A DNA stretch of 64,000 nucleotides from an uncultured Acidobacteriota bacterium (GTDB lineage Bacteria; Acidobacteriota; Thermoanaerobaculia; UBA5066; Gp7-AA6). This document shows, piece by piece, positions 1 through 64,000 of the stretch. The translations under genes were made by a program, and so were the position numbers. Where the stretch lies: positions 600,881 to 664,880 of the forward strand of contig CAVXRK010000009.1 of assembly GCA_963764025.1 (NCBI GenBank), read 5' to 3'. The notes beneath the pieces are model-generated. The model had not been told where the DNA came from, made no database searches, and worked only from the letters and a program-made list of their open reading frames with translations. Each line of letters opens with the position of its first letter. Position 1 is the stretch's first letter.

Positions 1-1445
1 TCGCGCGTGGGCTTCTCGAAGACGGCAACTTCGTCGGCGGTCATCGGGGGCTTCGCCGCCCGGGCGAGCTGCTCCTGCTTGACCGTCGAGAGAACGGAAG
101 CGGCCTGCGGCCCGCCCATGACCGAGATGCGGGAGTTGGGCCACATGAAGAGGAAGCGCGGCGAGTAGGCCCGCCCGCACATCCCGTAGTTGCCGGCACC
201 GAAGGAGCCGCCGATGATGACCGTCAGCTTCGGCACGGCGGCGTTGGCCACGGCGTGCACCATCTTGGCTCCGTCCTTGGCGATCCCGCCGCGCTCGTAG
301 TCCTTGCCGACCATGAACCCCGTGATGTTCTGGAGGAAGAGCAGCGGCACGCGCCGCCGCGCGCACACCTGCACGAAGTGCGTGGCCTTGAGCGCCGACT
401 CGGAGAAGAGGATCCCGTTGTTGGCGACGATCCCGACGAGGAAACCGGAGAGACGAGCGAAGCCGCAGACGAGCGTCGTGCCGTAGCGGGCCTTGAACTC
501 CTCGAACCGCGACCCGTCCGCCAGGCGCGCGATGACCTCGCGCACGTCGTAGGGCTGGCGGGGATCGCTCGGGACGATGCCGTAGATCTCCCGGGGATCG
601 TAGGCCGGCTCCTCCGGCGTCTCCCGGTCGGAGGGCAGGGCCTTCGTCGTGTGGAGATTGCCGACGATCGAGCGCGTGATCTCGAGGGCGTGCGCGTCGT
701 CCTCGGCGAGGTAGTCGGCGACGCCCGAGATCCGCGTGTGAACGTCGCCGCCTCCGAGCTCCTCGGCGGTCACGTCCTCCCCGGTCGCCGCCTTCACGAG
801 CGGCGGCCCGGCGAGGAAGATCGTTCCCGTGCCCTTGACGATCACGGCCTCGTCCGACATCGCCGGCACGTAGGCGCCGCCGGCCGTGCAGGAGCCCATG
901 ACCACGGCCACCTGGGGGATCCGCGCCGCCGACATGAGCGCCTGGTTGTAGAAGATCCGTCCGAAATGCTCGCGGTCCGGAAAGACCTCCGCCTGGAGCG
1001 GCAGGAACGCGCCGCCCGAGTCGACGAGGTAGACGCACGGGAGCCGGTTCTCGCGGGCGACCTCCTGGGCGCGTAGGTGCTTCTTGACCGTCATCGGGAA
1101 GTACGTCCCGCCCTTGACGGTCGCGTCGTTGGCGATGACCATGACCTCGCGTCCCGACACCCGGCCGATCCCGGTCACGAGCCCCGCGCCCGGCGCCTCC
1201 CCGTCGTACATGCCGTGGGCCGCCAGCGGCGAGAGCTCCAGCAACGGCGAGCCGGGGTCGAGCAGCGCGTCGACGCGGTCGCGCACGAACATCTTCTTCT
1301 GCTCGGCGTGCCGCGAGCGTCCGGCCCCTCCCTGGCGAGCCTTCGCGAGCTCTTCGCGGAGCTCCGCGACGAGGCCTTCCATCGCCCGCGAGCGCTCCTG
1401 GAACTCCGGAGAGGCGGGGTCGACGCGGGTCGGAAGCCGATCCAT
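1..1445 (-). CDS. Acyl-CoA carboxylase carboxyltransferase (beta) subunit, methylcrotonyl-CoA carboxylase beta type. The 3' end runs off the left edge of the window.
   Basis: Minus-strand translation from the ATG at 1445 gives [15 protein letters not shown]...[38 protein letters not shown]...[17 protein letters not shown], which are hallmark MCCase-beta/AccD1 motifs. The frame is continuous to position 1. The spurious +strand ORFs 255..1076 and 1077..1757 are antisense to it. Confidence 0.85.
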
Positions 1446-1453
1446 CGAGAGCG

Positions 1454-1864
1454 TCAGGCCCGCGCGACCTTCGCTCCCGCCTCCCGCTGGATGAACTCCA
1501 CCAGGGTCTGCGTGGGCGTGCCGGGCAGGAAGATCTCGCGGATGCCCATCGCCTTCAGGGGCGCGATGTCCTTCGCCGGGATGATGCCGCCCGCGAGAAC
1601 CAGGATGTCCTCGCCGCCCTTCTCCTTGAGCAGCTTGAGGATCTCGGGGAAGAGGACGTTGTGCGCGCCCGAGAGGATCGAGAGTCCGACGACGTCCACG
1701 TCCTCCTGGACGGCGGCGGCAACGACCTGCTCGGGCGTCTGGCGCAGGCCCGAGTAGATGACCTCCATGCCGGCGTCCCGCAGCGCGCGCGCAATCACCT
1801 TGGCGCCGCGGTCATGCCCGTCGAGACCGGGCTTGGCGATCAGGACGCGGATCGGTCGGGACAT
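1454..1864 (-). CDS. Methylmalonyl-CoA mutase-family B12-binding (small) subunit. It is the cobalamin-binding domain of a split mutase.
   Basis: 136 aa: [40 protein letters not shown]...[12 protein letters not shown], which contains the B12-binding DxHxxG signature. The TGA at 1454-1456 lies 8 nt upstream of the carboxyltransferase start. Confidence 0.85.
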
Positions 1865-1881
1865 GCCGGCCTGCGAGTGTA

Positions 1882-2604
1882 TCAGTCGACGAGGGCCACC
1901 GGGTCACCGACGCGCAGCCGGGTCCCGGTGAGCGCCCGGGCGCTGACGCCGATCATGCCGCCCCGCGCGCGCAGGATCGCCGAGAGAAGCCCCGGCGATC
2001 GCTCCGGCGTCTCGGCGTCGAGCATCGGGACGATCGCGCGCTCGCATTGCGAAACGATCTCGAGCAGCGCGTCCCCCACCCAGACCTGACGGCCGATCCA
2101 GCGGTCCTCCTCGAACGGGCGCGACTCGGGCAGGTCGAGCAGGAGATTGGCGCGCATCCGCATCGGCTCGATCGGGCCGCCGTACTGCTTCTCGATGAAC
2201 CGGACCGTCGCGACCGACAGGACGTGGAGCGGCGCCGGATCGCTCGCCGAGTCGGTCCGCGGGCGAAGGCTCATGGCTTTACCCCGCCGCCGCGCGATGT
2301 CCTCGATCCAGGCCGAGTCGACGAGCGGCACCTCGGTGCCGCCCGGCATCTTCACGCGGATCCAGGCCGAGAGGTCCGGTCCGCGGACCAGGGCGTCCAG
2401 GTACCGCGCCCGGTAGCGCAGCAGGACGGGAGCTTCCCGGGAGCTGACGAGGGCCCGGTCCTCCTCGTCGTAGAGGTCGTAGAGCCGGTCGCCCGCCAGC
2501 GTCGAGGCTTCGACCAGACACTCGTCCGGCTGCTCCCCGCCGAGCGACCGCACGGGGAAACGCCGCAGCCCGGCGAGCTGTCCGACGACTTCCGCAAGTT
2601 CCAT
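1882..2604 (-). CDS. MOSC domain-containing protein (YcbX-like molybdenum cofactor sulfurase C-terminal domain family).
   Basis: 240-aa ORF. The MOSC beta-barrel plus MOSC_N-like sequence is recognisable. Confidence 0.65.
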
Positions 2605-2619
2605 TGGGGAGGCGCCAAT

Positions 2620-3762
2620 CTAATGCACGGGGCCGGATTCGACAACCCGCAGAATCCGATCGTCCCCCGGCCGAGGCCGCCCCCGTCCGTCCCGGTTGCT
2701 GGTCGCGACGTACATCGCGCCGTCCGGCCCGAAGATGACGTCCCGGAGGCGCCCGTACGTCTGGAGAAAGAGCTCCTCCGTCTCGACGACCTTCCGGGGG
2801 TCCCTGGGATCGAAGCGCACCCGGATGAGCCGTTCGCCCCGAAGCGTCGCGAAGAAGAAGTCGCCGGCGAACGACTGCATTGCGGCTCCCCGCGCGAACG
2901 AGGCGCCCGACGGGGCGACGGCCGGCGTGTACTCGAGCAGTGGCGAGACCATTCCGGCCGCCGATGCGCGGTGATGGACGACCGGCCAACCGTAGTTCTT
3001 GCCGGCCTCCACGAGGTTGACCTCGTCGCCGCCGCCCGGCCCGTCGAAGCCCGACGGCCCGTGCTCGGTCTGGTACTGGAGGCCCGTCGTCGGCTGCCAG
3101 TCGAGACCCTGCGAGTTGCGGTGGCCGTAGGAGTACACGGGCGAACCGGGAAAGGGGTTGTCCGGCGGAATCGAGCCGTCGGGCTCGAGGCGCAGCGTCT
3201 TGCCGCCGAGCGACTTCAGGTCCTGGGCGATGCCCCGGTCCGTGGCGTCCCCGGTCGTGACGTAGAGCATCCCGTCGGGCCCGAACCGCAGCCGGCAGCC
3301 GGCGTGATAGCGGGCCGCGGGGATCCCCTCGAGGATGACCGTGCGGTCCGCGAGCGAATCGCCGGCGTCGCGGAACCGCAGGATCCGGACGGCCGTTCCC
3401 TTCGGCGTATCGTAGGCGCAGGCCAGATAGACGTGCCGCGAGACCGCGTAGTCGGGCGCGAGCGCGATCCCCATCAGGCCGCTCTCCCCCCGGGCCTCCA
3501 CGTCGGCAATGACGGCGAGCGGCTTGCCCTGCAGGACGCCGCCCTCGATCACGCGCACGCGTCCCGGCCGCTCGGTCACGAGCATCCGCGACGGCGACGT
3601 GAAGACCATGGACCACGGGACTTCGAGACCGAGGACGAAGTTTTCGACCCGCAGGTGCCGGCCCGACTTCGTCGCGACGTCCCCGGAGGCCGGAGGCTCG
3701 GCCGGCGTGGCGCAGGCCGACGTCAGCACGGCGAGCACTCCCGCGGCGATCCGCCGGCTCAC
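2620..3762 (-). CDS. PQQ-dependent sugar dehydrogenase (soluble glucose/sorbosone dehydrogenase family), predicted lipoprotein.
   Basis: The C-terminal 380 aa of ORF 2620..4413 match the SGDH beta-propeller (GPDGMLYVTTGD, YSYGHRNSQGLDW, HGPSGFDGPGGGDEVN). The likely start is the GTG at 3762, giving VSRRIAAGVLAVLTSAC (lipobox LTSAC). This GTG overlaps the RdgB stop as GTGA. Confidence 0.75.
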   Translation of the reverse strand: MSRRIAAGVLAVLTSACATPAEPPASGDVATKSGRHLRVENFVLGLEVPWSMVFTSPSRMLVTERPGRVRVIEGGVLQGKPLAVIADVEARGESGLMGIALAPDYAVSRHVYLACAYDTPKGTAVRILRFRDAGDSLADRTVILEGIPAARYHAGCRLRFGPDGMLYVTTGDATDRGIAQDLKSLGGKTLRLEPDGSIPPDNPFPGSPVYSYGHRNSQGLDWQPTTGLQYQTEHGPSGFDGPGGGDEVNLVEAGKNYGWPVVHHRASAAGMVSPLLEYTPAVAPSGASFARGAAMQSFAGDFFFATLRGERLIRVRFDPRDPRKVVETEELFLQTYGRLRDVIFGPDGAMYVATSNRDGRGRPRPGDDRILRVVESGPVH

Positions 3763-4322
3763 GCGCCGCTCCGGCGCGCGAGTGGAAGCTTCTCCGCCAG
3801 CGCGTCCCAGGCGCGGCGCCGGTGCGAGATGCCGTCCTTCTCGTCGCCCCGCATCTCGGCGAACGTGCGGTCGAAACCCTCCGGGACGAAGAGAACGTCC
3901 CAGCCGAAGCCGTTCGAGCCCCGCGGCTCGGCCGCGATCGCGCCGCGCGCCGTGCCGCGCGCGGTCACGACCTCGGCCCCGTCGCAGTATGCGATCGCGC
4001 ACACGGCGGTCGCCGACCGGTCGGGGAACGCATCGAGCATGCGCGCGAGCGTTGCGATCCCCGCGCTGACCTCGAGCCACTTGACGAGAGCTCCCGGAAA
4101 CCCTCCCCAGGCCCCGACGGCCAGGCCGCTGTCCTCGACGAGGACGGGACGCGAGAGCATGCCGTAGGCGGCCCGCGCCTTGGCTTCGACGATCTCGGAC
4201 GGATCGAGGGCCTGAGGCTCCGGCAGGTCCATGTCCAGCCGCTCGATCGCGAAACCCAGCCGCTCGGCCTCGCGGGCCTTTTCGGCGCGGCTCGTGACGA
4301 AGACGACGGGCAGCGGCTCCAC
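3759..4322 (-). CDS. rdgB: Non-canonical purine NTP pyrophosphatase (RdgB/HAM1 family).
   Basis: 187-aa ORF with the Ham1 fold (FVTSRAEKAREAE...GFGWDVLFVPEG...FAEM). It is nested in a different frame inside the long spurious ORF 2620..4413. Confidence 0.85.
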   Translation of the reverse strand: MEPLPVVFVTSRAEKAREAERLGFAIERLDMDLPEPQALDPSEIVEAKARAAYGMLSRPVLVEDSGLAVGAWGGFPGALVKWLEVSAGIATLARMLDAFPDRSATAVCAIAYCDGAEVVTARGTARGAIAAEPRGSNGFGWDVLFVPEGFDRTFAEMRGDEKDGISHRRRAWDALAEKLPLARRSGA

Positions 4323-4351
4323 GCTCCGATTCTGCCACGCCGAAACAAGGC

Positions 4352-4444
4352 GGGGTCAGGTCTCGATTTTTCAGGTTGGCGGCCACGCTGCGGGCGGAGG
4401 AGTCTGTCGCCACGCGACAGCCGAAAAATCGAGACCTGACCCCC
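4352..4444. repeat. Family A palindromic intergenic element, copy 1. The arms are GGGGTCAGGTCTCGATTTTTC and GAAAAATCGAGACCTGACCCC, which are perfect 21-bp inverted repeats flanking a 50-nt GC-rich loop.
   Basis: Read directly in the sequence. It lies between the rdgB start and the cyclase stop. Related copies occur at 23365-23472 and 36595-36685. Confidence 0.8.
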
Positions 4445-4456
4445 GTTTTGTTTCGG

Positions 4457-6088
4457 CTAGCCGGGGTCGCGCGAGGAGAGGATCTTGTAGAGGGGAACCT
4501 GGGTGGTCAGGCCCTTCAGGGCGAAGAAGCCCAGCTGGGCGACCTCGAACCGGTCGCGGACGGCCTGGTAGGTTTCGGGGCCCACGACGATGTCCCCCGG
4601 CTGCGCGACGAACTCCTCGAGCCGCGCGGCCACGTTCACGGCGTTGCCGAGCACGGTGTAGTCGACGCGCCGCTCCGAACCGATGTCGCCCACGATCGCC
4701 TCGCCCGTGTTGATCGCGATCCGCACCTCGAGGGGAGGATCCCCGCGGCCGGTCCGCTCCCTGTTCCACCCGACCATGCCCTCGCGGATCTTCAGCGCGG
4801 CCGCCACGGCGCGCGCGGCGTGATCGGGCTGGTCGAGCGGGGCCCCGAAAAATGCCATGACGGCGTCCCCGATGAACTTGTCGATCGTTCCTCCGCAGGC
4901 GAAGACGGCGTCCGAGGAGAGCGTGAAGAACTCGGTCAGCAGGCGCGAGAGGACCTCGGCCGGCATTTTCTCCGACCAGGTCGTGAAACCCACGATGTCG
5001 GCGAAGAGAATGGTCACGACCTTCGTCCGCGCGGTCTTCAGATCGCCGGTCGCCTTGGCCTCCGTGATGATCTCCTCGACCACCTGCGGCGAGTGGTACC
5101 GCTCCAGCTTCCCGCGGATCCGCTTCTCCTCGACCACGCGCTCGTGGAGCCGGGCCCGCTCGATCGCGACCGCGGCGAAGTTCGCGAGCGCCGTGATCAG
5201 GTCGAGGTCCTGCTCGGAGAAGCTGCCCGCATGCATCGGGGAGTCGACGTAAATGACGCCGATCACGGTCTCGCCGCGCCACAGCGGAGCGCACATGGCC
5301 GAGCGAATCTGCTGGATCCGGATCGACTCGCCGCTCTCGAAACGCTGGTCGGTCTGGGCGTCGGACGTCAGGATCGCCGCCTTCTTCTTGACGACCATGT
5401 CGACGATCGTGCGCGAATAGGGCGCCGAGCCGTCCGAGGTCATGCGCTTTTTCGACTTGAGGCGCGAGATCGAGAGCTTGAGCGATCCGTCGGCCTCCTC
5501 GAGGAGCAGGAAGCCGCGGTCGACCGGCAGGAACTCGAAGATCAGGTCCATGACCTTGTCCAGGACCGCGGAGAGGTCGTCGGCGGAAATCAGGGCCTTG
5601 GCGACCTGGACCAGGATCTCGAAGACCTTGTTCTTGTAAGCCACGTCGAGGACGACGCGCTTGTGCTCGTCCGTCCCCTCCGGCGGGGCGGCGCCGACCG
5701 CCTTCTCGAGGCCGAAATCCAGGTTGAACTCGGAGATCGGCCGGATCCGCGTGGACGTCGAGTCCACCAGGCGCCCCGGCGGAGGCGGGGCGATCGTCGG
5801 CTCGGGGGCTTCGCGAAAGCGGAGCAGGAAGGTGCCGATCAGGGCCTGATCCCCGTCCTGGACTCCGGCGCTCGGAACGCTCTTCTCGTTGACCTTGACG
5901 CCGTTGGTCGACTGGTTGTCGTAGATGACCCACGCCCCGTTTTCCTTCTTGAGGTAGGCGTGGCGGCGCGAGACCGAGAAGTCGTTCAGGACGATGTCGT
6001 TGTCGTTGGCGCGCCCGATGGAGGCGACGTCCCTGGCGAGGGTGAAGACCTGGGGCCGCCCCTCCGACTCGAACACGACCTGAAGCAT
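4457..6088 (-). CDS. FHA domain, GAF domain and class III adenylate/guanylate cyclase in one signalling protein.
   Basis: The real start is the ATG at 6088 (MLQVVFESEGRPQVFTL..., an FHA domain). A GAF domain follows. The cyclase catalytic domain is recognisable from FADIVGFTTWSE...GDAVMAFFGAP...GEAIVGDIG. The upstream 241 aa of ORF 4457..6811 are R/S/P-rich noise. Confidence 0.85.
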   Translation of the reverse strand: MLQVVFESEGRPQVFTLARDVASIGRANDNDIVLNDFSVSRRHAYLKKENGAWVIYDNQSTNGVKVNEKSVPSAGVQDGDQALIGTFLLRFREAPEPTIAPPPPGRLVDSTSTRIRPISEFNLDFGLEKAVGAAPPEGTDEHKRVVLDVAYKNKVFEILVQVAKALISADDLSAVLDKVMDLIFEFLPVDRGFLLLEEADGSLKLSISRLKSKKRMTSDGSAPYSRTIVDMVVKKKAAILTSDAQTDQRFESGESIRIQQIRSAMCAPLWRGETVIGVIYVDSPMHAGSFSEQDLDLITALANFAAVAIERARLHERVVEEKRIRGKLERYHSPQVVEEIITEAKATGDLKTARTKVVTILFADIVGFTTWSEKMPAEVLSRLLTEFFTLSSDAVFACGGTIDKFIGDAVMAFFGAPLDQPDHAARAVAAALKIREGMVGWNRERTGRGDPPLEVRIAINTGEAIVGDIGSERRVDYTVLGNAVNVAARLEEFVAQPGDIVVGPETYQAVRDRFEVAQLGFFALKGLTTQVPLYKILSSRDPG

Positions 6089-6125
6089 GGAGTGCCCGAA
6101 ATTATATGCGCGTCGCGCGCAGAGC

Positions 6126-7238
6126 TCACTCGGCCCGCAGGACGAACCGGATTCGCACGGTTTTCCGGGTGGCGACCGGGCCCCCGGCCGTGCGGGCCGG
6201 CCGGTAAACCCACTGGTGCACCGCATCCGCTGCCGCCTGGGACAGGCCCAGCGGAAGCCCTCGAACGACCTCCACGTTGGTGACTTTTCCCTTGGCGTCG
6301 ATGGCGACTTCGAGCTCGACTGTCCCGTCGATGCCGGCCCGGCGCGCCAGGTCCGGGTACACCGGTTCGACGCGCTTGAGCACGACCGGCCCCTCCGCGA
6401 GGCCCGGCGCCGCGGGTTCGGCCGGCGGGGCCGGGGGCGCCTCTCGCCCCGCCGTCGGCTCGTCCGGCTCGGGCGCCAGGTCCTCGTCCGGCGGAGGCTC
6501 CTCCTCGAGGTCCAGGATCGTGAGGTTCTTGAGCGCCTTGACCGCGGCCGGGGTGATCGCGGGCTCCCTCGGGTCGGGCGGGATGAGATCGACGGCGGCC
6601 GAGCTGACGAACGCCAACCCCCAGGTCTTGTCCTTGAAGGCGAAGTAGGAATGGTCGACGGAGTGGATCGCGATGACGGTGCCCTTGGCGAGGCGGCCGC
6701 CGCGCGCGGCCAGCGGATAGGGCGCGAGGGCCACGTCCGCCGGCTCGCCGACGACGCCGTAGACCGGGGCGAAGGCGAGCAACGTTTTCTCCCGGCGCTG
6801 GCGGGCCTCACGGTCGGAGTCGCGCTCGATCGAGTCCGCGGGCACGAATCCCCGGCCCTTTCGGTCCGCCTCGATCTCGGCCCACGGCCCGCGGCCGCCG
6901 AACACCGAGACCTTCGTTCCGGCGGACAGCGTCTCGATCACTTCGCCGTCGGCCGCGGGCTGCCGGCGCATCGCGGTGCCGTCGAGCGTCACGTAGGCCG
7001 GCGTCCCCGACGCGTCGTCCGACGCCGCTCCCCCGCGGGGATGAAGGAGGAAGTCGACCGACAGGAGTACCGCGAGGATGATTCCCCCAAACGCCAGGAA
7101 CGGCCAGGCCTTGCCGAAGGAGCCGCGGGGCTCGGGCTCCGGCGCGGAAGCATCCGCCGCCGCCTTCTCTTTCTCCGGGTCCGGGACTTCGAGGTCCGGC
7201 GCGTCGCCGGAAACGAAGGGGACCTCCTGGTCCGTCAT
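6126..7238 (-). CDS. TonB-family energy transducer with an N-terminal transmembrane helix, two SH3b-like domains, a proline-rich linker and a TonB C-terminal domain.
   Basis: The real start is MTDQEVPF..., about 335 aa into ORF 6126..8240, and it overlaps the arcC stop as ATGA. The C-terminus reads VLKRVEPVYPDLARRAGIDGTVELEVAIDAKGKVTNVEVVRG, a TonB_C domain. Confidence 0.7.
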   Translation of the reverse strand: MTDQEVPFVSGDAPDLEVPDPEKEKAAADASAPEPEPRGSFGKAWPFLAFGGIILAVLLSVDFLLHPRGGAASDDASGTPAYVTLDGTAMRRQPAADGEVIETLSAGTKVSVFGGRGPWAEIEADRKGRGFVPADSIERDSDREARQRREKTLLAFAPVYGVVGEPADVALAPYPLAARGGRLAKGTVIAIHSVDHSYFAFKDKTWGLAFVSSAAVDLIPPDPREPAITPAAVKALKNLTILDLEEEPPPDEDLAPEPDEPTAGREAPPAPPAEPAAPGLAEGPVVLKRVEPVYPDLARRAGIDGTVELEVAIDAKGKVTNVEVVRGLPLGLSQAAADAVHQWVYRPARTAGGPVATRKTVRIRFVLRAE

Positions 7239-8209
7239 CGCGAGGGGCGGATGAAGGTCCCGGTCTTCCCTTCCAGGGCCTCGGACAGCGACTCGGCGCG
7301 GGTCACGAGCACCTCGTGCCCGCCGGCTTCGACGAACCGGATGGCGGCGTCGATCTTGGGTCCCATGCTTCCGGGAGGGAACTGGCCCTCGGCGAGAAGC
7401 TTCCTCGCCTCCGCCACGTCGATCGCGGCGAGCTCCGTCTGGGTGGCCTTGCCGAAGTCCTTCGACACCCGGTCGACGCCCGTGAGGATGATGAAGAGGT
7501 TCGCCGAGAGCGACGCCGCGAGCATGGACGCCGAGTAGTCCTTGTCGATGACCGCCTCGACCCCGCGGACTTCGCCCTCGTCGGTCACGACGACCGGAAT
7601 GCCTCCGCCGCCCGCCGCGATCACGATGTGGCCGCGGTTGATGAGCGCCGCGGCGACCTCGACGCCGCGCACGGCCCGCGGCTTGGGCGACGCCACCACC
7701 TTGCGCCAGCCGCGGCCGGCGTCCTCGACCATCGTCCATCCCGCGGTCTTCGTCAGGAGATCCGCGCGGTCCTTCGGGAAAAAGGGCCCGACGGGCTTCG
7801 AGGGCTTCAGGAACGCCGGGTCCGCGGCGTCGACTTCGACCTGCGTCATGATCGTCACGACCTGTTTGCGGAACCCGGCGCGCGGCAGCTCGTTGTCGAA
7901 CGCGAGCTCGAGCAGGAACCCCATCGACCCTTCCGTCTGCGCCACGCAGAAGTCGAGCGACTGCGGCGGCACCTTCTCGGCGGCCTCTTCGGCCTGGATG
8001 AGGATGTTGCCGACCTGCGGGCCGTTGCCGTGGACGACGATGAGCTCGTAACCCTTGCCGATGATCGGGATGAGCTTCCGGACCGCGTCGCGCGCCCGCT
8101 CGAGCTGCTCGGCCGTCGTGCCCGAGTCCTCCGGCCGCAGCAGCGCGTTGCCCCCGAAGGCGACGACCGCGAGCGGGCGGACGAAGGAGAAGAAGGGGGT
8201 GGGGTTCAC
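7235..8209 (-). CDS. arcC: Carbamate kinase.
   Basis: 324 aa: VVAFGGNALL...VVHGNGPQVGN...IAAGGGGIPVV. There is a 38-nt gap to arcA. Confidence 0.85.
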   Translation of the reverse strand: MNPTPFFSFVRPLAVVAFGGNALLRPEDSGTTAEQLERARDAVRKLIPIIGKGYELIVVHGNGPQVGNILIQAEEAAEKVPPQSLDFCVAQTEGSMGFLLELAFDNELPRAGFRKQVVTIMTQVEVDAADPAFLKPSKPVGPFFPKDRADLLTKTAGWTMVEDAGRGWRKVVASPKPRAVRGVEVAAALINRGHIVIAAGGGGIPVVVTDEGEVRGVEAVIDKDYSASMLAASLSANLFIILTGVDRVSKDFGKATQTELAAIDVAEARKLLAEGQFPPGSMGPKIDAAIRFVEAGGHEVLVTRAESLSEALEGKTGTFIRPSR

Positions 8210-8246
8210 CGCCCGTCCGCCGTCTGCCGTCCGCCGTCACCGACCC

Positions 8247-9542
8247 TCACGGCTTCACGTCCTCCCGCACGAGCGGCATGGTCATGCAGCGCGGGCCGCC
8301 GCGCGCGCGGGAGAGCTCGTGCGCGGCGAGCAGGATGACGTACTTCTTGCTCGGCTTCCAGAGCTCGAGCTCCTCGCGGCCGAGCAGCAGGTCCGCTTCG
8401 TCCACCACCGAGTACCCGGCCTTCGAAAGCTGGGCGGCCGTCGCCTCATTCCGGTCGTACATGATCACCACCCCGGGCGCCAGCGCGAAGGCGTTGGCAC
8501 CGTCGGTCCATTGCTCGCGCCGTTCGGCGATCGGATCCTCTCCGCCGCAGCGGATGGGCTTGACGTCGAGCTTGGCGGCCTTCAACGCCGAGAGCAGGTC
8601 CTTTTCGGTCGTCCACGTGATTTCGCGCTTGGTGAGGTCGCATTCGTAGACATCCGCCTCTTCCGCGCCGTCGGGCAGGATCATCGGCCCGTACACCAGG
8701 CACTCTTCCTGCGAGATCATCGTAAATACCGTGTCGAGGTGCATGAACGAGCGCTCGGGCGGGATCGCGACGACGATGATGCGCTTGATCGGGGACTTCA
8801 GCTTCTTGAACGACTCCGCCAGCCGCTCGATCGTCGTCTTCTCCGTCCGCTCCGAGTAGCCGATCGCGAGCAGGTCCTCCCGCAGGACGAGCACGTCGCC
8901 TCCCTCGAGCGTCGGGCGCATCCGCGCGTAGGCCGAGGGCTTGGAGTAGTCGGCGGAGAACTCCTGGAACCAGAACTTGCCGCCCTCGGGGCTCGCAAAC
9001 CGGGGATGGAGGGACATCACGTAACCCGAGAGGAGTGGCTCGCGCAGGCGCGCCGCCGTCGCCATCGAGCCGCGCACCGACCGCTCTCCCACCACGACGA
9101 GCGGATCGCGCTGGAAGAAGTAATTCGGAATCGGCGGCAGCCAGTAGAGCTCCGAGGCCGCGCTCGCGATGTCCGGGGCCGGCTTCTCGATTCCCGCGAT
9201 CAGGGCCGAGGCGAGCTGCTCGGCCGTCAGGTCCCGCAGCCGGTTGTTCATGTCCGCGTCCCAGCCGAGGATGGTGCCGAGGTCGTCCAGGATCGCGCCC
9301 CGCTGCTCGGGGACGTCCAGGACTTCCTCGAGCAGGTCCTGGACTTCCAGGACCTCGTCGGCGACGTACCCGAGAACCTGCTGGAATCGCCGGTGCTCCT
9401 CGCGGGCCCGGTTCCCGTAGAGGATGTCGTCGAAGAGGAGCTCCTCCATCATCGACGGGACCATGCGGTCGATCTCCGGCCCGGGCAGGTGCACCAGGAC
9501 GGACTTCAATTTGCCGATCTCGGAAGTGACTTTGAGGCTCAT
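8247..9542 (-). CDS. arcA: Arginine deiminase.
   Basis: 431 aa with the ADI family motifs FMHLDTVF and the catalytic GGPRCMTMPL. Confidence 0.9.
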   Translation of the reverse strand: MSLKVTSEIGKLKSVLVHLPGPEIDRMVPSMMEELLFDDILYGNRAREEHRRFQQVLGYVADEVLEVQDLLEEVLDVPEQRGAILDDLGTILGWDADMNNRLRDLTAEQLASALIAGIEKPAPDIASAASELYWLPPIPNYFFQRDPLVVVGERSVRGSMATAARLREPLLSGYVMSLHPRFASPEGGKFWFQEFSADYSKPSAYARMRPTLEGGDVLVLREDLLAIGYSERTEKTTIERLAESFKKLKSPIKRIIVVAIPPERSFMHLDTVFTMISQEECLVYGPMILPDGAEEADVYECDLTKREITWTTEKDLLSALKAAKLDVKPIRCGGEDPIAERREQWTDGANAFALAPGVVIMYDRNEATAAQLSKAGYSVVDEADLLLGREELELWKPSKKYVILLAAHELSRARGGPRCMTMPLVREDVKP

Positions 9543-9668
9543 GCAGGCACCGACAGGAACGCGGGATTCTACAGGAGTGGACGCCGGGGCCGAAATGTGG
9601 GGCGCGGGCCGAACCGTTGTGCCCCGATGCGACGCGCCCTCTCCCGCGTGTCGCGGCGCGACCCGGGG

Positions 9669-10772
9669 TCAGGCCGGCGGAAGAAGGGAAATGCGGGCCG
9701 CCGCGTCCCTGGCCGCTTCGGTCTCGGAGTCGGCTTTCTCGGCGATCGTCTCCAGGCGCGTCGCCAGACGTTCGAAGGCCCGGGACGTTTCCTCGTACTG
9801 CTTCTGCGCGTTGCCGAGGTGGACTCCGAGCTTCTCGAGCGGCGCCCCCGCGCGGTCCCACAGGCGCGCCAGCTCGGCGAGATTCTGGTGGACCTCGCGG
9901 GCATTCTCCTGCAGCTCGATGCCCCGAAGTCCCAGCGCGACCGTCGAGAGGTACGCATAGAGAAGCCGCGGCGAGACGGGGATGACGCGCTTGCCCGAGG
10001 CGTAATCGGCGATCGCGCCTTCCTCCGAATCCTCGACGATGTCCGCATACACCGCCTCGGCCGGCACGTACATGAAGGCGAAGTCGCACGTCCCGCTGGC
10101 GGGACGGATGTACTTCTCGGCAATCGCGTCGACGTGTTTGCGGACGTCCCGGCCGAACTGCTGCTTCGCCCGGCGCCGCTCTCCCTCGTCTTCCGTCTCG
10201 CGTGCGCGGCGGAAGTTCTCGAGGGGGAACTTACTGTCGATCGGGACCAGACGTTCCTGGACGAAGACCACGGCGTCGACGACGACCCCGTCGCCCAGGG
10301 GATGCTGCATGGCGAACGCGCCGGGCGGCAGGACCTGCGAAAGCGCCTGTTCCAGGAACAGCTCGCCGAGCGTGCCACGCAGCTTCGGCGGCTTCAGGAG
10401 GTCCTCGAGCCGGGTGACGTCGCCGGCGAGTTTCTCGATCTTCTGGGAGGCTTCGTGCAGGCGCCCGAGGCGCTCGCCGAGCTCCTTGAGGAGGTGGCCG
10501 GACTTGCCCAGGTGGTCCACGACGCTCTGCTGCCCGGCGGCCAGCCGCTTGTCGATCCCGTCGACCCGCGTGTCCATCGTGCGGCGGAGCTCCTCGAAAC
10601 GCCGGTCGACGGACTGAGAAGCCTCCCGTGCTCGGGCCGTCTCGGCGAGCAGGCGGTCGATCCGCCCGGCGGCCTCCCGCGAGCGAGCGAGGAACAAGGC
10701 GAACGCGCCCGCCACGGCGGCGAGCACGGCGATCGCCAGGACGGAGGCGAGGAGGACAGCGCCGGAGCCCAT
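9669..10772 (-). CDS. rmuC: DNA recombination protein RmuC.
   Basis: 367 aa with an N-terminal TM helix and coiled coil, plus the RmuC C-terminal nuclease-like domain (FAFMYVPAEAVYA...). Confidence 0.8.
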   Translation of the reverse strand: MGSGAVLLASVLAIAVLAAVAGAFALFLARSREAAGRIDRLLAETARAREASQSVDRRFEELRRTMDTRVDGIDKRLAAGQQSVVDHLGKSGHLLKELGERLGRLHEASQKIEKLAGDVTRLEDLLKPPKLRGTLGELFLEQALSQVLPPGAFAMQHPLGDGVVVDAVVFVQERLVPIDSKFPLENFRRARETEDEGERRRAKQQFGRDVRKHVDAIAEKYIRPASGTCDFAFMYVPAEAVYADIVEDSEEGAIADYASGKRVIPVSPRLLYAYLSTVALGLRGIELQENAREVHQNLAELARLWDRAGAPLEKLGVHLGNAQKQYEETSRAFERLATRLETIAEKADSETEAARDAAARISLLPPA

Positions 10773-10915
10773 CGATTACAGGATAGCCCCGGAATGGACA
10801 AATGATGTCCGAGCGGCCGCTTTCCCCGGTTCGTCGACGATGCGACAATAGCCGGGTGAAAGAATCCGGCGGCCCTCCGAAGAAGCGGCAGGAAGACCAG
10901 GAAATCGACTATCTG

Positions 10916-11056
10916 ATGTGCTCGCAGTGCGGCACGCCCTGCTACGTGTTCGAGATGGACGGCAGCCGCATCGTGGAAGCCACCTGCCTCGTCTGCGGCA
11001 ACGACGAGGTCGCGATGTTCAACCTCGGCGAGGAAGCCGGCCCGGACGATGACTGA
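10916..11056 (+). CDS. Small zinc-ribbon protein (CxxC...CxxC) of about 46 aa. The longer ORF 10802..11056 has an alternative upstream start.
   Basis: MCSQCGTPCYVFEMDGSRIVEATCLVCGNDEVAMFNLGEEAGPDDD. It overlaps the purB start by 8 nt. Confidence 0.3.
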   Translation: MCSQCGTPCYVFEMDGSRIVEATCLVCGNDEVAMFNLGEEAGPDDD

Positions 11057-12473
11057 CTCCTACGTCAACCCGCTGACCGAGCGCTACGCCTCGGCGGAGA
11101 TGTCGCGCATCTTCTCCCCCGGCTCGAAGTTCGAGACCTGGCGGCGCCTCTGGCTGTGGCTCGCGGAGGAGGAGCGGCGCCTGGGCCTGCCCGTCTCCGA
11201 CGAGGCCATCGCCCAGATGCGCGCGCACCTCTCGGACATCGACTTCGCCGCGGCCGCGAAAGAGGAGGCGCGCACGCGCCACGACGTCATGGCGCACGTC
11301 CGCGTCTTCGGCGATGCGGCGCCGGCCGCCCGGGGCATCATCCACTGGGGAGCGACGTCCGCCTACGTCACCGACAACGGCGACCTGCTCCAGATGCGCG
11401 AAGCGCTGACCTTGACCGAGCGGCGACTCGTCTCGGTCCTGCGCCGCCTCCGCGACTTCGCGCTCGCCCATCGGGACCTCCCGGCGCTCGCCTACACCCA
11501 CTTCCAGCCCGCCCAGCCGACGACGGTCGGCAAGCGCGCGGCCCTCTGGGCCTCGGACTTCCTGCTCGACCTCGAGCAGGTGCGCGCGGTCAGGCAGGGC
11601 CTGCGCTTCCTCGGCGCCAAGGGGGCGACCGGCACGCAGGCCTCGTTCCTCCGGCTCTTCGACGGCGATTCCGGAAAGGTCGAGGAGCTCGACGCCGCGC
11701 TCTCCCGGCGCGCCGGGTTCGAGCGCCGGCAGATGGTCTCGGGCCAGACCTACACGCGCAAACAGGACGACTTCGTCGTCCACGCTCTCTCCGGAATCGC
11801 GCAGTCCTCCCATAAGTCGGCGACCGACCTGCGCCTCCTCCAGCACGAGGGCGAGCTCGAGGAGCCGTTCGAGTCCTCGCAGATCGGCTCCTCGGCCATG
11901 CCCTACAAGCGCAACCCCATGCGCGCCGAGCGGGTCTGCTCGCTGGCGCGCCACGTCATCGCCCTGTCGGTCGACACCGCTCTGACCGCGGCCACCCAGT
12001 GGCTCGAGCGCACCCTCGACGATTCGGCCAACAAGCGGATCGCCGTGCCCGAGGCCTTCCTCGCGACCGACGCGATCCTGGTGCTCCTCGAGAACGTCTT
12101 CGGCGGCCTCGTCGTCCACCCGGACGTCTCGCGGCGCAAGCTCGAGGCCGAGATCCCGTTCCTCGCGACCGAGAACGTGATGATGGAGGCCGTGCGTCGC
12201 GGGGGCGACCGGCAGGAGCTGCACGAGAAGCTCCGCGTCCACGCCCGCGCCTCGGCCGAGGCGCGCTCGGCGACGGGCGAGCCGGCCGACCTCTTCGACC
12301 GGATCGCCGACGACCCGGCGTTCGGGATGAGCCGCGAGGAGCTCGTCCGCGCCTCGCGGCCGGAGACTCTCGTCGGCCGCAGCGCCGCCCAGGTCGAGAC
12401 CTTCATCCGCGAAGAGCTCGACCCGGCGCTCGCGGGCGCCGCCACCGCGCAGATCGCGCCCGTCCGCGTGTGA
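11049..12473 (+). CDS. purB: Adenylosuccinate lyase.
   Basis: 474 aa with the fumarate lyase signature GSSAMPYKRNP. Confidence 0.95.
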   Translation: MTDSYVNPLTERYASAEMSRIFSPGSKFETWRRLWLWLAEEERRLGLPVSDEAIAQMRAHLSDIDFAAAAKEEARTRHDVMAHVRVFGDAAPAARGIIHWGATSAYVTDNGDLLQMREALTLTERRLVSVLRRLRDFALAHRDLPALAYTHFQPAQPTTVGKRAALWASDFLLDLEQVRAVRQGLRFLGAKGATGTQASFLRLFDGDSGKVEELDAALSRRAGFERRQMVSGQTYTRKQDDFVVHALSGIAQSSHKSATDLRLLQHEGELEEPFESSQIGSSAMPYKRNPMRAERVCSLARHVIALSVDTALTAATQWLERTLDDSANKRIAVPEAFLATDAILVLLENVFGGLVVHPDVSRRKLEAEIPFLATENVMMEAVRRGGDRQELHEKLRVHARASAEARSATGEPADLFDRIADDPAFGMSREELVRASRPETLVGRSAAQVETFIREELDPALAGAATAQIAPVRV

Positions 12474-13123
12474 GCGCGCGCCGGCCCGGCGCTTCCCTGC
12501 TGCTCCTCCTGCTCGCGTCGGCCTGCGCTTCGAGCCGTCCCGTATCCCACCCCATCCCGCCCTCCGAGGCGACGGGCGGCTGGAGCGAGGAGGGCCTCGC
12601 GTCCTGGTACGGCGGCGACGACGGCTTCGAGGGCAAGCCGACGGCCTCCGGCGAGATCTACGACTCCTCCCGCCTGACGGCGGCGCATCGCGACCTTCCG
12701 CTCGGCACCGTCGTCTCCGTGAAGAACCTCGACAACGGCCGGGCCGTCCAGGTCCGCATCAACGACCGGGGCCCGTTCGTCCACGGCCGGGTCATCGACC
12801 TTTCGCGCGCCGCCGCGAGCGAGCTCGGCCTCATCGGCCCGGGCGTGGGACCCGTGCGGATCACGATCATCGCTCCAGGCGCGGTGCCGACGCCGTCGCT
12901 CCCCGGCGGAGAGTGGTCGGTCCAGGTCGGCTCCTTCGGCGAGCCCGGCCGCGCACAGCGGCACGCAAGCCGCGTGCGCGAGGCGGGCTTCCCCGTGTAC
13001 CTCGAGCCCTACGACGGGCTGACGCGCGTGAAGGTCGGGCCGTTCGACTCCCGGGCGGCCGCGTCAAAGAAGCTCGCGGAGCTCGAGAACGCGGACTTCG
13101 AGGGGATCGTCGTTCCCCGGTAG
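12470..13123 (+). CDS. rlpA: RlpA-like septal ring lytic transglycosylase family lipoprotein (DPBB domain plus a C-terminal SPOR domain).
   Basis: The GTG start overlaps the purB stop as GTGTGA. There is a signal peptide with lipobox LASAC. The DPBB domain is SWYGGDDGFEGKPTASGEIYD and the SPOR tail is WSVQVGSFGEPGRAQRHASRVREAGFPV. Confidence 0.8.
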   Translation: MSARRPGASLLLLLLASACASSRPVSHPIPPSEATGGWSEEGLASWYGGDDGFEGKPTASGEIYDSSRLTAAHRDLPLGTVVSVKNLDNGRAVQVRINDRGPFVHGRVIDLSRAAASELGLIGPGVGPVRITIIAPGAVPTPSLPGGEWSVQVGSFGEPGRAQRHASRVREAGFPVYLEPYDGLTRVKVGPFDSRAAASKKLAELENADFEGIVVPR

Positions 13124-13308
13124 GAGCGGACCGCAGAGGACGGCGGACGGCGGACAGGCAGACTCCCTTTCCCCCCGCTTACTGCTTACTGCTCCCTTAT
13201 CCAGCTTCTCGCCATCTGCCATCTCGCCTTCTCGCCATCCGCCATCTGCCGTCTCCCTATCGATCCGACCTGGCAGGGATCTTGAAGGCATCGCACTCGG
13301 AGGTGTCT

Positions 13309-13611
13309 ATGAAAATGCATCGGATTCTCGCGTCGATGGCGGTTCTGCTTCTCGCTCTCTGCGTCAATGCTTCCGCCAAGGACCGGCCTCATGAAGGCAA
13401 GATCGTCAGCATCGATTCGTCCATGCAGTCGATGGTGATCCAGGGAGAGGACGGCGATCAGTGGACCGTCTACTGGACCGAGACGACCAAGCTGAAGAAC
13501 GAGCTGACGATGACGGAGCTCAAGGCCGGCGACTCCGTCCACTTCGACTACGTCGAGAAGGACGGCAAGATGTTCGTGACGGAGCTTCGCCGCACGCACA
13601 AAGCCGACTGA
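13309..13611 (+). CDS. Small secreted periplasmic protein, CusF-like (putative Cu(I)/Ag(I)-binding OB fold).
   Basis: 100 aa with signal peptide MKMHRILASMAVLLLALCVNASA. The mature part (GKIVSID..SSMQSMVIQGEDGDQW..KAGDSVHFDYVEKDGKMFVTEL) aligns by eye with CusF, including the M..M..W motif. A GGAGGTG RBS sits 5 nt upstream. Confidence 0.55.
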   Translation: MKMHRILASMAVLLLALCVNASAKDRPHEGKIVSIDSSMQSMVIQGEDGDQWTVYWTETTKLKNELTMTELKAGDSVHFDYVEKDGKMFVTELRRTHKAD

Positions 13612-13703
13612 CCGCCGCCCACGGGTGACGCGGACCGGGCCTCCGTCTTCCATGCGAGACGGAGACCCGGGCGCTTCACCTTCCCCGCTAGAATCGCTCC
13701 CCG

Positions 13704-14633
13704 ATGACCTCGTCGACTCCCGCGATCTCGTGTCGCGGCCTGCGCAAGTCCTACGGCGACGTCAAGGCCGTCGACGGTCTCGATCTCGAGGTCCACCCCG
13801 GCGAGTGCTTCGGCCTCCTCGGACCCAACGGCGCCGGCAAGACGACGACGATCGAGATCCTCGAGGGGTTGACGACCCCGGACTCCGGCGAAGTCACCGT
13901 GCTCGGACGGGCCTGGGGCAGCCACGAGCGGGAGCTCCGCGAGAGGCTCGGGATCTCGCTCCAGGAGAGCCGGCTGACGGAGAAGCTCACGGTCTACGAG
14001 ACGCTCGAGCTCTTCCGATCCTTCTACGCCCGCGGCCGGTCCCCCGAGCAGCTCCTGGCGGACCTCTCCCTCGAGGAAAAGCGCGACGCGCGGGTCGGCA
14101 AACTGTCGGGCGGCCAGCGCCAGCGGCTCGCCGTCGCCTGCGCCCTCGCGGGCGACCCGGAGATCCTTTTCCTCGACGAGCCGACCACGGGCCTCGACCC
14201 GCAGAGCCGCCTCCAGCTCTGGGAACGAATCGCCGTGCACAAGGCCGCGGGGCGCACGGTGCTGCTGACGACGCACTACATGGAGGAAGCCGAGCGGCTC
14301 TGCGAACGGGTCGCCGTCGTTGACCACGGACGGATCATCGCGCTCGGTACGCCGGCGGAGCTGATCGCGCAGCTCCACGCGCCGCACATCATCGAGTTCT
14401 CGACCGAGCCGCCGGTCTCCCAGGCCTTTCTCGCTCGCGTGCCGGGCGTCGGCGAGCCGCGTCAACGCGACGAGCGGTGGCTTCTCCCGGCCTCCTCGCT
14501 CGCCCAGGCCGTGCCGGCGCTGCTTTCGGCGCTCGACGCGGAGAGGGCGAAGCTCGTATCGCTCTCGACTCATCGGTCGACGCTCGAGGACGTGTTCATC
14601 GCGCTGACGGGCCGGGAGCTGCGCGATGAGTGA
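13704..14633 (+). CDS. ABC transporter ATP-binding protein (ABC-2 exporter type).
   Basis: Walker A GPNGAGKTT, signature LSGGQRQRL, Walker B ILFLDEPTTGLD. Confidence 0.9.
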   Translation: MTSSTPAISCRGLRKSYGDVKAVDGLDLEVHPGECFGLLGPNGAGKTTTIEILEGLTTPDSGEVTVLGRAWGSHERELRERLGISLQESRLTEKLTVYETLELFRSFYARGRSPEQLLADLSLEEKRDARVGKLSGGQRQRLAVACALAGDPEILFLDEPTTGLDPQSRLQLWERIAVHKAAGRTVLLTTHYMEEAERLCERVAVVDHGRIIALGTPAELIAQLHAPHIIEFSTEPPVSQAFLARVPGVGEPRQRDERWLLPASSLAQAVPALLSALDAERAKLVSLSTHRSTLEDVFIALTGRELRDE

Positions 14634-15672
14634 GGAGCGCCTCCACCCGCTCTACGCGCTGACGCGCACGCGCATCCTCGAGTTCGTCCGGGAGCCCGAG
14701 GCGCTCTTCTGGGTCTTCGCCTTTCCGATCCTCATGGCCGTGGTCCTCGGCTTCGCGTTTCGCGACCGGCCGCCGGATCCCGTCTCGGTCGGCGTCGTCG
14801 CCGGCCCGTCGGCTCCCGAGATCTCCGAGGCGCTGGCGAAGTCCGAAACCGTCCGCCCGGCCACCCTGGCCACGCTCGCCGAGGGCCTCGAGCGGCTGCG
14901 GACGGGCAAGATCACGCTCCTCGTCGAGGAAGGGCCGGAAGGGCTCGTCTACCACTTCGATCCAACGCGCCCGGACGCGCGCCTCGCCCGGCTCGAGGTC
15001 GACGCGGCGATCCAGGTCTCGCGCGGCCGGCGCGACCCGACGCCCCCCAGAGTCGAGCTCGTCCACGAGAAGGGCTCCCGCTACATCGACTTCCTGCTGC
15101 CCGGAATCCTGGGCCTGAATCTCATGGGAACCGGGATCTGGGGAATCGGCTTCTCGATCGTCAACACGCGCCTGAAGAAGACGCTCAAGTTGATGGTCGC
15201 GACACCGATGCGAAAGAGCGACTACCTCCTCGCCCAGATGCTGTCGCGCTTCTTTTTCCTCGTCATGGAGGTGGCGCTCATCCTGGCCTTCGGCGTCGCG
15301 GCGTTCCACGTCCCGATCCGCGGGCCGCTCTGGGTGCTCGCCCTCTCGACCGTCGTCGGCTCGGTCTGCTTCGCGGGCCTGGGACTGCTCGTCGTCGCCC
15401 GCGCGCGCACGCTCGAGGCCGCGAGCGGCCTGATGAACCTCGTCATGGTGCCGATGTGGCTGCTTTCGGGCGTCTTCTTCTCCTCCGAGCGCTTTCCGAA
15501 GGCCGCGCAGCCGGTCATCCAGGCCCTGCCCCTCACGGCCTTGAACAACGCGCTCCGGGGGGTGATGCTGGAGGGGTGGGGGCTCGTCGGCGTCGCCCCC
15601 GAGCTGGCGATCCTCGCGGTCTGGGGGGTCGTCGCCTTCGCCGTCGCCCTGAAGATCTTCCGCTGGCAGTGA
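14626..15672 (+). CDS. ABC-2 family transporter permease.
   Basis: 348 aa with six predicted TM helices. It overlaps the ATPase stop by 8 nt. Confidence 0.85.
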   Translation: MSEERLHPLYALTRTRILEFVREPEALFWVFAFPILMAVVLGFAFRDRPPDPVSVGVVAGPSAPEISEALAKSETVRPATLATLAEGLERLRTGKITLLVEEGPEGLVYHFDPTRPDARLARLEVDAAIQVSRGRRDPTPPRVELVHEKGSRYIDFLLPGILGLNLMGTGIWGIGFSIVNTRLKKTLKLMVATPMRKSDYLLAQMLSRFFFLVMEVALILAFGVAAFHVPIRGPLWVLALSTVVGSVCFAGLGLLVVARARTLEAASGLMNLVMVPMWLLSGVFFSSERFPKAAQPVIQALPLTALNNALRGVMLEGWGLVGVAPELAILAVWGVVAFAVALKIFRWQ

Positions 15673-15802
15673 CGCCCCGGGAGGGCATATTCTCGGCGCC
15701 GGTTTCGTCGTTTCGTATTCCAATCCCGGTCCGGGCGGAAGAGGAGCGTGCGTCATCGAAGTTCTCATCGTCAATCAGAACGAGGTCCCTCGCCTCCTTC
15801 CG

Positions 15803-16762
15803 GTGAAGGACTGCGTCGACGTCATGGCGCGCGCCTTCGCCGCCCTGGCGCGCGGGGAGGCCGAGATGCCGGTCCGGCAGATCCACTGGCTCCCGGGCAA
15901 GACCGGCGCCCTCGGCCTCATGCCCGCCCACCTCACGGGGCTCGCGGCCGTGGGCGTGAAGGCCGTGACGTTCTTTCCCCGGAACGAAGGCACCGACATC
16001 GACTCCCACCAGGGTGCGGTGCTGCTCTTCGAAGCCGGGCGCGGGCGGCTCCTGGCGATGATCGACGCCACGTCGATCACGGCCGTACGCACGGCCGCGG
16101 TCAGCGGGCTCGCCACGCGCCTGCTCGCGAAAGAAGATGCCGGAGATCTCGCGATCGTCGGGTCCGGGGTGCAAGCCCGCACCCACCTCGAGGCAATGCG
16201 CGCCGTGCGAACCATCCGCCGGGTCCGGGTCGCGAGCAAAACTCTGGCCCGCGCGAAGAGCTTCGCCGAACGCGAGGGCAAGCGCCACGCGATTGCGATC
16301 ACCCCCTGCGCCTCCGTGCAGGAAGCGGTCACGGGCGCCGACATCGTCTGCACCGTGACCTCTTCGCGCGAGCCGGTGGTGCGCGGGGAGTGGCTCCAGG
16401 ACGGTGCGCACGTCAACGCGGTCGGCTCGAGCGTCGCGTCCGCCCGGGAGGTCGACACCGCCGCCGTCGTACGCTCCCGCCTCTTCGTCGACCACCGCGC
16501 CTCCGCGCTCCAGGAGGCGGGCGACTTCCTGATCCCGCGCGGGGAGGGCGCCGTGACCGACGCCCACATCCGCGGCGAGCTCGGCGAGGTCTTGAACGGC
16601 GCCGTCCCGGGCCGCACGTCGCCCTCCGACCTCACGCTCTTCAAGTCCGTCGGCCTCGCCATCGAGGATGTCGCCGCGGCGCAGCACATCTACTCGAAGG
16701 CGCGCGGCTCCGGCTTCGGCCAGTTCGTCGAGTTCGGTGGGAGCCGCCGCGACGCCGATTGA
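15803..16762 (+). CDS. Ornithine cyclodeaminase/mu-crystallin family protein. The N-terminus probably extends upstream; see findings.
   Basis: 319 aa with an OCD Rossmann fold (DLAIVGSGVQARTHLEAM). The in-frame upstream codons 15752-15802 encode VIEVLIVNQNEVPRLLP, which matches OCD N-termini but contains no ATG, GTG or TTG. Confidence 0.8.
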   Translation: MKDCVDVMARAFAALARGEAEMPVRQIHWLPGKTGALGLMPAHLTGLAAVGVKAVTFFPRNEGTDIDSHQGAVLLFEAGRGRLLAMIDATSITAVRTAAVSGLATRLLAKEDAGDLAIVGSGVQARTHLEAMRAVRTIRRVRVASKTLARAKSFAEREGKRHAIAITPCASVQEAVTGADIVCTVTSSREPVVRGEWLQDGAHVNAVGSSVASAREVDTAAVVRSRLFVDHRASALQEAGDFLIPRGEGAVTDAHIRGELGEVLNGAVPGRTSPSDLTLFKSVGLAIEDVAAAQHIYSKARGSGFGQFVEFGGSRRDAD

Positions 16763-17708
16763 GCCCGTCGGCCTCGACGCGATCCGCGAAGCCCGAGCCC
16801 GGATCGCCGGGACGGCAGTCCGGACGCCGCTTCTGCCGATCGCGCTCGAGTCGGGCCGGGAAGTCTGGCTGAAACTCGAGTGTCTCCAGCCGATCGGCTC
16901 CTTCAAGCTGCGCGGCGCCGCCAATGCGATGGCCCTCGCCCGGCCCGAGACCCTCGCCCGCGGCGTGTGGACCGCGAGCGCCGGGAACATGGCGCAGGGC
17001 GTGGCCTGGTGCGCGAGAAGGGCCGGCGTCCCCTGCACGGTCATCGTGCCCGACCACGCGCCGCAGGCGAAGATCGCCGCGATCGAGCGGCTCGGGGGCC
17101 GCGTCGTCAAGGTGCCCTTCGAGCGCTGGTGGCAGGTCTTCCTCGATCACGCGTACCCGGGAATGGAGGGACTCCTGATCCATCCCTTCGCGGACCGGGG
17201 CGTCATCGCCGGCAACGGCACGATCGGCCTCGAGATTCTCGACGAGCTTCCGGACGTCGACTCCGTCCTCGTTCCCTACGGCGGGGGCGGACTGTCCTGC
17301 GGCATCGCCTCCGCGATCCGGGCCCTTCGTCCGGAGGCGAAGGTCCATGCCTGCGAGGTCGAGACGGCGGCGCCGTTCGCCGCGGCTCTCGCCGCCGGAC
17401 GACCCACCGTCATCGAGTACACCCCGAGCTTCGTCGACGGGATCGGCGGACGGGGCGTGCTCGCCGAAATGTGGCCCCTCGCTTCGAGCCTCCTCGCGGG
17501 GTCGCTCGTGGTCTCACTCTCGGAAATCGCCGCCGCGATCCGGCTCCTCGCCGCGCGGGCGCGTGTCGTGGCGGAAGGAGCCGCCGGGGCTTCGGTCGCC
17601 GCCGCGGCGTCCCCGCGCGCGCCGGAAGGCAGGCTCGTCTGCGTCGTCTCCGGCGGCAACATCGACGCCGCCGTGCTCGCCTCGATCCTTTCGGGCGCGA
17701 CGCCCTAG
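16737..17708 (+). CDS. PLP-dependent threonine/serine dehydratase-like enzyme (fold type II, EutB-like).
   Basis: SFKLRGA lysine motif, GNMAQGVAW, GGGGL. The likely GTG start at 16737 overlaps the OCD 3' end. ORF 16668..17708 has an R/S-rich leader. Confidence 0.8.
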   Translation: MGAAATPIEPVGLDAIREARARIAGTAVRTPLLPIALESGREVWLKLECLQPIGSFKLRGAANAMALARPETLARGVWTASAGNMAQGVAWCARRAGVPCTVIVPDHAPQAKIAAIERLGGRVVKVPFERWWQVFLDHAYPGMEGLLIHPFADRGVIAGNGTIGLEILDELPDVDSVLVPYGGGGLSCGIASAIRALRPEAKVHACEVETAAPFAAALAAGRPTVIEYTPSFVDGIGGRGVLAEMWPLASSLLAGSLVVSLSEIAAAIRLLAARARVVAEGAAGASVAAAASPRAPEGRLVCVVSGGNIDAAVLASILSGATP

Positions 17709-17756
17709 GTTTCGTTTCTCAAGACGTTGTTCACCGGCGATCCCCTAACAAGAGAA

Positions 17757-17881
17757 CCCTCTCCCCCGAAAGGGGGAGAGGGCAGGGTGAGGGGGTTGGG
17801 ACCAACTGATCAGATGGATCGCTGCGGGCCGATCGAGCCTGGGGAGCCCTCACCCCAACCCTCTCCCGCCGGGAGAGGGGG
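17757..17881. repeat. Family B palindromic element, copy 1 (~125 bp). The left end is CCCTCTCCCCCGAAAGGGGGAGAGGGCAGGGTGAGGGGG and the right end is CCCTCACCCCAACCCTCTCCCGCCGGGAGAGGGGG.
   Basis: Read directly. It is intergenic between the dehydratase and pagL-like genes. A second copy is at 32266-32389. The spurious ORF 17727..17936 translates through it. Confidence 0.8.
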
Positions 17882-17940
17882 AAGGCCGCCCGGCCCGATC
17901 GAGGCCGTGAACAACGCGTTGAGAATCCACACTTAGGGCG

Positions 17941-18498
17941 TCAGCGGAACCGCCAGCCGCCGAGAAAGGCGAAGGAATTCAGGCCCCAGTTGGGGTCCAC
18001 CGTCCCGGCGTTGGACGTGTGCTGGAAGCGGACCTCGAACGTCCAGCCGGAGGTCTCCGTGACCTGACGGCGGATTCCCGCCGCCCCCTCGATCCGGAAG
18101 TTGAACCGGCGGTTGATCTCGGGGATCTTCTCCACGAGGTCCGTCCAGCCGAGTCCGAACCCGAGCGCGGCATAAGGCAGCCAGGGGCCGTGGAGGAGCG
18201 TGACGCGGAGCCCTGCGGGAAGAACTCCCACGAAATAGGCGTCGGGCGAGACATACCGCTCGAAGGTCGCCGAGGCCAGCCACTCGAGCCGCGCCGAAAG
18301 CCGAAACCCGACCGAGGGCGAAAGGACGACCTGGTGCTCTTCGGTGTCGCCGGGGCCGAGGTTCGCCGGGATCCCGTACCCCGCCGCGATGCCCCACTCC
18401 GGCGGACGCCCTGCGGCGATCGGCCTCTCGGCGCGGACGGCGGGCGCCGAGAGCAGGAAGAGCCCGAGCAGTCCCGCGGAGGCCGGACCGGCCCTCAA
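17941..18498 (-). CDS. PagL-like lipid A 3-O-deacylase / acyloxyacyl hydrolase outer-membrane beta-barrel.
   Basis: The likely TTG start at 18498 gives the signal peptide (M)RAGPASAGLLGLFLLSAPAVRA. The C-terminal FQHTSNAG matches the PagL His/Ser catalytic motif. It directly abuts the fpg stop. Confidence 0.6.
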   Translation of the reverse strand: MRAGPASAGLLGLFLLSAPAVRAERPIAAGRPPEWGIAAGYGIPANLGPGDTEEHQVVLSPSVGFRLSARLEWLASATFERYVSPDAYFVGVLPAGLRVTLLHGPWLPYAALGFGLGWTDLVEKIPEINRRFNFRIEGAAGIRRQVTETSGWTFEVRFQHTSNAGTVDPNWGLNSFAFLGGWRFR

Positions 18499-19400
18499 CC
18501 GACGGGCCTCATGCGGTCTTCGAGCTCCTCCAGCGTGCGCGGCCAGTCGCCACGCAAGAGTCGCGAGAGCGCCCGGTCCGCGAGGAGCTTCCCTCCGGTC
18601 TGGCAGGTGGCGCAGTAATTGGCTTCGTTCTCGGCGTAGACGATCCGCTGCACCGGCGAACCGCAGACCGGGCACGGCTTGCCGTAGCGGCCGTGCACCG
18701 ACATCCCCTCGCGAAACGCCGTGACCTTCTCCGGGAATGTCCTCGCCGCCTCCGAGGCCAGTCGCTCGACCCATTCGCCCAGCACGGCGCGGGTCGCCCC
18801 GTACAGCCGCTCGATCTCCTCGTCCGACATCCTCTGCGTCAGCTTCGCCGGCGAGAGCCGGGCGCGATGGAGGATCTCGTCGGAATACGCGTTGCCGATG
18901 CCCGAGAAGAGCCGCGGATCCGTGAGCGCGCGCTTCAACGTGTGGTTCTCGCGGACGAGAGCTGCGCGGAAGCGGGACACGTCGGCGTCGAGGACCTCGA
19001 TTCCCCCGCGGTCGAGCTCCGCGAGATTACCCTCCCCCTCGACGAGATGGAGCGACGCGCGCTTCCTGGTGCTGGCCTCCGAGAGAACGAGCGACCCGTC
19101 CGGAAAGTCGAAGGAGGCGAGCGCCCCGCGACCACCGACCTTCGCCGGCCGCTTCCTCCAGTGGAGCCGGCCGGCGACCATCAGGTGAAGAACGAGAAAG
19201 AGCCCGCCCTCGAGAACGAAGACGATGCGCTTGCCGATCCGGCGCAGGCCCACGACCGACCGACCCTCGGCCGCCGAGAGAGGCGGAGCGACCGAACGCA
19301 GAAGGAAAGGACTCCCGAGCCGCACCGATTCGAGCCGCCTTCCGACGACGCGCGGCTCGAGCGCCGCCAGATATCCGAGGATGTCGGGAAGCTCCGGCAT
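18495..19400 (-). CDS. mutM: Formamidopyrimidine-DNA glycosylase (Fpg/Nei family).
   Basis: N-terminal MPELPD with catalytic Pro2 and Glu3, a helix-two-turn-helix, and a C-terminal zinc finger CPVCGSPV...CATCQ. Confidence 0.85.
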   Translation of the reverse strand: MPELPDILGYLAALEPRVVGRRLESVRLGSPFLLRSVAPPLSAAEGRSVVGLRRIGKRIVFVLEGGLFLVLHLMVAGRLHWRKRPAKVGGRGALASFDFPDGSLVLSEASTRKRASLHLVEGEGNLAELDRGGIEVLDADVSRFRAALVRENHTLKRALTDPRLFSGIGNAYSDEILHRARLSPAKLTQRMSDEEIERLYGATRAVLGEWVERLASEAARTFPEKVTAFREGMSVHGRYGKPCPVCGSPVQRIVYAENEANYCATCQTGGKLLADRALSRLLRGDWPRTLEELEDRMRPVG

Positions 19401-19569
19401 TCCGGCGAAAGCTTAGCCCGTTACGACCCGCCAGAGAGCGCCGCGCCGGACTCGAACCGTGATCGTCCTCGCACGGGAACGTCGAGGCCGGCGACGAATC
19501 CGATACCTGCGGGATCGAGCGGTACAATCTCGCAGGAACGACAGCGTGACCGCTCGCCGCACGATTTGG

Positions 19570-21492
19570 ATGCTCTTGCTGGGGATCCTGGCGGGAAGGC
19601 CCCTGCTCGCCGCCGGCAGCCATTGGACGAGCGGGACCCCGCCGTGGGGACCGCAATCGGTTCTCGGCGTGACCGCGCACCCACGAATCCCCGGCCTCGT
19701 CTTCGCCCGGGGCGAAGGACTCTGGCGAAGCAATGATGGAGGCGAGAACTGGAGTCGGCTCCCGCTTCCGCAGGCGGTGGTCCTGACCGTCGCTCCGGAC
19801 CCGAGCTCCGCGGACGTCGTCTACGTCGATCGGACGAGCGGCGGTGTGCTCCGCAGCGTCGACGGCGGGCGAACCTGGGTCCCCGTGGCGGCCGATGCGA
19901 CCTCGCCGCCGGTGGTCTCCCAGCTGACGATCGCCCCGTCCGCTCCCGAAGTGCTCTTCGCCTACGGTCTCGGCCGCGCGGGGGCCGGCCTCTACCGAAG
20001 CCGTGACTCGGGAGAGACCTGGCAGCTGGCGTTCGCCAGCAGCGCTTTCGTTGGAGTCGCCATCGACCCGTTCGACGCCCGGGACGTCATTATCGCGGCG
20101 GCGGATCAGGGTGTTCTCCGGTCGAGCGACGGCGGGGACCACTGGGTCCCCACCAACACCGGACTTCTCGCGCTTTCAGCGACTTCGATCGCGATCGACG
20201 CGCAGGATGCACGACGCCTCTACCTCATCAACGCGGGGCAGATCTATCGCTCGACCGACGCCGGAGGAACCTGGCTGCCCACGTCCGGGATCGCGAATCC
20301 GGTCGAGGTGTCGAGCGATCCTCTCGAGGCGAACCTCGCCTATGCCCGCACAGGCCCGACGGCGGGATTCGACGGGCTCGTTCGCACCACCGACGGCGGC
20401 TTCACCTGGAGGGCGATCTCTCCTCCCCCGGGCGTCCGGAGCTTGAACGGACTGGCTCCCGATCCCGGGCACAGCGGCAGCCTCTATGTCGTGACCGATC
20501 GGGTTCTGAAGACGTCCGATGCGGGCACGACATGGTCCACGCTCGGCGCAGGCCCGGCCGATGTGGCAGCCCGCGGCCTCGCGGTTTCGCCCTTCGATGC
20601 GGCGACCGTCTACGCGGCCGGAGGGCTTGCGCGCTTCTCGCGTTCCCCCGACTCGGGAGCAAGCTGGCTCGTTCCGGCCAATGCCGGCTTCCCGTCGGCG
20701 CCGCCGAACAATCTGGCCGTCGCGGCCACGACCCCGGAGACCGTCTACGCGGGAACGGGCTCCGGCCTGTTCCGAACGCTCAATCGAGGGGCGACCTGGA
20801 GCCGCGTGGGGCCGTTCAGCGATTCCACGCGCATCCTCCTGGGTACCGGGCAGGACGAGATACTGATTGCGGTCACGACCGCCGGAAGCTCGCAGTCGAC
20901 CGACGGCGGGGTGACCTGGAACACGATCTCGAGCTCGGGTGGCGGTCCCGTGTTCGCCAAACTCCTCGCGGGGACGGTCCCCCCGACGCTCCTCGGCACG
21001 GCGGATTTCGGGCAAGTGATCCTGCGAGGGGATGCGGCCGGTCCGCTCGTTTCCGTGCCCGGAGCGCCGATTCTGACGCTCCTGGCCGCCGATCCGCTCG
21101 ACCCCTCGGTGATCTACGGCGTCGGCTCGCTTCCCGGCGACAGCGTGGGCCGCTTTTTCCGCAGCGACGATGCCGGCTCGACCTGGTCTCCCGTCGGGAC
21201 GCTGCCCGCCGCGACGATTCTGGCCCTCGCGATCGACCCCGTCGAACCGACGCACGCGGTCATCGGGACCGAGACCCGCGGCGTCTTTCGATCGACCGAC
21301 GGCGGAGCGAGCTGGGAGCCCTTCAACGTCGATCTTCTCGAGGCCACCATCCTTTCGCTCGCCTTCTCTTCCGACGGCCATACCCTCTACGCCGGCACCG
21401 ACCAGGCCGTCTACCAGTACGACTTCTGCGACGGCTGCGGGCCGATCGGTCCCCACCGGCCGCCGACGCGCGTCGTGGGCCCGAGACCGTGA
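19570..21492 (+). CDS. Secreted BNR/Asp-box repeat beta-propeller protein (sialidase/xyloglucanase-like fold).
   Basis: At least ten S-x-D-x-G-x-T-W repeats (SNDGGENW, SVDGGRTW, SRDSGETW, STDAGGTW and others). Signal peptide MLLLGILAGRPLLAAG starts at 19570. The upstream 37 aa of the ORF are noise. Confidence 0.7.
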   Translation: MLLLGILAGRPLLAAGSHWTSGTPPWGPQSVLGVTAHPRIPGLVFARGEGLWRSNDGGENWSRLPLPQAVVLTVAPDPSSADVVYVDRTSGGVLRSVDGGRTWVPVAADATSPPVVSQLTIAPSAPEVLFAYGLGRAGAGLYRSRDSGETWQLAFASSAFVGVAIDPFDARDVIIAAADQGVLRSSDGGDHWVPTNTGLLALSATSIAIDAQDARRLYLINAGQIYRSTDAGGTWLPTSGIANPVEVSSDPLEANLAYARTGPTAGFDGLVRTTDGGFTWRAISPPPGVRSLNGLAPDPGHSGSLYVVTDRVLKTSDAGTTWSTLGAGPADVAARGLAVSPFDAATVYAAGGLARFSRSPDSGASWLVPANAGFPSAPPNNLAVAATTPETVYAGTGSGLFRTLNRGATWSRVGPFSDSTRILLGTGQDEILIAVTTAGSSQSTDGGVTWNTISSSGGGPVFAKLLAGTVPPTLLGTADFGQVILRGDAAGPLVSVPGAPILTLLAADPLDPSVIYGVGSLPGDSVGRFFRSDDAGSTWSPVGTLPAATILALAIDPVEPTHAVIGTETRGVFRSTDGGASWEPFNVDLLEATILSLAFSSDGHTLYAGTDQAVYQYDFCDGCGPIGPHRPPTRVVGPRP

Positions 21493-21554
21493 GGCCGACG
21501 GCCGCAAGGCCCGGGTGAGGATCCTCGAGCTCGCGCGCTAGACTCCTCGGCCCC

Positions 21555-22424
21555 ATGATTCTCGTCACCGGAGCCACCGGAACGATCGGCCGCGAGCTGG
21601 TGCGGCTGCTCTCGGCGGGGCGCACGCCGTTCCGGGCGCTCGTGCGGAGCGCCGGGAAGGCACAGGCGATCCGGGAGGCCGGGGGCGACGCCGTGGTCGG
21701 CGATTTCGCGGACGTGGGCGCCGTCGAGGCGGCCCTGCGCGGCGTCCGGAAGCTCTTCCTCCTGACGAACTCGCTCCCCGACCAGCCCGAGACGGAAGCC
21801 CGGATCGTGGACGCCGCGAAGGCGGCCGGAGTCGAGCACGTCGTCAAGCTCTCCTCCGTCGGAGCCGACGCCGAGAAGCCTCCCCTCTTCCTGAAGCTCC
21901 ACGGGGACGCCGAGCGCCACATCGAGGCCACGGGCCTCGCCTGGACCTTCCTCCGGCCGAACTTCTTCATGCAGAACTATCTCGGCTACGCCGACGCGAT
22001 CCGCACGCAGGGGGTGCTGGCGGCGCCCGCGGGCGACGGGCGGCATCCCGACGTCGACGCGCACGACGTGGCGGCGGTCGCGGCCCGCGTCCTGACGGAG
22101 CCGGGGCACGAAGGCCGCGCCTACGAGCTGACGGGCCCGGAGTCGCAGACTTTCGCGGACGTCGCCCGGCTCATCGCGAAGATCGCCGGCCGCGATGTCC
22201 GGTTCGTCGACCTGCCGCCCGCCGAGGGCCGGCGCAGCCTGATGGCCCTGGGCGAATCGGAATGGAGCGCCGACGCGTTCGTCGAGCTCTACGCGTGGTT
22301 CCGGGAAGGCCGGGGGACGACCAACGGCTCGGCGGTCGCGCTGGGCGTCGAGGAAGTCCTCGACCGCGCGCCGCGCTCGTTCGAGAGCTTCGTGCGCCAC
22401 CACGTCCGCGACTTCGGCGGATGA
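21555..22424 (+). CDS. NmrA-family NAD(P)H-binding oxidoreductase.
   Basis: MILVTGATGTIGRELV Rossmann motif, 289 aa. Confidence 0.85.
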   Translation: MILVTGATGTIGRELVRLLSAGRTPFRALVRSAGKAQAIREAGGDAVVGDFADVGAVEAALRGVRKLFLLTNSLPDQPETEARIVDAAKAAGVEHVVKLSSVGADAEKPPLFLKLHGDAERHIEATGLAWTFLRPNFFMQNYLGYADAIRTQGVLAAPAGDGRHPDVDAHDVAAVAARVLTEPGHEGRAYELTGPESQTFADVARLIAKIAGRDVRFVDLPPAEGRRSLMALGESEWSADAFVELYAWFREGRGTTNGSAVALGVEEVLDRAPRSFESFVRHHVRDFGG

Positions 22425-23365
22425 CCGCCCTCGCGGTCCTCGTCTTCGCCTGGCTCGCCGCGGCTCCGGCGCCCGAGCGCCGCGTCGCGGTGACGTTCGA
22501 CGACCTTCCGGGAGCCCCCGCGGCCTGCATCGGCGGAGATCTCGCCGCCTTCCGGTCGATGACCGCGAAGCTCGTTGCCGCGGTGAAGGCCTCCGGCGCG
22601 CCTGCGACCGGCTTCGTCAACGAAGGCAAGCTGGCCCCGGACGGGACCCGCGAGGAGGCGCGGGTGGCGCTTCTGCGGGCCTGGCTCGACGCGGGGCTGG
22701 ATCTCGGCAACCACACGTACTCCCATTTCGACCTGCATCGCACGCCGATCGAAGAGTTCGAGCAGGACACGACCCGCGGCGAGGAGACGACCCGGGCCCT
22801 TCTCGGCGAGCGCGGCCGGACGCTCCGCTATTTCCGGCACCCCTTCCTCCACACCGGCCGAAGCCTCGAGACCAAGCACGCCTTCGAGCAGTTCCTGGCG
22901 TCCCGCGACTATACGATCGCCCCCGTCACGCACGACAACGGCGAGTGGATCTTCGCCAGCGCGTACGCGAAGGCCGGCGACCGCAGAGACGCCGCCACGC
23001 AGCGCCGGATCGTCGAGGCCTACGTCCCGTACATGGAGGCCAAGTTCGACTATTTCGAGCGCGAGTCGCGCGCCCTCTTTTCGCGAGAGATCCCGCAGGT
23101 GCTCCTCATCCACGCGAATTCGTTGAACGCCGACGCCTACCCGGACCTCGCGCGGATGATGAAGGCGCGCGGCTACGCCTTCGTTCCGCTCGCGTCGGCG
23201 CTCGAAGACCCCGCCTTCCGCTCGCCGGACACCTTCACGGGCGCCGGCGGGATCTCCTGGCTCCACCGCTGGGCCCTGACGCGCGGTGAGAAGGGCCTCG
23301 TCCTCCCGGACGAGCCGGCCGTGCCGAAGTTCGTCCTCGAGCTCGCCGGCGTCGACGGCGAGTAG
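22421..23365 (+). CDS. Polysaccharide deacetylase (NodB homology domain) family protein, secreted.
   Basis: ATGA overlap with the NmrA stop. Signal peptide MTALAVLVFAWLAAAPA. Motifs TFDD and HTYSH. Confidence 0.8.
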   Translation: MTALAVLVFAWLAAAPAPERRVAVTFDDLPGAPAACIGGDLAAFRSMTAKLVAAVKASGAPATGFVNEGKLAPDGTREEARVALLRAWLDAGLDLGNHTYSHFDLHRTPIEEFEQDTTRGEETTRALLGERGRTLRYFRHPFLHTGRSLETKHAFEQFLASRDYTIAPVTHDNGEWIFASAYAKAGDRRDAATQRRIVEAYVPYMEAKFDYFERESRALFSREIPQVLLIHANSLNADAYPDLARMMKARGYAFVPLASALEDPAFRSPDTFTGAGGISWLHRWALTRGEKGLVLPDEPAVPKFVLELAGVDGE

Positions 23366-23472
23366 GGGTCAGGTCTTCCTTTTTTCGAAGGCCCCGGGCA
23401 GCTGAGACCCGAGCTCCGGACCGGAGGGGGCCTGAAAAAAGAAGACCTGACCCCTTACGAGACCTGACCCCC
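23365..23472. repeat. Family A palindromic element, copy 2, with a duplicated right terminus. The arms are GGGGTCAGGTCTTCCTTTTTTC and GAAAAAAGAAGACCTGACCCC, followed by TTACGA and a second GACCTGACCCCC.
   Basis: Read directly. The left end begins at the G of the deacetylase TAG stop. The right end runs into the CTA (the TAG on the minus strand) of the VWA gene stop. Confidence 0.8.
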
Positions 23473-24551
23473 TACGAGGCCGAGTCGTCGTACTCCTGGC
23501 GGTACAGGAGGACCCACGGCGCAGCGCCGCGCATCTTGTCGATCCGGATCCGGTGGGGCCCGGGCTTGAGCGAGGGCTTGGCGAACGTCAGGACGTAGTG
23601 GCCCTTGACGGCCTCGCGCACGACGCCCATCGCCCACTCCGGGAACGTCTCCGTCCGCATGTAGAAGCCGCCGGTCTCGAAGGAGAGCTGCTTCAGGCCG
23701 GCGCCGAGCTGGTGCGCGCCCGAGCTGATGTCCAGCGTGAAGACCGGAGCCTGCGCGGACGCAAGGGCCATCTGTGCCGTCTCGAGATCCTGCGTCGACA
23801 CGAAATGCCCCATGCCTCCGTTGGACGCCGTTTCGGACAACGCGTTCCAGCGGCCCACGGCGTATCCGAAGAAGAGGATCGCCTTCGACCCCGGCAGCGG
23901 CCGCAGCGCCCGGCCGATCGCCGTGAGGCCCTTTTCCATCGAGGTCGCCGCACGCTCGTCCTCATGCGACAGGTGGGCGCCGATCGAGAGCGTGGGCGGG
24001 TTCTCGGAACGCTTCGTCTCTTCCTTGCGCGGCGCCGACTCGATCGCCTTCCGGATCACGGCCCGGTCCGACGTGAAGTCCTGGGAGAGCCACAGCCGGG
24101 AGCCGAAGACGAGAAGCGCGACCTCGTCGGACGGCCCGAGCGTGTCGAGGAAATTGAGGGCCTGCCGCTTCATCCGCATCAGGCCCTCGTCCTTCTGGCC
24201 CTCGATGTGGGACTGAAAGACCATCACGAAGAGGCGGCCCGCCGGCGGGACGGGAGCCCCGTCGTCGGCCCCGGCGGCGGGCGCGTCGGTGCGGACGAGG
24301 GTCGCGCTCCGGCTGGGCAAGGCGGCGGAGAGGGACCCTTCCCACTCCAGGGACTCGATCGAAACGGGGTTGTCGTCGACGAAGAGCTGAAAGTCTTCCT
24401 TCTTGAGGTCGGGCACGACGCGACCCTGCTTGTCGGTCACGTGCAGCGTGATCTCGACCCGCGAGACCGTGACCTGCTCCTGGACCGGCTCCTGCCCGCG
24501 CAGGCCGGCCGCCGCGAGCCCGATCAGCGCGGCGGCGAGACGGCGCTTCAC
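23472..24551 (-). CDS. Secreted von Willebrand factor type A (VWA) domain protein.
   Basis: The GTG start at 24551 overlaps the ddl stop as GTGA. Signal peptide VKRRLAAALIGLAAAGL. The VWA fold is present (LFVMVFQSH..., a MIDAS-like DxSxS context). The upstream 139 aa of ORF 23472..24968 are R/G-rich noise. Confidence 0.7.
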   Translation of the reverse strand: MKRRLAAALIGLAAAGLRGQEPVQEQVTVSRVEITLHVTDKQGRVVPDLKKEDFQLFVDDNPVSIESLEWEGSLSAALPSRSATLVRTDAPAAGADDGAPVPPAGRLFVMVFQSHIEGQKDEGLMRMKRQALNFLDTLGPSDEVALLVFGSRLWLSQDFTSDRAVIRKAIESAPRKEETKRSENPPTLSIGAHLSHEDERAATSMEKGLTAIGRALRPLPGSKAILFFGYAVGRWNALSETASNGGMGHFVSTQDLETAQMALASAQAPVFTLDISSGAHQLGAGLKQLSFETGGFYMRTETFPEWAMGVVREAVKGHYVLTFAKPSLKPGPHRIRIDKMRGAAPWVLLYRQEYDDSAS

Positions 24552-25627
24552 GACAGCTCCGCCGGCGGCGCGGTCCGCAGCCGCGCGCGGCGGTCGCGCC
24601 GCTCGAACGCCAGCCGGATGAGCTCGTCGAGAAGAGCCGGCAGCGACAGGCCGCTCGCCTCCCACAGTTTCGGATACATCGACATCGCCGTGAAGCCCGG
24701 AAGCGTGTTGACCTCGTTGACGAGCAGCCTCCCGCCGGCGCGCTCGAGGAAGAAGTCCACCCGCGCCATCCCCGAGAGCCGGCAGGCGCGGAACACCCGG
24801 ATCGCCATCGCCTTCGCCGCCTCCGCGACCGCCGCCGTCACGGGCGCCGGCACCAGCAGCTTCGCCTTGTCGTCGCGGTACTTGTCGTCGTAGTCGTAGA
24901 ACTCGCGCCCGGGCACGATCTCGCCCGGCACCGTCGCCCGGGGAGAGTCGTTGCCGAGGACGGCGCACTCGAGCTCGCGCGCGTCGATCCCCTCCTCGAC
25001 CAGGGCCCGCTCGTCGTAGGCGAGGGCCGCCTCGACCGCCGCCCCGAGGTCCTCCCAGCGCTTGACCTTCGCGACGCCGACCGACGAACCGCCGTTGCAG
25101 GGCTTGACGAAGACCGGAAGCCCCACTCCGGCCCGCTCGAGCTCTTCTCTGGCGCCCGACGCGTCGGCCGCCGCATCCGCGACCGCCGCGCGGGGCGTCG
25201 GGATCCCGGCGTCCCGCATGAGCGCCTTGAAGACCGACTTGTCCATCCCCACGGCGGAGCCGGTCACGCCGGCGCCCACGTACGGGACGCCGAGCGTCTC
25301 GAGAAAGCCCTGCAGCACGCCGTCCTCGCCGCTCGTTCCGTGGATGATCGGGAAGACGACGTCGACGCGGCCCGGGGCGATCTCGGAGGGAACGAGCGCG
25401 CCCGTGCCCTGGTCGCCGCGGCGGAACCGCTCGGGGACGGGGCCGGCCGCGAGCAGCCGGCCCGACTCGGCGGCCGGCAGGAACCGGCCGTCCTCCCCCA
25501 CGGCGACGGGCACGACTTCGTAACGGGCCGGGTCGAGGGCGCCGGCGATCGTGCGGGCCGAGATCCGCGAGACCTCGCGTTCGACGGACCGGCCTCCGAA
25601 GAGCACGGCGACCCGGGTCCGGCTCAC
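24548..25627 (-). CDS. ddl: D-alanine--D-alanine ligase.
   Basis: The GTG start overlaps the serA stop as GTGA. Reads RVAVLFGGRSVEREVS...IIHGTSGEDGVLQG...EVNTLPGFT (ATP-grasp fold). Confidence 0.9.
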   Translation of the reverse strand: MSRTRVAVLFGGRSVEREVSRISARTIAGALDPARYEVVPVAVGEDGRFLPAAESGRLLAAGPVPERFRRGDQGTGALVPSEIAPGRVDVVFPIIHGTSGEDGVLQGFLETLGVPYVGAGVTGSAVGMDKSVFKALMRDAGIPTPRAAVADAAADASGAREELERAGVGLPVFVKPCNGGSSVGVAKVKRWEDLGAAVEAALAYDERALVEEGIDARELECAVLGNDSPRATVPGEIVPGREFYDYDDKYRDDKAKLLVPAPVTAAVAEAAKAMAIRVFRACRLSGMARVDFFLERAGGRLLVNEVNTLPGFTAMSMYPKLWEASGLSLPALLDELIRLAFERRDRRARLRTAPPAELS

Positions 25628-27202
25628 CAGGTCACCAACCGGACCTCCTCGACCGCCGGCAGGGCGCGGAGGCGGTCGAGAACCGCGGCGGGCGGGGCCG
25701 AGTCGACCGCGATGACGGCCGCGGCGCGCGAGCCGTCGCCTCGGGCGAGCGAGAAGTGGGCGATGTTGACACCGGCTTCGCCGAGGACGGTGCCGACCGC
25801 GCCGACGACGCCCGGAACGTCGTGGTTGCGGATGAAGACCACGGTCCCCTCCGGGTGGAACTCGAGCGGAAGCCCGTCGACCTCGACGACGCGGGCGTCG
25901 CGCCCGATGAAGAGTGTGGCGTCGGCGCTGCCTTTGGACCCCGCCCCCGTGAGCGTGACGCGGATCGAGCGGGCGTAGGCGCCGGGCTCCTCGTGGCGCG
26001 TGTCGGAGACGGCGAGCCCCCGGTCGGACGCCATGTAGAGCGCGTTGACGTAATTGACGACGTCCGGCGTCTGGGCCTCGAGCGCTCCCTTGACCGCGGC
26101 GACGGCGACCGGCCGCACCATGTCCTCGGGCAGGCCCCAGGTCTCGACCGCCAGGCGCGTCAGGCGGCCGCCCGAGAGGGCCGAGAGGAAATGGGCGGTC
26201 CGCTCGGCCAGGCGCATCCAGCCGGCCGCGCCGCCCGAGTCCTTGGGGCCGCGAAACGGCAGGTTCACCGCCGGAACGTACGCCGCGCCGGCAAGGGCCT
26301 CGAGCAGGGCCTCGACGGTCTGGATCGAGACGCGCTCCTGGGCCTCGACGGTCGAGGCGCCGAGGTGCGGCGTCGCGACGACGTTCGGCGAGCTTCGGCA
26401 GGGGGTCGTCCGGCGCGGGGGGCTCGGGATCGAAAACGTCCAGGGCCGCCCCGGCGAGCTTCCCGCTCTTGAGCGCCTCGGTCAGGGCGACGCGGTCGAC
26501 GAGGCTTCCCCGCGCGACGTTGACGAGGACGGCCGAGGGCTTCATGAGGGCGAGCTCCGCCGGCCCGAGCAGCGGCTTTCCCTTCTCCGTTGCGGTCGAG
26601 TGGAGCGTGACGACGTCCGATTGCCGGAGGAGCTCTTCGAGAGGCACGAGCGGCACGCCCATCTCCTGGGCCTTTTCGACCGGGAGGAACGGGTCGTGGC
26701 CGAGGAGCTTCGCCTCGAAGGCCCGGCAGCGCGACGCGACGCGGGAGCCGACCTGGCCGAGGCCCACGATGCCGACGGTCTTGCCCGCGAGCTCGGAGCC
26801 GACGAACTTCGACTTCTCCCAGCGGCCCTGCGCCATCGAGGCGGCCGCCTCCGGCACGCGCCGCAGGAGCGCGAGGAGCACCGCGAACGTGTGCTCGACG
26901 GCCGAGACCACGTTGCCCGTCGGCGAATTGAGGACCATGACGCCGCGCGCGGAGGCCGCGGGCACGTCGACGTTGTCGACCCCGACGCCGGCCCGTCCGA
27001 CGACGGTGAGCTTCGGCGCCGCGGCGAAAAGGGCCGCGTCGACCTTCGTCGCGCTGCGGACGAGCAGCGCGTCGGCGTCCTTCAGGGCCGCGAGCAGCTC
27101 CTCGCGCGAGGCCCCGGCGATGTCGACGACCTCGTGCCCGGCCTTGCGCAGGAGCTCGAGCCCGGCACTCGAGACCTTTTCGGCGACGATGACGCGGCTC
27201 AA
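25624..27202 (-). CDS. serA: D-3-phosphoglycerate dehydrogenase (type I, with ASB and ACT domains), frameshifted in this assembly.
   Basis: The N-terminal 270 aa are in the frame of ORF 24548..27202, with a TTG start at 27202. The C-terminal ~215 aa are in ORF 25624..26268. A single extra base near 26390 separates DDPLPKL from PNVVATPHLGASTVEAQ. Confidence 0.85.
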
Positions 27203-28307
27203 GCGGCGGCGTCTCCCGCGGCCTCGTCGAGCGCCTCGAGGAGCGGTCGAGGGAGGCGAGGTCCACGTCTCCCATGTGCCCGATGCGGAAGGTCGTCGGC
27301 TTCCACTTTCCGTAACCGCCGCCGATCGTGAACCCGCGCTCCTTGACCTTCGCGACGAGGGCCTCCGAGGACACGCCGGCGCGCGGCTTCAGGCACGAGA
27401 CGGTCCAGGATCGCGCTCCGGACGGGGGCGCGAAACCGTGGCCGCGCTCGGCGGCCCAGGCTTCGACGCGCCGCCGCAGGGCCTCGTGGCGGGCCCAGCG
27501 GCCCTCGATTCCCTCCTGCAGGATGTGCTCGAGCTGAACGTCGAGGGCGAAGAGGTGCGGCGTCGAGGGCGTGTACGGCGTCTGGTGCTTCTCCGCGAAC
27601 GACTCGGCCTCCGACAGGCGCAGGTAGTGCGCGCGGGAGCGCTCGCGCGCGCGGGCCCGATAGCGGTCGGACGCGAACGCCACGCCGAGGCCCGGCGGAA
27701 GCGCCAGGGCCTTCTGCGACCCCGCGAGCGCGAAGTCGAGCCCCCACGCGTCGCACTCGACCGGCGAGCCGGCGAGAGAGGTCACGACGTCGCACAGGAG
27801 AAAGGCCTCCGACGACGCGCGGACCGCCCGCGCGATCGCCTCGAGATCGTTGAGCGTGCCGGTCGAAGTCTCCGAGTGGACCACCGTGACGGCCTCGTAC
27901 GGCGCCCGGCCGAGCGCCTTCGCCAGCTCCCCGGGGTCGACCGGACTGCCCCAGGGAACTTCGAGAACGTCGACCGCGAACCCGAGGTCCCGCGCGCAGG
28001 TCGCCCAGCGCTCGGAGAAAGCGCCCGACGTTACTGCGAGCACGCGCTCGGGGGCGAGGTTCAGGAGCGCGGCCTCCCAGAGGCCGGTCGCGGCCGAGGT
28101 CGCGGTGAAGACGAACTTCTCGGTGCGGAAAACCCGCTTCAGCCGGGGCGGAATGCGTGAATACAGGTCCGCGAAGGCCTTGCCCCGGTGCCCGATCGCT
28201 TCGTGGGCCATGGCCTGGCGCACGGCGTCGCGGACCCAGACCGGTCCCGGAAGGAAAAACCGTACCTGTCCCGGCTTCCCGCCGGTGGAATCGAACGAGG
28301 TCGTCAT
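27199..28307 (-). CDS. Class V aminotransferase (AGXT/SerC-like), a candidate phosphoserine aminotransferase. The last ~15 codons are frameshifted.
   Basis: ATG at 28307 (MTTSFDSTGGKPGQVRFFLPGPVWV). The PLP lysine context is SQKAL. After ...HMGDVDLASLDR the reading continues in the +2 frame as LLEALDEAAGDAAA*, giving a TGA at 27199 that overlaps the serA TTG. Confidence 0.8.
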
Positions 28308-28390
28308 GAGGTGGGCGATTCTACGCGAGCCACGCGGGAAGGGCCGAGATCGAATCGAGAAAACCGTCGGCGGATACGCCAAGAAGTTCC

Positions 28391-28963
28391 TCACGCGTCC
28401 GCGAGCCACCCCGGGATCAGAACCACGCGGCACCCCGCGGCGCGGGCGAAATCCGCGTCGACCTCCATGTCGCCGACGCAGATCGTCCGCTCCGCAGGCG
28501 CCCCGGCGCCGGCCATCAGCCGCCGCAGCATGGCGGGGTCGGGCTTGGCGGGCGTCGCCTCGTCCGGCCCCGCGATCGCTTCGAAGCGCGAAACGATGCC
28601 CTTGGCCTCCAGGATCAGCCGGGAGAACGGGGCCGGCTTGTTCGAGGCGAGCGCCATCCGGTGGCCGCGGGCCGAGAGCTCGGCGAGGACGTCGGCGACG
28701 CCGGGCAGGAGGTGCGACTTCTCGACGGCGACCTGCGGGTACCGCTCGCGGAAGAGCCGCACACCCTCGGCCGCCCGCTCCGGCCCGACGGCGTCCGCCA
28801 CGAGCTTCTCGAGGCCGTGGCCGACCATCGTGCGGATCCGGACGTTCGCGAGCGGCTCCTCGCCGAGCGCGCGCATCGCGAAGGAGAGAGCATCCCCGAT
28901 CGCTTCGTAACCGTCGATCAGCGTGCCGTCGAGGTCGAAGACGAGAAACGGAAGTCCGCTCAA
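28391..28963 (-). CDS. HAD-IA family hydrolase (phosphoglycolate-phosphatase-like), a candidate phosphoserine phosphatase.
   Basis: The TTG start overlaps the upstream stop as TTGA. Motif I is FDLDGTL, motif II is ASNK, and motif IV is GDMEVD. Confidence 0.75.
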   Translation of the reverse strand: MSGLPFLVFDLDGTLIDGYEAIGDALSFAMRALGEEPLANVRIRTMVGHGLEKLVADAVGPERAAEGVRLFRERYPQVAVEKSHLLPGVADVLAELSARGHRMALASNKPAPFSRLILEAKGIVSRFEAIAGPDEATPAKPDPAMLRRLMAGAGAPAERTICVGDMEVDADFARAAGCRVVLIPGWLADA

Positions 28964-30651
28964 CCCGTCTTCCGCGCGCCGACCGTCGATTCCGCCCGGT
29001 CGAGCCCCGCCAGGCGCACGACCGCCGACGCGATGCCCTCCCAGTCGCCGAAGGAGAGCGTCGGCACCGACCCGGCGAAGGGCCCGTCCGAGACCCGCAG
29101 CAACGGTTCGACGACGTCGGGCCGCGCGACCCCCGTCCGCACGACCTCGATCTTCGGGATCGGCAGGGACTTGTAGCCTTCGACGAGGACGAGGTCGCAG
29201 TCGGCGAAGTCGCGGCGAAGAACCCGCTCGAGAGTCTCCTCCTCCCCGAAACGGCGCACGGTCGTCCGGCGCGGCGTGACGAAGGCTCCCGCCGCCGCGC
29301 CCGCCGCCGCGTGCCGGTGCGAGTCCTTGCCGGCGACGTCGTCGTCGGCATCCTTGGTCGTGTGCTTGACCGACCCGACCGTCAGGCCGCGAGCCTTCAG
29401 GCGCGGCAGTACTTCGACGATGATCGAGGTCTTCCCGGAATCGTGGCCGCCCACGAACGCGACGACCGCGGGCTTGCGGTCCGGGTAGAGCAGGAACGGC
29501 TCGCGGCGCGCGAAGAACGGCTGCGCCGCGTCGAAGTGACGCGCGATCTCGGCCCGCAGGTTGCCGCCCCGCTCGACGATCTCGCGGTAGCGCTCGGACC
29601 CCGTCAGCAGATCGATCGCCGGGCGGTCGTCGTACTCGTAGCGCTCCGTGCGCCACCGGAAGTCGATCGGGCCAAGGCGGCGGAGCGTTTCGACGACCCG
29701 CAGCCCCGTCTGGAACGGCCGGAAGGCGGCCCTGTCCGTCAGGTGCATCTGCGCCCCGCCGCAGGCCTGGCCGGCATGTTTGTCGAACATCGGCCGGAAC
29801 CTGCACGGAAGAAACTGGACGCCCGGCAGTGCGAGCGCGTTGAGCGCGTCGGCGACCGCGATCGGATCGAGCCAGGGCGCTCCGAAGACCTCGAACGGCC
29901 GCGTCGTCCCGCGGCCCTCGGAAAGGTTCGTTCCCTCGAGCAGGCACATCCCGGGGTAGACGAGGGCCGTGTCCGTCGTCGGCATGTTCGGCGACGGCGC
30001 CACCCACGGCAGGCCGGTCTCCGCGTACGGCGTCTCGCGCGCCCACCCCGCCGCCGGGCAGACGACGAGGTCGAGATCGAGTCGCCTCTCGGCCGCGAAG
30101 AGACGCGCGAGCTCGCCGGCCGTCATTCCGTGGCGCACCGGGATCGGGTGAAGGCCGACGAAGGTCAGGTACCCCGTCGCCTGGGGCGCGCCTTCGACGG
30201 CGCCGCCGATCGGGTTCGGCCGGTCGCAGACGACGAACCGCAGGCGCGAGCCCGCGCAGGCCTCCATCGCGAGGAGCATGGTCCAGACATAGGTGTAGTA
30301 GCGGCTCCCCACGTCGGCCACGTCGAAGACGATCGCTTCGAGGTCGGCGAAATCCTCGCGCCTGGGCTTCAGGTCCTCGGCGGTCGTCCCGTAGAGCGAC
30401 ACGACCGGAAGACCCGAGGGCGGATGGATCGACGAACCGACGGCCTCCATGTAGATCGCGCCGCCCTCGAGACCGTGCTCGGGGCCGAAGAGCCGGACGA
30501 GCCGCACGTTCGGGGCCGCGCGCAGGGCTTTCCACGTCGGCACGCCCGCCGAGGTCATCCCGGAGCCGTTGGTGATCAGACCGATCCGCCTCCCGGCGAC
30601 AGGCCACGGGCTCTCGAGAAGGCCGTCGATTCCGAAGCGGACCTTTTCCAT
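28960..30651 (-). CDS. DUF1343 (NamZ/YzbB-like) domain fused in frame to a MobB-like P-loop domain.
   Basis: 563 aa in a single frame with no stop. Residues 1-~400 are the DUF1343 family. Residues ~405-563 read KPAVVAFVGGHDSGKTSIIVEVL...VKHTTKD...LVLVEGYK, which is MobB. No ATG, GTG or TTG is available at the junction. Confidence 0.7.
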   Translation of the reverse strand: MEKVRFGIDGLLESPWPVAGRRIGLITNGSGMTSAGVPTWKALRAAPNVRLVRLFGPEHGLEGGAIYMEAVGSSIHPPSGLPVVSLYGTTAEDLKPRREDFADLEAIVFDVADVGSRYYTYVWTMLLAMEACAGSRLRFVVCDRPNPIGGAVEGAPQATGYLTFVGLHPIPVRHGMTAGELARLFAAERRLDLDLVVCPAAGWARETPYAETGLPWVAPSPNMPTTDTALVYPGMCLLEGTNLSEGRGTTRPFEVFGAPWLDPIAVADALNALALPGVQFLPCRFRPMFDKHAGQACGGAQMHLTDRAAFRPFQTGLRVVETLRRLGPIDFRWRTERYEYDDRPAIDLLTGSERYREIVERGGNLRAEIARHFDAAQPFFARREPFLLYPDRKPAVVAFVGGHDSGKTSIIVEVLPRLKARGLTVGSVKHTTKDADDDVAGKDSHRHAAAGAAAGAFVTPRRTTVRRFGEEETLERVLRRDFADCDLVLVEGYKSLPIPKIEVVRTGVARPDVVEPLLRVSDGPFAGSVPTLSFGDWEGIASAVVRLAGLDRAESTVGARKTG

Positions 30652-30692
30652 GATCGGCAGGGCGATCTTATCCGCGGCGGCTCACGCGCCCG

Positions 30693-31196
30693 TCACGGGG
30701 CGCTCGGATGGTCGGGACGCCGGCCCTGGAGGAGCGAGACCGCGTGCGGGACGAGCTCGAGAATCGCTTTCAGGCAGTCGGCCGCGCCCCGGGGCGAGCC
30801 GGGCAGGGCGACGACGAGCGTCTTTCGCCGTACGCCCGCGACCTGCCGCGACAGGTAGGCGGCCGGGAATCCGCGGGAGGTTTCGGCGCGCATCTTCTCG
30901 GCAAGGCCCGGGACCTCGAAGTCGATCGCCTGCCGGACCCCCTCCGGCGTCCGGTCGCGCGGGGAGACGCCCGTCCCGCCGGTCAGGACGATCAGGTCCG
31001 CCTCCTCGGCGTCCGCCCGCGTCCGCACGGCGCGGGAGACGAGCTCGGGCTCGTCGGGGATCGTCTCCCGGGAGACGATGGTGTGCTTGATGCCCGAGGC
31101 CCGCAGCGCCTCCTCGCAGGCGGGCCCGCCGCGATCCTCCCGCGCCCCGGCCGCGACACCGTCGGAGACGGTGACGATCGCGACGCGAATGCTCAT
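30693..31196 (-). CDS. mogA: Molybdopterin adenylyltransferase (MogA/MoaB family).
   Basis: 167 aa with the GGTG motif (LIVLTGGTGVSPRD). Confidence 0.85.
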   Translation of the reverse strand: MSIRVAIVTVSDGVAAGAREDRGGPACEEALRASGIKHTIVSRETIPDEPELVSRAVRTRADAEEADLIVLTGGTGVSPRDRTPEGVRQAIDFEVPGLAEKMRAETSRGFPAAYLSRQVAGVRRKTLVVALPGSPRGAADCLKAILELVPHAVSLLQGRRPDHPSAP

Positions 31197-31229
31197 TTGG
31201 GCCCCGGCACGCGATTAATATAGACCCCC
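31197..31229. promoter_or_regulatory. 33-nt divergent intergenic spacer between mogA and moaA containing the AT-rich sequence ATTAATATAGA. It is a probable shared promoter core.
   Basis: It is the only AT-rich stretch in a 70% GC context, positioned between the two divergent starts. Confidence 0.3.
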
Positions 31230-32252
31230 ATGGCGATCTCCGACTCCCTCGGCCGCCCGCTGCGGAACCTCCGCCTGTCGGTGACCGATCGCTGCAACCT
31301 CCGCTGCGCTTACTGCATGCCCGAGCCGAACTACACCTGGTTGCCGCGCCAGGACCTGCTGCACTTCGAGGAGATCGGCCGGCTCGTCGACGTCTTCACG
31401 GGCCTGGGAGTCGACAAGGTACGGCTGACGGGCGGCGAGCCGCTCGTCCGGCGGGACCTGCCGGAGCTCGTCCGGATCCTGGCCGGGAAGAGCGCGCTGA
31501 CCGACATTGCCATGACGACGAACGGCGTCCTCCTCGCCGACCAGGCGGCGGCGCTCCGGAAGGCCGGCCTCCACCGCGTCACCGTCAGCCTCGACACGCT
31601 CGACGCCGAGCGCTTCCGCCGGCTGACCCGCTTCGACGACCTTCCTCGGGTCCTCGCCGGCATCGACGCGGCCGCCGCGGCCGGGTTCGGCTCCCTCAAA
31701 ATCGACTCGGTCGTCATGCGGGGCGTCAACGACGACGAGATCGCGGCCCTGCTCGAGCGCGGGCGCGCGTGGGGCGCCGAGGTCCGCTTCATCGAGTACA
31801 TGGACGTCGGCGGCGCGACACGGTGGTCGCGGGAGCGCGTCGTCTCGCGAGCCGAGATGCTGGAAACCCTCGCAGCGCGCTACGGCCCGATCGCGCCGAT
31901 CGCCGGGCAGGGCTCGGCGCCGGCCGAGCGCTTCCGCCTGCCCGACGGCCTCGTCTTCGGCATCATCGCTTCGACGACCGCTCCGTTCTGCCGCGCCTGC
32001 GACCGCAGCCGCCTGACGGCCGACGGCCACTGGTTTCTGTGCCTGTACGCGGCGCGCGGGACCGATCTGCGCGGGCCGCTCCGGGCCGGCGCGACCGACG
32101 CGGAGATCCGCGAGCTCCTCTCCTCGACGTGGCGCCGCCGCGAGGACCGGGGCGCGGAGGAACGTCTCCGTGTCGCCGAGCGCTCGCCGCTGCTGCCTCG
32201 GGTCGAGCTCGTCCGCGATCCGCATCTGGAGATGCACACGCGCGGGGGCTGA
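31230..32252 (+). CDS. moaA: GTP 3',8-cyclase (radical SAM).
   Basis: CNLRCAYC cluster plus a C-terminal [18 protein letters not shown] second cluster. Confidence 0.9.
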
Positions 32253-32265
32253 GTCCCGGGACAAT

Positions 32266-32389
32266 CCTCTCCCCCGAGGGGAGAGGGCAGGGTGAGGAGT
32301 TCGGATGAGGTGACTAGCCGAGAACCTTCCGGCCGATATCGTGTCTTGGAGCGCCCCTCACCCCGACCCTCTCCCGTCGGGAGAGGGGG
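32266..32389. repeat. Family B palindromic element, copy 2. The left end is CCTCTCCCCCGAGGGGAGAGGGCAGGGTGAGG and the right end is CCCCTCACCCCGACCCTCTCCCGTCGGGAGAGGGGG.
   Basis: Read directly. It starts 14 nt after the moaA stop and lies between moaA and the convergent PhzF-family gene. Confidence 0.8.
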
Positions 32390-32438
32390 AATACATCGGG
32401 GAACTGCCGCGCGGCGAACGACCAGCCCGAAACTGAGA

Positions 32439-33338
32439 CTAGGGAATCTCCAGCCACCCCTCGCCCACGAGCACGCTCGTCCCGCCGATCCACGCCCCGA
32501 CCACCGTTCCGGCCTCCTTCCGCGCCCGCGCCGCGAGAACGCTCGGCCGGCCCATCTCGACGCCCTGCGCGATACGCCAGCCGAAGTCCCCGTCGTCCCG
32601 CGGATCGCAGTGACCGAGCAGCGCCGCCAGGGCGCAGTTGGCGCTGCCGGTCGCGGGATCCTCGGGCACGCCGTCGAGCGGCGCGAACATGCGCGCGCGG
32701 ATGTCGTACTCGTCGGCACTTCGGACGTAAAGGTGGATGTCCGGCACGATGCCCTCCGCGGCGAGGGCCTCGACGCCGGGCATGTGGGTCCGGGCTCGCT
32801 CGAGCGCCGAGCGGTCCGCGAGTTCTGCGACGAGGAACGGGAGGCCGACCGAAGCGACCTGCGGCGCGTGCGTCCGCGTGACGATGTCGTCCGGAGACAG
32901 CGACACGGCCGAGGCGAGCGCGCCCGGACCGACCGTCGTGCCGAGCGAGAGGCGTTCGGGCGCCGCAAGCTCGCACGCGATCGCGCCGTCGGACTGTCTC
33001 TCGATCCGGATCGGAACGAGGCCGGCCTTTTCCTCGAATGTCACCTCGAGCGGGCGGTCGAGCGGCCCGAGCTCGCCCGCGCGCGCCAGGACGAAGGCCG
33101 TCCCGACGTTGGGATGGCCGGCGAACGGCACCTCGGTGGTCGGCGTGAAGATCCGGACCCGCCGCGTCCTGGCCTGCTCCGGCGGGAGAACGAAGGAGCT
33201 CTCGGAAAAATTGAACTCGCGGGCGACCTGCTGCATCTGCCGGTCCGTCAGGCCGCGGGCGTCGGGCAGCACGGCGAGGGGATTGCCGCCGAACAGCCGG
33301 TCCGTGAAGACGTCGCAGAGAAAGTAGCGGTAGCGCAT
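32439..33338 (-). CDS. PhzF-family isomerase (phenazine biosynthesis PhzF-like, DAP-epimerase fold).
   Basis: 299 aa: [23 protein letters not shown]..., typical of PhzF/YHI9. Confidence 0.8.
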
Positions 33339-33345
33339 GGCCGCC

Positions 33346-33882
33346 TCAGCCGCGCCGGTACGTTCCGGACCGGCCGCCGGTCTTCTCGACGAGCACGATC
33401 TCCCGGATCGACGCCGAGCGGTCGAGCGCCTTGATCATGTCGTAGAGGGCGAGGCACGCCGCGCTCGCCGCCGTCAGCGCCTCCATCTCGACGCCCGTCT
33501 TTCCGGTGATGCGGGCCGTCGCGGTCACGACCGCCTCCCGCCGCGCGGCGTCGAGCGCGACGTCGACCTCCACCGACTCGAGCGCGAGGGGGTGGCAGAG
33601 CGGGACGATCTCGGAGGTCCGCTTGGCGGCCTGGATCCCGGCCAGGCGCGCCACCGCGAGCGCGTCCCCCTTGGCGAGGCGCCCGGAAGCGAGCGCCTCG
33701 AACGCCGTGCGATTGACGGCGACGACGCCCCTGGCGACGGCCACCCGGCGCGTGACGCGCTTCGCGCCCACGTCGACCATTCGCGCGCGGCCCCGGGCGT
33801 CGACGTGGAGGACGCTCCCCCGAAGGCGCGCTCCACCCCGAGGCCGACGGGGCTTGCCGGGCGAAGGCTTCTCGTCGCTCAT
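33346..33882 (-). CDS. moaC: Cyclic pyranopterin monophosphate synthase accessory protein MoaC.
   Basis: [22 protein letters not shown]...[16 protein letters not shown]. The probable start MSDEKP is at 33882. The longer ORF extends to 33963. Confidence 0.8.
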   Translation of the reverse strand: [178 protein letters not shown]

Positions 33883-34457
33883 GCTCTCTCCCGGAGCGCC
33901 GCGTAGCGCTCGAGCGTGTTGAGATTCTCGAAGGCGTTTCCGGAGGGGTCGAGCGCCCGCCACGCGGACTCCTCGAATGTCTCGGCCCCGGCTTCCTCGG
34001 CCAGCCCGTGCAGGGAGAGCTCCCCCGCCTCGATGCGCCGCCGCGCGAGCGGCCGTACCGCCCGGCGCCAGACCGCGGCGAGCGGCTGAAGACGTCCCTC
34101 CGCCCGAGGCACCACGGCGGCGGCCTCGCTTCCGAGACTTCGCTCGGCGATGGCTCGGATGAGCGGGGCCGGGAGGGCCGGCAGGTCGACGGCCAGAACG
34201 AAAATGCGGTCCGCCGCTTCCTCGAGGGCACGGACGAGCCCGTGGATCGCGGCGTGCTCCGCTTCCCCATCGAGAACGACGCGCGCGGGTCCGATCTCGA
34301 AGACCGGCGGCTCCTTGAGGACGACGAGGACCTCCTCGAAGATCTCCGCCAGGCGCGCCGTCTGGAACGCGAGGAGCGTCGTCGCCCCGTAGGCCAGTTG
34401 CGCCTTGGGCCGCCCCATCCTCCGCGAGGCGCCGCCCGCGAGGACTGCGGCCGGCAT
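33879..34457 (-). CDS. mobA: Molybdenum cofactor guanylyltransferase.
   Basis: The ATG at ~34457 gives MPAAVLAGGASRRMGRPKAQL (MobA N-terminal motif). The stop abuts the moaC start. Confidence 0.8.
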   Translation of the reverse strand: MPAAVLAGGASRRMGRPKAQLAYGATTLLAFQTARLAEIFEEVLVVLKEPPVFEIGPARVVLDGEAEHAAIHGLVRALEEAADRIFVLAVDLPALPAPLIRAIAERSLGSEAAAVVPRAEGRLQPLAAVWRRAVRPLARRRIEAGELSLHGLAEEAGAETFEESAWRALDPSGNAFENLNTLERYAALRERA

Positions 34458-34486
34458 CGGGATGCGCACGGCGGCCCCGTCCCCGT

Positions 34487-35327
34487 CTACTTCGAGTCGC
34501 CGCCCAGGATGAGCGGCAGGCCCTTCGAGTTGCCGATGACGACGATCTTCGAGTTGGGGCTCGCCGCCAGCTTCTCGGTCGCCTCGATGCCCTTCCACTC
34601 CAGGAGCTGCGCCGAGATGCCCTGCGCGACGATCTTCTGGAAATCGGAGATGCCCTGGGCCTCGATGCGCTTCCTCTCGGCTTCCTGCGACTCTTTCTGG
34701 AGGACGAACTTCATCTGCTCGGCCTCCTGCTCCCGCTTCAGCTTCTCCTGGATCGCGTTGGCGACGATCGGCGGCAGCCCGATCTTGCGCAGCAGCACCG
34801 CCTCGGTGATGATCCCCCGGCCGCTCGACATCTTCTGGAAGAGCTCGAAGGTCTCCCGCGCGATCTGCTCCCGCTCGGCCGAGTAGAGGGCCTTGGCCTC
34901 GTAGGAGGCCGTGATCTCGCGGATCGCCGAGCGCATCTGGGGATGCACCGCGATCTCCTGGTAGTTCTTCCCGACGGTCTTGTAGATGTCGGCGGCCTTC
35001 GTCGGGTCGAGGCGGAAGAGAAGCGAGCCCTTCGAGGTCCATCATCAGGCCCTCCTTCGAGGGCACTTCGGTCGTCTCCTTCACTTCCTGCGTCTGGATC
35101 GACATCTTGATGACCCGCGTGAAGGGAAAGACGAGGTGGACGCCCGGCGGCAGGACGCTCGAGGACACGTTGCCGAACAGGTCCTTCACGCCGACGTGGC
35201 CCGCGGGCACGACCGTGATCGGCCCCCCGATGACGATCAACACGAAGACGACGAGGGCGATGATCGCGTTGCGGACGAAGCGGGAGCCCGAGCCCGAGGG
35301 TGGAACGATCTCGAAGGTCTTGTTCAT
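34487..35327 (-). CDS. SPFH/band-7 (prohibitin/HflC-like) membrane protein, frameshifted in this assembly.
   Basis: The N-terminus (MNKTFEIVPPSGSGSRFVRNAIIALVVFVLIV...TTEVPSKEGLMMDLEG) is in one frame. The continuation SLLFRLDPTKAADIYKTVGKNYQEIAVHPQMRSAIRE...SPNSKIVVIG is in the +1 frame, shifted by an extra G at ~35015. Confidence 0.75.
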
Positions 35328-35359
35328 GCTTTCTCCTGGCTGCGACGGGGCGGGGGGTC

Positions 35360-36571
35360 CTAGACGAGCTTGAGCAGGTGCCCCATCTTGTTCTTCTTGG
35401 CTTCGAGGTACTTGCGGGAGCGGTCGGTCGGATTGACCTCGAGGGGGACGCGCTCCACGATCTCCAGGCCGTAGCCGTCGATCGCCACATACTTGGACGG
35501 GTTGTTCGTCATCAGGCGCATTTTGCGCACGCCGAGGTCGCGCAGGATCTGACAGCCCACCCCGTAGTTGCGGATGTCGGGCGGAAAGCCGAGCTTTTCA
35601 TTGGCCGAGACGGTGTCGTGCCCCTGGTCCTGCAGCTCGTAGGCCTTGAGCTTGTTGATCAGGCCGATCCCCCGCCCCTCCTGCAGGAGGTACAGGAAGA
35701 CGCCCCGGCCGGCCTCGACGATCTTCTCCATGGCGAGCTCGAGCTGCTCGCCGCAGTCGCACCGGGCCGAGCCGAAAACGTCTCCCGTGAGGCACTGGGA
35801 GTGGACGCGGACGAGGACCGGCTCCTCTTCGCCGATGTCGCCGTGGACGAGCGCGAGGTGCTCCTCGTGGGTCACGTCGCTTCGGTACGCGTAGAGCTTG
35901 AACTCGCCCATCCGCGTGGGCAGGTGCGGCGACGCGATCCGGTGCACCAGGCGCTCGTTCCCCATCCGGTAGCGGATGAGGTCGGCCACCGTGACCATGG
36001 CGAGTCCGTGCCGCGCGCAGAACTTCGTGAGGTCCGGCACGCGCGCCATCGTGCCGTCCTCGTTCATGACCTCGCAGAGGACGGCCGACGGGTTGAGGCC
36101 TGCGATCCGCGCGAGATCCACCGAGGCCTCGGTCTGCCCCGCCCGCTTCAGCACGCCGCCGGTCTGCGCCCGCAGCGGGAACATGTGGCCGGGACGGTTG
36201 AGGTCCGAGGGCCTGGTCGCCGGATCGATCGCGGTCAGCACCGTCGCCGCCCGGTCCGCCGCGGAGATGCCGGTCGTCGTCCGTCCTCGCGCCTCGATCG
36301 AGACCGTGAACGCGGTTCCGAAGTTGGACGTGTTTTCCTCGACCATCGGGGGCAGCTCCAGCTCCGCGCAACGCTCCTCGGTCAGCGCCAGGCAAATGAG
36401 GCCGCGGCCCTCCCGCGCCATGAAGTTGATGGCCTGGGCCGAGGCCTTCTCGGCGGCAAGGACGAGGTCGCCCTCGTTCTCCCGGTCCTCGTCGTCGACC
36501 ACGACGACGAACTTCCCCGCCCGGAGGTCCTCGATGGCCTGCTCGATGGTCGAGAACGGTGTGTCGGACAT
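35360..36571 (-). CDS. ribBA: Bifunctional 3,4-dihydroxy-2-butanone-4-phosphate synthase / GTP cyclohydrolase II.
   Basis: 403 aa. The DHBP synthase half reads RENEGDLV. The GCHII half has the zinc motif CDCGEQ. Confidence 0.9.
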   Translation of the reverse strand: MSDTPFSTIEQAIEDLRAGKFVVVVDDEDRENEGDLVLAAEKASAQAINFMAREGRGLICLALTEERCAELELPPMVEENTSNFGTAFTVSIEARGRTTTGISAADRAATVLTAIDPATRPSDLNRPGHMFPLRAQTGGVLKRAGQTEASVDLARIAGLNPSAVLCEVMNEDGTMARVPDLTKFCARHGLAMVTVADLIRYRMGNERLVHRIASPHLPTRMGEFKLYAYRSDVTHEEHLALVHGDIGEEEPVLVRVHSQCLTGDVFGSARCDCGEQLELAMEKIVEAGRGVFLYLLQEGRGIGLINKLKAYELQDQGHDTVSANEKLGFPPDIRNYGVGCQILRDLGVRKMRLMTNNPSKYVAIDGYGLEIVERVPLEVNPTDRSRKYLEAKKNKMGHLLKLV

Positions 36572-36594
36572 GAGCCCGCTATTGTAGGCCGGCC

Positions 36595-36685
36595 GGGGTC
36601 AGGTCTTCACTTTTTCCAATTTCCGACGGGCCGGGCTGGGGGGGTTTGCGGCCGCCGAAATCCGAAAAATGAAGACCTGACCCCC
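36595..36685. repeat. Family A palindromic element, copy 3. The arms are GGGGTCAGGTCTTCACTTTTTCC and GAAAAATGAAGACCTGACCCCC.
   Basis: Read directly. The right terminus ends in CCCCCTA, where CTA is the TAG stop of the mutase gene on the minus strand. It lies between the mutase 3' end and the ribBA 5' end. Confidence 0.8.
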
Positions 36686-38374
36686 TACAACACGACGCGC
36701 GCCGGCTCCTCGTAGGTCGCGAAGACCTCGCGCATGACGTCGGAGATCTCGCCGACCGTCGCGTAGGTCTTGACCGCGTCGACGAGCGGCGGCATGACGT
36801 TCTTCCCGTCCCGGCAGGCCTGCCGCAGGGCCGCGAGCGCGGCCGTGACCGCCCGTCCGTCCCGCGTGCGGCGCAGCTCCACGACGGCCTTCTTCTGCAC
36901 CTCCTCGACCGCGTCGTCGATGGTAGAGGATCTCGAGGGGATGTTCCTCCTCGTCCACGAAGTCGTTGACGCCGACGACGATCTTCTGCTTCGCGTCGAC
37001 CGCGCGCTGGTAGGCGTAGGCCGCGTCCATGATCTCGCGCTGCGGGAACCCGGCCTCGATCGCCTCGACCATCCCCCCGAGCTCGTCGATCCGCCGGAAG
37101 TAGTCGAAGCAGCCGCGCTCCATCTTCGTCGTCAGGTCCTCGACGAAGTAGGAGCCGCCGAGCGGGTCGATCGTGTTGGCGACGCCCGACTCGTGGGCGA
37201 TGACCTGCTGCGTGCGCAGGGCGAGCTTCACGGCGAAGTCCGTCGGCAGGGCGAGCGTCTCGTCGAGCGAGTTGGTGTGGAGGGAGTTCGTTCCGCCGAG
37301 AACGCCGGCGAGTGCCTGGATTGCCGTGCGCACGACGTTGTTGTAGGGCTGCTGGGCCGTCAGCGAGCAGCCGGCCGTCTGGGTGTGGAACCGGCACATC
37401 CAGGAGCGCGGGTCCTTCGCGCCGAAGCGCTCCCGCATCGTCTTCGACCAGATGCGGCGGGCCGCGCGGAACTTGGCGATCTCCTCGAAGAAGTCGTTGT
37501 GCGAGTTGAAGAAGAAGGAGAGGCGCGGCGCGAACTCGTCGACCGGCAGGCCCGCCTCGATCCCGTATTGAACGTACTCGACGCCGTCCCGCAGCGTGAA
37601 GGCGAGCTCCTGGAGGGCGGTCGAGCCCGCCTCGCGGATGTGGTACCCCGAGATCGAGATGGTGTTCCACTTCGGGACGTGCTTCGCGCAGAAAGCGAAC
37701 TGGTCCGTCACGAGCCGCATCGAGGGCCGCGGCGGGAAGATGTACTCCTTCTGGGCGATGTACTCCTTGAGGATGTCGTTCTGCAGCGTGCCGCCGACCT
37801 TCTCCCACGGCGTCCCGTGCTTCTCGGCGACCGCGAGGTACATCGCCAGCGCGATCGGGGCCGTCGAGTTGATCGTCATCGAGGTCGTGACGCGCCCGAG
37901 ATCGATGCCGTCGAAGAGGACCTCCATGTCGCGGAGCGAATCGATTGCGACCCCGCACTTGCCGACCTCGCCGCGGGCCATCTCGTGGTCCGAGTCGTAG
38001 CCGTAAAGGGTCGGCAGGTGAAAGGCCGTCGAGAGCCCCGTCTGGCCGTGGTCGAGGAGGTAGTGGAAACGCTGGTTGGTCTGCTTCGCCGTGCCGTAGC
38101 CGGCGAACTGGCGCATCGTCCAGAGCTTGCCGCGGTACCCCGTCGCCTGGACGCCGCGGGTGAACGGGTGTTCGCCGGGCCAGCCGAGGTCGCGCTCGAA
38201 GTCGAAGCCCGGCTGCGTGTCGGGAGCCGCGAGCGGCTCGACCGGCGCGCCCGAAACCGTCGTCCAGTCTCGCTTCCAGGCCGCCGCCTTCTCGAATGCC
38301 TTGCCGGACTTCTCGGCCCAGCGCCGGCGGCCGGCCGCGACCGCCTCGGGCACCAGCGGGTCTTTGTCGCTCAT
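36685..38374 (-). CDS. Methylmalonyl-CoA mutase-family large (substrate-binding TIM-barrel) subunit lacking a B12 domain (split type), frameshifted near the 3' end in this assembly.
   Basis: ATG at 38374 (MSDKDPLV...). Reads [35 protein letters not shown]. After ...PLEILY the frame shifts because of an extra C at ~36925, continuing as [16 protein letters not shown]...[30 protein letters not shown]. Confidence 0.8.
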
Positions 38375-38438
38375 GCCGAAATGATACGACGGGCCGGGGC
38401 GCGGGATAAGATCCCGGCAGGCATCGCTGGAGGTGCGT

Positions 38439-38909
38439 GTGAAGGGTGATCCCGAGATCCTCAAGGTCCTGCAGGACGTCCTGTCGGCCGAGCTGACGGC
38501 CATCAATCAGTACTTCATCCACGCCCGGATGCTCCGCAACTGGCGCTACATGCGCCTGGCGGACCACACCGAGAAAGAGTCGATCGGCGAGATGAAGCAC
38601 GCTCAGGAGGTCATGGACCGGATCCTCTACTTCGACGCGTCGCCGAACATGCAGAAGTACATGAAGATCAACGTCGGGAAGACCGTTCCCGAGATGATGA
38701 AGGTCGACCTCGACCTCGAGCTCGACGCCGTCCAGCGTCTGAACGCCGGCATTCACCTGGCGACCCAGAAGGGCGACAACGGGTCGCGGTCCCTCTTCGA
38801 GCGGATCCTCATTTCCGAAGAGGAGCACATCGACTGGATCGAGGCCCAGCTCCAGCAGCTCAACGACATCGGGGCCGCCAACTACCTCGCCCAGCAGATC
38901 GAGGGCTGA
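38439..38909 (+). CDS. bfr: Bacterioferritin.
   Basis: (M)[30 protein letters not shown] with ferroxidase Glu/His residues. A GGAGG RBS lies 5 nt upstream of the GTG. Confidence 0.85.
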
Positions 38910-38988
38910 AGCCGGGACTCCACTCCCTCGGCCGCCGGCACGACTTCTGCATCGTCCGGGAACGTCCCTCGTCGGACGGCACCGGAGG

Positions 38989-39795
38989 TTGCCCCCGATG
39001 AACCGTGCTCCGGTCTGGCTGCGATCTCTCTTCTGTCTGGCGCTGGCGGCCGGGTGCTCCGGCGCGGGCCGCCGCGACGCGGCCATCACCCAGCGCGTCC
39101 GGTCGGTCATGGAAAGCGACCCGATCGTCCAGAGTCCGGACCTCTCGATCACGACCCGCGCGGGGGTCGTCACGCTCGAGGGCGAGGTTCCCGACGAGTT
39201 CGCGCACCTGCGCGCGGTCGAGATCGTCCGCCAGACCCCCGGCGTCGTTCAGGTCGTCGACCGCCTCCGCACGCCTTCGCTCGGCATGCCGGCGGGAGCG
39301 CCCGTCCTCGTGCCCCGCGCGGTCCGGGCCTCCCTGCCCGCCTCGCGCCCGGAGCGAGGGCCCGCCGTCGAAGGAGCAGCGGCGGCCGCGGAGGCTCCGG
39401 AGCTCGTGCCCGCGCGGACCGGCGAAATCGAACTCGAGGCCGCCCCGCCGGCTCCGGCGGAACGCGATGCAGCGCCCGCCACTCCGTCGGAGCCGCAGGC
39501 CCCGGCCGCCGAGGCCTGGACGGCCGGCGCGCCCGACGTCCCCCCCGCGTCCCCGGCACTGGATCTTCCGGTGGCCATGTCGGACGAGGACGCGGCGATC
39601 TCGGTCGGCGTCCGCGCGAGGGTCGAAGAAGTCGCGCCGAGCGGCCGCATCCAAGTCGCGACCCGGCGCGGCGTCGTCACCCTGTCCGGCGTCGTCGACA
39701 CGGAGCTCGAAAAATCGCAGGCGCTCCAGGCCGCCCGGGGCGTCCCGGGCGTCGAACGGGTCGAGGACCGGATCCTGGTGCTACGTTCCTGCCTA
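38989..39795 (+). CDS. BON-domain lipoprotein (two BON domains). The 3' end is uncertain.
   Basis: Signal peptide with lipobox LAAGC. BON repeats read ITQRVRSVMESDPIV...VVQVVDRL and ISVGVRARVEEV...VERVEDRI. The ORF has no stop at the expected end (~39800) and runs antisense through the aldolase gene to 41133. Confidence 0.6.
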
Positions 39796-40962
39796 GGCGC
39801 GAAGCGCGGCTTCCATCGTCGCCGCGAGCGCGGCGCCGGACATCCGCGCCCAGGTCTCGTTGACCGTCAGCCAGTAGCTTGCGTCCGATTCCGGGTGCGG
39901 AAGAACGACGCCGCGCGCCTCGAGCCGGGCGCGGTAGTCGGCCGGCGCCCCGCGAACCGTCAGCCGGATCCGGCTCGTGCCGTCCTTGACGCGCTCGAAC
40001 GCGAAGACGTCGGATCCGGCGAGCGCGGAGACGAGGGCCTCGGAAACGACGATCCCGGCGCGCAGTCGCTCGAGAACTCCGTCGGCGTAATGTCGCGCGA
40101 CGGCGGCGAAGGGCCAGGCGGCGTGCAGCGCCCCGCCGAACATCCGGCGCTCGTGGTAGAGGTCGTCGAGCTCGGCGCCGGGCCCCGCGAGGATCGCGCC
40201 GCTGCCCGAGGAGAACGACTTCCAGAGCGAGACGTAGACCGTGTCGAAGAAGGCGGAGTACTCCGCGGGCGCGATGCCCGTGTACGCGGAGGCGACGATG
40301 AGGCGCGCGCCGTCGAGATGGAGACCGATCCCCCGCTCCCGCGCCAGGGCCGAGATCGCCCGCATCTGGCCGAGATCGAACATCGCGCCGTGGAGCCGCC
40401 GCACGGGGGACTCGATCGAGATGACGCCGACCCCCGTCGCGACGCGGCCGGACGCGGTTCTCGCGAGCTCGGCCTCGACTTCCTCCCGCGTGAAGGTCGC
40501 CCGGCCGGGCGCGAGCGGGACGAGGTTGAGCCCGGACAGCCGTTCGACGCAGTCCCCCGAATCGTTGGAGAGGTGGCTCTCGGCCTGGACGATGACGCGC
40601 GACCGGCCTTTCGCGAGGCGCCGCACGGCGAGCTGGTTGGCGAGCGTCCCGCTCGGCAGAAACACCGCCCGCTCCTTGCCGAGCATCTGCGCGAAGGTCT
40701 TCTCGAGCGCCTCGACCTCGCCTCCCCGCGAGTAGTCGTCCTCGATGAGCCCGACGGAGAGCCTCCGCACGAGCTCGGCGAACTCGACGGCCGTCAGACC
40801 CAGGCCGTCGACATCCATGTTGACGACCCGCGAGGGCGCGGCCGCGGGAACCGGGGCGGCGCCGGCGAGCCCGCTTCCCCAGGCCAGGCTCGTCGCGGCC
40901 GAGAGGCCGAAGAGCCTCCGGCGGGAGAGGTCAGCGGGCTTCCCGACGCGGTCTGGTGTCAT
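39793..40962 (-). CDS. Threonine aldolase-like PLP enzyme (beta-eliminating lyase family) with a twin-arginine signal peptide.
   Basis: MTPDRVGKPADLSRRRLFGLSAATSLAWGSGLAGAA has an RRRLF Tat motif. The PLP fold shows LPSGTLANQLAV. The upstream 44 aa of ORF 39793..41094 are probably not translated. Confidence 0.7.
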   Translation of the reverse strand: MTPDRVGKPADLSRRRLFGLSAATSLAWGSGLAGAAPVPAAAPSRVVNMDVDGLGLTAVEFAELVRRLSVGLIEDDYSRGGEVEALEKTFAQMLGKERAVFLPSGTLANQLAVRRLAKGRSRVIVQAESHLSNDSGDCVERLSGLNLVPLAPGRATFTREEVEAELARTASGRVATGVGVISIESPVRRLHGAMFDLGQMRAISALARERGIGLHLDGARLIVASAYTGIAPAEYSAFFDTVYVSLWKSFSSGSGAILAGPGAELDDLYHERRMFGGALHAAWPFAAVARHYADGVLERLRAGIVVSEALVSALAGSDVFAFERVKDGTSRIRLTVRGAPADYRARLEARGVVLPHPESDASYWLTVNETWARMSGAALAATMEAALRA

Positions 40963-41027
40963 GGACGAGCCTCCGTCATCTGCAAGTTTCTCAACGAGTC
41001 GTTCGCGGCGGCCATCGGTCCCTGGCG

Positions 41028-41070
41028 GCCTCCCCTCCTCTCCCGGCGGGAGACGGTCGGGGGGAGGGGC
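41028..41070. repeat. Solo hairpin related to the family B terminus (CCTCTCCCGGCGGGAGA...GGGGGGAGGGG).
   Basis: Read directly. It lies between the radical SAM gene 3' end and the aldolase 5' end. Confidence 0.5.
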
Positions 41071-41104
41071 GCTTCCGACTCGATCGCCGGGCACGGAAGG
41101 GCAT

Positions 41105-42175
41105 TCACAAAGCCGGGAGCACCGCCGACTTGACGAGGTGCGCCGCCCCCGACACCGAGAACGGAAGCGACGAGGTCATGAAGCAGGAGTGCGTGCACCA
41201 GCACTCGCGGTTGGCGATCCGTCGCCGCATCGCGACGGCCTTCTCCGAGAACCAGGCCTTCTTGAACGAGTAGCCGAAGTCCCGAATGTTGCCGATCTCC
41301 CATTGCACTTCGCAGAGCGAGACCGTGCCCTCGGGGTTGAGGACGCCCGAGATCGTGCCGGCGTAGCAGGGGTAGACCATGCGCTCCTGCTCGAGCGTCT
41401 CGAGCTCGGCCGTGCGGGCGCCGACCTTCAGATTGCGAAGGACCGGGTTGTAGTTGCCGAACCTCGACCAGTAGGGCCGGAGGAACCGGAGCGCCCCCGC
41501 GTACTCGGCGGGCGTGAGCGCCCGGATCGACGGATCGGGAAACGGCGGCCGCAGGAGCTCGAAGGAGTGGAAGTTGATTTCCGGCAGGTTGACGGAGACC
41601 CAGGCCGTGATTTCGGCGAGGTCGTTCATGTTGAACGAGGCCAGCACCGTCTGCACGTTGAGCGTGAAACCCCGGGACTTCCGCTTCAGCGCCGCCAGCC
41701 GGCGGTACGTCTCCTCGAGCTTGACGAAGTTGCCGGGCGCGCCGCGGATGAAGTCGTGCCGTTCGCCGAGGTGATCGAGCGAAAGCCCGACGGTGAAGGT
41801 CTGGCGTTCGTCCCGGCGCGACTCGAGCACGCGCGCCACGATCGACTCGACCTGTTCCGGGATGATGGAGTTGGTCGGCATCGTCACGTTCGACGCGTCG
41901 TGGCGCCGGTACAGGAGCCGCGTGATGTCGGGCAGCTCGCGATTCAGGGTCGGTTCCCCGCCCGTCAGGACCACCGAGTAGAGCGCCCCGAGGTCCGAAA
42001 GGGCCCGGTCGTACTCCTCGAGCTTCATCTCCAGGTGGCGGTTCACGTTGAGGTGATCCCAGTAGAAGCACGTCACGCACTTGGAGTTGCAGAGGTTCGT
42101 CATGCCGAGAATGAGGTAGCGCGGCAGAGTCTCCCGGCCCCGCAGCCAGTGCGCGGCGAGCGCGATCGACTTCAT
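41105..42175 (-). CDS. Radical SAM protein with a C-terminal SPASM/twitch-like cysteine cluster.
   Basis: The ATG at 42175 overlaps the GT2 stop as ATGA. The CNSKCVTC motif (CxxxCxxC) is present. The C-terminal cysteines read CYAGT...SLCEVQ...CWCTHSC. Confidence 0.8.
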   Translation of the reverse strand: MKSIALAAHWLRGRETLPRYLILGMTNLCNSKCVTCFYWDHLNVNRHLEMKLEEYDRALSDLGALYSVVLTGGEPTLNRELPDITRLLYRRHDASNVTMPTNSIIPEQVESIVARVLESRRDERQTFTVGLSLDHLGERHDFIRGAPGNFVKLEETYRRLAALKRKSRGFTLNVQTVLASFNMNDLAEITAWVSVNLPEINFHSFELLRPPFPDPSIRALTPAEYAGALRFLRPYWSRFGNYNPVLRNLKVGARTAELETLEQERMVYPCYAGTISGVLNPEGTVSLCEVQWEIGNIRDFGYSFKKAWFSEKAVAMRRRIANRECWCTHSCFMTSSLPFSVSGAAHLVKSAVLPAL

Positions 42176-43182
42176 CGCGCCGCCGTCCCCAGGACGCCCC
42201 GCCCGATCCCGGCCAGCAGGCCCGCGAGGTACGTCGCGTGGTGGACCGCGAACGCAAAGGGCACGGCCGGGAAGAGAGCCACGTCGCGGCGCCAGAGCGG
42301 GAAGGAGAGCGCCCAGGCGACCAGAGCGTAGCCGGCCGCGGCGGGAACGAGGAACCCCGTTCCCCACAGGGCCCCGCCGGCGGAGGCCGCGAAGGCGCCC
42401 GCGAGAAACGTGGCCACTCGCCCGCGCGCGTGGAGCCCGGGCTTCTCGATGAGCAACCTCCCGGTCTTGACGCGGTAGCGCCAGCGCTGCGCGAGGTAGG
42501 GCCCGGGGAACGCGCGCCGCCGGTGCCGGACGCGAACTGAGGGGTCGAGGACGACCTTCGCTCCGCCGTCGAGCGCCCGGCGGACGAAGTCCGTGTCCTC
42601 GCCGATGTAGCCGAACGACTCGTCGAATCCCTGGAGGGCCTCGAACCGCTCGCGCCGCACGAAGAGGTTGCAGAGCGCGACGTCGTGCGCCGACCGCACC
42701 GGCCCGCCCCGCGGGTTCCACTCGTGGGCGGGGACGCCGCTTCCGATCCCGGGTGTGGCGAGAAGGAGGTTGGCGAGCCGCTCGCCGTAGGGCGCGTCGC
42801 GCGGCCCCGGATCGGGCCCGCCGACGACGTCGGCCTCGGCGCAGGCGGCCGCGCCCGCGGCGAGCCAGCCCGGCTCGGCGGTGGCGTCGTCGTCGAGGAA
42901 CGCGAGAACGTTTCCCCGGGCCTCCCGTGCCGCGGCATTGCGGCGCCGGGCCGGATTCCGGGCGTCGGCCCGGATCCAGCGGACCGGAAAGGCGAGCCCG
43001 TCGACCGCCGGCGGCTGCGCCGAGCAGACGACGGCCTCGAACTCCGGGCCGCCGCGCTGCCCGTCGAGCGAGCGAAGACACTCCGGCAGGAGCGTCTCGA
43101 CGCGGTCCGAGGCGATGAGGACGGAAACGGCAGGCTCCACGCCCCGATGATAAGCGCCCGCCGCGGCCGAGCGCGAATTCAC
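42172..43182 (-). CDS. Family 2 glycosyltransferase with C-terminal transmembrane helices.
   Basis: VSVLIASDR...AFLDDDA (the GT-A fold DXD motif). The C-terminal ~90 aa are hydrophobic. The start is a GTG at 43182 or an internal GTG at ~43140. Confidence 0.75.
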   Translation of the reverse strand: MNSRSAAAGAYHRGVEPAVSVLIASDRVETLLPECLRSLDGQRGGPEFEAVVCSAQPPAVDGLAFPVRWIRADARNPARRRNAAAREARGNVLAFLDDDATAEPGWLAAGAAACAEADVVGGPDPGPRDAPYGERLANLLLATPGIGSGVPAHEWNPRGGPVRSAHDVALCNLFVRRERFEALQGFDESFGYIGEDTDFVRRALDGGAKVVLDPSVRVRHRRRAFPGPYLAQRWRYRVKTGRLLIEKPGLHARGRVATFLAGAFAASAGGALWGTGFLVPAAAGYALVAWALSFPLWRRDVALFPAVPFAFAVHHATYLAGLLAGIGRGVLGTAAR

Positions 43183-43213
43183 GTCGTGTAAACTCCCGGT
43201 TTCTGGAGCCCGC

Positions 43214-44230
43214 TTGGATCTGACGCGCGAAAAGAAGCTCGAGCTCTACCGCTTCATGCGGTTGAACCGCGTCGTCGAGGAACGGCTCGTCAACCTCTAC
43301 CGACAGGGCAAGGTGGTCGGCGGCCTCTACCGGTCGCTCGGCCAGGAAGCCACGTCCGTGGGGACGGCGGCGGCGCTCAACCCGGGCGACATCGTGGGGC
43401 CGCTCATCCGCAACCTCGGCGCCATCCTGGTCATGGGTTACACGCCGCGGGACGTCATAACGCAGTACATGGCCCGCGCCACCTCGCCGTCGGGCGGCAA
43501 GGACTGCAATCTCCACTTCGGCCGCCCCGACCGCGGCGTCATCTCCCCCATCTCCATGCTCGGCGCACTCGTCCCGGTCATGGCCGGCATCGCGCTCGCG
43601 GCCCGCATGCAGAAGAAGGACATCGTCACGATGACCTGGATCGGCGACGGCGGGACCTCGACGGGCGCGTTCCACGAGGGCATCAACTTCGCCGCGGTCC
43701 AGAACCTGCCGCTCGTCGTCATCGCCGAGAACAACGGCTGGGCGTACTCGACTCCGTTCCGCAAGCAGACCGCGGCACGCTGCCTCGCCGACAAGGCCGT
43801 CGCGTACGGGATCCCCGGGGAGCAGGTCGACGGCAACGACGTGCTCGCGGTCCACGCCGCGGCCCGGCGCGCGGTCGATCGGGCGCGCTCGGGCGGCGGT
43901 CCGACGCTCGTCGAGGCCGTGACCTACCGCATGAAAGGCCACGCCGAGCACGACGCGCAGGCCTACGTCCCGAAGGCGGAACTCGAGGAGTGGAAGCAGA
44001 AGGACCCGATCGCGCGCTACTCGGCCGTCCTCGTCGAATCCGGCGCGGCCTCGGGCAACGAGCTCGCCGGCATCGACCAGGCGATCGCCGAAGAAGTCGA
44101 CCGCGAAGTCGAGCGCGCCGAGGCGAGCCCGCTGCCGGCGCCGGAGTTCGCGATGGAGGGCGTCTACGCCCGCCCCGCCGCCCCCGCCGCGCCGCCGCCG
44201 TCGCCCTCGATCGTCCGGAGGCGGCCGTGA
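43214..44230 (+). CDS. 2-oxoacid (pyruvate/branched-chain) dehydrogenase E1 component alpha subunit.
   Basis: TPP-binding motif GDGGTSTGAFHEGINFAAV...ENNGWA. Confidence 0.85.
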   Translation: MDLTREKKLELYRFMRLNRVVEERLVNLYRQGKVVGGLYRSLGQEATSVGTAAALNPGDIVGPLIRNLGAILVMGYTPRDVITQYMARATSPSGGKDCNLHFGRPDRGVISPISMLGALVPVMAGIALAARMQKKDIVTMTWIGDGGTSTGAFHEGINFAAVQNLPLVVIAENNGWAYSTPFRKQTAARCLADKAVAYGIPGEQVDGNDVLAVHAAARRAVDRARSGGGPTLVEAVTYRMKGHAEHDAQAYVPKAELEEWKQKDPIARYSAVLVESGAASGNELAGIDQAIAEEVDREVERAEASPLPAPEFAMEGVYARPAAPAAPPPSPSIVRRRP

Positions 44231-45249
44231 GCAGCGTTCCGCACTTTGGAGGCGATTCCGGCGGTCCGGCCGTCAAGGGCCAGACCACCTACGTCGACGC
44301 GATCCGCGAAGGGCTCCGGGAGGAGATGGCCCGCGACGAGCGGGTCTTCCTCCTGGGCGAGGACATCGGGGTCTACGGTGGCGCCTTCAAGGTCACCGAC
44401 GGCCTCATCGGCGAGTTCGGCGAGAGCCGGGTCATCGACACGCCGCTCGCCGAGACGGCGATCGTCGGTGCCGCGGTCGGGGCCGCGATGATGGGCATGC
44501 GGCCGGTGGCCGAGATGCAGTTCATCGACTTCATCTCCTGCGCCTTCGACATGATCACGAACTTCGCCGCCAAGTCGCGGTACCGGACCGGCGTCGGCGT
44601 GCCGCTGGTGATCCGCGGCCCGTCGGGCGGCGGCGTGCACGGAGGGCCGTTCCACTCGCAGAACCCCGAGGCCTACTTCGCCCACACGCCGGGCCTCAAG
44701 ATCGTGCAGCCGTCGACGGCCTACGACGCGAAGGGCCTCATCAAGGCGGCCATCCGCGACGACGACCCCGTGCTCTTCTTCGAGCACAAATTCCTCTACC
44801 GACGCATCAAGGAAGAGCTTCCGGCAGACGACTACGTCGTGCCGATCGGAAAAGCCGCCGTGCGCCGCGCCGGCCGCGACCTCTCGATTCTCACCTACGG
44901 GGCGATGGTCTGGACGGCGCTCGACGCCGCGAAGACGCTCGAGGCCGAGGGCATCGATGCCGAGGTCGTGGACCTCCGGACGCTCTTTCCCCTGGACGAG
45001 ACGGCGATCCTCGAGTCGGTCGCGAAGACCAACAAGGCGATCCTCCTCCACGAGGCCACGCGCACCGGCGGGATCGGCGCCGAAATCGCGGCCGTGCTCG
45101 CGGAACGCTGCTTCGAATATCTCGACGGGCCGCTCGTCCGCGTCACCGCGCCCGACACGCCGGTGCCCTACTCGCCGCCGCTCGAGGAGTTCTTCCTCCC
45201 GAACGCTGAGAAAGTCTGCCGGGCGGCGAGAGCCCTCGCCGGCTACTGA
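44227..45249 (+). CDS. 2-oxoacid dehydrogenase E1 component beta subunit.
   Basis: The GTG start overlaps the E1 alpha stop as GTGA. Transketolase-like pyrimidine-binding and C-terminal domains are present. Confidence 0.85.
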   Translation: MSSVPHFGGDSGGPAVKGQTTYVDAIREGLREEMARDERVFLLGEDIGVYGGAFKVTDGLIGEFGESRVIDTPLAETAIVGAAVGAAMMGMRPVAEMQFIDFISCAFDMITNFAAKSRYRTGVGVPLVIRGPSGGGVHGGPFHSQNPEAYFAHTPGLKIVQPSTAYDAKGLIKAAIRDDDPVLFFEHKFLYRRIKEELPADDYVVPIGKAAVRRAGRDLSILTYGAMVWTALDAAKTLEAEGIDAEVVDLRTLFPLDETAILESVAKTNKAILLHEATRTGGIGAEIAAVLAERCFEYLDGPLVRVTAPDTPVPYSPPLEEFFLPNAEKVCRAARALAGY

Positions 45250-45336
45250 TGACCGCACAGTTCGCTCTTTGCTCCCGTCGGCGGCGTCGAGCCGCCGCTC
45301 GAGACACTCGGGCACTCGCCGGATACTGACCCCGCC

Positions 45337-45786
45337 ATGAGGTTCGACGGAACCGTCACGATCAAGGCGCCCCGGGCCGTCGTCTGGGCCTACCTGACCG
45401 ACCCGAACGAGGTCTCGAAGAGCGCGCCGGGCCTCGAAAAGCTCGAGATCGTCGAGCCCGGGAAGAAGTTTCGCGCGACGACGTCGGTCGGCTTCGGGGC
45501 CGTCAAGGTGCGCTTCGTCAACGACGTCGAGTGGGTCGAGCTCGATCCGCCGAACCGCGCGCGCATGAAGGCCCACGGCACCGCGCCGGGCTCCGGCGTC
45601 GACGCGACGACGTCGATGACGCTGACCGACGGTCAGGACGGTGCGACGGACCTCGCGTGGACGGCCGACATCAACGTCGTCGGAACGGTCGCGAGCATGG
45701 CCGCGCGCCTGATGGGCGGCGTGACGAAGAAGCTGACCTCCGCGTTCTTCGACAAGGTGCGCGAGGAGATCGAAGCGAAGCCGTAG
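45337..45786 (+). CDS. coxG: CoxG-family SRPBCC protein.
   Basis: 149 aa: MRFDGTVTIKAPRAVVWAYLTDP. Confidence 0.8.
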   Translation: MRFDGTVTIKAPRAVVWAYLTDPNEVSKSAPGLEKLEIVEPGKKFRATTSVGFGAVKVRFVNDVEWVELDPPNRARMKAHGTAPGSGVDATTSMTLTDGQDGATDLAWTADINVVGTVASMAARLMGGVTKKLTSAFFDKVREEIEAKP

Positions 45787-45999
45787 AGGCTCCCGGAATC
45801 GCGGCGCGACCAAGTTTCGCGACGTGACCGAGCGAAACGACTCGCGCCGCGGGAGCCGGAGCGCAACGAGCGGGGCCAGGCTCGCGGTCGAGCGCGCATC
45901 CGCGCGAGCCGCGAGCCGGTGCGCCGTCAGGCGCAGGCCCCCGAGCAAGCGAAGGCGACGTGCGGTGGTAGACTCCCGCCCCTCAGCGGGAGGCAGTTC

Positions 46000-46464
<465 letters not shown>

Positions 46465-46472
46465 GGGGCGAC

Positions 46473-48824
<2,352 letters not shown>

Positions 48825-48828
48825 CGCG

Positions 48829-49695
48829 ATGTACTCCTCGAGCTTCGAATACTTTCGCCCGAAGACCCTGGCCGAGGCGGCCCGGCTCCTCCAGAAGCAC
48901 AAGGGGGCGCGCCTCCTCGCCGGTGGCCACAGCCTCCTGCCCGCCATGAAGTTCAAGCTGGCGACGCCCAAAGCGCTCGTGGACCTCGCCGCGATTCCGG
49001 GACTGTCCGGAATCAAGGCGAAGGGCAAGACCGTCGAGATCGGCGCGATCACGACCCACGCGGAGATCGCCGCATCCGCCGTCGTCAAGAAGGCCTGTCC
49101 CATCCTGGCCGAAGCCGCCGCGCAGATCGGCGACCTCCAGGTCCGCAACCGGGGCACGATCGGCGGCTCGATCGCCCACGCCGACCCGGCGGCCGACTTC
49201 CCCACCGTCCTCGTGGCGCTCGGCGCGACCATCGTCGCGAAGGGTCCGAAGGGCGCGCGGAAGATCGCGGCCGACAAGTTCTTCGTCGACCTCTTCGCGA
49301 CGGCGTTGAAGAGCGGCGAGATCGTGACGTCGATCGTCGTCCCGGCCGCCGGCAGGGGGACCGGCGCGTCCTACTTCAAGCACCCGCATCCCGCGTCCCG
49401 CTACGCCGTCGTCGGCGTGGCCGCGATCGTCGAGGTCAAGGACGGAAAGGTCGCCCGCACGAGCCTCGTCGTCGGCGGCACGACGCCGAACCCGGTCCGC
49501 GCGGCGGCGGCCGAGGCGGCGCTGACCGGACAGAAGGCCGACACCGCGTCGATCGCCGCGGCCGCCGGAAAGGTCGCCGGCGCGATCTCGGATCCCCTGA
49601 GCGACACCTACGCTTCGGGCGAATTCCGCGTCCACCTGGCGACGGTTCTCTCGAAGCGCGCCCTCGGGGCGGCGGTCGACCGGGCGCGAGGCTGA
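48829..49695 (+). CDS. coxM: FAD-binding medium subunit (CoxM-like).
   Basis: 288 aa with a FAD-binding PCMH fold (LLAGGHSLLPAMKF). Confidence 0.85.
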   Translation: MYSSSFEYFRPKTLAEAARLLQKHKGARLLAGGHSLLPAMKFKLATPKALVDLAAIPGLSGIKAKGKTVEIGAITTHAEIAASAVVKKACPILAEAAAQIGDLQVRNRGTIGGSIAHADPAADFPTVLVALGATIVAKGPKGARKIAADKFFVDLFATALKSGEIVTSIVVPAAGRGTGASYFKHPHPASRYAVVGVAAIVEVKDGKVARTSLVVGGTTPNPVRAAAAEAALTGQKADTASIAAAAGKVAGAISDPLSDTYASGEFRVHLATVLSKRALGAAVDRARG

Positions 49696-49746
49696 CCTCG
49701 GCCGCACTGGAGCTCGGGCGCCGGGCCGGCACATAATCGCGGCGGA

Positions 49747-50760
49747 ATGCGCGACATCCTGACCGACGTCGAACGGTGGAAGGCCGAGGACCGGCCGATC
49801 GCCATTGCCACGGTCGTCGAGACCTGGGGTTCGGCGCCGCGGCCGGCGGGCGGCAAGCTCGGATTGACGGCCGACGGGCGCATCGCGGGGTCGGTCTCGG
49901 GCGGCTGCGTCGAGAACGCCGTGGTCGAGGCGGGGCGCAAGACCCTTTCGTCCGGTACGCCGCAGCTCCTGCACTACGGAGTCTCGGACGACACCGCGTG
50001 GAGCGTGGGGCTTGCCTGCGGCGGATCCCTCGACGTCTTCGTCGAGCGTCTCGACCCGGAGATCTTCGCGGCCGTCGCCGACGCGCTCCATCGGCAGAAA
50101 CCGGTCGCCGTCGCAACCGTGATCCGCGGGCCCGCCGGAACATTCGGCAAGAAGCTCGCCCTCCTCGAGGACGGCAGCGTCCGGGGCGGGATCGACGAGG
50201 CCGCCCTCGCGGAAACGCGCTCGGCCCTCGCGGCCCGATCGAGCCGGCGCGTCGCGGCCGGCGATCGCGAAATTTTCGTCGACGTGCTCCTGCCCGCGCC
50301 GCGGCTCGTGATCGTCGGCGGCGTGCACATCGCGGTCACCCTCGTGACGCTCGCGAAGACGCTGGGCTTTCGCACGATCCTCGTCGACCCTCGCGAGGCC
50401 TTCGGCAACGCGAAGCGCTTCCCCAACGCCGACGAGATCGTCAACGACTGGCCGGACAAGGCGCTCGAGCGCGTCGCGCCCGACGGCTCGACCGCCGTCG
50501 CCGTCTTGACGCACGATCCCAAGCTCGACGACCCCGCGCTCCTGACGGCCCTCCGCGGCCGGGCGTTCTACGTCGGGGCGCTCGGCTCCAGGCGCACCCA
50601 GGAGAAGCGGCGGGCGCGACTGACCGAGGCCGGGCTCCCCGCCGACGCCCTCGCCCGCCTCCACGCGACCGATCGGCCTGCCCCTCGGCGGGCGTTCGCC
50701 CGAGGAGATCGCCGTCGCGATCCTCGCCGAGATCGTCGCCGCCCGGAACAAGGGGGCTTA
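49747..50760 (+). CDS. XdhC/CoxI family molybdenum cofactor insertion accessory protein. The last ~30 codons are frameshifted.
   Basis: MRDILTDVERW...SVSGGCVEN... After LARLHA, an inserted A at ~50668 shifts the frame. The corrected reading is PIGLPLGGRSPEEIAVAILAEIVAARNKGA*, stopping at ~50760. Confidence 0.75.
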
Positions 50761-52468
50761 GGCGACTCCTCCGGACCCGAGACGCAGCAGCGCCTCCCGG
50801 AGCCTCGCGTGCCTCTGCAGGAGGCGCAGGTAGCTCCTCTCGTGACGCGCGGCCTTGGCCCGGACGATCTCTACGACGGCGGCCTTCTCGGCGGAAGCCC
50901 AGCGGGAGAGGTCGGGGACCAGGTCGAGCGCGAGTGCGAAGTCCCCGAAGAAGTCGCCGGGCGGGCGGCGAGAGCGTCCGGGTCGAAAGGCCGAGCGCCC
51001 GCGCGACGCGAGTCTCGGCCCTCTTCCGCAGCCGGGCGGCGTCGAGCCCCCGCTCCCGCATCCGGCGATTGATCCGGAGTCCGATGCGGCGGACGTGAAA
51101 GCGATCCCAGGCCCCGGAGACGGTGCCGGGCGCGTCGTAGATCAGGTTGCGCTCGACGAGGCGCTTCAAAGTCGCGCGCGAGGATCGGTGCCCGGGGTCC
51201 CGTGCAATGCGGGCCTCCTCGCGGTCGACGAGCGCCCGGGCGTTCCCGCTCGTCGGTCGAAAGCCGAGCTTGCGGTAGAACCAGAAGGCCCCGGACGCGA
51301 GCGCCTCCTCGTTCTCGTAGCCGAGCTGGTAGGGGTCGATCGAGAAGGACGTCACGCCGAGGGCGTCGCGGTGGAGCTTCAGGACCTGCGCGTAGATCCA
51401 GGCCGACTCGCCCTCCCGAAACGTGTAGTACATGTTGAAACCGATCTCGAGGCGCTCGAAGAAAGCCAGGCCCTCGATGTACCCGATCGGCACGCCGTTC
51501 TTGATGACGAAGCCGCCGTACGCCGAGCGCAGCGGAAGCCGCCGCTCCGGCAGGACCCCGACGAGGAAGAGCTCGACGCCGCGGCCCGGGCGCGCAGCGA
51601 CGACCGAGGTCGGGTCGGCGTGCGTGAACGTATAGAACTCGCGGTACCTCGCCGTCGTGGCCTCCCGCACCCGGTCGCAGAGACGCTCTCCCTCCCTCCG
51701 CGGGAGCCTTCGGAGGGCGAGCGGCGGGCCCGACATCACCGCGTCGAGCGAGACATCCCGCCGCGTCAGAAACGGGGCGTCGTGAAAGAACGCCGCGGCT
51801 CCCGGCACCCGCATCCGCGTTCGGGAGGCCGGGCCCTCGCCGAGATCCCAGGTGATCGGAACTTCGAGAGAGTCGAAGCGATCGGGGGCGAGCGCCGGCG
51901 GACCGGCCAGCCGCTCGTAGCGGTCGAGCAGCCAGGCGGGGTCGTCCCGGCGCCTCCCCGCCGCCGCGGCGAGCCAGTCGAGGTACGGGACGTTGGCGTC
52001 GGCGAGCGCCTCTTCCTCGAGGAGCGGAACGAACTCGGGCCACGCCGTCCGCATGCGCTCCTCCGACGCCCCCGCGTCCCAGGCGAGCCGCACGCGCCGG
52101 GGAAACCGCCGCGACAGCCAGCGCACGAGCTCGAAGGAGAAATCGGTGCCGATCGTGGTGCCCGCGATGCCGGCGACCTCCGGGGCATCGAAGGGCGACA
52201 GGTCCTCGCCGGCCGAATCGAGCGCGGCGACGCGGCGACCGAGCGTCGCGAGAAGACCGTCGGCGAGATCGCGGACGCGGCGGCTGTGGGGGTAAGCCCG
52301 AAGGAACATCAGCGCGTCGTGCAGCCGGATGAGGTCTCCCGCGTCGCGCAGGACGAGGCCCCGTGCGTCGCGGATCGCCCGCTCGGCCTCGCGCGCCCCG
52401 GGACGCCGATGGCGGACGTCTTCGAGTCGGCGCAGGATCGTCTCGGCTCGGCTCGACACGGCGCGCAT
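50757..52468 (-). CDS. Conserved hypothetical protein (~570 aa). The 3' third is spread over three frames.
   Basis: ATG at 52468 (MRAVSSRAETILRRLEDV...). About 440 aa are continuous, including GFVIKNGVPIGYIEGLAFFERLEIGFNMYYTF. The C-terminus is recoverable in other frames (…FDPDALAARP / …FALALDLVPDLSRWASAEKAAVVEIVRAKAARHERSYLRLLQRHARLREALLRLGSGGVA*). Confidence 0.5.
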
Positions 52469-52503
52469 GCTACTTCGATATATGCTCCGCCGCTCGGAGG
52501 ATC

Positions 52504-53362
52504 CATGACCACGATTCGCGCCATCCGCGCGGCGGCCGCCCTCTCGCTCGCGCTTTCGGCGTCCGCCCTCGGGCAGGCCCCGACGCCCGCGCCCGCAGCC
52601 GCTCCTCCGGCCGCACCCGCCCCGAAAGCCGCGAGCCCGAAGCCCCCCTCGGCCGAGGCGCAGGCGGCCGGCAAGGCGCTCCTCGCGAAGGTCGTGGCGT
52701 GGCTGGGCGGCGAGAAGAAGGTCGCCGGCGTGCGGGACGTCCAGACGAGGGGCCAGCTCACCGCGAAGACTCCCGAGGGCGACGCCACCATGGAAGTCCA
52801 GAGCGCGATGGTGTTTCCCGACCATCTCTTCCAGCAGATCGACTCCCCTTACGGCCGCATCGCCATGGTCGTCACGCCCCGGGAGGCCTTTCTCTTCGCC
52901 CCGAGCGGCTCGCAGGACCTTCCGCCCGTCGTCCGGTCCGAGCTGCTCAAGCAGATCCAGCGGATCCCGCTTCACCTGGTCCAGAAGGCGGCGGACCCGA
53001 AGCTCGTCGCCGCCGCGGCCGGCACGGCGAAGGTCGGCGAGATCGACGCCGCCCTGCTCGACCTGCGCTATGGCGAGGTCGCCGTGCGTTGGTTCGTGGA
53101 GCCCGCGACGGGAAAGATCGTACGGACCGAGCACATGACGACGACCCCCGAAGGCAAGACCGCGCAGATGGTTTCGGATTACTCCGACTACAAGATCGTG
53201 GACGGCTTCCCGATCGCCCACCGTCTCGAGGTCTGGACCAACGGCGAGAAGGACCAGACGCTCGTCATGGACGAATGCAAGATCAACGCGGGAATCGATC
53301 CGAAACTCTTCGAGAAGCCGCCGCCGGCGACGACGAAGGCTCCGGCCGCGCCGAAGAGCTGA
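52504..53362 (+). CDS. Secreted LolA-like/outer-membrane lipoprotein-sorting family protein (COG2834-like).
   Basis: A GGAGGA RBS precedes the ATG. Signal peptide MTTIRAIRAAAALSLALSASALG. An Ala/Pro-rich linker precedes the beta-rich domain. Confidence 0.55.
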
Positions 53363-54630
53363 CGTCACCCGCCCTGGGCGGGACGCCGGACGGCGGCTCC
53401 GAAAGCTCGGGCACTGCGCAGCCGTTCCTGGCCGGCTTGCCGTCGAGCCGGTCGCGCATCCACTGGACCGCGCTCGTCGCGCTCGCGCGCTCCGCCCGCA
53501 GATGGTCGACGCCGGGCAGCACCTCGTACCGGACGATCTCGCCCGACCGGCAGAGCGCGCCGACGAAGTCGGAGGTGACCGAGGGTCGGACGATCGTGTC
53601 CTCGCTCCCCTGCGCGACGTAGACGGGCGCCCCGATCCGCTCCCGGCCGGGGCGATTTTCCTCGAGCAGGCGCTTCCAGGGCTCGCGGGACAGCGCTCCC
53701 GGAAGAAGCATGCCTCCCGGCAGCGGCAGTCGAGTCGAAGGCGGCGCGGTATGCCTCGCCGTCGGTCTCGACGCAGTCGCGCGCGGTCCGGTCGATCGCG
53801 GAACGATCCGCGGGCGAGACGACCTCGTCGAGCGGCGCGCCGTAGACCTGCGACCAGCTCCAGAGCGCGTAGGCGCCGAGAATGCGGCCGGCCCGCTCGG
53901 ACAGGTCGTCCTCGAGCAGGACCCCCAGGTTCGTGGCCGGGGCGATTGCGGCCACGCCCGAGAGCGCGAGCTCCGGTGCGTAGGTTCGGGCGAGCTGACC
54001 GGCGAAGAGGGCGGCCTGGCCGCCCTGCGAGTGTCCCCACACGACAAACCGCGCGCCGGCCCCGCCTCCGGGATCCCCTTCGCGGCGCGCACCGAGTCGA
54101 GCACCGCGCGCCCCTCGCTCTCCCCGACGAGGTACGGGTGGACGCCGGCCGTCCCCAGGCCCGGGTAATCCGTGGCCACGACGACGTCGTCGAGCGCCAT
54201 CAACGCGAGCCAGGTGCGGGATGGTGTCGAAGAAGTCGGGGTTGACCGAGGGCGCGCAGGCATCCGACACTCCCGTCGTCGGATGAGCCCAGGCCACGAC
54301 GCTGCGACCGGCCGCCGGAGCCGGCAGTTCCGGCGCGATGACGACCCCGGAGACGGCGATGCGCCGGCCGTCGAGGCCGGTCGAGGAGTAGAGCACCTTC
54401 CAGGCCCGAGCGCCCGGCGGCGCCCCGTCGAGCTTCTCTGATCGGATCAGCCCGCCCGGAGGCGGGAGCTCACGCCGGGGAGTCGCATAGAAAGAGTCCG
54501 GCGTGCCCGGCGCCCCCGCGCACCGCACGCAGGAAGGCGAACCGCCAGGACGAAAACGACGGCTCGGCGCAAGCGGGAGAAAGTTTACGCTCGGCGGAAG
54601 GAACGTGGACGCGAAACCGTTTCGCGTCAC
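53283..54630 (-). pseudogene. Secretory lipase (LIP family, alpha/beta hydrolase) interrupted by at least three frameshifts.
   Basis: LIP-family segments alternate between two frames. The order is AHPTTGVSDACAPS, then (shift) TDYPGLGTAGVHPYLVGESEGRAVLDSVRAAK, then (shift) VVWGHSQGGQAALFAG...APATNLG, then (shift) APVYVAQGSEDTIVRP...LPGVDH. The junctions lie at ~54190, ~54030 and ~53720. Confidence 0.65.
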
Positions 54631-54787
54631 GCGATATTCGACCGGGGATTACGCGGGCGAGAGCGTCCCACGAACGCTCCTCGCCGGCGAGCGCCCGACA
54701 CGAAAGGGCGCGTGGAACCGGGGAAGGCTACAATCCCCCCGCAAGAACGATGAGAATCCTCACGCGCAAGCCGGGCGGCGTCTCCCC

Positions 54788-55545
54788 ATGATCTGCGCCC
54801 GCTGCCAGACGCTGAACCCGGATCCGGCCGAGAACTGCCTGAGCTGCGGGCTCGTCTTTGGGGGCGTTGTCGTGCCGGAGGAGTCCGTCGCCGCCGAGCT
54901 GACCTCCGTGCCCACGATGGGCAGTCCCTCGTCCTTCAAGCAATGGGCCAGCCAGTCGGTGCGGGGCGTGGCCTCGGTCGTGTTGCCGGCGGGGCTCGAG
55001 ATCGGTCACCGGTACCGGGTCAAGAGCCTTCTCGGCATGGGAGGCATGGGCGCCGTCTATCTCGTGCACGACAAGGAGCTCGACCGGGACGTCGCCCTGA
55101 AGCTCATCCGCTCCGACATCGCCGAGGACGCCGATGCGCTGGAGCGCTTCAAGCGCGAGATCCAGCTTTCGAGCCGCGTGACGCACCCCAACGTCCTGCG
55201 CGTCTTCGACCTCGGCGAGATGGACGGCATCAAGTTCCTGACGATGCAGTTCGTCGACGGGCGGGACCTCTCGACGATCCTGAAGAAGCAGGGGAAGCTC
55301 CCGACCGAGCGCCTCCTGCGCGTCTTCCGCCAGACGGCCGAAGGCCTCAAGGCCGCGCATGACCAGGGGGTCATTCACCGCGACCTGAAACCCCAGAACA
55401 TCATGCTCGACGCCTCGGACCGGGTCTACGTCACCGACTTCGGCCTGGCGAAGTCAGCCGAGCAGTCGGGAATGACCCAGACGGGCGCCGTCATCGGGAC
55501 CCCGTTCTACGCGCGGGCTTTTCGATTCGCGACCTTTGGCCTATG
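54788..55545 (+). pseudogene. Ser/Thr protein kinase fragment. It has an N-terminal zinc ribbon and kinase subdomains I-VIII, and is truncated after GTPFY.
   Basis: MICARCQTLNPDPAENCLSCG...GMGGMGAVYLVHD...HRDLKPQNIML...VTDFGLA...GTPFY. It then runs straight into a low-GC promoter-like sequence preceding the E2 gene. No frame encodes subdomains IX-XI. Confidence 0.7.
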
Positions 55546-55568
55546 CTGTCGGAGCGAGGGAGGTTTTC

Positions 55569-56991
55569 ATGTCGACTCCGGTAATCATGCCCCAGATGGG
55601 CGAGTCGATCGCCGAAGGCACCATCACCAAGTGGCTCAAGAAGGTCGGCGACACCATCAAGCGCGACGAGCCGATCTTCGAGATCTCGACGGACAAGGTG
55701 GACGCCGAGATACCCTCCCCCGTCGCCGGCACGCTGACCGAGATCAAGGTCGCCGAAGGCCAGACCGTGGCCATCAACACCGTCGTCGCCGTCATCGGCG
55801 AGGCGGGAACGGCCGCGGCTTCCGCTCCGTCCCCGGCGCCTCCGGCCCCGGCGCCGGCCGCGCCCCCTCCGGCCGCTCCGAAGGCCCCGGAACCGCCGCC
55901 GGCCCCGAAGGCCGAGGCGAAGCCGGCTCCGCCCCCCGCTCCTGCCGCCGCGCCGCCCTCCCCGGCGCCGGCGCCGGTCGCGGCACCTCGGGTCGAAGCG
56001 CCCTCCGGCGGGCAGGTCGAGTCGATCGAGGAACGCATCCGCCGGAAGTCCTCGCCCCTCGTGCGCAAGATCGCCCAGGAGAACTCCCTCGACATCGGCG
56101 ACATCGAGGGGACCGGCATTCACAATCGGGTGACCAAGAACGACGTCCTCTCGTACCTCGAGAACCGCAAGGTGGCGCAGGCGCCGATCCGCGGATCGGC
56201 CGTCCCGGCCGAGGCCCCGTCCGTCGGCCGCGCCGAGCCCATCGAGGCATCCCCCGCGCCGCGCCCCGCCATCTCCGTGACCGACCGCGACGAGGTCGTC
56301 GCGATGACGAAGATCCGCAGGATCACGGCCGAGAACATGATCCTCTCCAAGAGGACCTCGGCCCACGTGACGACCGTCTTCCAGGTCGACTACTCGAACA
56401 TCGCGAAGATCCGCGGCCAAGCACAAGGACGACTTCGTCGCCAAGAACGGCGTGAAGCTGACCTACCTGCCGTTCATCTTCCGGGCCGCGATCCAGGCGA
56501 TCCGCCAGTTCCCGCAGGTCAACGCGTCGATCGACGGCGAGAACATCGTCTACCACAAGGACGTCAACCTCGGCATGGCCGTCGCGCTCGACTGGGGCCT
56601 GATCGTTCCGGTGATCAAGAACGCCGACGAGAAGTCGATCCTCGGACTCGCGCGGAGCTCGCAGGACCTCGCCGAGCGCGCGCGCACCAAGCGGCTGAAG
56701 CCCGAGGAGATCCAGGGCGGCACCTTCACCGTCACGAACCCCGGCGTCTACGGCGGACTCTTCGGAACGCCGATCATCCCGCAGCCCCAGGTCGCGATCC
56801 TCGGCGTCGGAACGATCGAGAAGCGGCCCGTCGTCGTGACCGACGAGAACGGGCAGGACGCGCTCGGCATCCGGACGGTCGGCTATCTCGCGCTCTCCTT
56901 CGACCACCGGCTGATCGACGGCGCCGACGCCGACAAGTTCATGGCCGCGATCAAGACGACGCTCGAGACCGGAGAGTTTGATCTCGGGTAG
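55569..56991 (+). CDS. Dihydrolipoamide acyltransferase (E2) of the 2-oxoacid dehydrogenase complex, frameshifted at ~56416 in this assembly.
   Basis: A GGGAGG RBS precedes the ATG. The lipoyl domain shows IEVDKV/STDKVDAEIPSP. An Ala/Pro linker and PSBD follow. The catalytic domain continues in ORF 56452..56991 (DHRLIDGA) after an extra G in ...KIRAKHKDDF. Confidence 0.85.
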
Positions 56992-58260
56992 TCCCCGGCA
57001 GATTCCTCGACTCGGCCGCCGCGTCGGTGCGGCGATCTTTCTCCTCGCCCTCGCCGCGCGCCTCGCGGCGGCGGCGGGCGTCGGATTTTCGACCGTGCGG
57101 TTCGCCGATGCGCCCGCGTACCTGTTCGGCGCCCGGGCCCTCGCCGAGACGGGCCACTATCCACGGCGGACCGATGCGTTCCTCTTCCGGCCCCCCGGGC
57201 TATTCCGCCTTCATCGCCGCAGTCGACGCTCGGCCGCCCGGACCGGATCGCGGCCGCCAAGGTCGCGGGAGCATGTCGCCGGTGCGCTCTCAGCCGTCCT
57301 TCTTGCCGCCCTCTCGGCCCGCCTCTTCCGTCGGCGTGCCGTCGCCGTAGTGACCGGCGGGACCGCGGCCCTCCATCCGACCCTCGTTCTCGCCTCCGCC
57401 GACATCCAGTCCGAGCCGCTCTTCCTGCTGTTGCTCCTCTCGGCCGGCTACGTCCTGCTCGCAGCCGCCGACCGCCCGTCCTCGAACCTCGCGCTTGTGC
57501 GCCGGCGCCCTCCTCGCGCTGGCGGCATTGACGCGCTCCTCGGCGCTCGTTCTCGTGCCCCTTCTCCTCTCTCCCCTCTTCGATCACCGCTACCCTCGCC
57601 GCGCCGGCCTCCACGTCGCCCTCTCCGCCCTCCTCGGCTTCGGCCTCGCGCTCGCGCCCTGGATCGTGCGCAATGCGCTCGTCTTCCGGGAGCTCATTCT
57701 CGTCAACGACGGCGCCGGATACGTCTTCTACGGGCGCAACTCCGATGCGGCCCTCGGGCTCGCCGCCGCACGAACGCGCGAGGAGCTTGCCTCGGCCTCC
57801 GACGCGCTCGAGCAGCGCCGGTTCGAGCTCATCTCGGCGCTGCCGGCCGAGATTCGCGGAGCGCCCGGGCGCCTCTCGCGCGCTCTGTTCTCGGCGGCCC
57901 TCGCCGAAAGGCTCGCCGACCCGGCCGGGTCCGTGCGGCTCCTCGCCTGGAAGGCCCGCGACTGGCTGCGACCCTGGCCGGACCCGAGGTACTGGAGGCG
58001 CGGAGCGGTCGTCGCGCTCGGCGCGTACTTCACGCTTCTGTACCTCGCCGCGGCGATCGGCCTCGCGCGCGCGAAGCGGCGGGGCGCGCGGACCTTCGCC
58101 CTCGTCTTTCTCGCCCTCACGTTCGCGTTCCACCTCGCCTTCGAGACGAGCTGGCGTTACCGCGGCGGCCTACTGGGACCCCGTGCTCCTGCTCTATGCC
58201 GTGCCGGGGGCGGCATCGTTCCGGCGCCGCCGGGACTCGACCGACATCCCCGCCGCATGA
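56978..58260 (+). CDS. GT39/ArnT/PMT_2-like polytopic membrane glycosyltransferase, paralog 1, with about four frameshifts in this assembly.
   Basis: TTG start at 56978. FADAPAYLFGARALAETGHYP matches the first periplasmic loop with its D motif. Segments are recoverable across ORFs 56978.., 57027.., 57495.. and 57673... The C-terminus ...WRYR/AAYWDPVLLLYAVPG is homologous to paralog 2. Confidence 0.6.
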
Positions 58261-59526
58261 CGCTCGGGTGGCGCGGCGGACTCTCCCTGTTTCTGCTGGC
58301 GCTCGCCGTCCGCCTCGCCGCAACCGCGGCCGTCGGGGTTCTCGACGACGGGGTTCGGCGACGCGGGCCGGTACATTTTCGCGGCCTCCGAGCTCGCCCG
58401 GACGGGGCAGTACCCGGACCGCACGGAGCCGTTCTTCTTCCGGCCTCCGGCCTACCCGGTCTTCCTCGTCGGCGCGACGCTCGGCCGGCCCGAGGAGCGC
58501 GTGGCATGGGCGAAGCTCGCCAACGGCATACTCGGCGCCGCCGCCGCAGTGCTTCTCGCGATGCTTTCGGCGCGGATCTTCGGCCGACGGCCGATCGCGC
58601 TGGCGACCGGCGTGGCGGCGGCCTTCCACCCGAGCCTCGTGCTCCTTTCGACCGACGTCCAGAGCGAGCCGCTCTTTCTGGTCTTGCTTCTGTCCTCGGG
58701 TCTGCTGCTGCTCTCGGCGGCGGACAGCACGTCGACCCGCCGCGCGGTCTTCGCGGGAGCGCTCCTGGGCCTCGCGGCGTTGACGCGCCCTTCGGCCCTG
58801 GCTCTCGCTCCCCTTCTCGCCGCGCCCTTGCTCGACCGGCGAACGCGGGGCCGCCTCCGGATTCGCATGGCGGCCGGCGCGCTCGCGGGCCTGGTTCTCG
58901 CCCTCGCCCCGTGGACGATACGAAACGCCGTCCGCTTCCACGAGCTCATCCCGGTCAGCGACGCCGGCGGGGTGAGCCTCTATGCCGGCAACTCGCCCTG
59001 GACACGGCGCTTCTACGCCCTTCGGACGCGCGAGGAGTACGAGCGCTGGCTCGTGAACTTCGACCGCGATCTGCGGGACCGGCTCGCCTCGATCGAGCGG
59101 AGCGGCGCCGACACTCCCGGCCGCCGGTCCGCCGCCTTCGCGCACATGGCGATCGAGGACGCTCGCGCCGATCCCGGCGCGAGCCTGCGCCTGCTGGCGC
59201 GGAAAGCGTGGCAGTGGGTCCGCCCCTGGCCCACGCCCTGGTTCTGGCCCCGCCCGGTCGTCGCCGCGATCGGCGCTCTTTACATCCTCCTGTACGCCGC
59301 CGCGGCCCCTGGGCTCTGGCGCGCGCCGCGGCGCGGTGTCGCCGCCTTCTGCTTCGCGGTGCTCGTCGTGAGCATGGTCGCCCACGTCCTGCTCCAGGTC
59401 GTCTGGCGCTACCGGGTGCCGTACTGGGACCCCGTCTTGCTCCTCTACGGCGTCTATGGAGCCGCGCAGTGGCTTCCCGTCCTCCGTGGCGCTCGACCGA
59501 GGGATTCCGGGGACGGGAGTTCTTGA
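58258..59526 (+). CDS. GT39/ArnT/PMT_2-like membrane glycosyltransferase, paralog 2, with one frameshift at ~58345.
   Basis: The ATG overlaps the paralog 1 stop as ATGA. Reads MTLGWRGGLSLFLLALAV...VLDDG, then (shift) FGDAGRYIFAASELARTGQYP...WRYRVPYWDPVLLLYGVYG. Confidence 0.65.
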
Positions 59527-59571
59527 CGGCGCAGGACGTTCGGCTGCCCGGACACTGAGTAGACTGACCCG

Positions 59572-60252
59572 ATGGAAGCACTGGTCGTGCGGACCCATCC
59601 CCCGCTCCGGGCTCCCTGGCTCGGACGCGTGGCGTACGACCGCGGTCTCGAGCTCCAAGCCGAGGCGGCCGCGCGGGCCCGCCGGGACGAGGAGACTCTG
59701 CTGCTCCTCGAGCACGAGCCCGTCTTCACGCTCGGGCGCAACGCCTCCCGCGCGGACGTGCTCTTCACGCCGGAACGCTGCCGCGAGCTCGGGGTCGAGG
59801 TGCGGGAGTCGGATCGCGGCGGCAAGGTCACTTACCACGGCCCGGGGCAGCTCGTCGGCTACCCGATCCTGAACCTCGCCCCGGACCGCAAGGACGTCAA
59901 GCGCTACGTCACGGACCTCGAGGAGGTCCTGATCCGGGTACTCGCGGACTTCGGGATCCACGCGACCCGTTCCCCGATCCGGGAGCGCGTGACTTCCGTC
60001 TGGGTCGGCAACGACAAGATCGCCGCAATCGGCATTCACATCGCCCGCTGGGTGACGACCCACGGATTCGCGCTCAACGTCACCGACGAGCCGCTTCCCT
60101 ATTTTTCGGGAATCATCCCCTGCGGGATCACCGACGGCGGCGTGATCACGATCCAGCGCCTTCTCGGCCGGCGACCCTCGCTCGAAGAAACCGCGGCACG
60201 GATCCGGGCTCGTTTCGGCGAGGTGTTCGACCGGGAGATCCTCCCGGCTTAG
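59572..60252 (+). CDS. lipB: Lipoyl(octanoyl) transferase.
   Basis: 226 aa with RGGKVTYHGPGQLVGYPIL and catalytic Cys context IIPCGI. Confidence 0.9.
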   Translation: MEALVVRTHPPLRAPWLGRVAYDRGLELQAEAAARARRDEETLLLLEHEPVFTLGRNASRADVLFTPERCRELGVEVRESDRGGKVTYHGPGQLVGYPILNLAPDRKDVKRYVTDLEEVLIRVLADFGIHATRSPIRERVTSVWVGNDKIAAIGIHIARWVTTHGFALNVTDEPLPYFSGIIPCGITDGGVITIQRLLGRRPSLEETAARIRARFGEVFDREILPA

Positions 60253-60299
60253 GCCGGGCTTCCTGAGCTCCCATCGAATGTCCGGTCGGGTCGATCGGG

Positions 60300-61235
60300 C
60301 TACTTCGGCTTTTCCTCGACCACGACATAGGGAACGGTGGCGTCGACATCCAGCGTCACGAAACGCTGTTCGTTTCTCTCGCGTTGCGGATCGGCGCTCG
60401 TCTCGAGATATGCGTACACGAAGATGTGATATTTCCGTTGCGCGATGGCGAAGACTTCACTCGCCAGTCCGTCACCGACTGTCGCCGCGCCTCCCGCCGT
60501 CACGCCCGTCATGTAACTCTGAGTGTTCTGCGACCAAACCGGGATCCAGTGGTCGAGATCGTTGTTGTACCCACCACCGCTTTGCGCCCAGCTCTCGACG
60601 AAGATGCCGAGAGATGCGACGGCCGACGCCGGCGCGACGTCGTTCCCGGTGAAGCTGGCGCTCGTGAGCCACTGGACGTAGGGCCGGATACTGATTTTCG
60701 CATCGCCGAATTGCGGCACGAAAAAGAGGCCGGCACCAACCAGTGCGTAAGAACTCTGGCCGGAGTAGGCATACGAGTTACACGCCAGTTTCCCTTCCCG
60801 GATGATCTGCGCGTTACTCGAATAGATGATCCCGTTCGGGCCCTTGTCCGTCCACGCGTATCGGTAGTATCGACTCGAGTCCTTGGTGTCGTCGCGGTCG
60901 GGCCCGTAGACGTGGAACAGCTCGCGAGCCGCCGGAGCGGCGGCATCGCCCAGGTGATGTATCCCGACCGTCAGGAGCGTGCTGGAATCGAGCTTGTGAA
61001 GCACGGCACCGTGGAAGTCGTGGAGTCGAAGGGCGCCGACATCCGTCTTGAACTTGTCCATCCGATCGCGAACGTGCTCCTGGATCGCCTGCCCTCCGGC
61101 CGTCTTCCACACCGGATCCTTGGCGTTGCAGTCAGTCCGGATGAAGCGTGCTCTGAATGGTGCGGATTTCAAGGATTCGACGGCGGCCCTCACATCGCTT
61201 TCGTCAATCTCGCCCCTCACGATCGGTGGCTTCAT
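60300..61235 (-). CDS. Hypothetical protein of about 311 aa with lower GC (~60%), a C-terminal beta-rich region and no recognisable family. The start is the ATG at 61235 (MKPPIV...) or at 61271.
   Basis: The open frame has unusual composition for this genome (many AAA, ATA and TTT codons). It has a hydrophilic N-terminal ~90 aa and a Ser/Gly/Tyr/Asn-rich C-terminal region with alternating hydrophobic residues. Confidence 0.5.
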   Translation of the reverse strand: MKPPIVRGEIDESDVRAAVESLKSAPFRARFIRTDCNAKDPVWKTAGGQAIQEHVRDRMDKFKTDVGALRLHDFHGAVLHKLDSSTLLTVGIHHLGDAAAPAARELFHVYGPDRDDTKDSSRYYRYAWTDKGPNGIIYSSNAQIIREGKLACNSYAYSGQSSYALVGAGLFFVPQFGDAKISIRPYVQWLTSASFTGNDVAPASAVASLGIFVESWAQSGGGYNNDLDHWIPVWSQNTQSYMTGVTAGGAATVGDGLASEVFAIAQRKYHIFVYAYLETSADPQRERNEQRFVTLDVDATVPYVVVEEKPK

Positions 61236-61412
61236 AGCAGATCCTCCATGAATGGTTGGCTGGCGGGACACGGCGCCGACGCAGGTCGCCAGCAGGACCT
61301 GCGCCTCGCGCCCAACTCATAATTATGCCGTCGGGTCGGCTCAGGCAAGGGGTTCCTTCGGATCGCCGGCACGCGCTCCCGGCCGGGCCCGGTCCCGGGA
61401 GATAATCCAGGC

Positions 61413-62327
61413 GTGAGCGGCAAATTGGAACTTCCGGTCGCCGGCCGGGCCTCCCGCCTCGAGCGGCCCGAGTGGCTGAAGGTCCGGCTCAATACGACCG
61501 GCGAGTACGACGAGGTGCGGCGGATGATGCGTCGCCTCTCGCTCGTGACGGTCTGTGAAGAGGCCCGGTGCCCCAACATCCACGAGTGCTGGGCCCGCGA
61601 GCGCACGGCGACCTTCATGCTCATGGGCGACATCTGCACGCGCCATTGCGGCTTCTGCGCCGTCGGCAAGGGCCGGCCGGGCACGCTCGACCCGGAGGAG
61701 CCGGAGCGGGTCGCCGAGGCGGCGGCGGAGCTCGGTCTCGCTCATGTGGTCATCACGTCGGTCAACCGCGACGACCTCTCCGACGGGGGGGCCGCGCACT
61801 TCGCCGAAACGATCCGCGCGGTGCGGCGGCGCAACGCAAGCTGCACGGTCGAGGTCCTGATCCCGGACTTCCAGGGCAACACGGCCGCGCTCGACACGGT
61901 CCTCGACGCCGCTCCGGAGGTCCTCAACCACAACGTCGAGACGGTCCCGCGCCTCTACCGCCGCGTCCGGCCGGACGCCAGGTACCCGCAGTCGCTGGCG
62001 CTCCTCGCGCGCGCCGCCGAGCACCGCGTGCGACGCGGCGTCTCGATGCGGACGAAGTCGGGGCTCATGGTCGGCCTCGGGGAGTCGGTGGACGAGCTGC
62101 TCGCGACTCTCGCGGACCTCCGGTCCGCCGGCTGCGACATCGCGACGGTGGGCCAGTACCTCCAGCCTCACGAGCGCCGCCTCCCGATCGAGCGCTACTA
62201 CACGCCGGAGGAGTTTGCCGAGATCCGCGAGCGCGCCGATGCCATGGGCTTCCAGCGCGTCGAGGCCGGTCCGCTCGTCCGATCTTCGTATCACGCGCGC
62301 CGCGCCTTCGACGGCCCGGCAGCCTAA
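61413..62327 (+). CDS. lipA: Lipoyl synthase (radical SAM).
   Basis: CEEARCPNIHEC and CTRHCGFC cluster motifs. Confidence 0.9.
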   Translation: MSGKLELPVAGRASRLERPEWLKVRLNTTGEYDEVRRMMRRLSLVTVCEEARCPNIHECWARERTATFMLMGDICTRHCGFCAVGKGRPGTLDPEEPERVAEAAAELGLAHVVITSVNRDDLSDGGAAHFAETIRAVRRRNASCTVEVLIPDFQGNTAALDTVLDAAPEVLNHNVETVPRLYRRVRPDARYPQSLALLARAAEHRVRRGVSMRTKSGLMVGLGESVDELLATLADLRSAGCDIATVGQYLQPHERRLPIERYYTPEEFAEIRERADAMGFQRVEAGPLVRSSYHARRAFDGPAA

Positions 62328-62335
62328 GGAGACCC

Positions 62336-63106
62336 ATGCGCCTCTCGCGACCATCGGTCACGGTGCTCTTCGCTTGCCTTCTGGCCTTCGCCTCGGCCTC
62401 CGCGTCGGCGCAGACGAAGGGCGCCACGCGGACGAAATACAAGCCTCCGGTCTATCCGGAAAACGCCAGCAAGAACGACCTGCAGGGCAACGTCCTCCTG
62501 ATCGGCCGAATCGACAAGCAGGGGAACGTGTCCGACCTCCATCTCGACATGACCTCGCTCCAGGAATTCGTGAAACCCGCCGTCGAGTCCGTGCGCGCCT
62601 GGAAGTTCACGCCGGCGCTGCGCGACGGCAACCCCGTCGAGATCGCCCTGAATGCCGGCGTCCGATTCCGCGTGAGCGGCGACAAGCGGGGCCGGATTCC
62701 GATGGCGACGCTCGGCGACCTCGCCGTGTTCCCGGCCGATGCGGCGGGAACGAAGACCGCGCCGGAAGGTTTCCCCCTCCGCAAGGGCAAGGACGCGGCG
62801 CTGCGCGCCGAGGCTTCGCTGGACGTTCCCCCCTCCCCGGAGGCGCGCACGCTCGGCATTCGCGTCGAGGCCGTATCGCCGACGGGCCGAAGGGTCCAGG
62901 TGTTTCAGCCGCCGCTCGCCGTCCCGGCCAAGGCCACGGAGGTGAACTTTCCCGTCGTCTCCCCCGTCGGCGCGGACTGGGAGGAGGGCGTGTGGATGCT
63001 GCGCTTCACGGTCGACGGCCAGAATGCCGGCGGCGGACAGTTCTGGCTGGCGGCGGACCCTTCCGCGTTCACCTTCGTCCTGCCCGCCCTTCGGCCCCTG
63101 TCATGA
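62336..63106 (+). CDS. Secreted TonB C-terminal domain protein.
   Basis: Signal peptide MRLSRPSVTVLFACLLAFASASASA. TonB_C reads YPENASKNDLQGNVLLIGRIDKQGNV...WKFTPALRDGNPVE. It has an extra C-terminal domain. Confidence 0.65.
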   Translation: MRLSRPSVTVLFACLLAFASASASAQTKGATRTKYKPPVYPENASKNDLQGNVLLIGRIDKQGNVSDLHLDMTSLQEFVKPAVESVRAWKFTPALRDGNPVEIALNAGVRFRVSGDKRGRIPMATLGDLAVFPADAAGTKTAPEGFPLRKGKDAALRAEASLDVPPSPEARTLGIRVEAVSPTGRRVQVFQPPLAVPAKATEVNFPVVSPVGADWEEGVWMLRFTVDGQNAGGGQFWLAADPSAFTFVLPALRPLS

Positions 63107-63858
63107 AGTCCGCCACGGCGGTGGTCCTGGCGGCCGCGCTCGTCGCCTTCGGCTGCGCGGGCGCATCCGGCGCGAGACCGGCCTCGACGACCGCATCGTC
63201 CGGGCCACCATGCGCCGGGATCACGCCGCCGCGGCGCCTGACAACCGCCCCGGTCGCCCTGCCGTCGTCCTTGACCGCGGCAGGCGTGCGGGGGATCGTC
63301 GTCGTCGAGGCCGTGATCGGCCCCGAAGGCCTGGTCTCGGACATCCGCCCGGCGCGCACCGGCCTCGATCTCCTGGCGCCGTTCGCACAGAAGTCCGTCC
63401 AGGACTCGCGCTTCGCGGCCGGATCCGTCGACGGCCACCCGACCTCCGTGCGGGTGCGCGTCGCGACGACGCTCGGGACGGCCGGAAAAGCCGGCGTCGA
63501 ACCCGAATGGGACGGCGTCTGGGCCTACGTTCCGGGCGGGCAATCGCGCGAGGCCGTCTGGCAGCTCGCGGGCAGCGTCGCGAAATTGACCCTCGAGATT
63601 CACCTCGGCACCTCGCCGGCGACCGGCGCGCAAGTCGTCGCGCGCGCGCCGGACGGGAAGGAACGGTTGCTTAAGCGGGTCCCGGGATCGCCGACCCCGA
63701 TCGAGCTGAAGGAGACGGTCTCGACGGAGAAGTTCCTGGAACCGGCCGGCGACTACACGATCGAGCTTCGCGCCTCGGGGAAGACGCTGGTCTCGACGAC
63801 GGTGACGATCGCGGCCGACTACACGCGGGCGATCGTCAACGCCTGCGAGCCGCTCTAG
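63103..63858 (+). CDS. Lipoprotein with a TonB_C-like domain.
   Basis: ATGA overlap with the preceding gene. Lipobox LVAFGC. GIVVVEAVIGPEGLVSDIRP. Confidence 0.55.
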   Translation: MKSATAVVLAAALVAFGCAGASGARPASTTASSGPPCAGITPPRRLTTAPVALPSSLTAAGVRGIVVVEAVIGPEGLVSDIRPARTGLDLLAPFAQKSVQDSRFAAGSVDGHPTSVRVRVATTLGTAGKAGVEPEWDGVWAYVPGGQSREAVWQLAGSVAKLTLEIHLGTSPATGAQVVARAPDGKERLLKRVPGSPTPIELKETVSTEKFLEPAGDYTIELRASGKTLVSTTVTIAADYTRAIVNACEPL

Positions 63859-64000
63859 ATCGAGCGCACTTCGGCCGGAGACAAGTTGGGCCGGGGCACC
63901 CGGCCCCGGCCCGCACGCGATCCCTCGGCTTCCCGTCCGGCGACAGTCTCGCACGCGGCGTCCCCTTCTGTCGACCGCCCGCGGGACACGGGGAGCGAGT

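Follow-up and report, generated by a model that had tools for sequence, protein, structure and literature searches.

Within the window, the 64-kb stretch of DNA analysed here, an OCD/mu-crystallin-family gene and a gene for a fold-type II PLP enzyme overlap one another downstream of two ABC transporter genes, with all four genes lying on the + strand and having a strong coding signal (GC3 0.86-0.94) and strong family matches (Table 1). An OCD and PLP pair overlapping by 26 nt beside an ABC-2 exporter had been claimed in a preliminary description of this DNA, and the presence of all of these genes was confirmed.

Table 1. Genes and sequence features at the locus (positions are those of the window).
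Feature	Position	Strand	Evidence
DrrA/NodI-type ABC transporter ATPase, neighbour outside the conserved unit	13704..14633	+	Pfam ABC_tran 6e-33
ABC-2 family permease, neighbour outside the conserved unit	14626..15672	+	Pfam ABC2_membrane_3 2e-29
Weak hairpin resembling a terminator, with a T-rich tail	15694..15710	+	consensus scan
Shine-Dalgarno-like GGAAGAGGAG	15737..15746	+	direct sequence reading and comparison with relatives
OCD/mu-crystallin-family NAD(P)H-dependent imine (ketimine) reductase-like gene	15752..16762	+	Pfam PF02423 (OCD_Mu_crystall) 1e-78
OCD/PLP gene overlap, 26 nt	16737..16762	+	direct sequence reading
Fold-type II PLP enzyme, threonine/serine-dehydratase superfamily, 323 aa	16737..17708	+	Pfam PF00291 (PALP) 2e-66
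G+C-rich hairpin, 12 pairs, just 3′ of the PLP stop codon	17756..17783	.	scored as terminator for the convergent downstream gene

The OCD gene is annotated as 15803-16762, starting from GTG 15803 and encoding 319 aa, a start that truncates an N-terminal extension conserved among relatives, with the conserved reading frame running from 15752 (GTC) or 15755 (ATC) to give a protein of approximately 335 aa. In relatives the start is a GTG 51 nt upstream of 15803, the same codon being GTC in this strain, and the Shine-Dalgarno-like sequence is located 5 nt 5′ of this codon and 8 nt 5′ of ATC 15755. The true start is probably 15752/15755, and with its start codon mutated from GTG to GTC the reductase may be poorly expressed in this strain. 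At its other end the OCD gene, terminating with TGA at 16760-16762, extends past the start of the PLP gene, GTG 16737, and the 26-nt overlap is conditional on this start. This codon is the sole start near the aligned N-termini of the PLP orthologues, with the only alternative an ATG at 16668, 69 nt upstream, and the gene calls for two identical public contigs also begin there. An overlap of this kind suggests translational coupling of the two genes, and the hairpin 3′ of the PLP gene probably marks the end of the two-gene unit.

The ABC ATPase scores 274 bits against the drrA model TIGR01188 (cut-off 312 bits) and its gene is overlapped by that of the permease by 8 nt. Only 15 acidobacterial genome loci, with a common wider synteny, have the ATPase gene 5′ of the pair, and the permease gene has the same distribution, while two loci of this lineage (L032 and L055) have kept the pair without the permease. 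The gene at 13309-13611 that had been described as CusF-like falls below the Pfam threshold (22 bits against 27) and occurs only in the nearest relatives. As such neither the exporter nor the CusF-like gene is a conserved partner of the pair, both being neighbours specific to the lineage; the preliminary description had left room for a functional link or none. In the approximately 80-nt gap between the permease and OCD genes, the terminator-like hairpin has a stem of only 5 bp and gives just a hint of a terminator, with the consensus scan detecting no more such hairpins than in shuffled sequence. Genes resembling those for arginine deiminase and carbamate kinase lie on the other strand approximately 6 kb upstream, where they occur only within the acidobacterial synteny.

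The pair itself is widely conserved. An OCD gene immediately precedes the PLP orthologue in 53 of 75 assessable genome loci from at least eight phyla, with overlaps of 4 to 26 nt between the OCD stop and a candidate start of the PLP gene being common, and the reverse search starting from the OCD protein revealed a PLP gene downstream in all 10 relatives of at least 59% identity with readable downstream sequence. The pairing is not by chance, representing a two-gene unit common to many soil bacteria, and since no third gene conserved outside single lineages was found in the neighbourhood comparison of the pair loci, the two genes alone constitute the unit. The pairwise distances of the OCD and PLP proteins are correlated (r = 0.61), which may simply reflect shared ancestry. 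The remaining 22 of the 75 PLP orthologues have no OCD neighbour and carry identical motifs, while eight OCD relatives at 49-58% identity are without a PLP gene, those examined being in housekeeping contexts; because both proteins also occur singly, each enzyme would be able to work alone. The accessory genes vary by lineage. Among them are a LIV-type importer found together with an AKR and a class-V PLP enzyme, a further dehydratase paralogue, a Kbl-like gene and a P5C dehydrogenase, the last of these scoring above its cut-off and lying 5′ of the pair in loci L044 and L064. In Chloroflexota and Actinomycetota the pair is next to an amino-acid-type ABC importer. No single substrate is indicated by these genes.

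The PLP protein has serine racemase (4e-47) and TdcB (9e-43) among its solved relatives, with which it shares fold, length, Schiff-base Lys, glycine loop and the lack of a regulatory domain. The SFKLRGA motif reported previously was found and contains the Schiff-base Lys57 which, together with the glycine loop GGGGL and SGGN, is invariant in the family. Also invariant in 77 orthologues are IGSFK, SAGNMAQG, WW and AGNGT, such that the family differs from TdcB and serine racemase in having Met for the His of SAGNH, AGNGT for AGQGT and the WW pair, and it forms its own clade separate from EutB, TdcB, serine racemase and PLP2. There is no racemase signature: at the position of Ser84, the second catalytic base in serine racemase, the PLP protein has Ala, as do dehydratases including TdcB. 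Trp132 occupies the position of Arg135 in serine racemase, a residue that binds a side-chain carboxylate, and this argues against β-hydroxyaspartate as substrate. The protein scores below the curated cut-off of every named family tried (EutB, BhcB, SbnA and IlvA/TdcB), with TdcB at 196 bits (cut-off 453) and 36% identity. It is not a biosynthetic IlvA, the IlvA models being unreached and the 323-aa protein being without a C-terminal ACT regulatory domain.

Among solved structures the OCD protein is closest to the Pyr2C reductase TlLhpI (6t3e; 6e-67, 40% identity) and to mammalian mu-crystallin (CRYM), a ketimine reductase (2i99, 4bv8; ~1e-56, 42% identity). The catalytic tetrad R25-K53-R96-D289, in common with both, does not vary among 51 paired orthologues. 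In place of the cyclodeaminase triad E56/D228/K232 and of the R/D/K triad of AlaDH the protein has G38/S210/A214, of which G38 and S210 are as in mu-crystallin, and neither signature is present. The Asp that marks NADH-specific members of the family, retained in TlLhpI, is replaced by Ser145 with Lys/Arg after it, an arrangement also seen in the mu-crystallin alignment. This cofactor motif is of the NADPH type and would be consistent with a preference for NADPH. TlLhpI differs further in its partner, a proline-racemase-type 3-hydroxyproline dehydratase that is absent with the pair. The OCD protein is likewise below the curated cut-off of every named family tried (EutC, BhcD, SbnB, true cyclodeaminase and archaeal AlaDH). 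The nearest approach is to the Pyr2C/Pip2C reductase model PRK06141 (275 bits, cut-off 322 bits), while the cyclodeaminase model is missed by a wide margin (141 bits, cut-off 350 bits), arguing against an ordinary ornithine cyclodeaminase. Public annotations of relatives of the pair read 'ornithine cyclodeaminase' and 'threonine dehydratase'.

Judged by the models and alignments, the pair appears to belong to no characterised pathway. The only experimentally established precedent for the mechanism proposed below is the β-hydroxyaspartate cycle, in which the dehydratase BhcB releases iminosuccinate and the OCD-family reductase BhcD, required in vivo, converts it to aspartate. This couple, which was missing from the comparisons of the preliminary description, likewise joins a threonine-dehydratase-type PLP enzyme to an OCD/mu-crystallin-family NAD(P)H reductase, with nitrogen being kept as the released imine is reduced to an L-amino acid. 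It is quite possible, if rather short of probable, that the pair follows the same logic, with the PLP enzyme generating a 2-imino acid whose imine is then reduced by the OCD partner. The two overlapping genes would encode a self-contained, co-translated enzyme couple, to which the ABC-2 exporter would be unrelated. The PLP enzyme would be a β-eliminating lyase, here a dehydratase, whose amino acid substrate has a primary α-amino group and a leaving group at Cβ. Most likely this would be a β-hydroxy amino acid in which the side chain is uncharged, for example threonine, serine or a bulkier analogue. β-elimination would release an enamine or 2-imino acid, and before the imine could hydrolyse the OCD protein would reduce it directly, or as a cyclic ketimine to which it gives rise, to the L-amino acid, such that the β-substituent (hydroxyl) is reductively removed with retention of nitrogen. 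Counting against such a hand-over, the nearest relatives of the OCD protein are cyclic-ketimine reductases with a preference for Pyr2C/P2C, compounds that would not arise from Ser or Thr through a dehydratase.

Identity with a known couple is very doubtful. The label 'EutC/EutB-like' holds in so far as eutB and eutC also bring these two superfamilies together in neighbouring genes, which overlap by 4 nt in Paracoccus yeei, and the PLP protein is 47% identical to genuine EutB, its closest named relative by pairwise identity. For EutB and EutC a dehydration followed by NADH-dependent reduction has been proposed. The label fails on the scores, with EutB at 227 and 203 bits (cut-off 413) and EutC at 186 (cut-off 472), cut-offs that the genuine P. 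yeei EutB (451/422) and EutC (500) pass as controls. It fails also on the OCD protein, which is only 28% identical to EutC, on gene order, eutB-eutC being the reverse of that seen here, and on motifs, with EutB having GNHGR and AGQGT and no WW where the PLP family has GNM, AGNGT and WW. In agreement with the earlier statement that ectoine hydrolase, deacetylase and transporter are missing, no EutA, DoeA/EutD, DoeB/EutE, Ehu binding-protein/permease or SSADH gene was found in the whole 64-kb window. That the pair is the EutB/EutC of hydroxyectoine catabolism is extremely improbable. There is equally little prospect that it is BhcB/BhcD itself or a 2,3-diamino-acid synthase of the SbnA/SbnB type, even though both join a fold-type II PLP enzyme with an OCD-family enzyme. 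BhcB (167 bits, cut-off 550) and BhcD (161, cut-off 500) are far from reached, as are SbnA (50, cut-off 350) and SbnB (140, cut-off 327), on which the earlier SbnA/SbnB analogy founders. In addition, bhcC separates bhcB from bhcD, with BhcA and BhcC as co-workers, while neighbourhood clustering and locus Pfam calls revealed no recurrent BhcA-type aminotransferase, BhcC aldolase or siderophore/NRPS gene by the pair, and Trp132 occupies the place of the Arg that would bind a β-carboxylate.

The imine hand-over has also to be weighed against readings in which the enzymes are less closely joined. Less likely, though a real contender, is that they are chemically independent and adjacent through shared regulation, the PLP enzyme being a catabolic serine/threonine ammonia-lyase yielding a 2-oxo acid and ammonium and the OCD protein a Pyr2C/P2C reductase or amino-acid dehydrogenase of proline, lysine or alanine metabolism. 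This would be in keeping with the best named model and best structure for the OCD protein being Pyr2C reductases, with the occurrence of both genes singly and with the P5C dehydrogenase upstream of two pairs. Likewise, TlLhpI has weak AlaDH activity, and the authors of that study noted Ser/Thr dehydratase genes flanking LhpI-type OCD genes as possible sources of 2-oxo acids. Start/stop coupling lasting across at least eight phyla would however be unusual for unrelated enzymes, the invariant GNM, WW and AGNGT are not seen in TdcB, and the neighbourhood comparison found no proline-racemase-type Hyp dehydratase or D-amino-acid dehydrogenase beside the pair. An opine-type couple, in which the OCD protein joins pyruvate or 2-oxobutyrate supplied by the PLP enzyme to an amine or amino acid by reductive condensation, giving an N-(1-carboxyalkyl) amino acid, or in which such a compound is broken down by the reverse route, is improbable. 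Tauropine/strombine dehydrogenases do belong to the OCD family, in which N-methylalanine dehydrogenase activity is also known, a yeast homologue is reported to alkylaminate 2-oxo acids reductively, and the amino-acid-type importer adjoins some pairs, but this importer is lineage-specific and opine-related transport or regulator genes are not conserved with the pair. Slightly less plausible again is a true ornithine (or lysine) cyclodeaminase making proline or pipecolate, lying by chance beside a short biosynthetic threonine deaminase. The public labels would fit, and arginine deiminase and carbamate kinase together would give ornithine. Against this stand the conserved adjacency, the cyclodeaminase and IlvA scores, the missing ACT domain, the replacement of the proposed cyclisation residues by G/S/A, and the position of the deiminase genes on the other strand within the acidobacterial synteny.

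The interval 13704-17708 holds four co-directional genes, resolved by third-position G+C and ORF analysis in a window of approximately 70% G+C, of which the last two encode an ornithine cyclodeaminase (OCD)/mu-crystallin family protein and a fold-type II PLP enzyme. The preliminary description had reported these two as a gene pair with a 26-nt overlap, and this was confirmed by the family matches and by the reading of start and stop codons. The OCD stop codon (TGA, 16760-16762) lies inside the PLP gene, for which gene callers on public contigs pick GTG 16737; there is no start codon between this GTG and the point where orthologues begin to align, with ATG 16668 the sole alternative start, such that the 26-nt overlap stands. 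Protein identity across the locus is 98-100% (OCD 100%, PLP 99-100%) to two contigs from ENA metagenomes and one from the short-read Logan set, and the closest genome records are Acidobacteriota/Thermoanaerobaculia MAGs. An 80-nt gap containing a weak hairpin with a T-rich tail separates the ABC-2 permease gene from the OCD gene, and a sigma-70 promoter scan returned zero sites. Rfam gave no riboswitch or leader match at the gathering threshold over the whole window, with only spurious microRNA matches near the pair; these arise from a long G+C-rich hairpin (17756-17875), probably a terminator, between the PLP stop codon and a convergent PagL-like gene.

Genes of the interval in window coordinates, with the loci from public sequences that carry a second dehydratase paralogue (PLP2)
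Feature	Position	Strand	Pfam E-value
ABC ATPase	13704-14633	+	6e-33
ABC-2 permease	14626-15672	+	2e-29
OCD/mu-crystallin gene	stop at 16762	+	1e-78
PLP gene	16737-17708	+	2e-66
PLP2-OCD-PLP variant	L047:6021-8942; L053:5966-8933; L096:583-3597; L108:1224-2908		

The OCD gene as annotated from GTG 15803 is truncated, since the 16-17 codons 5′ of this GTG encode a conserved N-terminus (EVLIVNQNEVPRLLP) into which family models and tblastn alignments reach, and six close relatives have a GTG start at the upstream site behind an AGGAGG-type ribosome-binding site. The GTG of the relatives is the ancestral start. The upstream start codon reads GTC here, as it does in three independent public contigs; in this strain the next codon is ATC, with the ribosome-binding site (GGAAGAGGAG) intact and the conserved N-terminal codons still in frame (window 15737-15805). 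Initiation may occur at ATC 15755, or an N-terminally truncated protein may be made from GTG 15803.

The OCD and PLP genes form a conserved but separable unit, as seen from a paired majority of loci together with unpaired relatives. A scan of one genome per species gave 80 loci with PLP proteins 59-88% identical to the query. Upstream sequence was long enough in 75 of them, and in 53 of these an OCD gene directly precedes the PLP gene in the same orientation. Classed by record title, these 53 comprise Acidobacteriota including Thermoanaerobaculia (21), Gemmatimonadota (15), Chloroflexota (6), Eisenbacteria (3), Bacteroidota (2, plus one Chlorobiaceae), Actinomycetota (2), Armatimonadota, Myxococcota and an "uncultured bacterium" (1 each), with many showing an overlap of 4 to 26 nt between the OCD stop codon and a candidate PLP start. 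Mean pairwise identity was 65% for PLP and 57% for OCD, the two distance matrices being correlated (r = 0.61). The PLP tree does not track taxonomy, and unpaired copies fall partly in subclades of their own. A reverse search of metagenomes with the OCD protein found 10 loci in which the pair is present. Every OCD relative at or above 59% identity with readable downstream sequence had the PLP gene next to it, and eight relatives at 49-58% identity were unpaired, the neighbours examined being housekeeping genes such as lpxI, lpxD and mutS. Among plasmids, OCD relatives reached 46% identity at most, with no close orthologue. The one PLP orthologue found from a cultured organism, that of Gemmatirosa kalamazoonensis (67% identity), is without an OCD neighbour, and a literature search found no paper characterising or describing this pair.

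A concatenated OCD and PLP query retrieved about 30 two-domain proteins, which were rejected as gene fusions. All are single sequences from single ENA contigs, many with out-of-frame translated stretches. At the junctions in two homologous loci (L115:6946-7000 and L116:6883-6940) the canonical OCD C-terminus and stop codon are present in the +1 frame, and the fusions in these ENA long-read assemblies are therefore probably indel artefacts. The PLP frame near these two junctions has no ATG, GTG or TTG, only a CTG overlapping the TGA stop codon (CTGA).

The OCD protein falls within the OCD superfamily, reaching PF02423 (OCD/mu-crystallin) at 264.7 bits against a cut-off of 24 bits and having both the Rossmann motif G-x-G-x-x-[AS] (G120-S-G-V-Q-A) and the tetrad [R/K]-K-R-D (R25-K53-R96-D289, invariant in 51 orthologues). 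Its residues were read by alignment to TlLhpI, a Delta1-pyrroline-2-carboxylate (Pyr2C) reductase of the OCD family, with the assignments of Watanabe et al. (2014). The triad E56-D228-K232 proposed for cyclodeamination, to which R-D-K (R52-D219-K223) is equivalent in the archaeal OCD-type alanine dehydrogenase AfAlaDH (Watanabe et al., 2014), is replaced by G38, S210 and A214. Where an Asp is characteristic of NADH-dependent family members (Watanabe et al., 2014) the protein has Ser145 (48/51 orthologues) followed by Lys or Arg (43/51). Mu-crystallin matches the OCD protein at G38 and S210, the first two triad positions, and its N-R at the cofactor position resembles Ser145-Lys/Arg in the alignment. 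The comparison of tetrad, triad and Ser145 indicates a reductase-type member rather than a cyclodeaminase, probably preferring NADPH. Identity was 42% to human mu-crystallin, 40% to TlLhpI, 34% to AfAlaDH and 28% to EutC of Paracoccus yeei.

Both proteins fall into their broad families without ambiguity at the sequence level. No NCBIfam equivalog cut-off was reached by either protein of the pair. In the case of the OCD protein, scores fell short for true ornithine cyclodeaminase (PRK07589, 140.5 bits vs 350, with the triad residues also absent), archaeal OCD-type alanine dehydrogenase AF1665 (TIGR02371, 231 vs 409, with G/S/A in place of R/D/K), EutC (TIGR02992, 186 vs 471.65), BhcD (NF045643, 160.6 vs 500) and SbnB (TIGR03944, 139.9 vs 327). 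The nearest miss among all named models was the Pyr2C/Pip2C reductase of the PRK06141 type (NF004793), with the full-length protein scoring 275.5 bits vs 322, or 86% of the cut-off.

The PLP protein likewise has the features of the dehydratase superfamily, reaching PF00291 (fold-type II PLP) at 225 bits vs 35, with the Schiff-base Lys of S-x-K-x-R-G (K57 in SFKLRGA), the glycine-rich phosphate loop (GGGGL, 182-186) and the Ser near the pyridine nitrogen (S305-GGN) all invariant in the orthologues. Ser84 of human serine racemase (S-S-G-N-H), the second catalytic base of that enzyme, aligns with Ala82, such that the Ser expected of a serine/aspartate racemase is replaced by the residue found in dehydratases, and this Ala is invariant in 77 orthologues. 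Scores were below the cut-offs for IlvA (TIGR01124, 188 bits vs 411; TIGR01127, 227 vs 379), catabolic TdcB (NF006389, 195.9 vs 453), BhcB (NF045641, 166.5 vs 550) and SbnA (TIGR03945, 49.7 vs 350). The same was true of EutB (NF005680, 226.6, and TIGR02991, 203.4, vs 413) despite 47% identity to the Paracoccus yeei protein, identity to E. coli TdcB being 36%. The protein ends with the catalytic domain at 323 aa, with the IlvA match spanning 13-295 of a 380-position model. Three further features are invariant in the 77 orthologues irrespective of pairing: a Met in SAGN-M, elsewhere His; Trp131-Trp132, the second of which falls opposite Arg135 of human serine racemase in the alignment; and AGNGT where others have AGQGT. 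All three are lacking in EutB, TdcB, serine racemase and PLP2. The PLP family forms its own clade, joined as the deepest branch by a GntR-linked gene from Aminobacter plasmids (~50% identity) that also has the GNM and WW motifs.

A Paracoccus yeei plasmid with a canonical ehu-eut-doe cluster was used as a positive control, its EutB passing at 450.6 and 422.1 bits and its EutC at 499.8. Searching the 64-kb window by tblastn with the proteins of this cluster gave only the EutB- and EutC-type matches and generic ABC ATPase similarity, and none of the further genes of an ectoine cluster (EutA, EutD/DoeA, EutE/DoeB, an Ehu- or Ueh-type transporter) has a homologue anywhere in the window. Neighbourhood clustering and the Pfam calls for the locus turned up no recurring aldolase or aminotransferase gene beside the pair, such as the BhcC and BhcA genes that accompany BhcB/BhcD. 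The absence of an ectoine hydrolase, deacetylase and ectoine transporter that the preliminary description noted holds for the whole window. Of its interpretation, a distinct conserved pair stands, while the links to ectoine, diaminopropionate and the ABC-2 exporter fall away. The outcomes it had set against a novel pathway did not materialise, the pairing being kept in at least eight phyla, the OCD protein not resembling an ordinary ornithine cyclodeaminase and the PLP protein not being an IlvA with an ACT-like domain. The pair is a distinct version, conserved across many phyla, of a theme already known, "PLP dehydratase plus OCD-family reductase", and is not an ectoine, beta-hydroxyaspartate or diaminopropionate system.

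By analogy with the known pairs, the best-supported reading is a dehydratase-reductase couple, with the order of steps, imine hand-over, cofactor and class of substrate all inferred. The PLP enzyme would eliminate a beta-substituent, releasing a 2-imino acid that the OCD-family reductase would then reduce. In BhcB/BhcD the dehydratase has been shown to release a 2-imino acid that the reductase reduces, with the reductase required in vivo, while for EutB/EutC dehydration followed by reduction has been proposed. Ser/Thr dehydratase genes have also been noted earlier beside LhpI-type OCD genes. The Trp131-Trp132 pair argues against a carboxylate side chain on the putative substrate. Neighbouring genes give a hint of threonine, ThrE in one locus and Kbl-like in two. 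In the main rival reading the enzymes are only co-regulated, with the OCD protein acting on cyclic ketimines (Pyr2C/P2C) and the PLP protein a plain ammonia-lyase; solitary copies are frequent and the OCD protein is close to Pyr2C reductases, both of which favour it.

To our knowledge, the pairing of a PLP dehydratase with an OCD-family reductase has one demonstrated case, the beta-hydroxyaspartate cycle, and one proposed case, hydroxyectoine breakdown. The present genes would add a third, distinct from the other two and with invariant active-site changes peculiar to it. They are kept together in at least eight soil-dominating phyla, and this conservation suggests that amino-acid metabolism makes general use of imine hand-over between the two folds. 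Thousands of genes labelled "threonine dehydratase" or "ornithine cyclodeaminase" are probably mis-annotated. Returning to the dehydratase-reductase couple, its broadest form, in which the pair is a widespread two-enzyme route that takes a common beta-hydroxy amino acid directly to the deoxy amino acid, passing an imine from one enzyme to the other and consuming NADPH, is one that we consider unlikely. If true, the route would have gone unrecognised in phyla that include soil Acidobacteriota, Gemmatimonadota and Chloroflexota. Its substrate would be threonine or serine, or else an analogue with an aromatic or bulky group that the invariant Trp-Trp pair binds, and its product 2-aminobutyrate, alanine or another deoxy amino acid. 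Such a nitrogen-conserving "amino-acid deoxygenation" module would generalise the one-substrate BhcB/BhcD and possibly serve as a redox sink or guard against reactive enamines. Were the substrate threonine or serine, models of amino-acid turnover in uncultured soil bacteria would gain a nitrogen-saving, NADPH-consuming branch. The pair could also be of use for making non-standard L-amino acids by a compact route of two enzymes.

When all ORFs within 6 kb were clustered across the 80 loci, no third conserved partner emerged outside single lineages. The ABC-2 exporter, which the preliminary description had considered as possibly linked, precedes the pair in 15 genome loci, all acidobacterial, and in 8 loci from metagenomes, and nowhere else. 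All of them have flanking housekeeping genes in common wherever contigs extend far enough: an adenylosuccinate-lyase-family (Lyase_1/ADSL_C) gene upstream in most of the 15 genome loci and a formamidopyrimidine-DNA glycosylase gene downstream in 14, the contig of the remaining locus (L012) ending shortly after the pair. Two loci of the same lineage, L032 and L055, keep the lyase, OCD and PLP genes and have no exporter, with the glycosylase gene kept in L032 and the L055 contig stopping at the PLP gene. A link between exporter and pair was rejected on this restriction to one lineage with shared synteny and on the absence in L032 and L055. The accompanying CusF-like gene (13309-13611) encodes a secreted 100-aa product with sub-threshold similarity to CusF and DUF5666; its PF11604 score of 22 bits vs 27, with no NCBIfam match, does not sustain the earlier label, and the search, at the E-value applied, found the gene nowhere but in the two contigs matching the window (L001 and L002) and one related genome (L006).

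In Chloroflexota and Actinomycetota an aldo-keto reductase (AKR) gene lies directly upstream of the pair (L015, L045, L058, L065, L073, L081, L115 and L116; e.g. L045:487-8966), an arrangement that seven genome loci share altogether; in L095 the AKR gene is farther away. A five-gene LIV-type amino-acid ABC importer is nearby wherever the surroundings were read (L045, L058, L073 and L115), and a class-V PLP enzyme below the kynureninase and SufS cut-offs occurs in L015, L045, L065 and L115; these surroundings constitute a larger, lineage-specific cluster. In four loci the OCD gene is directly preceded by PLP2 (SAGNHAQAVAW and LAGAGT motifs; 36-41% identity to the PLP protein of the window), giving a three-gene variant. 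The PLP gene comes after OCD in every contig that reaches so far, that of L108 stopping within the OCD gene. P5C dehydrogenase and a Kbl/BioF-like enzyme each adjoin the pair in two loci, and a ThrE exporter adjoins one unpaired PLP copy. None of these lineage-specific neighbours (AKR, PLP2, P5C dehydrogenase, Kbl/BioF-like and ThrE) is general.

On the Aminobacter plasmids (L084:8216-9960 and L085:8228-9966) the PLP relative overlaps a GntR regulator gene and adjoins kynU, an ABC transporter and genes annotated as salicylyl-CoA 5-hydroxylase, enoyl-CoA hydratase and acyl-CoA dehydrogenases, with no OCD gene in either locus. A link to tryptophan/kynurenine, drawn from this kynU and the L115 neighbourhood, was rejected as the L115 genes are below cut-off ("kynureninase" 114 bits vs 246, "TDO" 137 vs 391) and the theme is missing from most loci; it remains a weak lead.

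Elsewhere in the window, the minus strand at 7235-9542, ~6 kb upstream of the pair, carries genes for an ADI-family protein (PF02274) and a carbamate-kinase-like protein (AA_kinase), annotated only on the two public contigs matching the window. Their products together would yield ornithine; the genes are on the opposite strand to the OCD gene and no link to it was found. On the other side of the pair, at a distance of 7-10 kb downstream, the minus strand (~24300-27000, coordinates carried over from L002) encodes an ATP-grasp protein resembling D-Ala-D-Ala ligase and a phosphoglycerate dehydrogenase of the SerA type that has an ACT domain.

Follow-up and report, generated by a model that had tools for sequence, protein, structure and literature searches.

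Paired inverted repeats between convergent genes of an uncultured Acidobacteriota bacterium are BoxC modules, one pair set within lineage-specific outer arms

Two paired repeat elements in a 64,000-nt stretch of DNA from an uncultured Acidobacteriota bacterium (GCA_963764025.1, CAVXRK010000009.1:600881-664880; this whole stretch is hereafter called the window, and positions are counted from its first letter) are, by the sequence of their arms, head-to-head pairs of BoxC modules, and hence members of a repeat family that is already known and not of a new one. A preliminary description had introduced them as a new 'Family B', but the arms carry the motif on record as BoxC, PIT or TM_ECO (PMC4666352). 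We consider it probable that the pairs are a non-coding, non-autonomous, hairpin-forming DNA repeat, similar to REP, BIME and REPIN sequences or to MITEs, which lands just 3' of genes.

The paired elements lie at 17757-17881 (copy 1) and 32266-32389 (copy 2), as read from the sequence, and each is composed of two inverted modules of ~35 nt that flank an unconserved centre of ~50 nt. The order within a module is a C-block, a loop, a G-block, 2-3 nt and a second G-block. Left and right arms of each copy are mutual inverted repeats, and every arm of both copies possesses its own perfect hairpin of 9-11 bp. The modules of the two pairs, the centre of copy 1 and a degenerate solo module are as follows.

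17757-17795, plus strand: left BoxC-type module of copy 1, CCCTCTCCCCC (17757-67)-GAAA-GGGGGAGAGGG (17772-82)-CA-GGGTGAGGGGG (17785-95)
17796-17846, no strand: centre of copy 1, 51 nt; its alignment with copy 2 shares GGCCGAT only
17847-17881, minus strand: right BoxC module of copy 1, on the plus strand CCCTCACCCC (17847-56)-AA-CCCTCTCCC (17859-67)-GCC-GGGAGAGGG (17871-79) followed by GG
32266-32299, plus strand: left BoxC-type module of copy 2, CCTCTCCCC-CGA-GGGGAGAGG-GCA-GGGTGAGGAG
32354-32389, minus strand: right BoxC module of copy 2, on the minus strand CCCTCTCCC-GAC-GGGAGAGGG-TCG-GGGTGAGGG
41036-41068, plus strand: degenerate solo BoxC module, part of the half copy at 40988-41070

The left module of copy 1 is made of an 11-nt C-block, the GAAA loop, an 11-nt G-block, the CA linker and an 11-nt mirror G-block, and its two G-blocks also form a G-quadruplex motif. 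Read on the minus strand, the right module of the same copy is CCCTCTCCC-GGC-GGGAGAGGG-TTG-GGGTGAGGG, and the arm types in the window differ by their linkers, CA versus TTG or TCG. The hairpin pattern has four matches in the window against 0.21 expected, a count reached by none of 100 shuffles. A profile HMM, built for the window scan from 128 independent metagenomic arms, matched the four arms of the pairs (E = 1e-9 to 3e-6) and the solo at about 41031-41068 (E = 0.056), with no match over the 64-kb window beyond the four arms and the solo. Two full copies and one half copy with hairpinned terminal inverted repeats, as first described, are therefore borne out by sequence, hairpin search and profile HMM, and the alignment agrees with the earlier statement that the ~50-nt centres differ apart from GGCCGAT.

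The TM_ECO triplex motif of E. coli has been defined as 5'-CCCTCNCCC-N3-6-GGGNGAGGG-N3-GGGNGAGGG-3' (Holder et al. 2015, PMC4666352), and was equated by its authors with BoxC, a repeat described in the 1990s, and with the PIT elements (potential intrastrand triplex; Hoyne and Maher). The same sequence was rediscovered as HPG1/HPG2, a 'G-quadruplex-hairpin-duplex switch' (bioRxiv 10.1101/032615). Both right arms in the window, read on the minus strand, are exact matches to the TM_ECO pattern, while the left arms depart from it only in the 2-nt CA linker and in their longer stems, and the solo has one mismatch per block. The third block mirrors the G-block in the left arm of copy 1 (GGGGGAGAGGG versus GGGTGAGGGGG) and in both right arms; the one violation of this mirror rule is in the left arm of copy 2, in its third block (GGGTGAGGAG). 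The two G-blocks of a module together supply four G-tracts. BoxC, PIT and TM_ECO repeats have been on record since 1992; to our knowledge neither a function nor a mode of spread has been established for them, and we know of no BoxC mobilising enzyme in any organism.

By blastn with a 141-nt query, 4357 of the 5426 complete E. coli genomes were matched, the median being 6 places in a genome (84-89% identity across 41-44 nt), as were 463 plasmid or chromid records from Klebsiella, Azospirillum, Sinorhizobium, Rhizobium, Methylobacterium and others. An E. coli module (GCCCCCTCACCCTAACCCTCTCCCTCAGGGAGAGGGG, 3' of lldD in the lldD-trmL spacer) and a module copy of S. meliloti were read directly. 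E. coli K-12 has five head-to-head pairs, which always combine a type-A with a type-B arm, and 23 of 23 E. coli copies are intergenic (PMC4666352); the hrpB-mrcB pair of K-12, which we read directly, has unlike arms. Pairs in Azospirillum replicons are composed of a left arm with a 2-nt linker and a right arm with TTA, around a centre of ~39 nt; their modules agree with those of the window in design and almost in sequence. Genomes rich in modules include that of Enterobacter asburiae LF7a, with 143 copies, as well as Azospirillum. The traits of BoxC, i.e. intergenic and multi-copy occurrence and inverted pairs of two arm types, are present in the window. Moreover, the window modules share with TM_ECO the same three-block design in nearly the same sequence, the TCG linker of one right arm (identical to that of E. 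coli copies 12 and 20), intergenic placement as solos or as head-to-head pairs with two unlike arm types, and the gain or loss of loci between relatives. They differ in that the CA linker of the left arms is 2 nt long and the stems there are 10-11 bp (3-nt linkers and 9-10 bp in TM_ECO), in that the centre is ~50 nt long instead of 16-30 nt as in E. coli, and in that the modules are embedded in lineage-specific outer arms of ~45 nt.

The D-Ala-D-Ala ligase of the window shares 93% and 92% identity with its counterparts in two soil MAGs labelled 'uncultured Acidobacteriota', and its next relatives are labelled Thermoanaerobaculia. The two closest MAGs are CAWDUQ01 (MFD05442.bin.1.363) and CAVZNW01 (MFD06435.bin.3.333). 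Since the published TM_ECO census (262 genomes) was proteobacterial throughout (PMC4666352), a host in the Thermoanaerobaculia (Acidobacteriota) lies outside the range described for TM_ECO. Ten modules were found in 623 kb of related Thermoanaerobaculia loci, none with a head-to-head partner, one in 605 kb of other phyla, and five in the 64-kb window. By these counts the family is established yet sparse in Thermoanaerobaculia.

Beside three of the five modules, namely on both sides of copy 1 and at the solo, we found a further outer arm of ~45 nt (TTCTCAACGNGTYGTTC...). The features outside the modules are the following.

17716-17734, plus strand: outer-arm motif TTCTCAAGACGTTGTTCAC, left of copy 1, from a motif search of the window
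17907-17925, minus strand: outer-arm motif TTCTCAACGCGTTGTTCAC, right of copy 1, from the inverted repeat, the motif search and alignment
32390-32438, minus strand: diverged outer arm of copy 2, with GTCGTTCGC; similarity to the solo outer arm marginal
40988-41070, plus strand: half copy, composed of an outer-arm motif (40988-41006), a spacer and the degenerate BoxC module; homologous to the right half of copy 1

The core motif of the outer arm, TTCTCAA(G/C)(A/G)CGTTGTTCAC, has three matches in the window against 0.04 expected, and the third of these (40988-41006) lies 30 nt upstream of the solo module. An inverted repeat of 35 nt with 83% identity (17700-17734 and 17907-17941) lies outside the BoxC arms, so that in the copy 1 insert one palindrome is nested within another, and the whole copy 1 spacer folds as DNA with a predicted z of -5.3. 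The 44 nt outside the module align at ~80% between the right arm of copy 1 and the solo, with a score reached by none of 500 shuffles; the left outer arm of copy 1 gave scores against the right one and against the solo neither of which was reached in 500 shuffles. The similarity of the copy 2 right flank to the solo outer arm is marginal (8 of 500 shuffles reach the score).

Because the outer arm is common to both sides of copy 1, the span of that copy is about 17716-17925, and the boundaries first proposed for the elements were underestimates, for copy 1 as well as for the half copy (40988-41070). The repeat in this genome is a 'long arm' of ~85 nt, in which a spacer joins the outer motif to the BoxC module; copy 1 consists of two long arms and the solo of one (40988-41070), while the outer parts of copy 2 seem, from its flanks, to be lost or diverged. 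No outer-arm motif with an adjoining module was found outside the window in 328 loci (about 3 Mb) and IMG/VR, and the long arms are therefore specific to this lineage. In metagenomic elements complementarity of the outer flanks is not significant (5.7 versus 5.25 of 20), so the arms are the usual boundary of the element and the long arms are special to the lineage of the window.

Both full copies lie between convergent genes, which are listed here.

16668-17708, plus strand: PLP-dependent enzyme (PALP; Pfam E = 1.9e-66), whose stop codon abuts the copy 1 insert
17941-18774, minus strand: PagL-like lipid A deacylase (Pfam E = 1.3e-14), convergent on copy 1
31230-32252, plus strand: MoaA (radical SAM and Mob_synth_C; Pfam), flanking copy 2
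32439-33338, minus strand: PhzF family gene (Pfam), convergent on copy 2

The solo occupies the spacer of two co-directional minus-strand genes, one of the radical-SAM/SPASM and one of the beta-eliminating-lyase family, and lies 3' of the radical-SAM/SPASM gene. These gene calls uphold the intergenic placement at 3' or convergent positions that had been noted for all copies. The 69-aa ORF 17727-17936 runs across copy 1; Pfam gave no match for it, and the relatives that were compared there do not have its DNA, in line with the earlier view that it is spurious. Among the ~50 ORFs of the window that were scanned no transposase or integrase family was detected, and those with family matches are ordinary metabolic and cell-envelope genes.

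The convergent spacers of the nearest relative provide the evidence for gain. In the relatives, 21 kb around ddl is syntenic with the window from ~14.5 to 35.6 kb, and in the closest of them (L124), whose flanking genes have 87-89% nucleotide identity to those of the window, the stops at the copy 1 site are 4 nt apart (TAG-GACG-TCA) versus 232 nt in the window, and those at the copy 2 site 6 nt apart (TGA-GCCCGG-CTA) versus 186 nt. Two segments of the window are absent from this relative.

17710-17933, no strand: copy 1 insert, 224 nt (blastn and alignment)
32254-32432, no strand: copy 2 insert, 179 nt (blastn and alignment)

A comparison with empty sites in related strains had been proposed, and L124 is empty at both sites. 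Six further relatives (L125, L126, L128, L129, L133 and L158) have no pair at whichever site or sites each was compared. The absence of the pairs from the orthologous spacers of relatives implies that both elements were gained in the lineage of the window, and this is the parsimonious reading of the comparison; as the close relatives are only 87-89% identical, loss in several lineages remains a formal alternative. The copy 1 insert is bracketed by direct repeats of TAGG (17706-17709 and 17934-17937) and the copy 2 insert by direct repeats of CTGAG (32249-32253 and 32433-32437), which could be microhomology rather than footprints of a transposase. Both inserted segments (224 and 179 nt) exceed the shared 125-nt core, and since the centres of the two copies, and part of their outer arms, are unlike, the history of insertion may have had several steps.

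In metagenomes the head-to-head pair and its centre are copied as a unit, and without a regular target duplication. A scan for a CA-linker left arm, a centre of 40-70 nt and a right arm gave at least 120 matches to the exact paired pattern, and the statistics on behaviour were taken from the 74 distinct elements that could be parsed among the matches listed; because the pattern fixes four of the six blocks, this set is uninformative on those blocks. At L214, L227, L239 and L270 the whole ~135-nt element including its centre is conserved and the flanks are unrelated, which indicates that the pair was copied as one unit. A search at lengths of 3-5 nt and at all offsets found no consistent target duplication in 72 metagenomic elements among the matches listed, and none in the family of L214, L227, L239 and L270; a recurring terminal GAA was the only signal. 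The ends of the metagenomic elements read (G)AA or TTY before CCCTCTCCC and RGAA after GGGAGAGGG.

The two arms of one element co-evolve: loop length is equal in both for 48 of the 74 elements (16% expected between elements). Hairpin pairing is also maintained through variable loop inserts, and loops of at least 6 nt, with 57 distinct sequences, add 2.6 Watson-Crick pairs to the stem, versus 0.40 in shuffles. Complementarity of the centre edges is 5.15 of 12 within an element and 4.09 of 12 between elements, a difference of about 5-6 standard errors. As to their surroundings, the elements lie a few tens of nt past stop codons, and spacers of convergent genes are over-represented. By a crude GC3 gene caller, the 39 metagenomic elements with gene calls on both sides were divided into 14 convergent, 21 tandem and 4 divergent cases, and by the same crude caller the nearest stop codon was typically 1-100 nt away.

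Three alleles of the E. coli hrpB-mrcB locus were recovered: a filled one in K-12, an empty one in MS6198, which is 102 bp shorter, and a single-hairpin form in N5D43, in which the pair collapsed to one hairpin via a deletion between the arms. They agree with the instability reported for the family (PMC4666352). More than 120 IMG/VR contigs possess the module; among cultured phages only two Campylobacter phage records were matched, and for this reason the IMG/VR matches should not be taken as 'phage-borne'. One IMG/VR contig (L061) nonetheless carries a genuine terminase-portal-capsid operon, whose spacers contain modules. A perfect module is also found in frame inside the ddl coding sequence of one relative (L161).

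The mobile, non-coding repeat that we favour would be conserved at its core, the 33-39-nt module, and would be copied to new places as a head-to-head pair together with the centre. Spread would take place at the DNA level and in trans, with the hairpin recognised either by an enzyme or in the course of replication or repair. In its two unlike arms, its reliance on a conserved hairpin and the absence of any regular target duplication, such spread resembles REP/RAYT, IS200/IS605-style single-strand transposition more than DDE cut-and-paste. Copies would persist where harm is small, as in promoter-free 3' spacers. After insertion both convergent transcripts would enter a very stable G+C hairpin, and this could stabilise 3' ends or hinder read-through as a side effect. 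Against a mobile repeat, no mobilising enzyme was found among the ~50 window ORFs tested, target duplication is not consistent, and strong selection on structure or on protein binding could also explain why the module is almost the same in different phyla.

Likeness to REP, BIME and REPIN sequences lies in the short, G+C-rich, intergenic hairpin modules found mostly 3' of genes, in the inversion of two module types with the doublet as a long hairpin and replicating unit, and in the absence of a target-site duplication. However, no GTAG/CTAC tetranucleotide adjoins any of the five window modules, no RAYT gene was seen among the window ORFs tested, and BoxC modules have an extra third G-block which REPs do not have. 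We know of no RAYT gene associated with BoxC. The Correia or NEMIS elements of Neisseria have a 26-nt terminal repeat, a TA duplication and an IHF site. The elements described here share with them and with MITEs a non-coding palindrome of 100-220 bp with terminal inverted repeats, multiple copies, filled and empty sites among relatives and the possibility of co-transcription with neighbouring genes, but their terminal repeats are unrelated to those of Correia/NEMIS, there is no TA duplication, IHF site or promoter box, and conservation between the two window copies does not extend to the centres. 'Correia-like', as the elements had been called, thus holds as an analogy and fails for the terminal sequence and the TA duplication, with no consistent duplication in the 72 elements. 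The features by which MITEs are recognised are present, i.e. terminal inverted repeats, small non-coding size and filled versus empty sites, and we know of no parent insertion sequence with the same ends. The in-frame module in the ddl of L161, a single case, recalls the Rickettsia palindromic elements (RPE), whereas the window's own copies are all intergenic.

A bolder form of the same view, which we regard as possible though rather doubtful, holds that BoxC pairs are an actively mobile, cross-phylum, non-autonomous family, with the module as the recognition site of an enzyme that reads a hairpin or a triplex and leaves no target duplication. Such a family would be able to insert into spacers of 4-6 nt between convergent stops and occasionally in frame into genes, and lineages would build longer elements around the module, for example the ~210-nt long-arm form in the window.

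It seems unlikely, and somewhat more so than the preceding proposal, that the pairs are primarily an RNA 3'-end element in which G+C hairpins in convergent 3' UTRs act as a terminator, a read-through insulator or an exonuclease block in the manner of REP hairpins, and in which the element is retained for this role. The predicted folds are strong (-81.3 and -77.5 kcal/mol, z = -3.4 and -4.2), hairpin pairing is preserved despite variable loop inserts, and related elements lie 1-100 nt past stops with convergent spacers enriched, but this 3' bias equally fits tolerance of insertion where there is no promoter. When tested for a G+C hairpin followed by a U-tract, only the left arm of copy 1 qualifies as an intrinsic terminator, on the minus strand, where the arm followed by TTCTCTTGTT scores terminator-like for the transcript from the PagL side. 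The suggestion of a terminator consequently stands for this arm and not for the other three, which have no U-tract, and copy 2 is without any terminator-like site. Published tests of the E. coli family showed no terminator or promoter activity (PMC4666352), the closest relatives manage without the element and with stops 4-6 nt apart, and a recurrent variant, CCCTCGCCC, places a G.A mismatch and not a wobble pair in the stem.

Quite improbable is the idea of a non-B-DNA device, in which a single strand folded into a purine-motif intrastrand triplex or a G-quadruplex would make replication stall or trigger recombination, with the element favoured by selection for the local variation it creates. 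The forms in question are a triplex of the C-block:G-block duplex with the mirror G-block, and a G-quadruplex of the type G3-N3-G3-N2-3-G3-N3-G3. The mirror rule is kept with the exception of the copy 2 left arm, and where the stem is lengthened to 11 nt, in the left arm of copy 1, the third block has 11 nt too; however, the third block GGGTGAGGAG breaks the rule. The isolated E. coli strand forms a stable triplex in vitro and the E. coli loci are more variable, yet no triplex signal was obtained in double-stranded DNA or by DMS footprinting in vivo (PMC4666352). A switch between G-quadruplex and hairpin has also been proposed (bioRxiv 10.1101/032615), and the pair of E. coli N5D43 collapsed into a single hairpin. 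Against this, the window has no instability beyond the gain itself, and a selfish-like repeat is poorly explained by selection for variability.

A small RNA gene, or a coding repeat for the 'PSPPKGGEGRVRG' peptide, is very unlikely. Strong predicted folding, the 69-aa ORF that spans copy 1 and the in-frame module inside the ddl of one relative speak for it, but the window has no Rfam match at gathering score, and permissive Rfam matches at the locus score no higher than 23 bits, while the gathering thresholds are 39 bits or more, the matches being weak and microRNA-like as is typical of long hairpins. Nor is there a promoter-like site; both strands fold alike, the centres are unconserved, the ORF, which lacks a Pfam family, lies in DNA that the relatives compared there do not have, and all 23 E. 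coli copies are intergenic (PMC4666352). The discrete sRNA that the preliminary description had allowed for is contradicted by the same lack of an Rfam family, equal folding of the strands and unconserved centres, and by its absence from close relatives. Its long-range GGGTGAGGGG/CCCCTCACCCC helix is present, although it is merely the third block of a module facing its inverted partner, and as these columns are invariant in all copies and fixed by the search pattern they yield no evidence of covariation. Local duplication, offered earlier should no other copies exist, or a G+C-rich palindrome that arose by chance in the window alone has a negligible probability: only five modules occur in 64 kb and the genome is 70% G+C, but 0 of 100 shuffles reach the observed count, and the module is also found in E. 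coli, alphaproteobacterial replicons, other Thermoanaerobaculia MAGs, at least 120 metagenome contigs and more than 120 IMG/VR contigs.

For annotation, BoxC pairs in high-G+C genomes yield spurious ORFs, with peptides of the 'PSPPKGGEGRVRG' type, as well as false hairpin-RNA matches, and should be masked as repeats. What is new here is a host of BoxC far outside the Proteobacteria, clean evidence of recent gain at two convergent spacers, evidence from metagenomes for copying of the whole pair, and long arms that this lineage has built onto the module. If the cross-phylum, actively mobile family should prove true, a 30-year-old repeat would become a defined mobile system that spans Proteobacteria and Acidobacteriota.

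A perfect BoxC module is found in frame within the coding sequence of a D-Ala-D-Ala ligase gene (ddl) in a relative, and the window has an ORF of its own that contains this ligase:

L161:10462-10497, Thermoanaerobaculia MAG CAVUIX010000029.1: perfect BoxC module CCCTCTCCCCCCGGGAGAGGGCCGGGGTGAGGG, inside the ddl coding sequence, in frame
Window 24548-27202, minus strand: uninterrupted 884-aa ORF, with a D-2-hydroxyacid dehydrogenase domain (aa 4-270) and a complete D-Ala-D-Ala ligase (aa 530-862)

The module in the relative is translated as ...TLSPRERAGVRAQ... and is located in a variable linker of the ligase, whereas the same linker reads AVADAAADASGAREEL in the window. Such an arrangement is reminiscent of the Rickettsia palindromic elements, which are also inserted in frame. 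No stop codon separates the dehydrogenase and ligase parts of the window ORF, which could be either a true fusion or two neighbouring genes in the same frame.

The convergent spacer between MoaA and PhzF, occupied by copy 2 in the window, holds a different insert in one relative (L129), flanked on both sides by a direct AGCGT and containing a REP-like palindrome (GTAGGGGCGG...CCGCCCCTAC), and the site is empty in another (L133). Small elements land repeatedly in this spacer. A second repeat family, GAAAAA(T/A)GAAGACCTGACCCC(C/T)TAC... (families D19 and D20), was also observed in at least three places in the window.

L129:3215-3425: ~135-bp insert, other than copy 2, in the MoaA/PhzF convergent spacer
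Window 4391-4444, 23434-23480 and 36632-36693: GAAAAA(T/A)GAAGACCTGACCCC(C/T)TAC... repeat

Immediately outside the right arm of copy 1 (window 17880-17892) lies GGGGGAAGGCCGC, which resembles the flanks of both an E. coli copy (GGGGAAAAGGCCGC; L001:1529-1546) and an Azospirillum copy (GGGGAAGAGGGCCGC; L002:1606-1620). The likeness of these three flanks suggests that the conserved module may reach a few bases past the right arm. The variant CCCTCGCCC recurs among soil metagenome elements (L226, L230, L244, L248, L249 and L277) and is also present in the 'type A mm' copies, the commonest type in E. coli. It carries a T6 to G change, giving a G.A mismatch in the hairpin, and is accounted for neither by pairing of the C-block with the G-block nor by mirroring of the G-block in the third block.

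BoxC modules are almost absent from cultured phage genomes, where only two records matched, and one operon in an IMG/VR sequence contains four of them:

L061 (IMG/VR 3300047168_000249), 1200-6224: terminase-portal-capsid-connector-tail-completion operon, four BoxC modules in intergenic spacers

A single BoxC pair in the hrpB-mrcB spacer (L325/L326/L327) is represented by three natural E. coli alleles: filled in K-12, empty and 102 bp shorter in MS6198, and, in N5D43, a collapsed form with only one hairpin left (CCCTCTCCC-TGT-GGGAGAGGGG). These filled, empty and collapsed alleles constitute an experimental series that is already to hand.

Follow-up and report, generated by a model that had tools for sequence, protein, structure and literature searches.

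Single-base frame breaks in 11 conserved genes of a Thermoanaerobaculia contig are very probably assembly consensus errors

In the window (the whole 64-kb stretch of DNA that was analysed), 19 single-base indels, 17 insertions and two deletions, break the reading frames of 11 conserved genes within 26.4–58.4 kb. Judging from sequence comparison, these frame breaks are very probably errors in the consensus sequence of a Thermoanaerobaculia bacterium assembled from metagenomic Nanopore reads alone, and not mutations of the organism, which almost certainly has all 11 genes intact; it is the gene calls alone that should not be relied on. An earlier note on this DNA had proposed indel errors of an uncorrected long-read assembly, an explanation supported here by the privacy of the indels, the errors of sister assemblies, the lack of decay and the ENA accession series.

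The breaks were detected by three independent methods: a codon-usage Viterbi analysis combined with a stop/start test, continuity of Pfam profiles, and frameshift-aware protein-to-DNA alignment with nucleotide alignment to sister assemblies. The agreement of the three confirms that the breaks are present in the sequence, as the earlier note had claimed for conserved genes at about 26–59 kb. By the Viterbi and stop/start analysis, all same-strand frame changes in 1–26.3 kb lie at most 27 nt from the stop of the upstream gene and are thus normal gene boundaries, while from 26.3 kb onward there are 14 frame changes with no nearby stop. No frame-breaking indel was found in the coding sequence before 26.3 kb, in line with the claim that the first 26 kb is free of them, or after 58.4 kb. 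The earlier count of at least 17 breaks was right as to the high density, but the counts for individual genes differ and the final list has 19 events (Table 1). A one-base change was said to restore each gene, and correction of the 19 bases indeed leaves all 11 genes at full length with no in-frame stop. The events are clustered beyond chance: all 19 fall within 32.1 of the 64 kb (p ~2e-6), 11 of ~32 genes are broken versus 0 of ~24 (Fisher p = 0.0013), and the variance/mean ratio over the window is 3.5 in 4-kb bins. The lipase and GT39 paralogue 1, with five events each, exceed the prediction from their lengths at a uniform rate.

Table 1. Genes with single-base frame breaks, and the truncated kinase, in window coordinates
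Feature	Position	Strand	Event
serA, D-3-phosphoglycerate dehydrogenase (long form, ACT domain)	25627..27202	-	extra base ~26389
Class V aminotransferase	27202..28307	-	base missing ~27244, 14 codons ahead of stop
HAD-family hydrolase	28324..28963	-	extra base 28408-28411, premature stop at 28391
SPFH/Band 7 protein	34490..35330	-	extra base 35030-35031 (TT versus T)
Methylmalonyl-CoA mutase large subunit	36701..38374	-	extra base 36922 (GG versus G)
xdhC-type molybdenum cofactor insertion chaperone	49747..50764	+	extra base 50668
Conserved hypothetical protein (566 aa in L170)	50770..52468	-	extra base ~50953
LIP-family secretory lipase	53286..54605	-	insertions 53731, 54210, 54528, 54539; deletion 54063
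Ser/Thr protein kinase fragment (Pfam catalytic domain, profile 1-163 of 263)	54780..55510	+	ends at clean junction 55510/55511
E2 dihydrolipoamide acyltransferase (corrected 473 aa)	55569..56991	+	extra base 56414
GT39/PMT_2 glycosyltransferase paralogue 1	56978..58260	+	insertions 57191, 57225, 57273, 57493, 58164
GT39/PMT_2 glycosyltransferase paralogue 2	58257..59526	+	extra base 58335

Pfam profiles show how the genes are divided. In serA, 2-Hacid_dh_C lies in one frame and PGDH_inter and ACT in the other; two frames likewise share Band_7 in the SPFH gene (profile positions 2-65 and 64-175), MM_CoA_mutase (2-448 and 444-511), XdhC_C (1-103 and 102-125) and 2-oxoacid_dh in E2 (3-53 and 47-226), and the LIP profile of the lipase is spread across three (28-59, 71-119 and 198-286). 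The C-termini of the aminotransferase (...ALLEALDEAAGDAAA, then stop) and of the HAD hydrolase (GSRTREELLGV...WLA, then stop) run on in the other frame.

Alignment with relatives, most of it frameshift-aware, places the individual events. For serA the aligner called one inserted base at 26386-26389 versus eight homologues, and likewise versus sister assembly L176; for the aminotransferase, one deleted base at 27244 versus the intact L162 (368 aa) and L176 (369 aa) proteins. The HAD hydrolase, missed by the earlier note, has an extra base (28408) that was called as an insertion at 28411 versus four relatives and is private to the window when compared with L169 and L176. In the SPFH gene there is one extra base as claimed, but it is an extra T on the plus strand at 35031 and not at ~35015; it is missing from 10 of 10 relatives in the nucleotide alignment, and the aligner called it at 35030. 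The extra base of the mutase is absent from 10 relatives and private versus four sister strains, and that of xdhC is private versus L170, L171 and L172, with the protein-to-DNA alignment and the alignment of relatives in agreement. The hypothetical gene, for which two breaks had been listed at 50757-52468, shows a single insertion versus L170, L016, L007 and L004 (private versus three sisters), and the second break was not found there. Conversely, the lipase has five indels where three had been counted: the protein-to-DNA aligner called insertion, deletion and insertion versus six relatives, all five indels are private versus L170, L171 and L172, and the corrected translation has no internal stop. 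E2 carries its insertion (called at 56415) relative to six short-read (JGI) relatives, and both GT39 paralogues were compared with six relatives: paralogue 1 has five insertions, not the four claimed, and paralogue 2 has one, at 58332-58341. The indels of these last three genes are private to the window versus four sisters. Once corrected, GT39 paralogue 1 (425 aa) matches an intact 425-aa protein (P0185) at 89% identity over 100% of its length, and paralogue 2 becomes a stop-free ORF of 422 aa.

Six assemblies of the same species (95–99% nucleotide identity; ENA ERZ250394xx-955x, with Flye-style 'contig_N' records) span nearly the whole window. All 19 events are missing from the covering sisters that align cleanly, and 16 of the 19 are missing from every covering sister, with two to four sisters per site. 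For 26389 and 27244, L176 alone was usable, since L169 also covers these sites but is too error-ridden for the event to be cleanly shown; for 35031 the only covering sister is L176. These three sites (26389, 27244 and 35031) were polarised versus 8, 2 and >8 intact homologues, respectively, more distant ones among them for the first two sites. No window lesion was found to be shared with any sister strain. An event at 57266/57273 appeared common to L166 in a MAFFT alignment, and pairwise alignments resolved it as private to the window. Comparison of each site with orthologues of related genomes, which the earlier note had advised, gave the same answer, the relatives reading through without the indel. 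The indels are thus confined to this one assembly, and sisters of the same series show errors of the same type elsewhere. A real strain-specific mutation may stand at any single site, the sisters being only 95–99% identical to the window.

The sisters carry errors of the same type at other positions, clustered and biased toward insertion. Their private indels in coding sequence, in different genes in each, comprise 285 one-base insertions versus 44 deletions, at densities of up to ~11 per kb. Private indels of L169 number 245 over 20 kb, with anything from 1 to 54 in each 2 kb, and all 30 events of L171 lie inside 46.86–49.61 kb. The xdh/cox large subunit gene is in pieces in L171 and L172 and intact in the window; E2 is broken in L166 and L167, and lipA in L167. 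In L165, E2 (473 aa) and the two GT39 paralogues (425 and 422 aa) are all intact, as are xdhC, the hypothetical gene, the lipase gene and coxL in L170. The assembly of sample 492 (L172, L166) is also error-dense at ~53–58 kb, at sites other than those of the window.

The error spectrum is also alike. In the window, 13 of the 17 inserted bases are G or C; in the sisters, 83% are, and the inserted base copies its neighbour in only 19% of cases versus 55% expected by chance, typical changes being CC to CGC and GG to GCG. The 17 window insertion contexts have no motif in common, the inserted base mostly matches neither of its neighbours, and a run of five C next to 57191 is the sole adjoining homopolymer. 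Homopolymer context, which the earlier note had suggested checking, does not describe these errors, which are mostly G/C insertions that do not copy a neighbour. The indels resemble those known from Nanopore-only (Flye and Medaka) consensus sequences in being single-base, private and clustered and in splitting conserved genes with no nonsense codons or change in selection. The textbook Nanopore error, however, is a homopolymer deletion or length error, whereas insertions, mostly of G or C, make up 17 of 19 events here and 285 of 329 in the sisters.

The accession series of the sisters includes a Nanopore MAG contig of the Microflora Danica project (ERZ25039597:contig_394 / CAWGOM010000007.1, MFD09730.bin.2.99). 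This circumstantial evidence suggests the long-read data of Microflora Danica as the origin of the window, and the series likewise points to a single pipeline for the window and its sisters. The Microflora Danica pipeline used Flye (--meta --nano-hq) and one round of Medaka without short-read polishing (PMC12313526). Indels in Nanopore consensus sequences are known to frameshift gene calls, especially below ~40-fold coverage, and the resulting fragmentation is measured by the IDEEL test (PMC9262707). In the window, the assembler and polisher would have left spurious single bases, mostly a G or C unlike its neighbour, in some stretches of the contig, and would occasionally have dropped a base, each error dividing an otherwise intact gene between two reading frames. 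The cause is likely to be low local read depth or a mix of co-occurring strains.

Genuine pseudogenisation, in which the strain would be losing the 26–59 kb block, perhaps through a second copy or relaxed selection, fits the concentration of events in one half of the window and the five events in each of the lipase and GT39 paralogue 1 genes, with a truncated kinase adjoining, but we consider it very improbable. The 11 corrected genes lack nonsense codons, their pN/pS (0.03–0.34, versus 0.00–0.76 in genes not hit) is as in intact neighbours, and protein identity downstream of the break is as high as upstream (96–97% and 92% in the mutase); the affected genes show no signature of decay and no relaxed selection. 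The coordinated decay of the lipase that the earlier note had entertained finds no support in its pN/pS of 0.34 and lack of stops, and the same goes for GT39 paralogue 1 (0.20). Bacterial mutation is deletion-biased, contrary to the 17 insertions and two deletions seen here, and serA, E2 and the mutase are among the genes affected. Moreover, every lesion is confined to one assembly, and the like lesions of the same-series sisters reach a density unsustainable in a living cell. Pseudogene-rich reductive genomes such as that of Mycobacterium leprae also have many frameshifted yet recognisable genes, but with in-frame stops, deletions, relaxed selection and lineage-shared lesions, none of which was seen here. 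Under recoding, the extra bases would be genuine, and programmed ribosomal frameshifting or transcriptional slippage would skip them so that the proteins are still made; this would agree with the recovery of each gene by a one-base shift, nearly always in the same direction. Recoding is vanishingly improbable: sites of programmed frameshifting are conserved across orthologous genes, whereas here the sisters and every orthologue lack the extra base and stay in a single frame, and the absence of the indels from orthologues effectively refutes this reading. The +1/-1 frameshifting of prfB and dnaX and the transcriptional slippage of endosymbionts similarly change frame by one base in a functional gene, but they depend on a conserved slippery sequence or on a poly(A)/poly(T) tract whose position is conserved, and the 17 insertion sites share neither a slippery motif nor a homopolymer.

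Only a slim chance is left for a mixed account, in which most breaks are errors but ~53–58 kb (lipase, kinase, GT39 paralogue 1) is truly decaying or rearranged. The earlier note had included the kinase fragment in its caveat on decay, which may still hold for this gene alone: it is indeed truncated, but no frameshift was found in it and the difference at 55510 is structural. Kinase homology ends at 55510 in comparison with all relatives, whose homologues have at least 463 aa, several of them cut by the end of the locus; sister strains carry extra DNA at the clean junction, differing among themselves from 2.4 kb (L166) to ~7 kb (contig_201026). No microhomology was found at the junction, and the truncation reflects a genuine deletion or else a wrong join in the assembly. 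Between strains, GT39 paralogue 1 also shows a much higher divergence (pS 0.28) than the genes beside it (0.07–0.08), and its tandem paralogue could render it dispensable. Yet both it and the lipase are under purifying selection and lack stops, their lesions share the G/C-insertion character of the artefacts elsewhere, and the sample 492 assembly is error-dense in the same region at other sites. Two further readings jointly hold a small chance: that ~53–58 kb is a strain-variable island being inactivated, some of the ten indels and the deletion at 55510/55511 being real, or that a basecaller or polisher failed systematically. Across six independent assemblies, non-homopolymer G/C insertions form clusters in similar regions, and such a failure might come about through DNA modification or strain mixture in GC-rich genomes.

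Consensus error being the favoured reading, the frame breaks are an ordinary artefact. The calls for serA, the aminotransferase, HAD hydrolase, SPFH protein, mutase, xdhC, hypothetical protein, lipase, E2 and both GT39 enzymes are split or truncated, and frame correction is needed ahead of metabolic inference, pseudogene counts and protein-family clustering; fragments will enter protein databases compiled from assemblies of this kind. The errors that remain in this GC-rich lineage are non-homopolymer G/C insertions that occur in clusters, and quality checks focused on homopolymers would miss them. As a side observation, serA is also split in L161 and L162, relatives from the same ENA series.

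The earlier note had reported at least 17 single-base frame breaks between 26 and 59 kb, and dense breaks downstream of 26 kb are confirmed by codon-usage Viterbi decoding, Pfam scanning, frameshift-aware alignment and nucleotide alignment. Its list of broken genes proved right in substance, with counts corrected as below. The window totals 19 events (17 one-base insertions and 2 one-base deletions relative to intact homologues), distributed along it with an unevenness far beyond chance. They form clusters at 26-28.5, 35-37 and 50.6-58.4 kb; up to 26.3 kb and from 58.4 kb on, coding sequence is free of them. The frame breaks are almost certainly an artefact and not a biological feature, and their relevance is to annotation quality only.

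GC3 frame plots and raw ORF lists were too noisy at the ~70% G+C of the window, with long spurious ORFs in all frames of both strands, and were replaced by a six-frame codon-usage Viterbi path with a stop/start test at every same-strand frame change. The high G+C produces very long spurious ORFs antisense to or across real genes, among them one of 1199 aa on the minus strand (50441-54040). Relatives' shadow ORFs are equally long on both strands, so that a tblastn frame-switch scan with relatives' stop-to-stop ORFs gave false frameshift signals, both from these antisense ORFs and from the relatives' own errors; it was set aside. From 1 to 26.3 kb each same-strand frame change falls no more than 27 nt from the stop of the gene upstream; all are thus ordinary gene boundaries, and the earlier observation that the first 26 kb holds no frame break stands. 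From 26.3 kb onward, 14 frame changes lack a nearby stop. Pfam scanning of the pieces shows one domain carrying on in a second frame in serA, SPFH, mutase, XdhC_C, LIP and E2 (dihydrolipoamide acyltransferase). By profile position the splits are 2-65 and 64-175 for Band_7 (SPFH), 2-448 and 444-511 for the mutase, 1-103 and 102-125 for XdhC_C, and 3-53 and 47-226 for E2, with LIP in three pieces. A custom frameshift-aware protein-to-DNA aligner, with orthologues drawn from 160 related loci, placed every event consistently across at least four orthologue references; the final list comes from this aligner with sister-strain proteins, together with nucleotide alignments.

Single-base events in the window (plus-strand coordinates; INS, one extra base; DEL, one missing base)
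Gene	INS	DEL	Remark
serA	26389
class V aminotransferase		27244
HAD hydrolase	28408		placement 28408-28411; absent from the earlier list
SPFH	35031
mutase large subunit	36922
xdhC	50668
hypothetical 50770-52468	50953
LIP lipase	53731, 54210, 54528, 54539	54063
E2	56414
GT39-1	57191, 57225, 57273, 57493, 58164
GT39-2	58335

The HAD hydrolase insertion truncates the C-terminus through a premature stop at 28391. Three breaks had been counted in the lipase and four in GT39-1, the first of two tandem GT39/PMT_2 glycosyltransferase paralogues; five are placed in each, the two lipase insertions previously missed (54528 and 54539) lying within the N-terminal (signal peptide) region. The hypothetical gene, credited earlier with two breaks, has only one, the second not being reproduced with the sister locus L170 or with L016, L007 and L004. 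A tblastn signal for that second break at ~52485 reflects the divergent start region of the hypothetical gene (minus strand) and a 285-aa gene at 52505-53359 (plus strand). Six further window-private indel patches (4359-4440, 13154-13259, 36617-36698, 39786-39791, 41017 and 62325), which include 4-, 5-, 6- and 16-nt differences, are confined to intergenic spacers or lie at or after stop codons, leaving coding sequence unaffected; true variation between strains or noise in the alignment probably accounts for them.

Identical copies of LipB (59572-60249) and of other window proteins were found on 'contig_N' contigs of the ENA metagenome assemblies ERZ25039487, 490, 492, 502 and 554. These sister assemblies are conspecific with the window (95-99% nucleotide identity), and their loci (L164-L172 and L174-L176) jointly span 4.1-64 kb of it. 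Comparison with orthologues at each site, one of the checks proposed in the earlier note, shows that no covering sister with a clean alignment has any of the window indels; sites with one clean sister only were polarised by more distant intact homologues. E2 and both GT39 genes are intact in L165, as are the xdhC, hypothetical and lipase genes in L170. Every sister assembly carries private indels of its own, at other positions: 245 in 20 kb in L169, 61 in L172, 20 in L166, and 30 in L171, where every one falls within 46.86-49.61 kb and together they shatter the xdh/cox large subunit gene, intact in the window. No living cell could sustain ~11 indels per kb, the density in L169, so the sister lesions must be technical; the window lesions are of the same kind.

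The error spectra bear out this likeness. Private 1-nt insertions outnumber deletions by 285 to 44 in sister coding sequence, G or C makes up 83% of the inserted bases, and the inserted base copies its neighbour in only 19% of cases, against 55% expected by chance; the most frequent changes are CC to CGC and GG to GCG, a signature that differs from the usual homopolymer error. The window spectrum is of the same kind, with 17 insertions to 2 deletions and G or C at 13 of the 17 inserted bases. Error-dense stretches of separate assemblies tend to share regions, at differing sites: the window overlaps sample 490 over 25-33 kb and sample 492 over 36-38 and 50-58 kb, and sample 492 overlaps sample 502 over 47-49.6 kb. 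Such overlap hints at population heterogeneity over pure chance. A tendency of broken genes to lie in more diverged segments (by pS) was suggestive window-wide but did not hold up when one reference strain was taken alone, and is not claimed.

True pseudogenisation of the affected genes is contradicted by their state: once the frame is corrected none contains an in-frame stop, and their pN/pS against the sisters (0.03-0.34) is normal, lying between the extremes seen in unbroken genes. After correction, GT39-1 matches an intact 425-aa orthologue over its full length; a search for a closer short-read allele of this gene gave nothing nearer than 89%. Bacterial mutation shows a deletion bias, the opposite of the insertion dominance seen here. 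Decay of these genes would also have to accommodate the same lesion type in the sister assemblies, with no lesion common to the window and any sister. There is a small probability of a mixed case, with true decay in part of the 53-58 kb segment. Recoding is rejected, the sites sharing no motif and not being conserved in orthologues. Assembly error, the cause preferred in the earlier note, is supported by the privateness of the events, the matching sister spectrum and the lack of decay signs.

The consensus errors are private to an assembly, clustered and insertion-biased; they may have arisen at low local read depth, or where reads of co-occurring strains were mixed during consensus and polishing. 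ERZ25039597:contig_394 (461,598 bp) shares contig name and size with CAWGOM010000007.1, 'MFD09730.bin.2.99 contig_394', a correspondence that links at least the ERZ25039597 member of the ERZ series with the long-read project Microflora Danica. The project's pipeline used Nanopore reads, Flye (--meta, --nano-hq) and one round of Medaka, with short reads for binning only (PMC12313526). Nanopore consensus indels are a recognised source of frameshifted gene calls, especially below ~40-fold coverage (PMC9262707). From the NCBI+ENA source tag, the sister strains and the error spectrum, we infer that the window itself comes from the Microflora Danica data set. The best matches to the xdh/cox-type large subunit (46473-48821), with 82-89% amino-acid identity, come from Thermoanaerobaculia/Acidobacteriota MAGs; many of these were built from Microflora Danica ('MFD...') long reads and have contigs of megabase size. 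Exact look-up found ten window proteins in public collections, and places six of the ten together on one NCBI+ENA contig of 890,882 bp.

No frameshift was found in the Ser/Thr protein kinase fragment (54780-55510, plus strand). Relatives have much longer kinases (at least 463 aa, several of them running off the end of the locus); homology to these ends at 55510, in mid catalytic domain after GTPFY, and sister homology resumes at 55511-55516 in all sister strains. Between the break and the resumption point L166 has 2.4 kb, and ERZ25039502 contig_201026 has ~7 kb encoding the remainder of the kinase, together with a Big_3_5 protein and a large hypothetical one. Clean and free of microhomology, the 55510/55511 junction may mark either a true deletion specific to this strain, within a variable region, or a mis-join made in assembly.

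We also note some features of the window and its relatives. (i) In the same ENA series, two more distant loci, L161 (10001-11534) and L162 (5811-7388), likewise have a serA broken in two, with 2-Hacid_dh and ACT on separate pieces, and the L161 aminotransferase carries frameshifts of its own; fragmented proteins from these ENA assemblies are found in protein databases. (ii) A molybdenum hydroxylase cluster of the coxG-coxS-coxL-coxM-xdhC type (45337-50764) is intact except for the xdhC insertion, and upstream of it, at 28.9-34.5 kb, lie molybdenum cofactor genes (moaA, moaC, mobA-like, MoCF_biosynth and a NamZ-MobB fusion). (iii) The GT39/PMT_2 tandem pair (56978-59526) sits between E2 and lipB; in many of the more distant relatives there is just a single copy. 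Divergence of GT39-1 between sisters is high (pS 0.28, versus 0.07-0.08 in flanking genes), which suggests a recombined or hypervariable segment.
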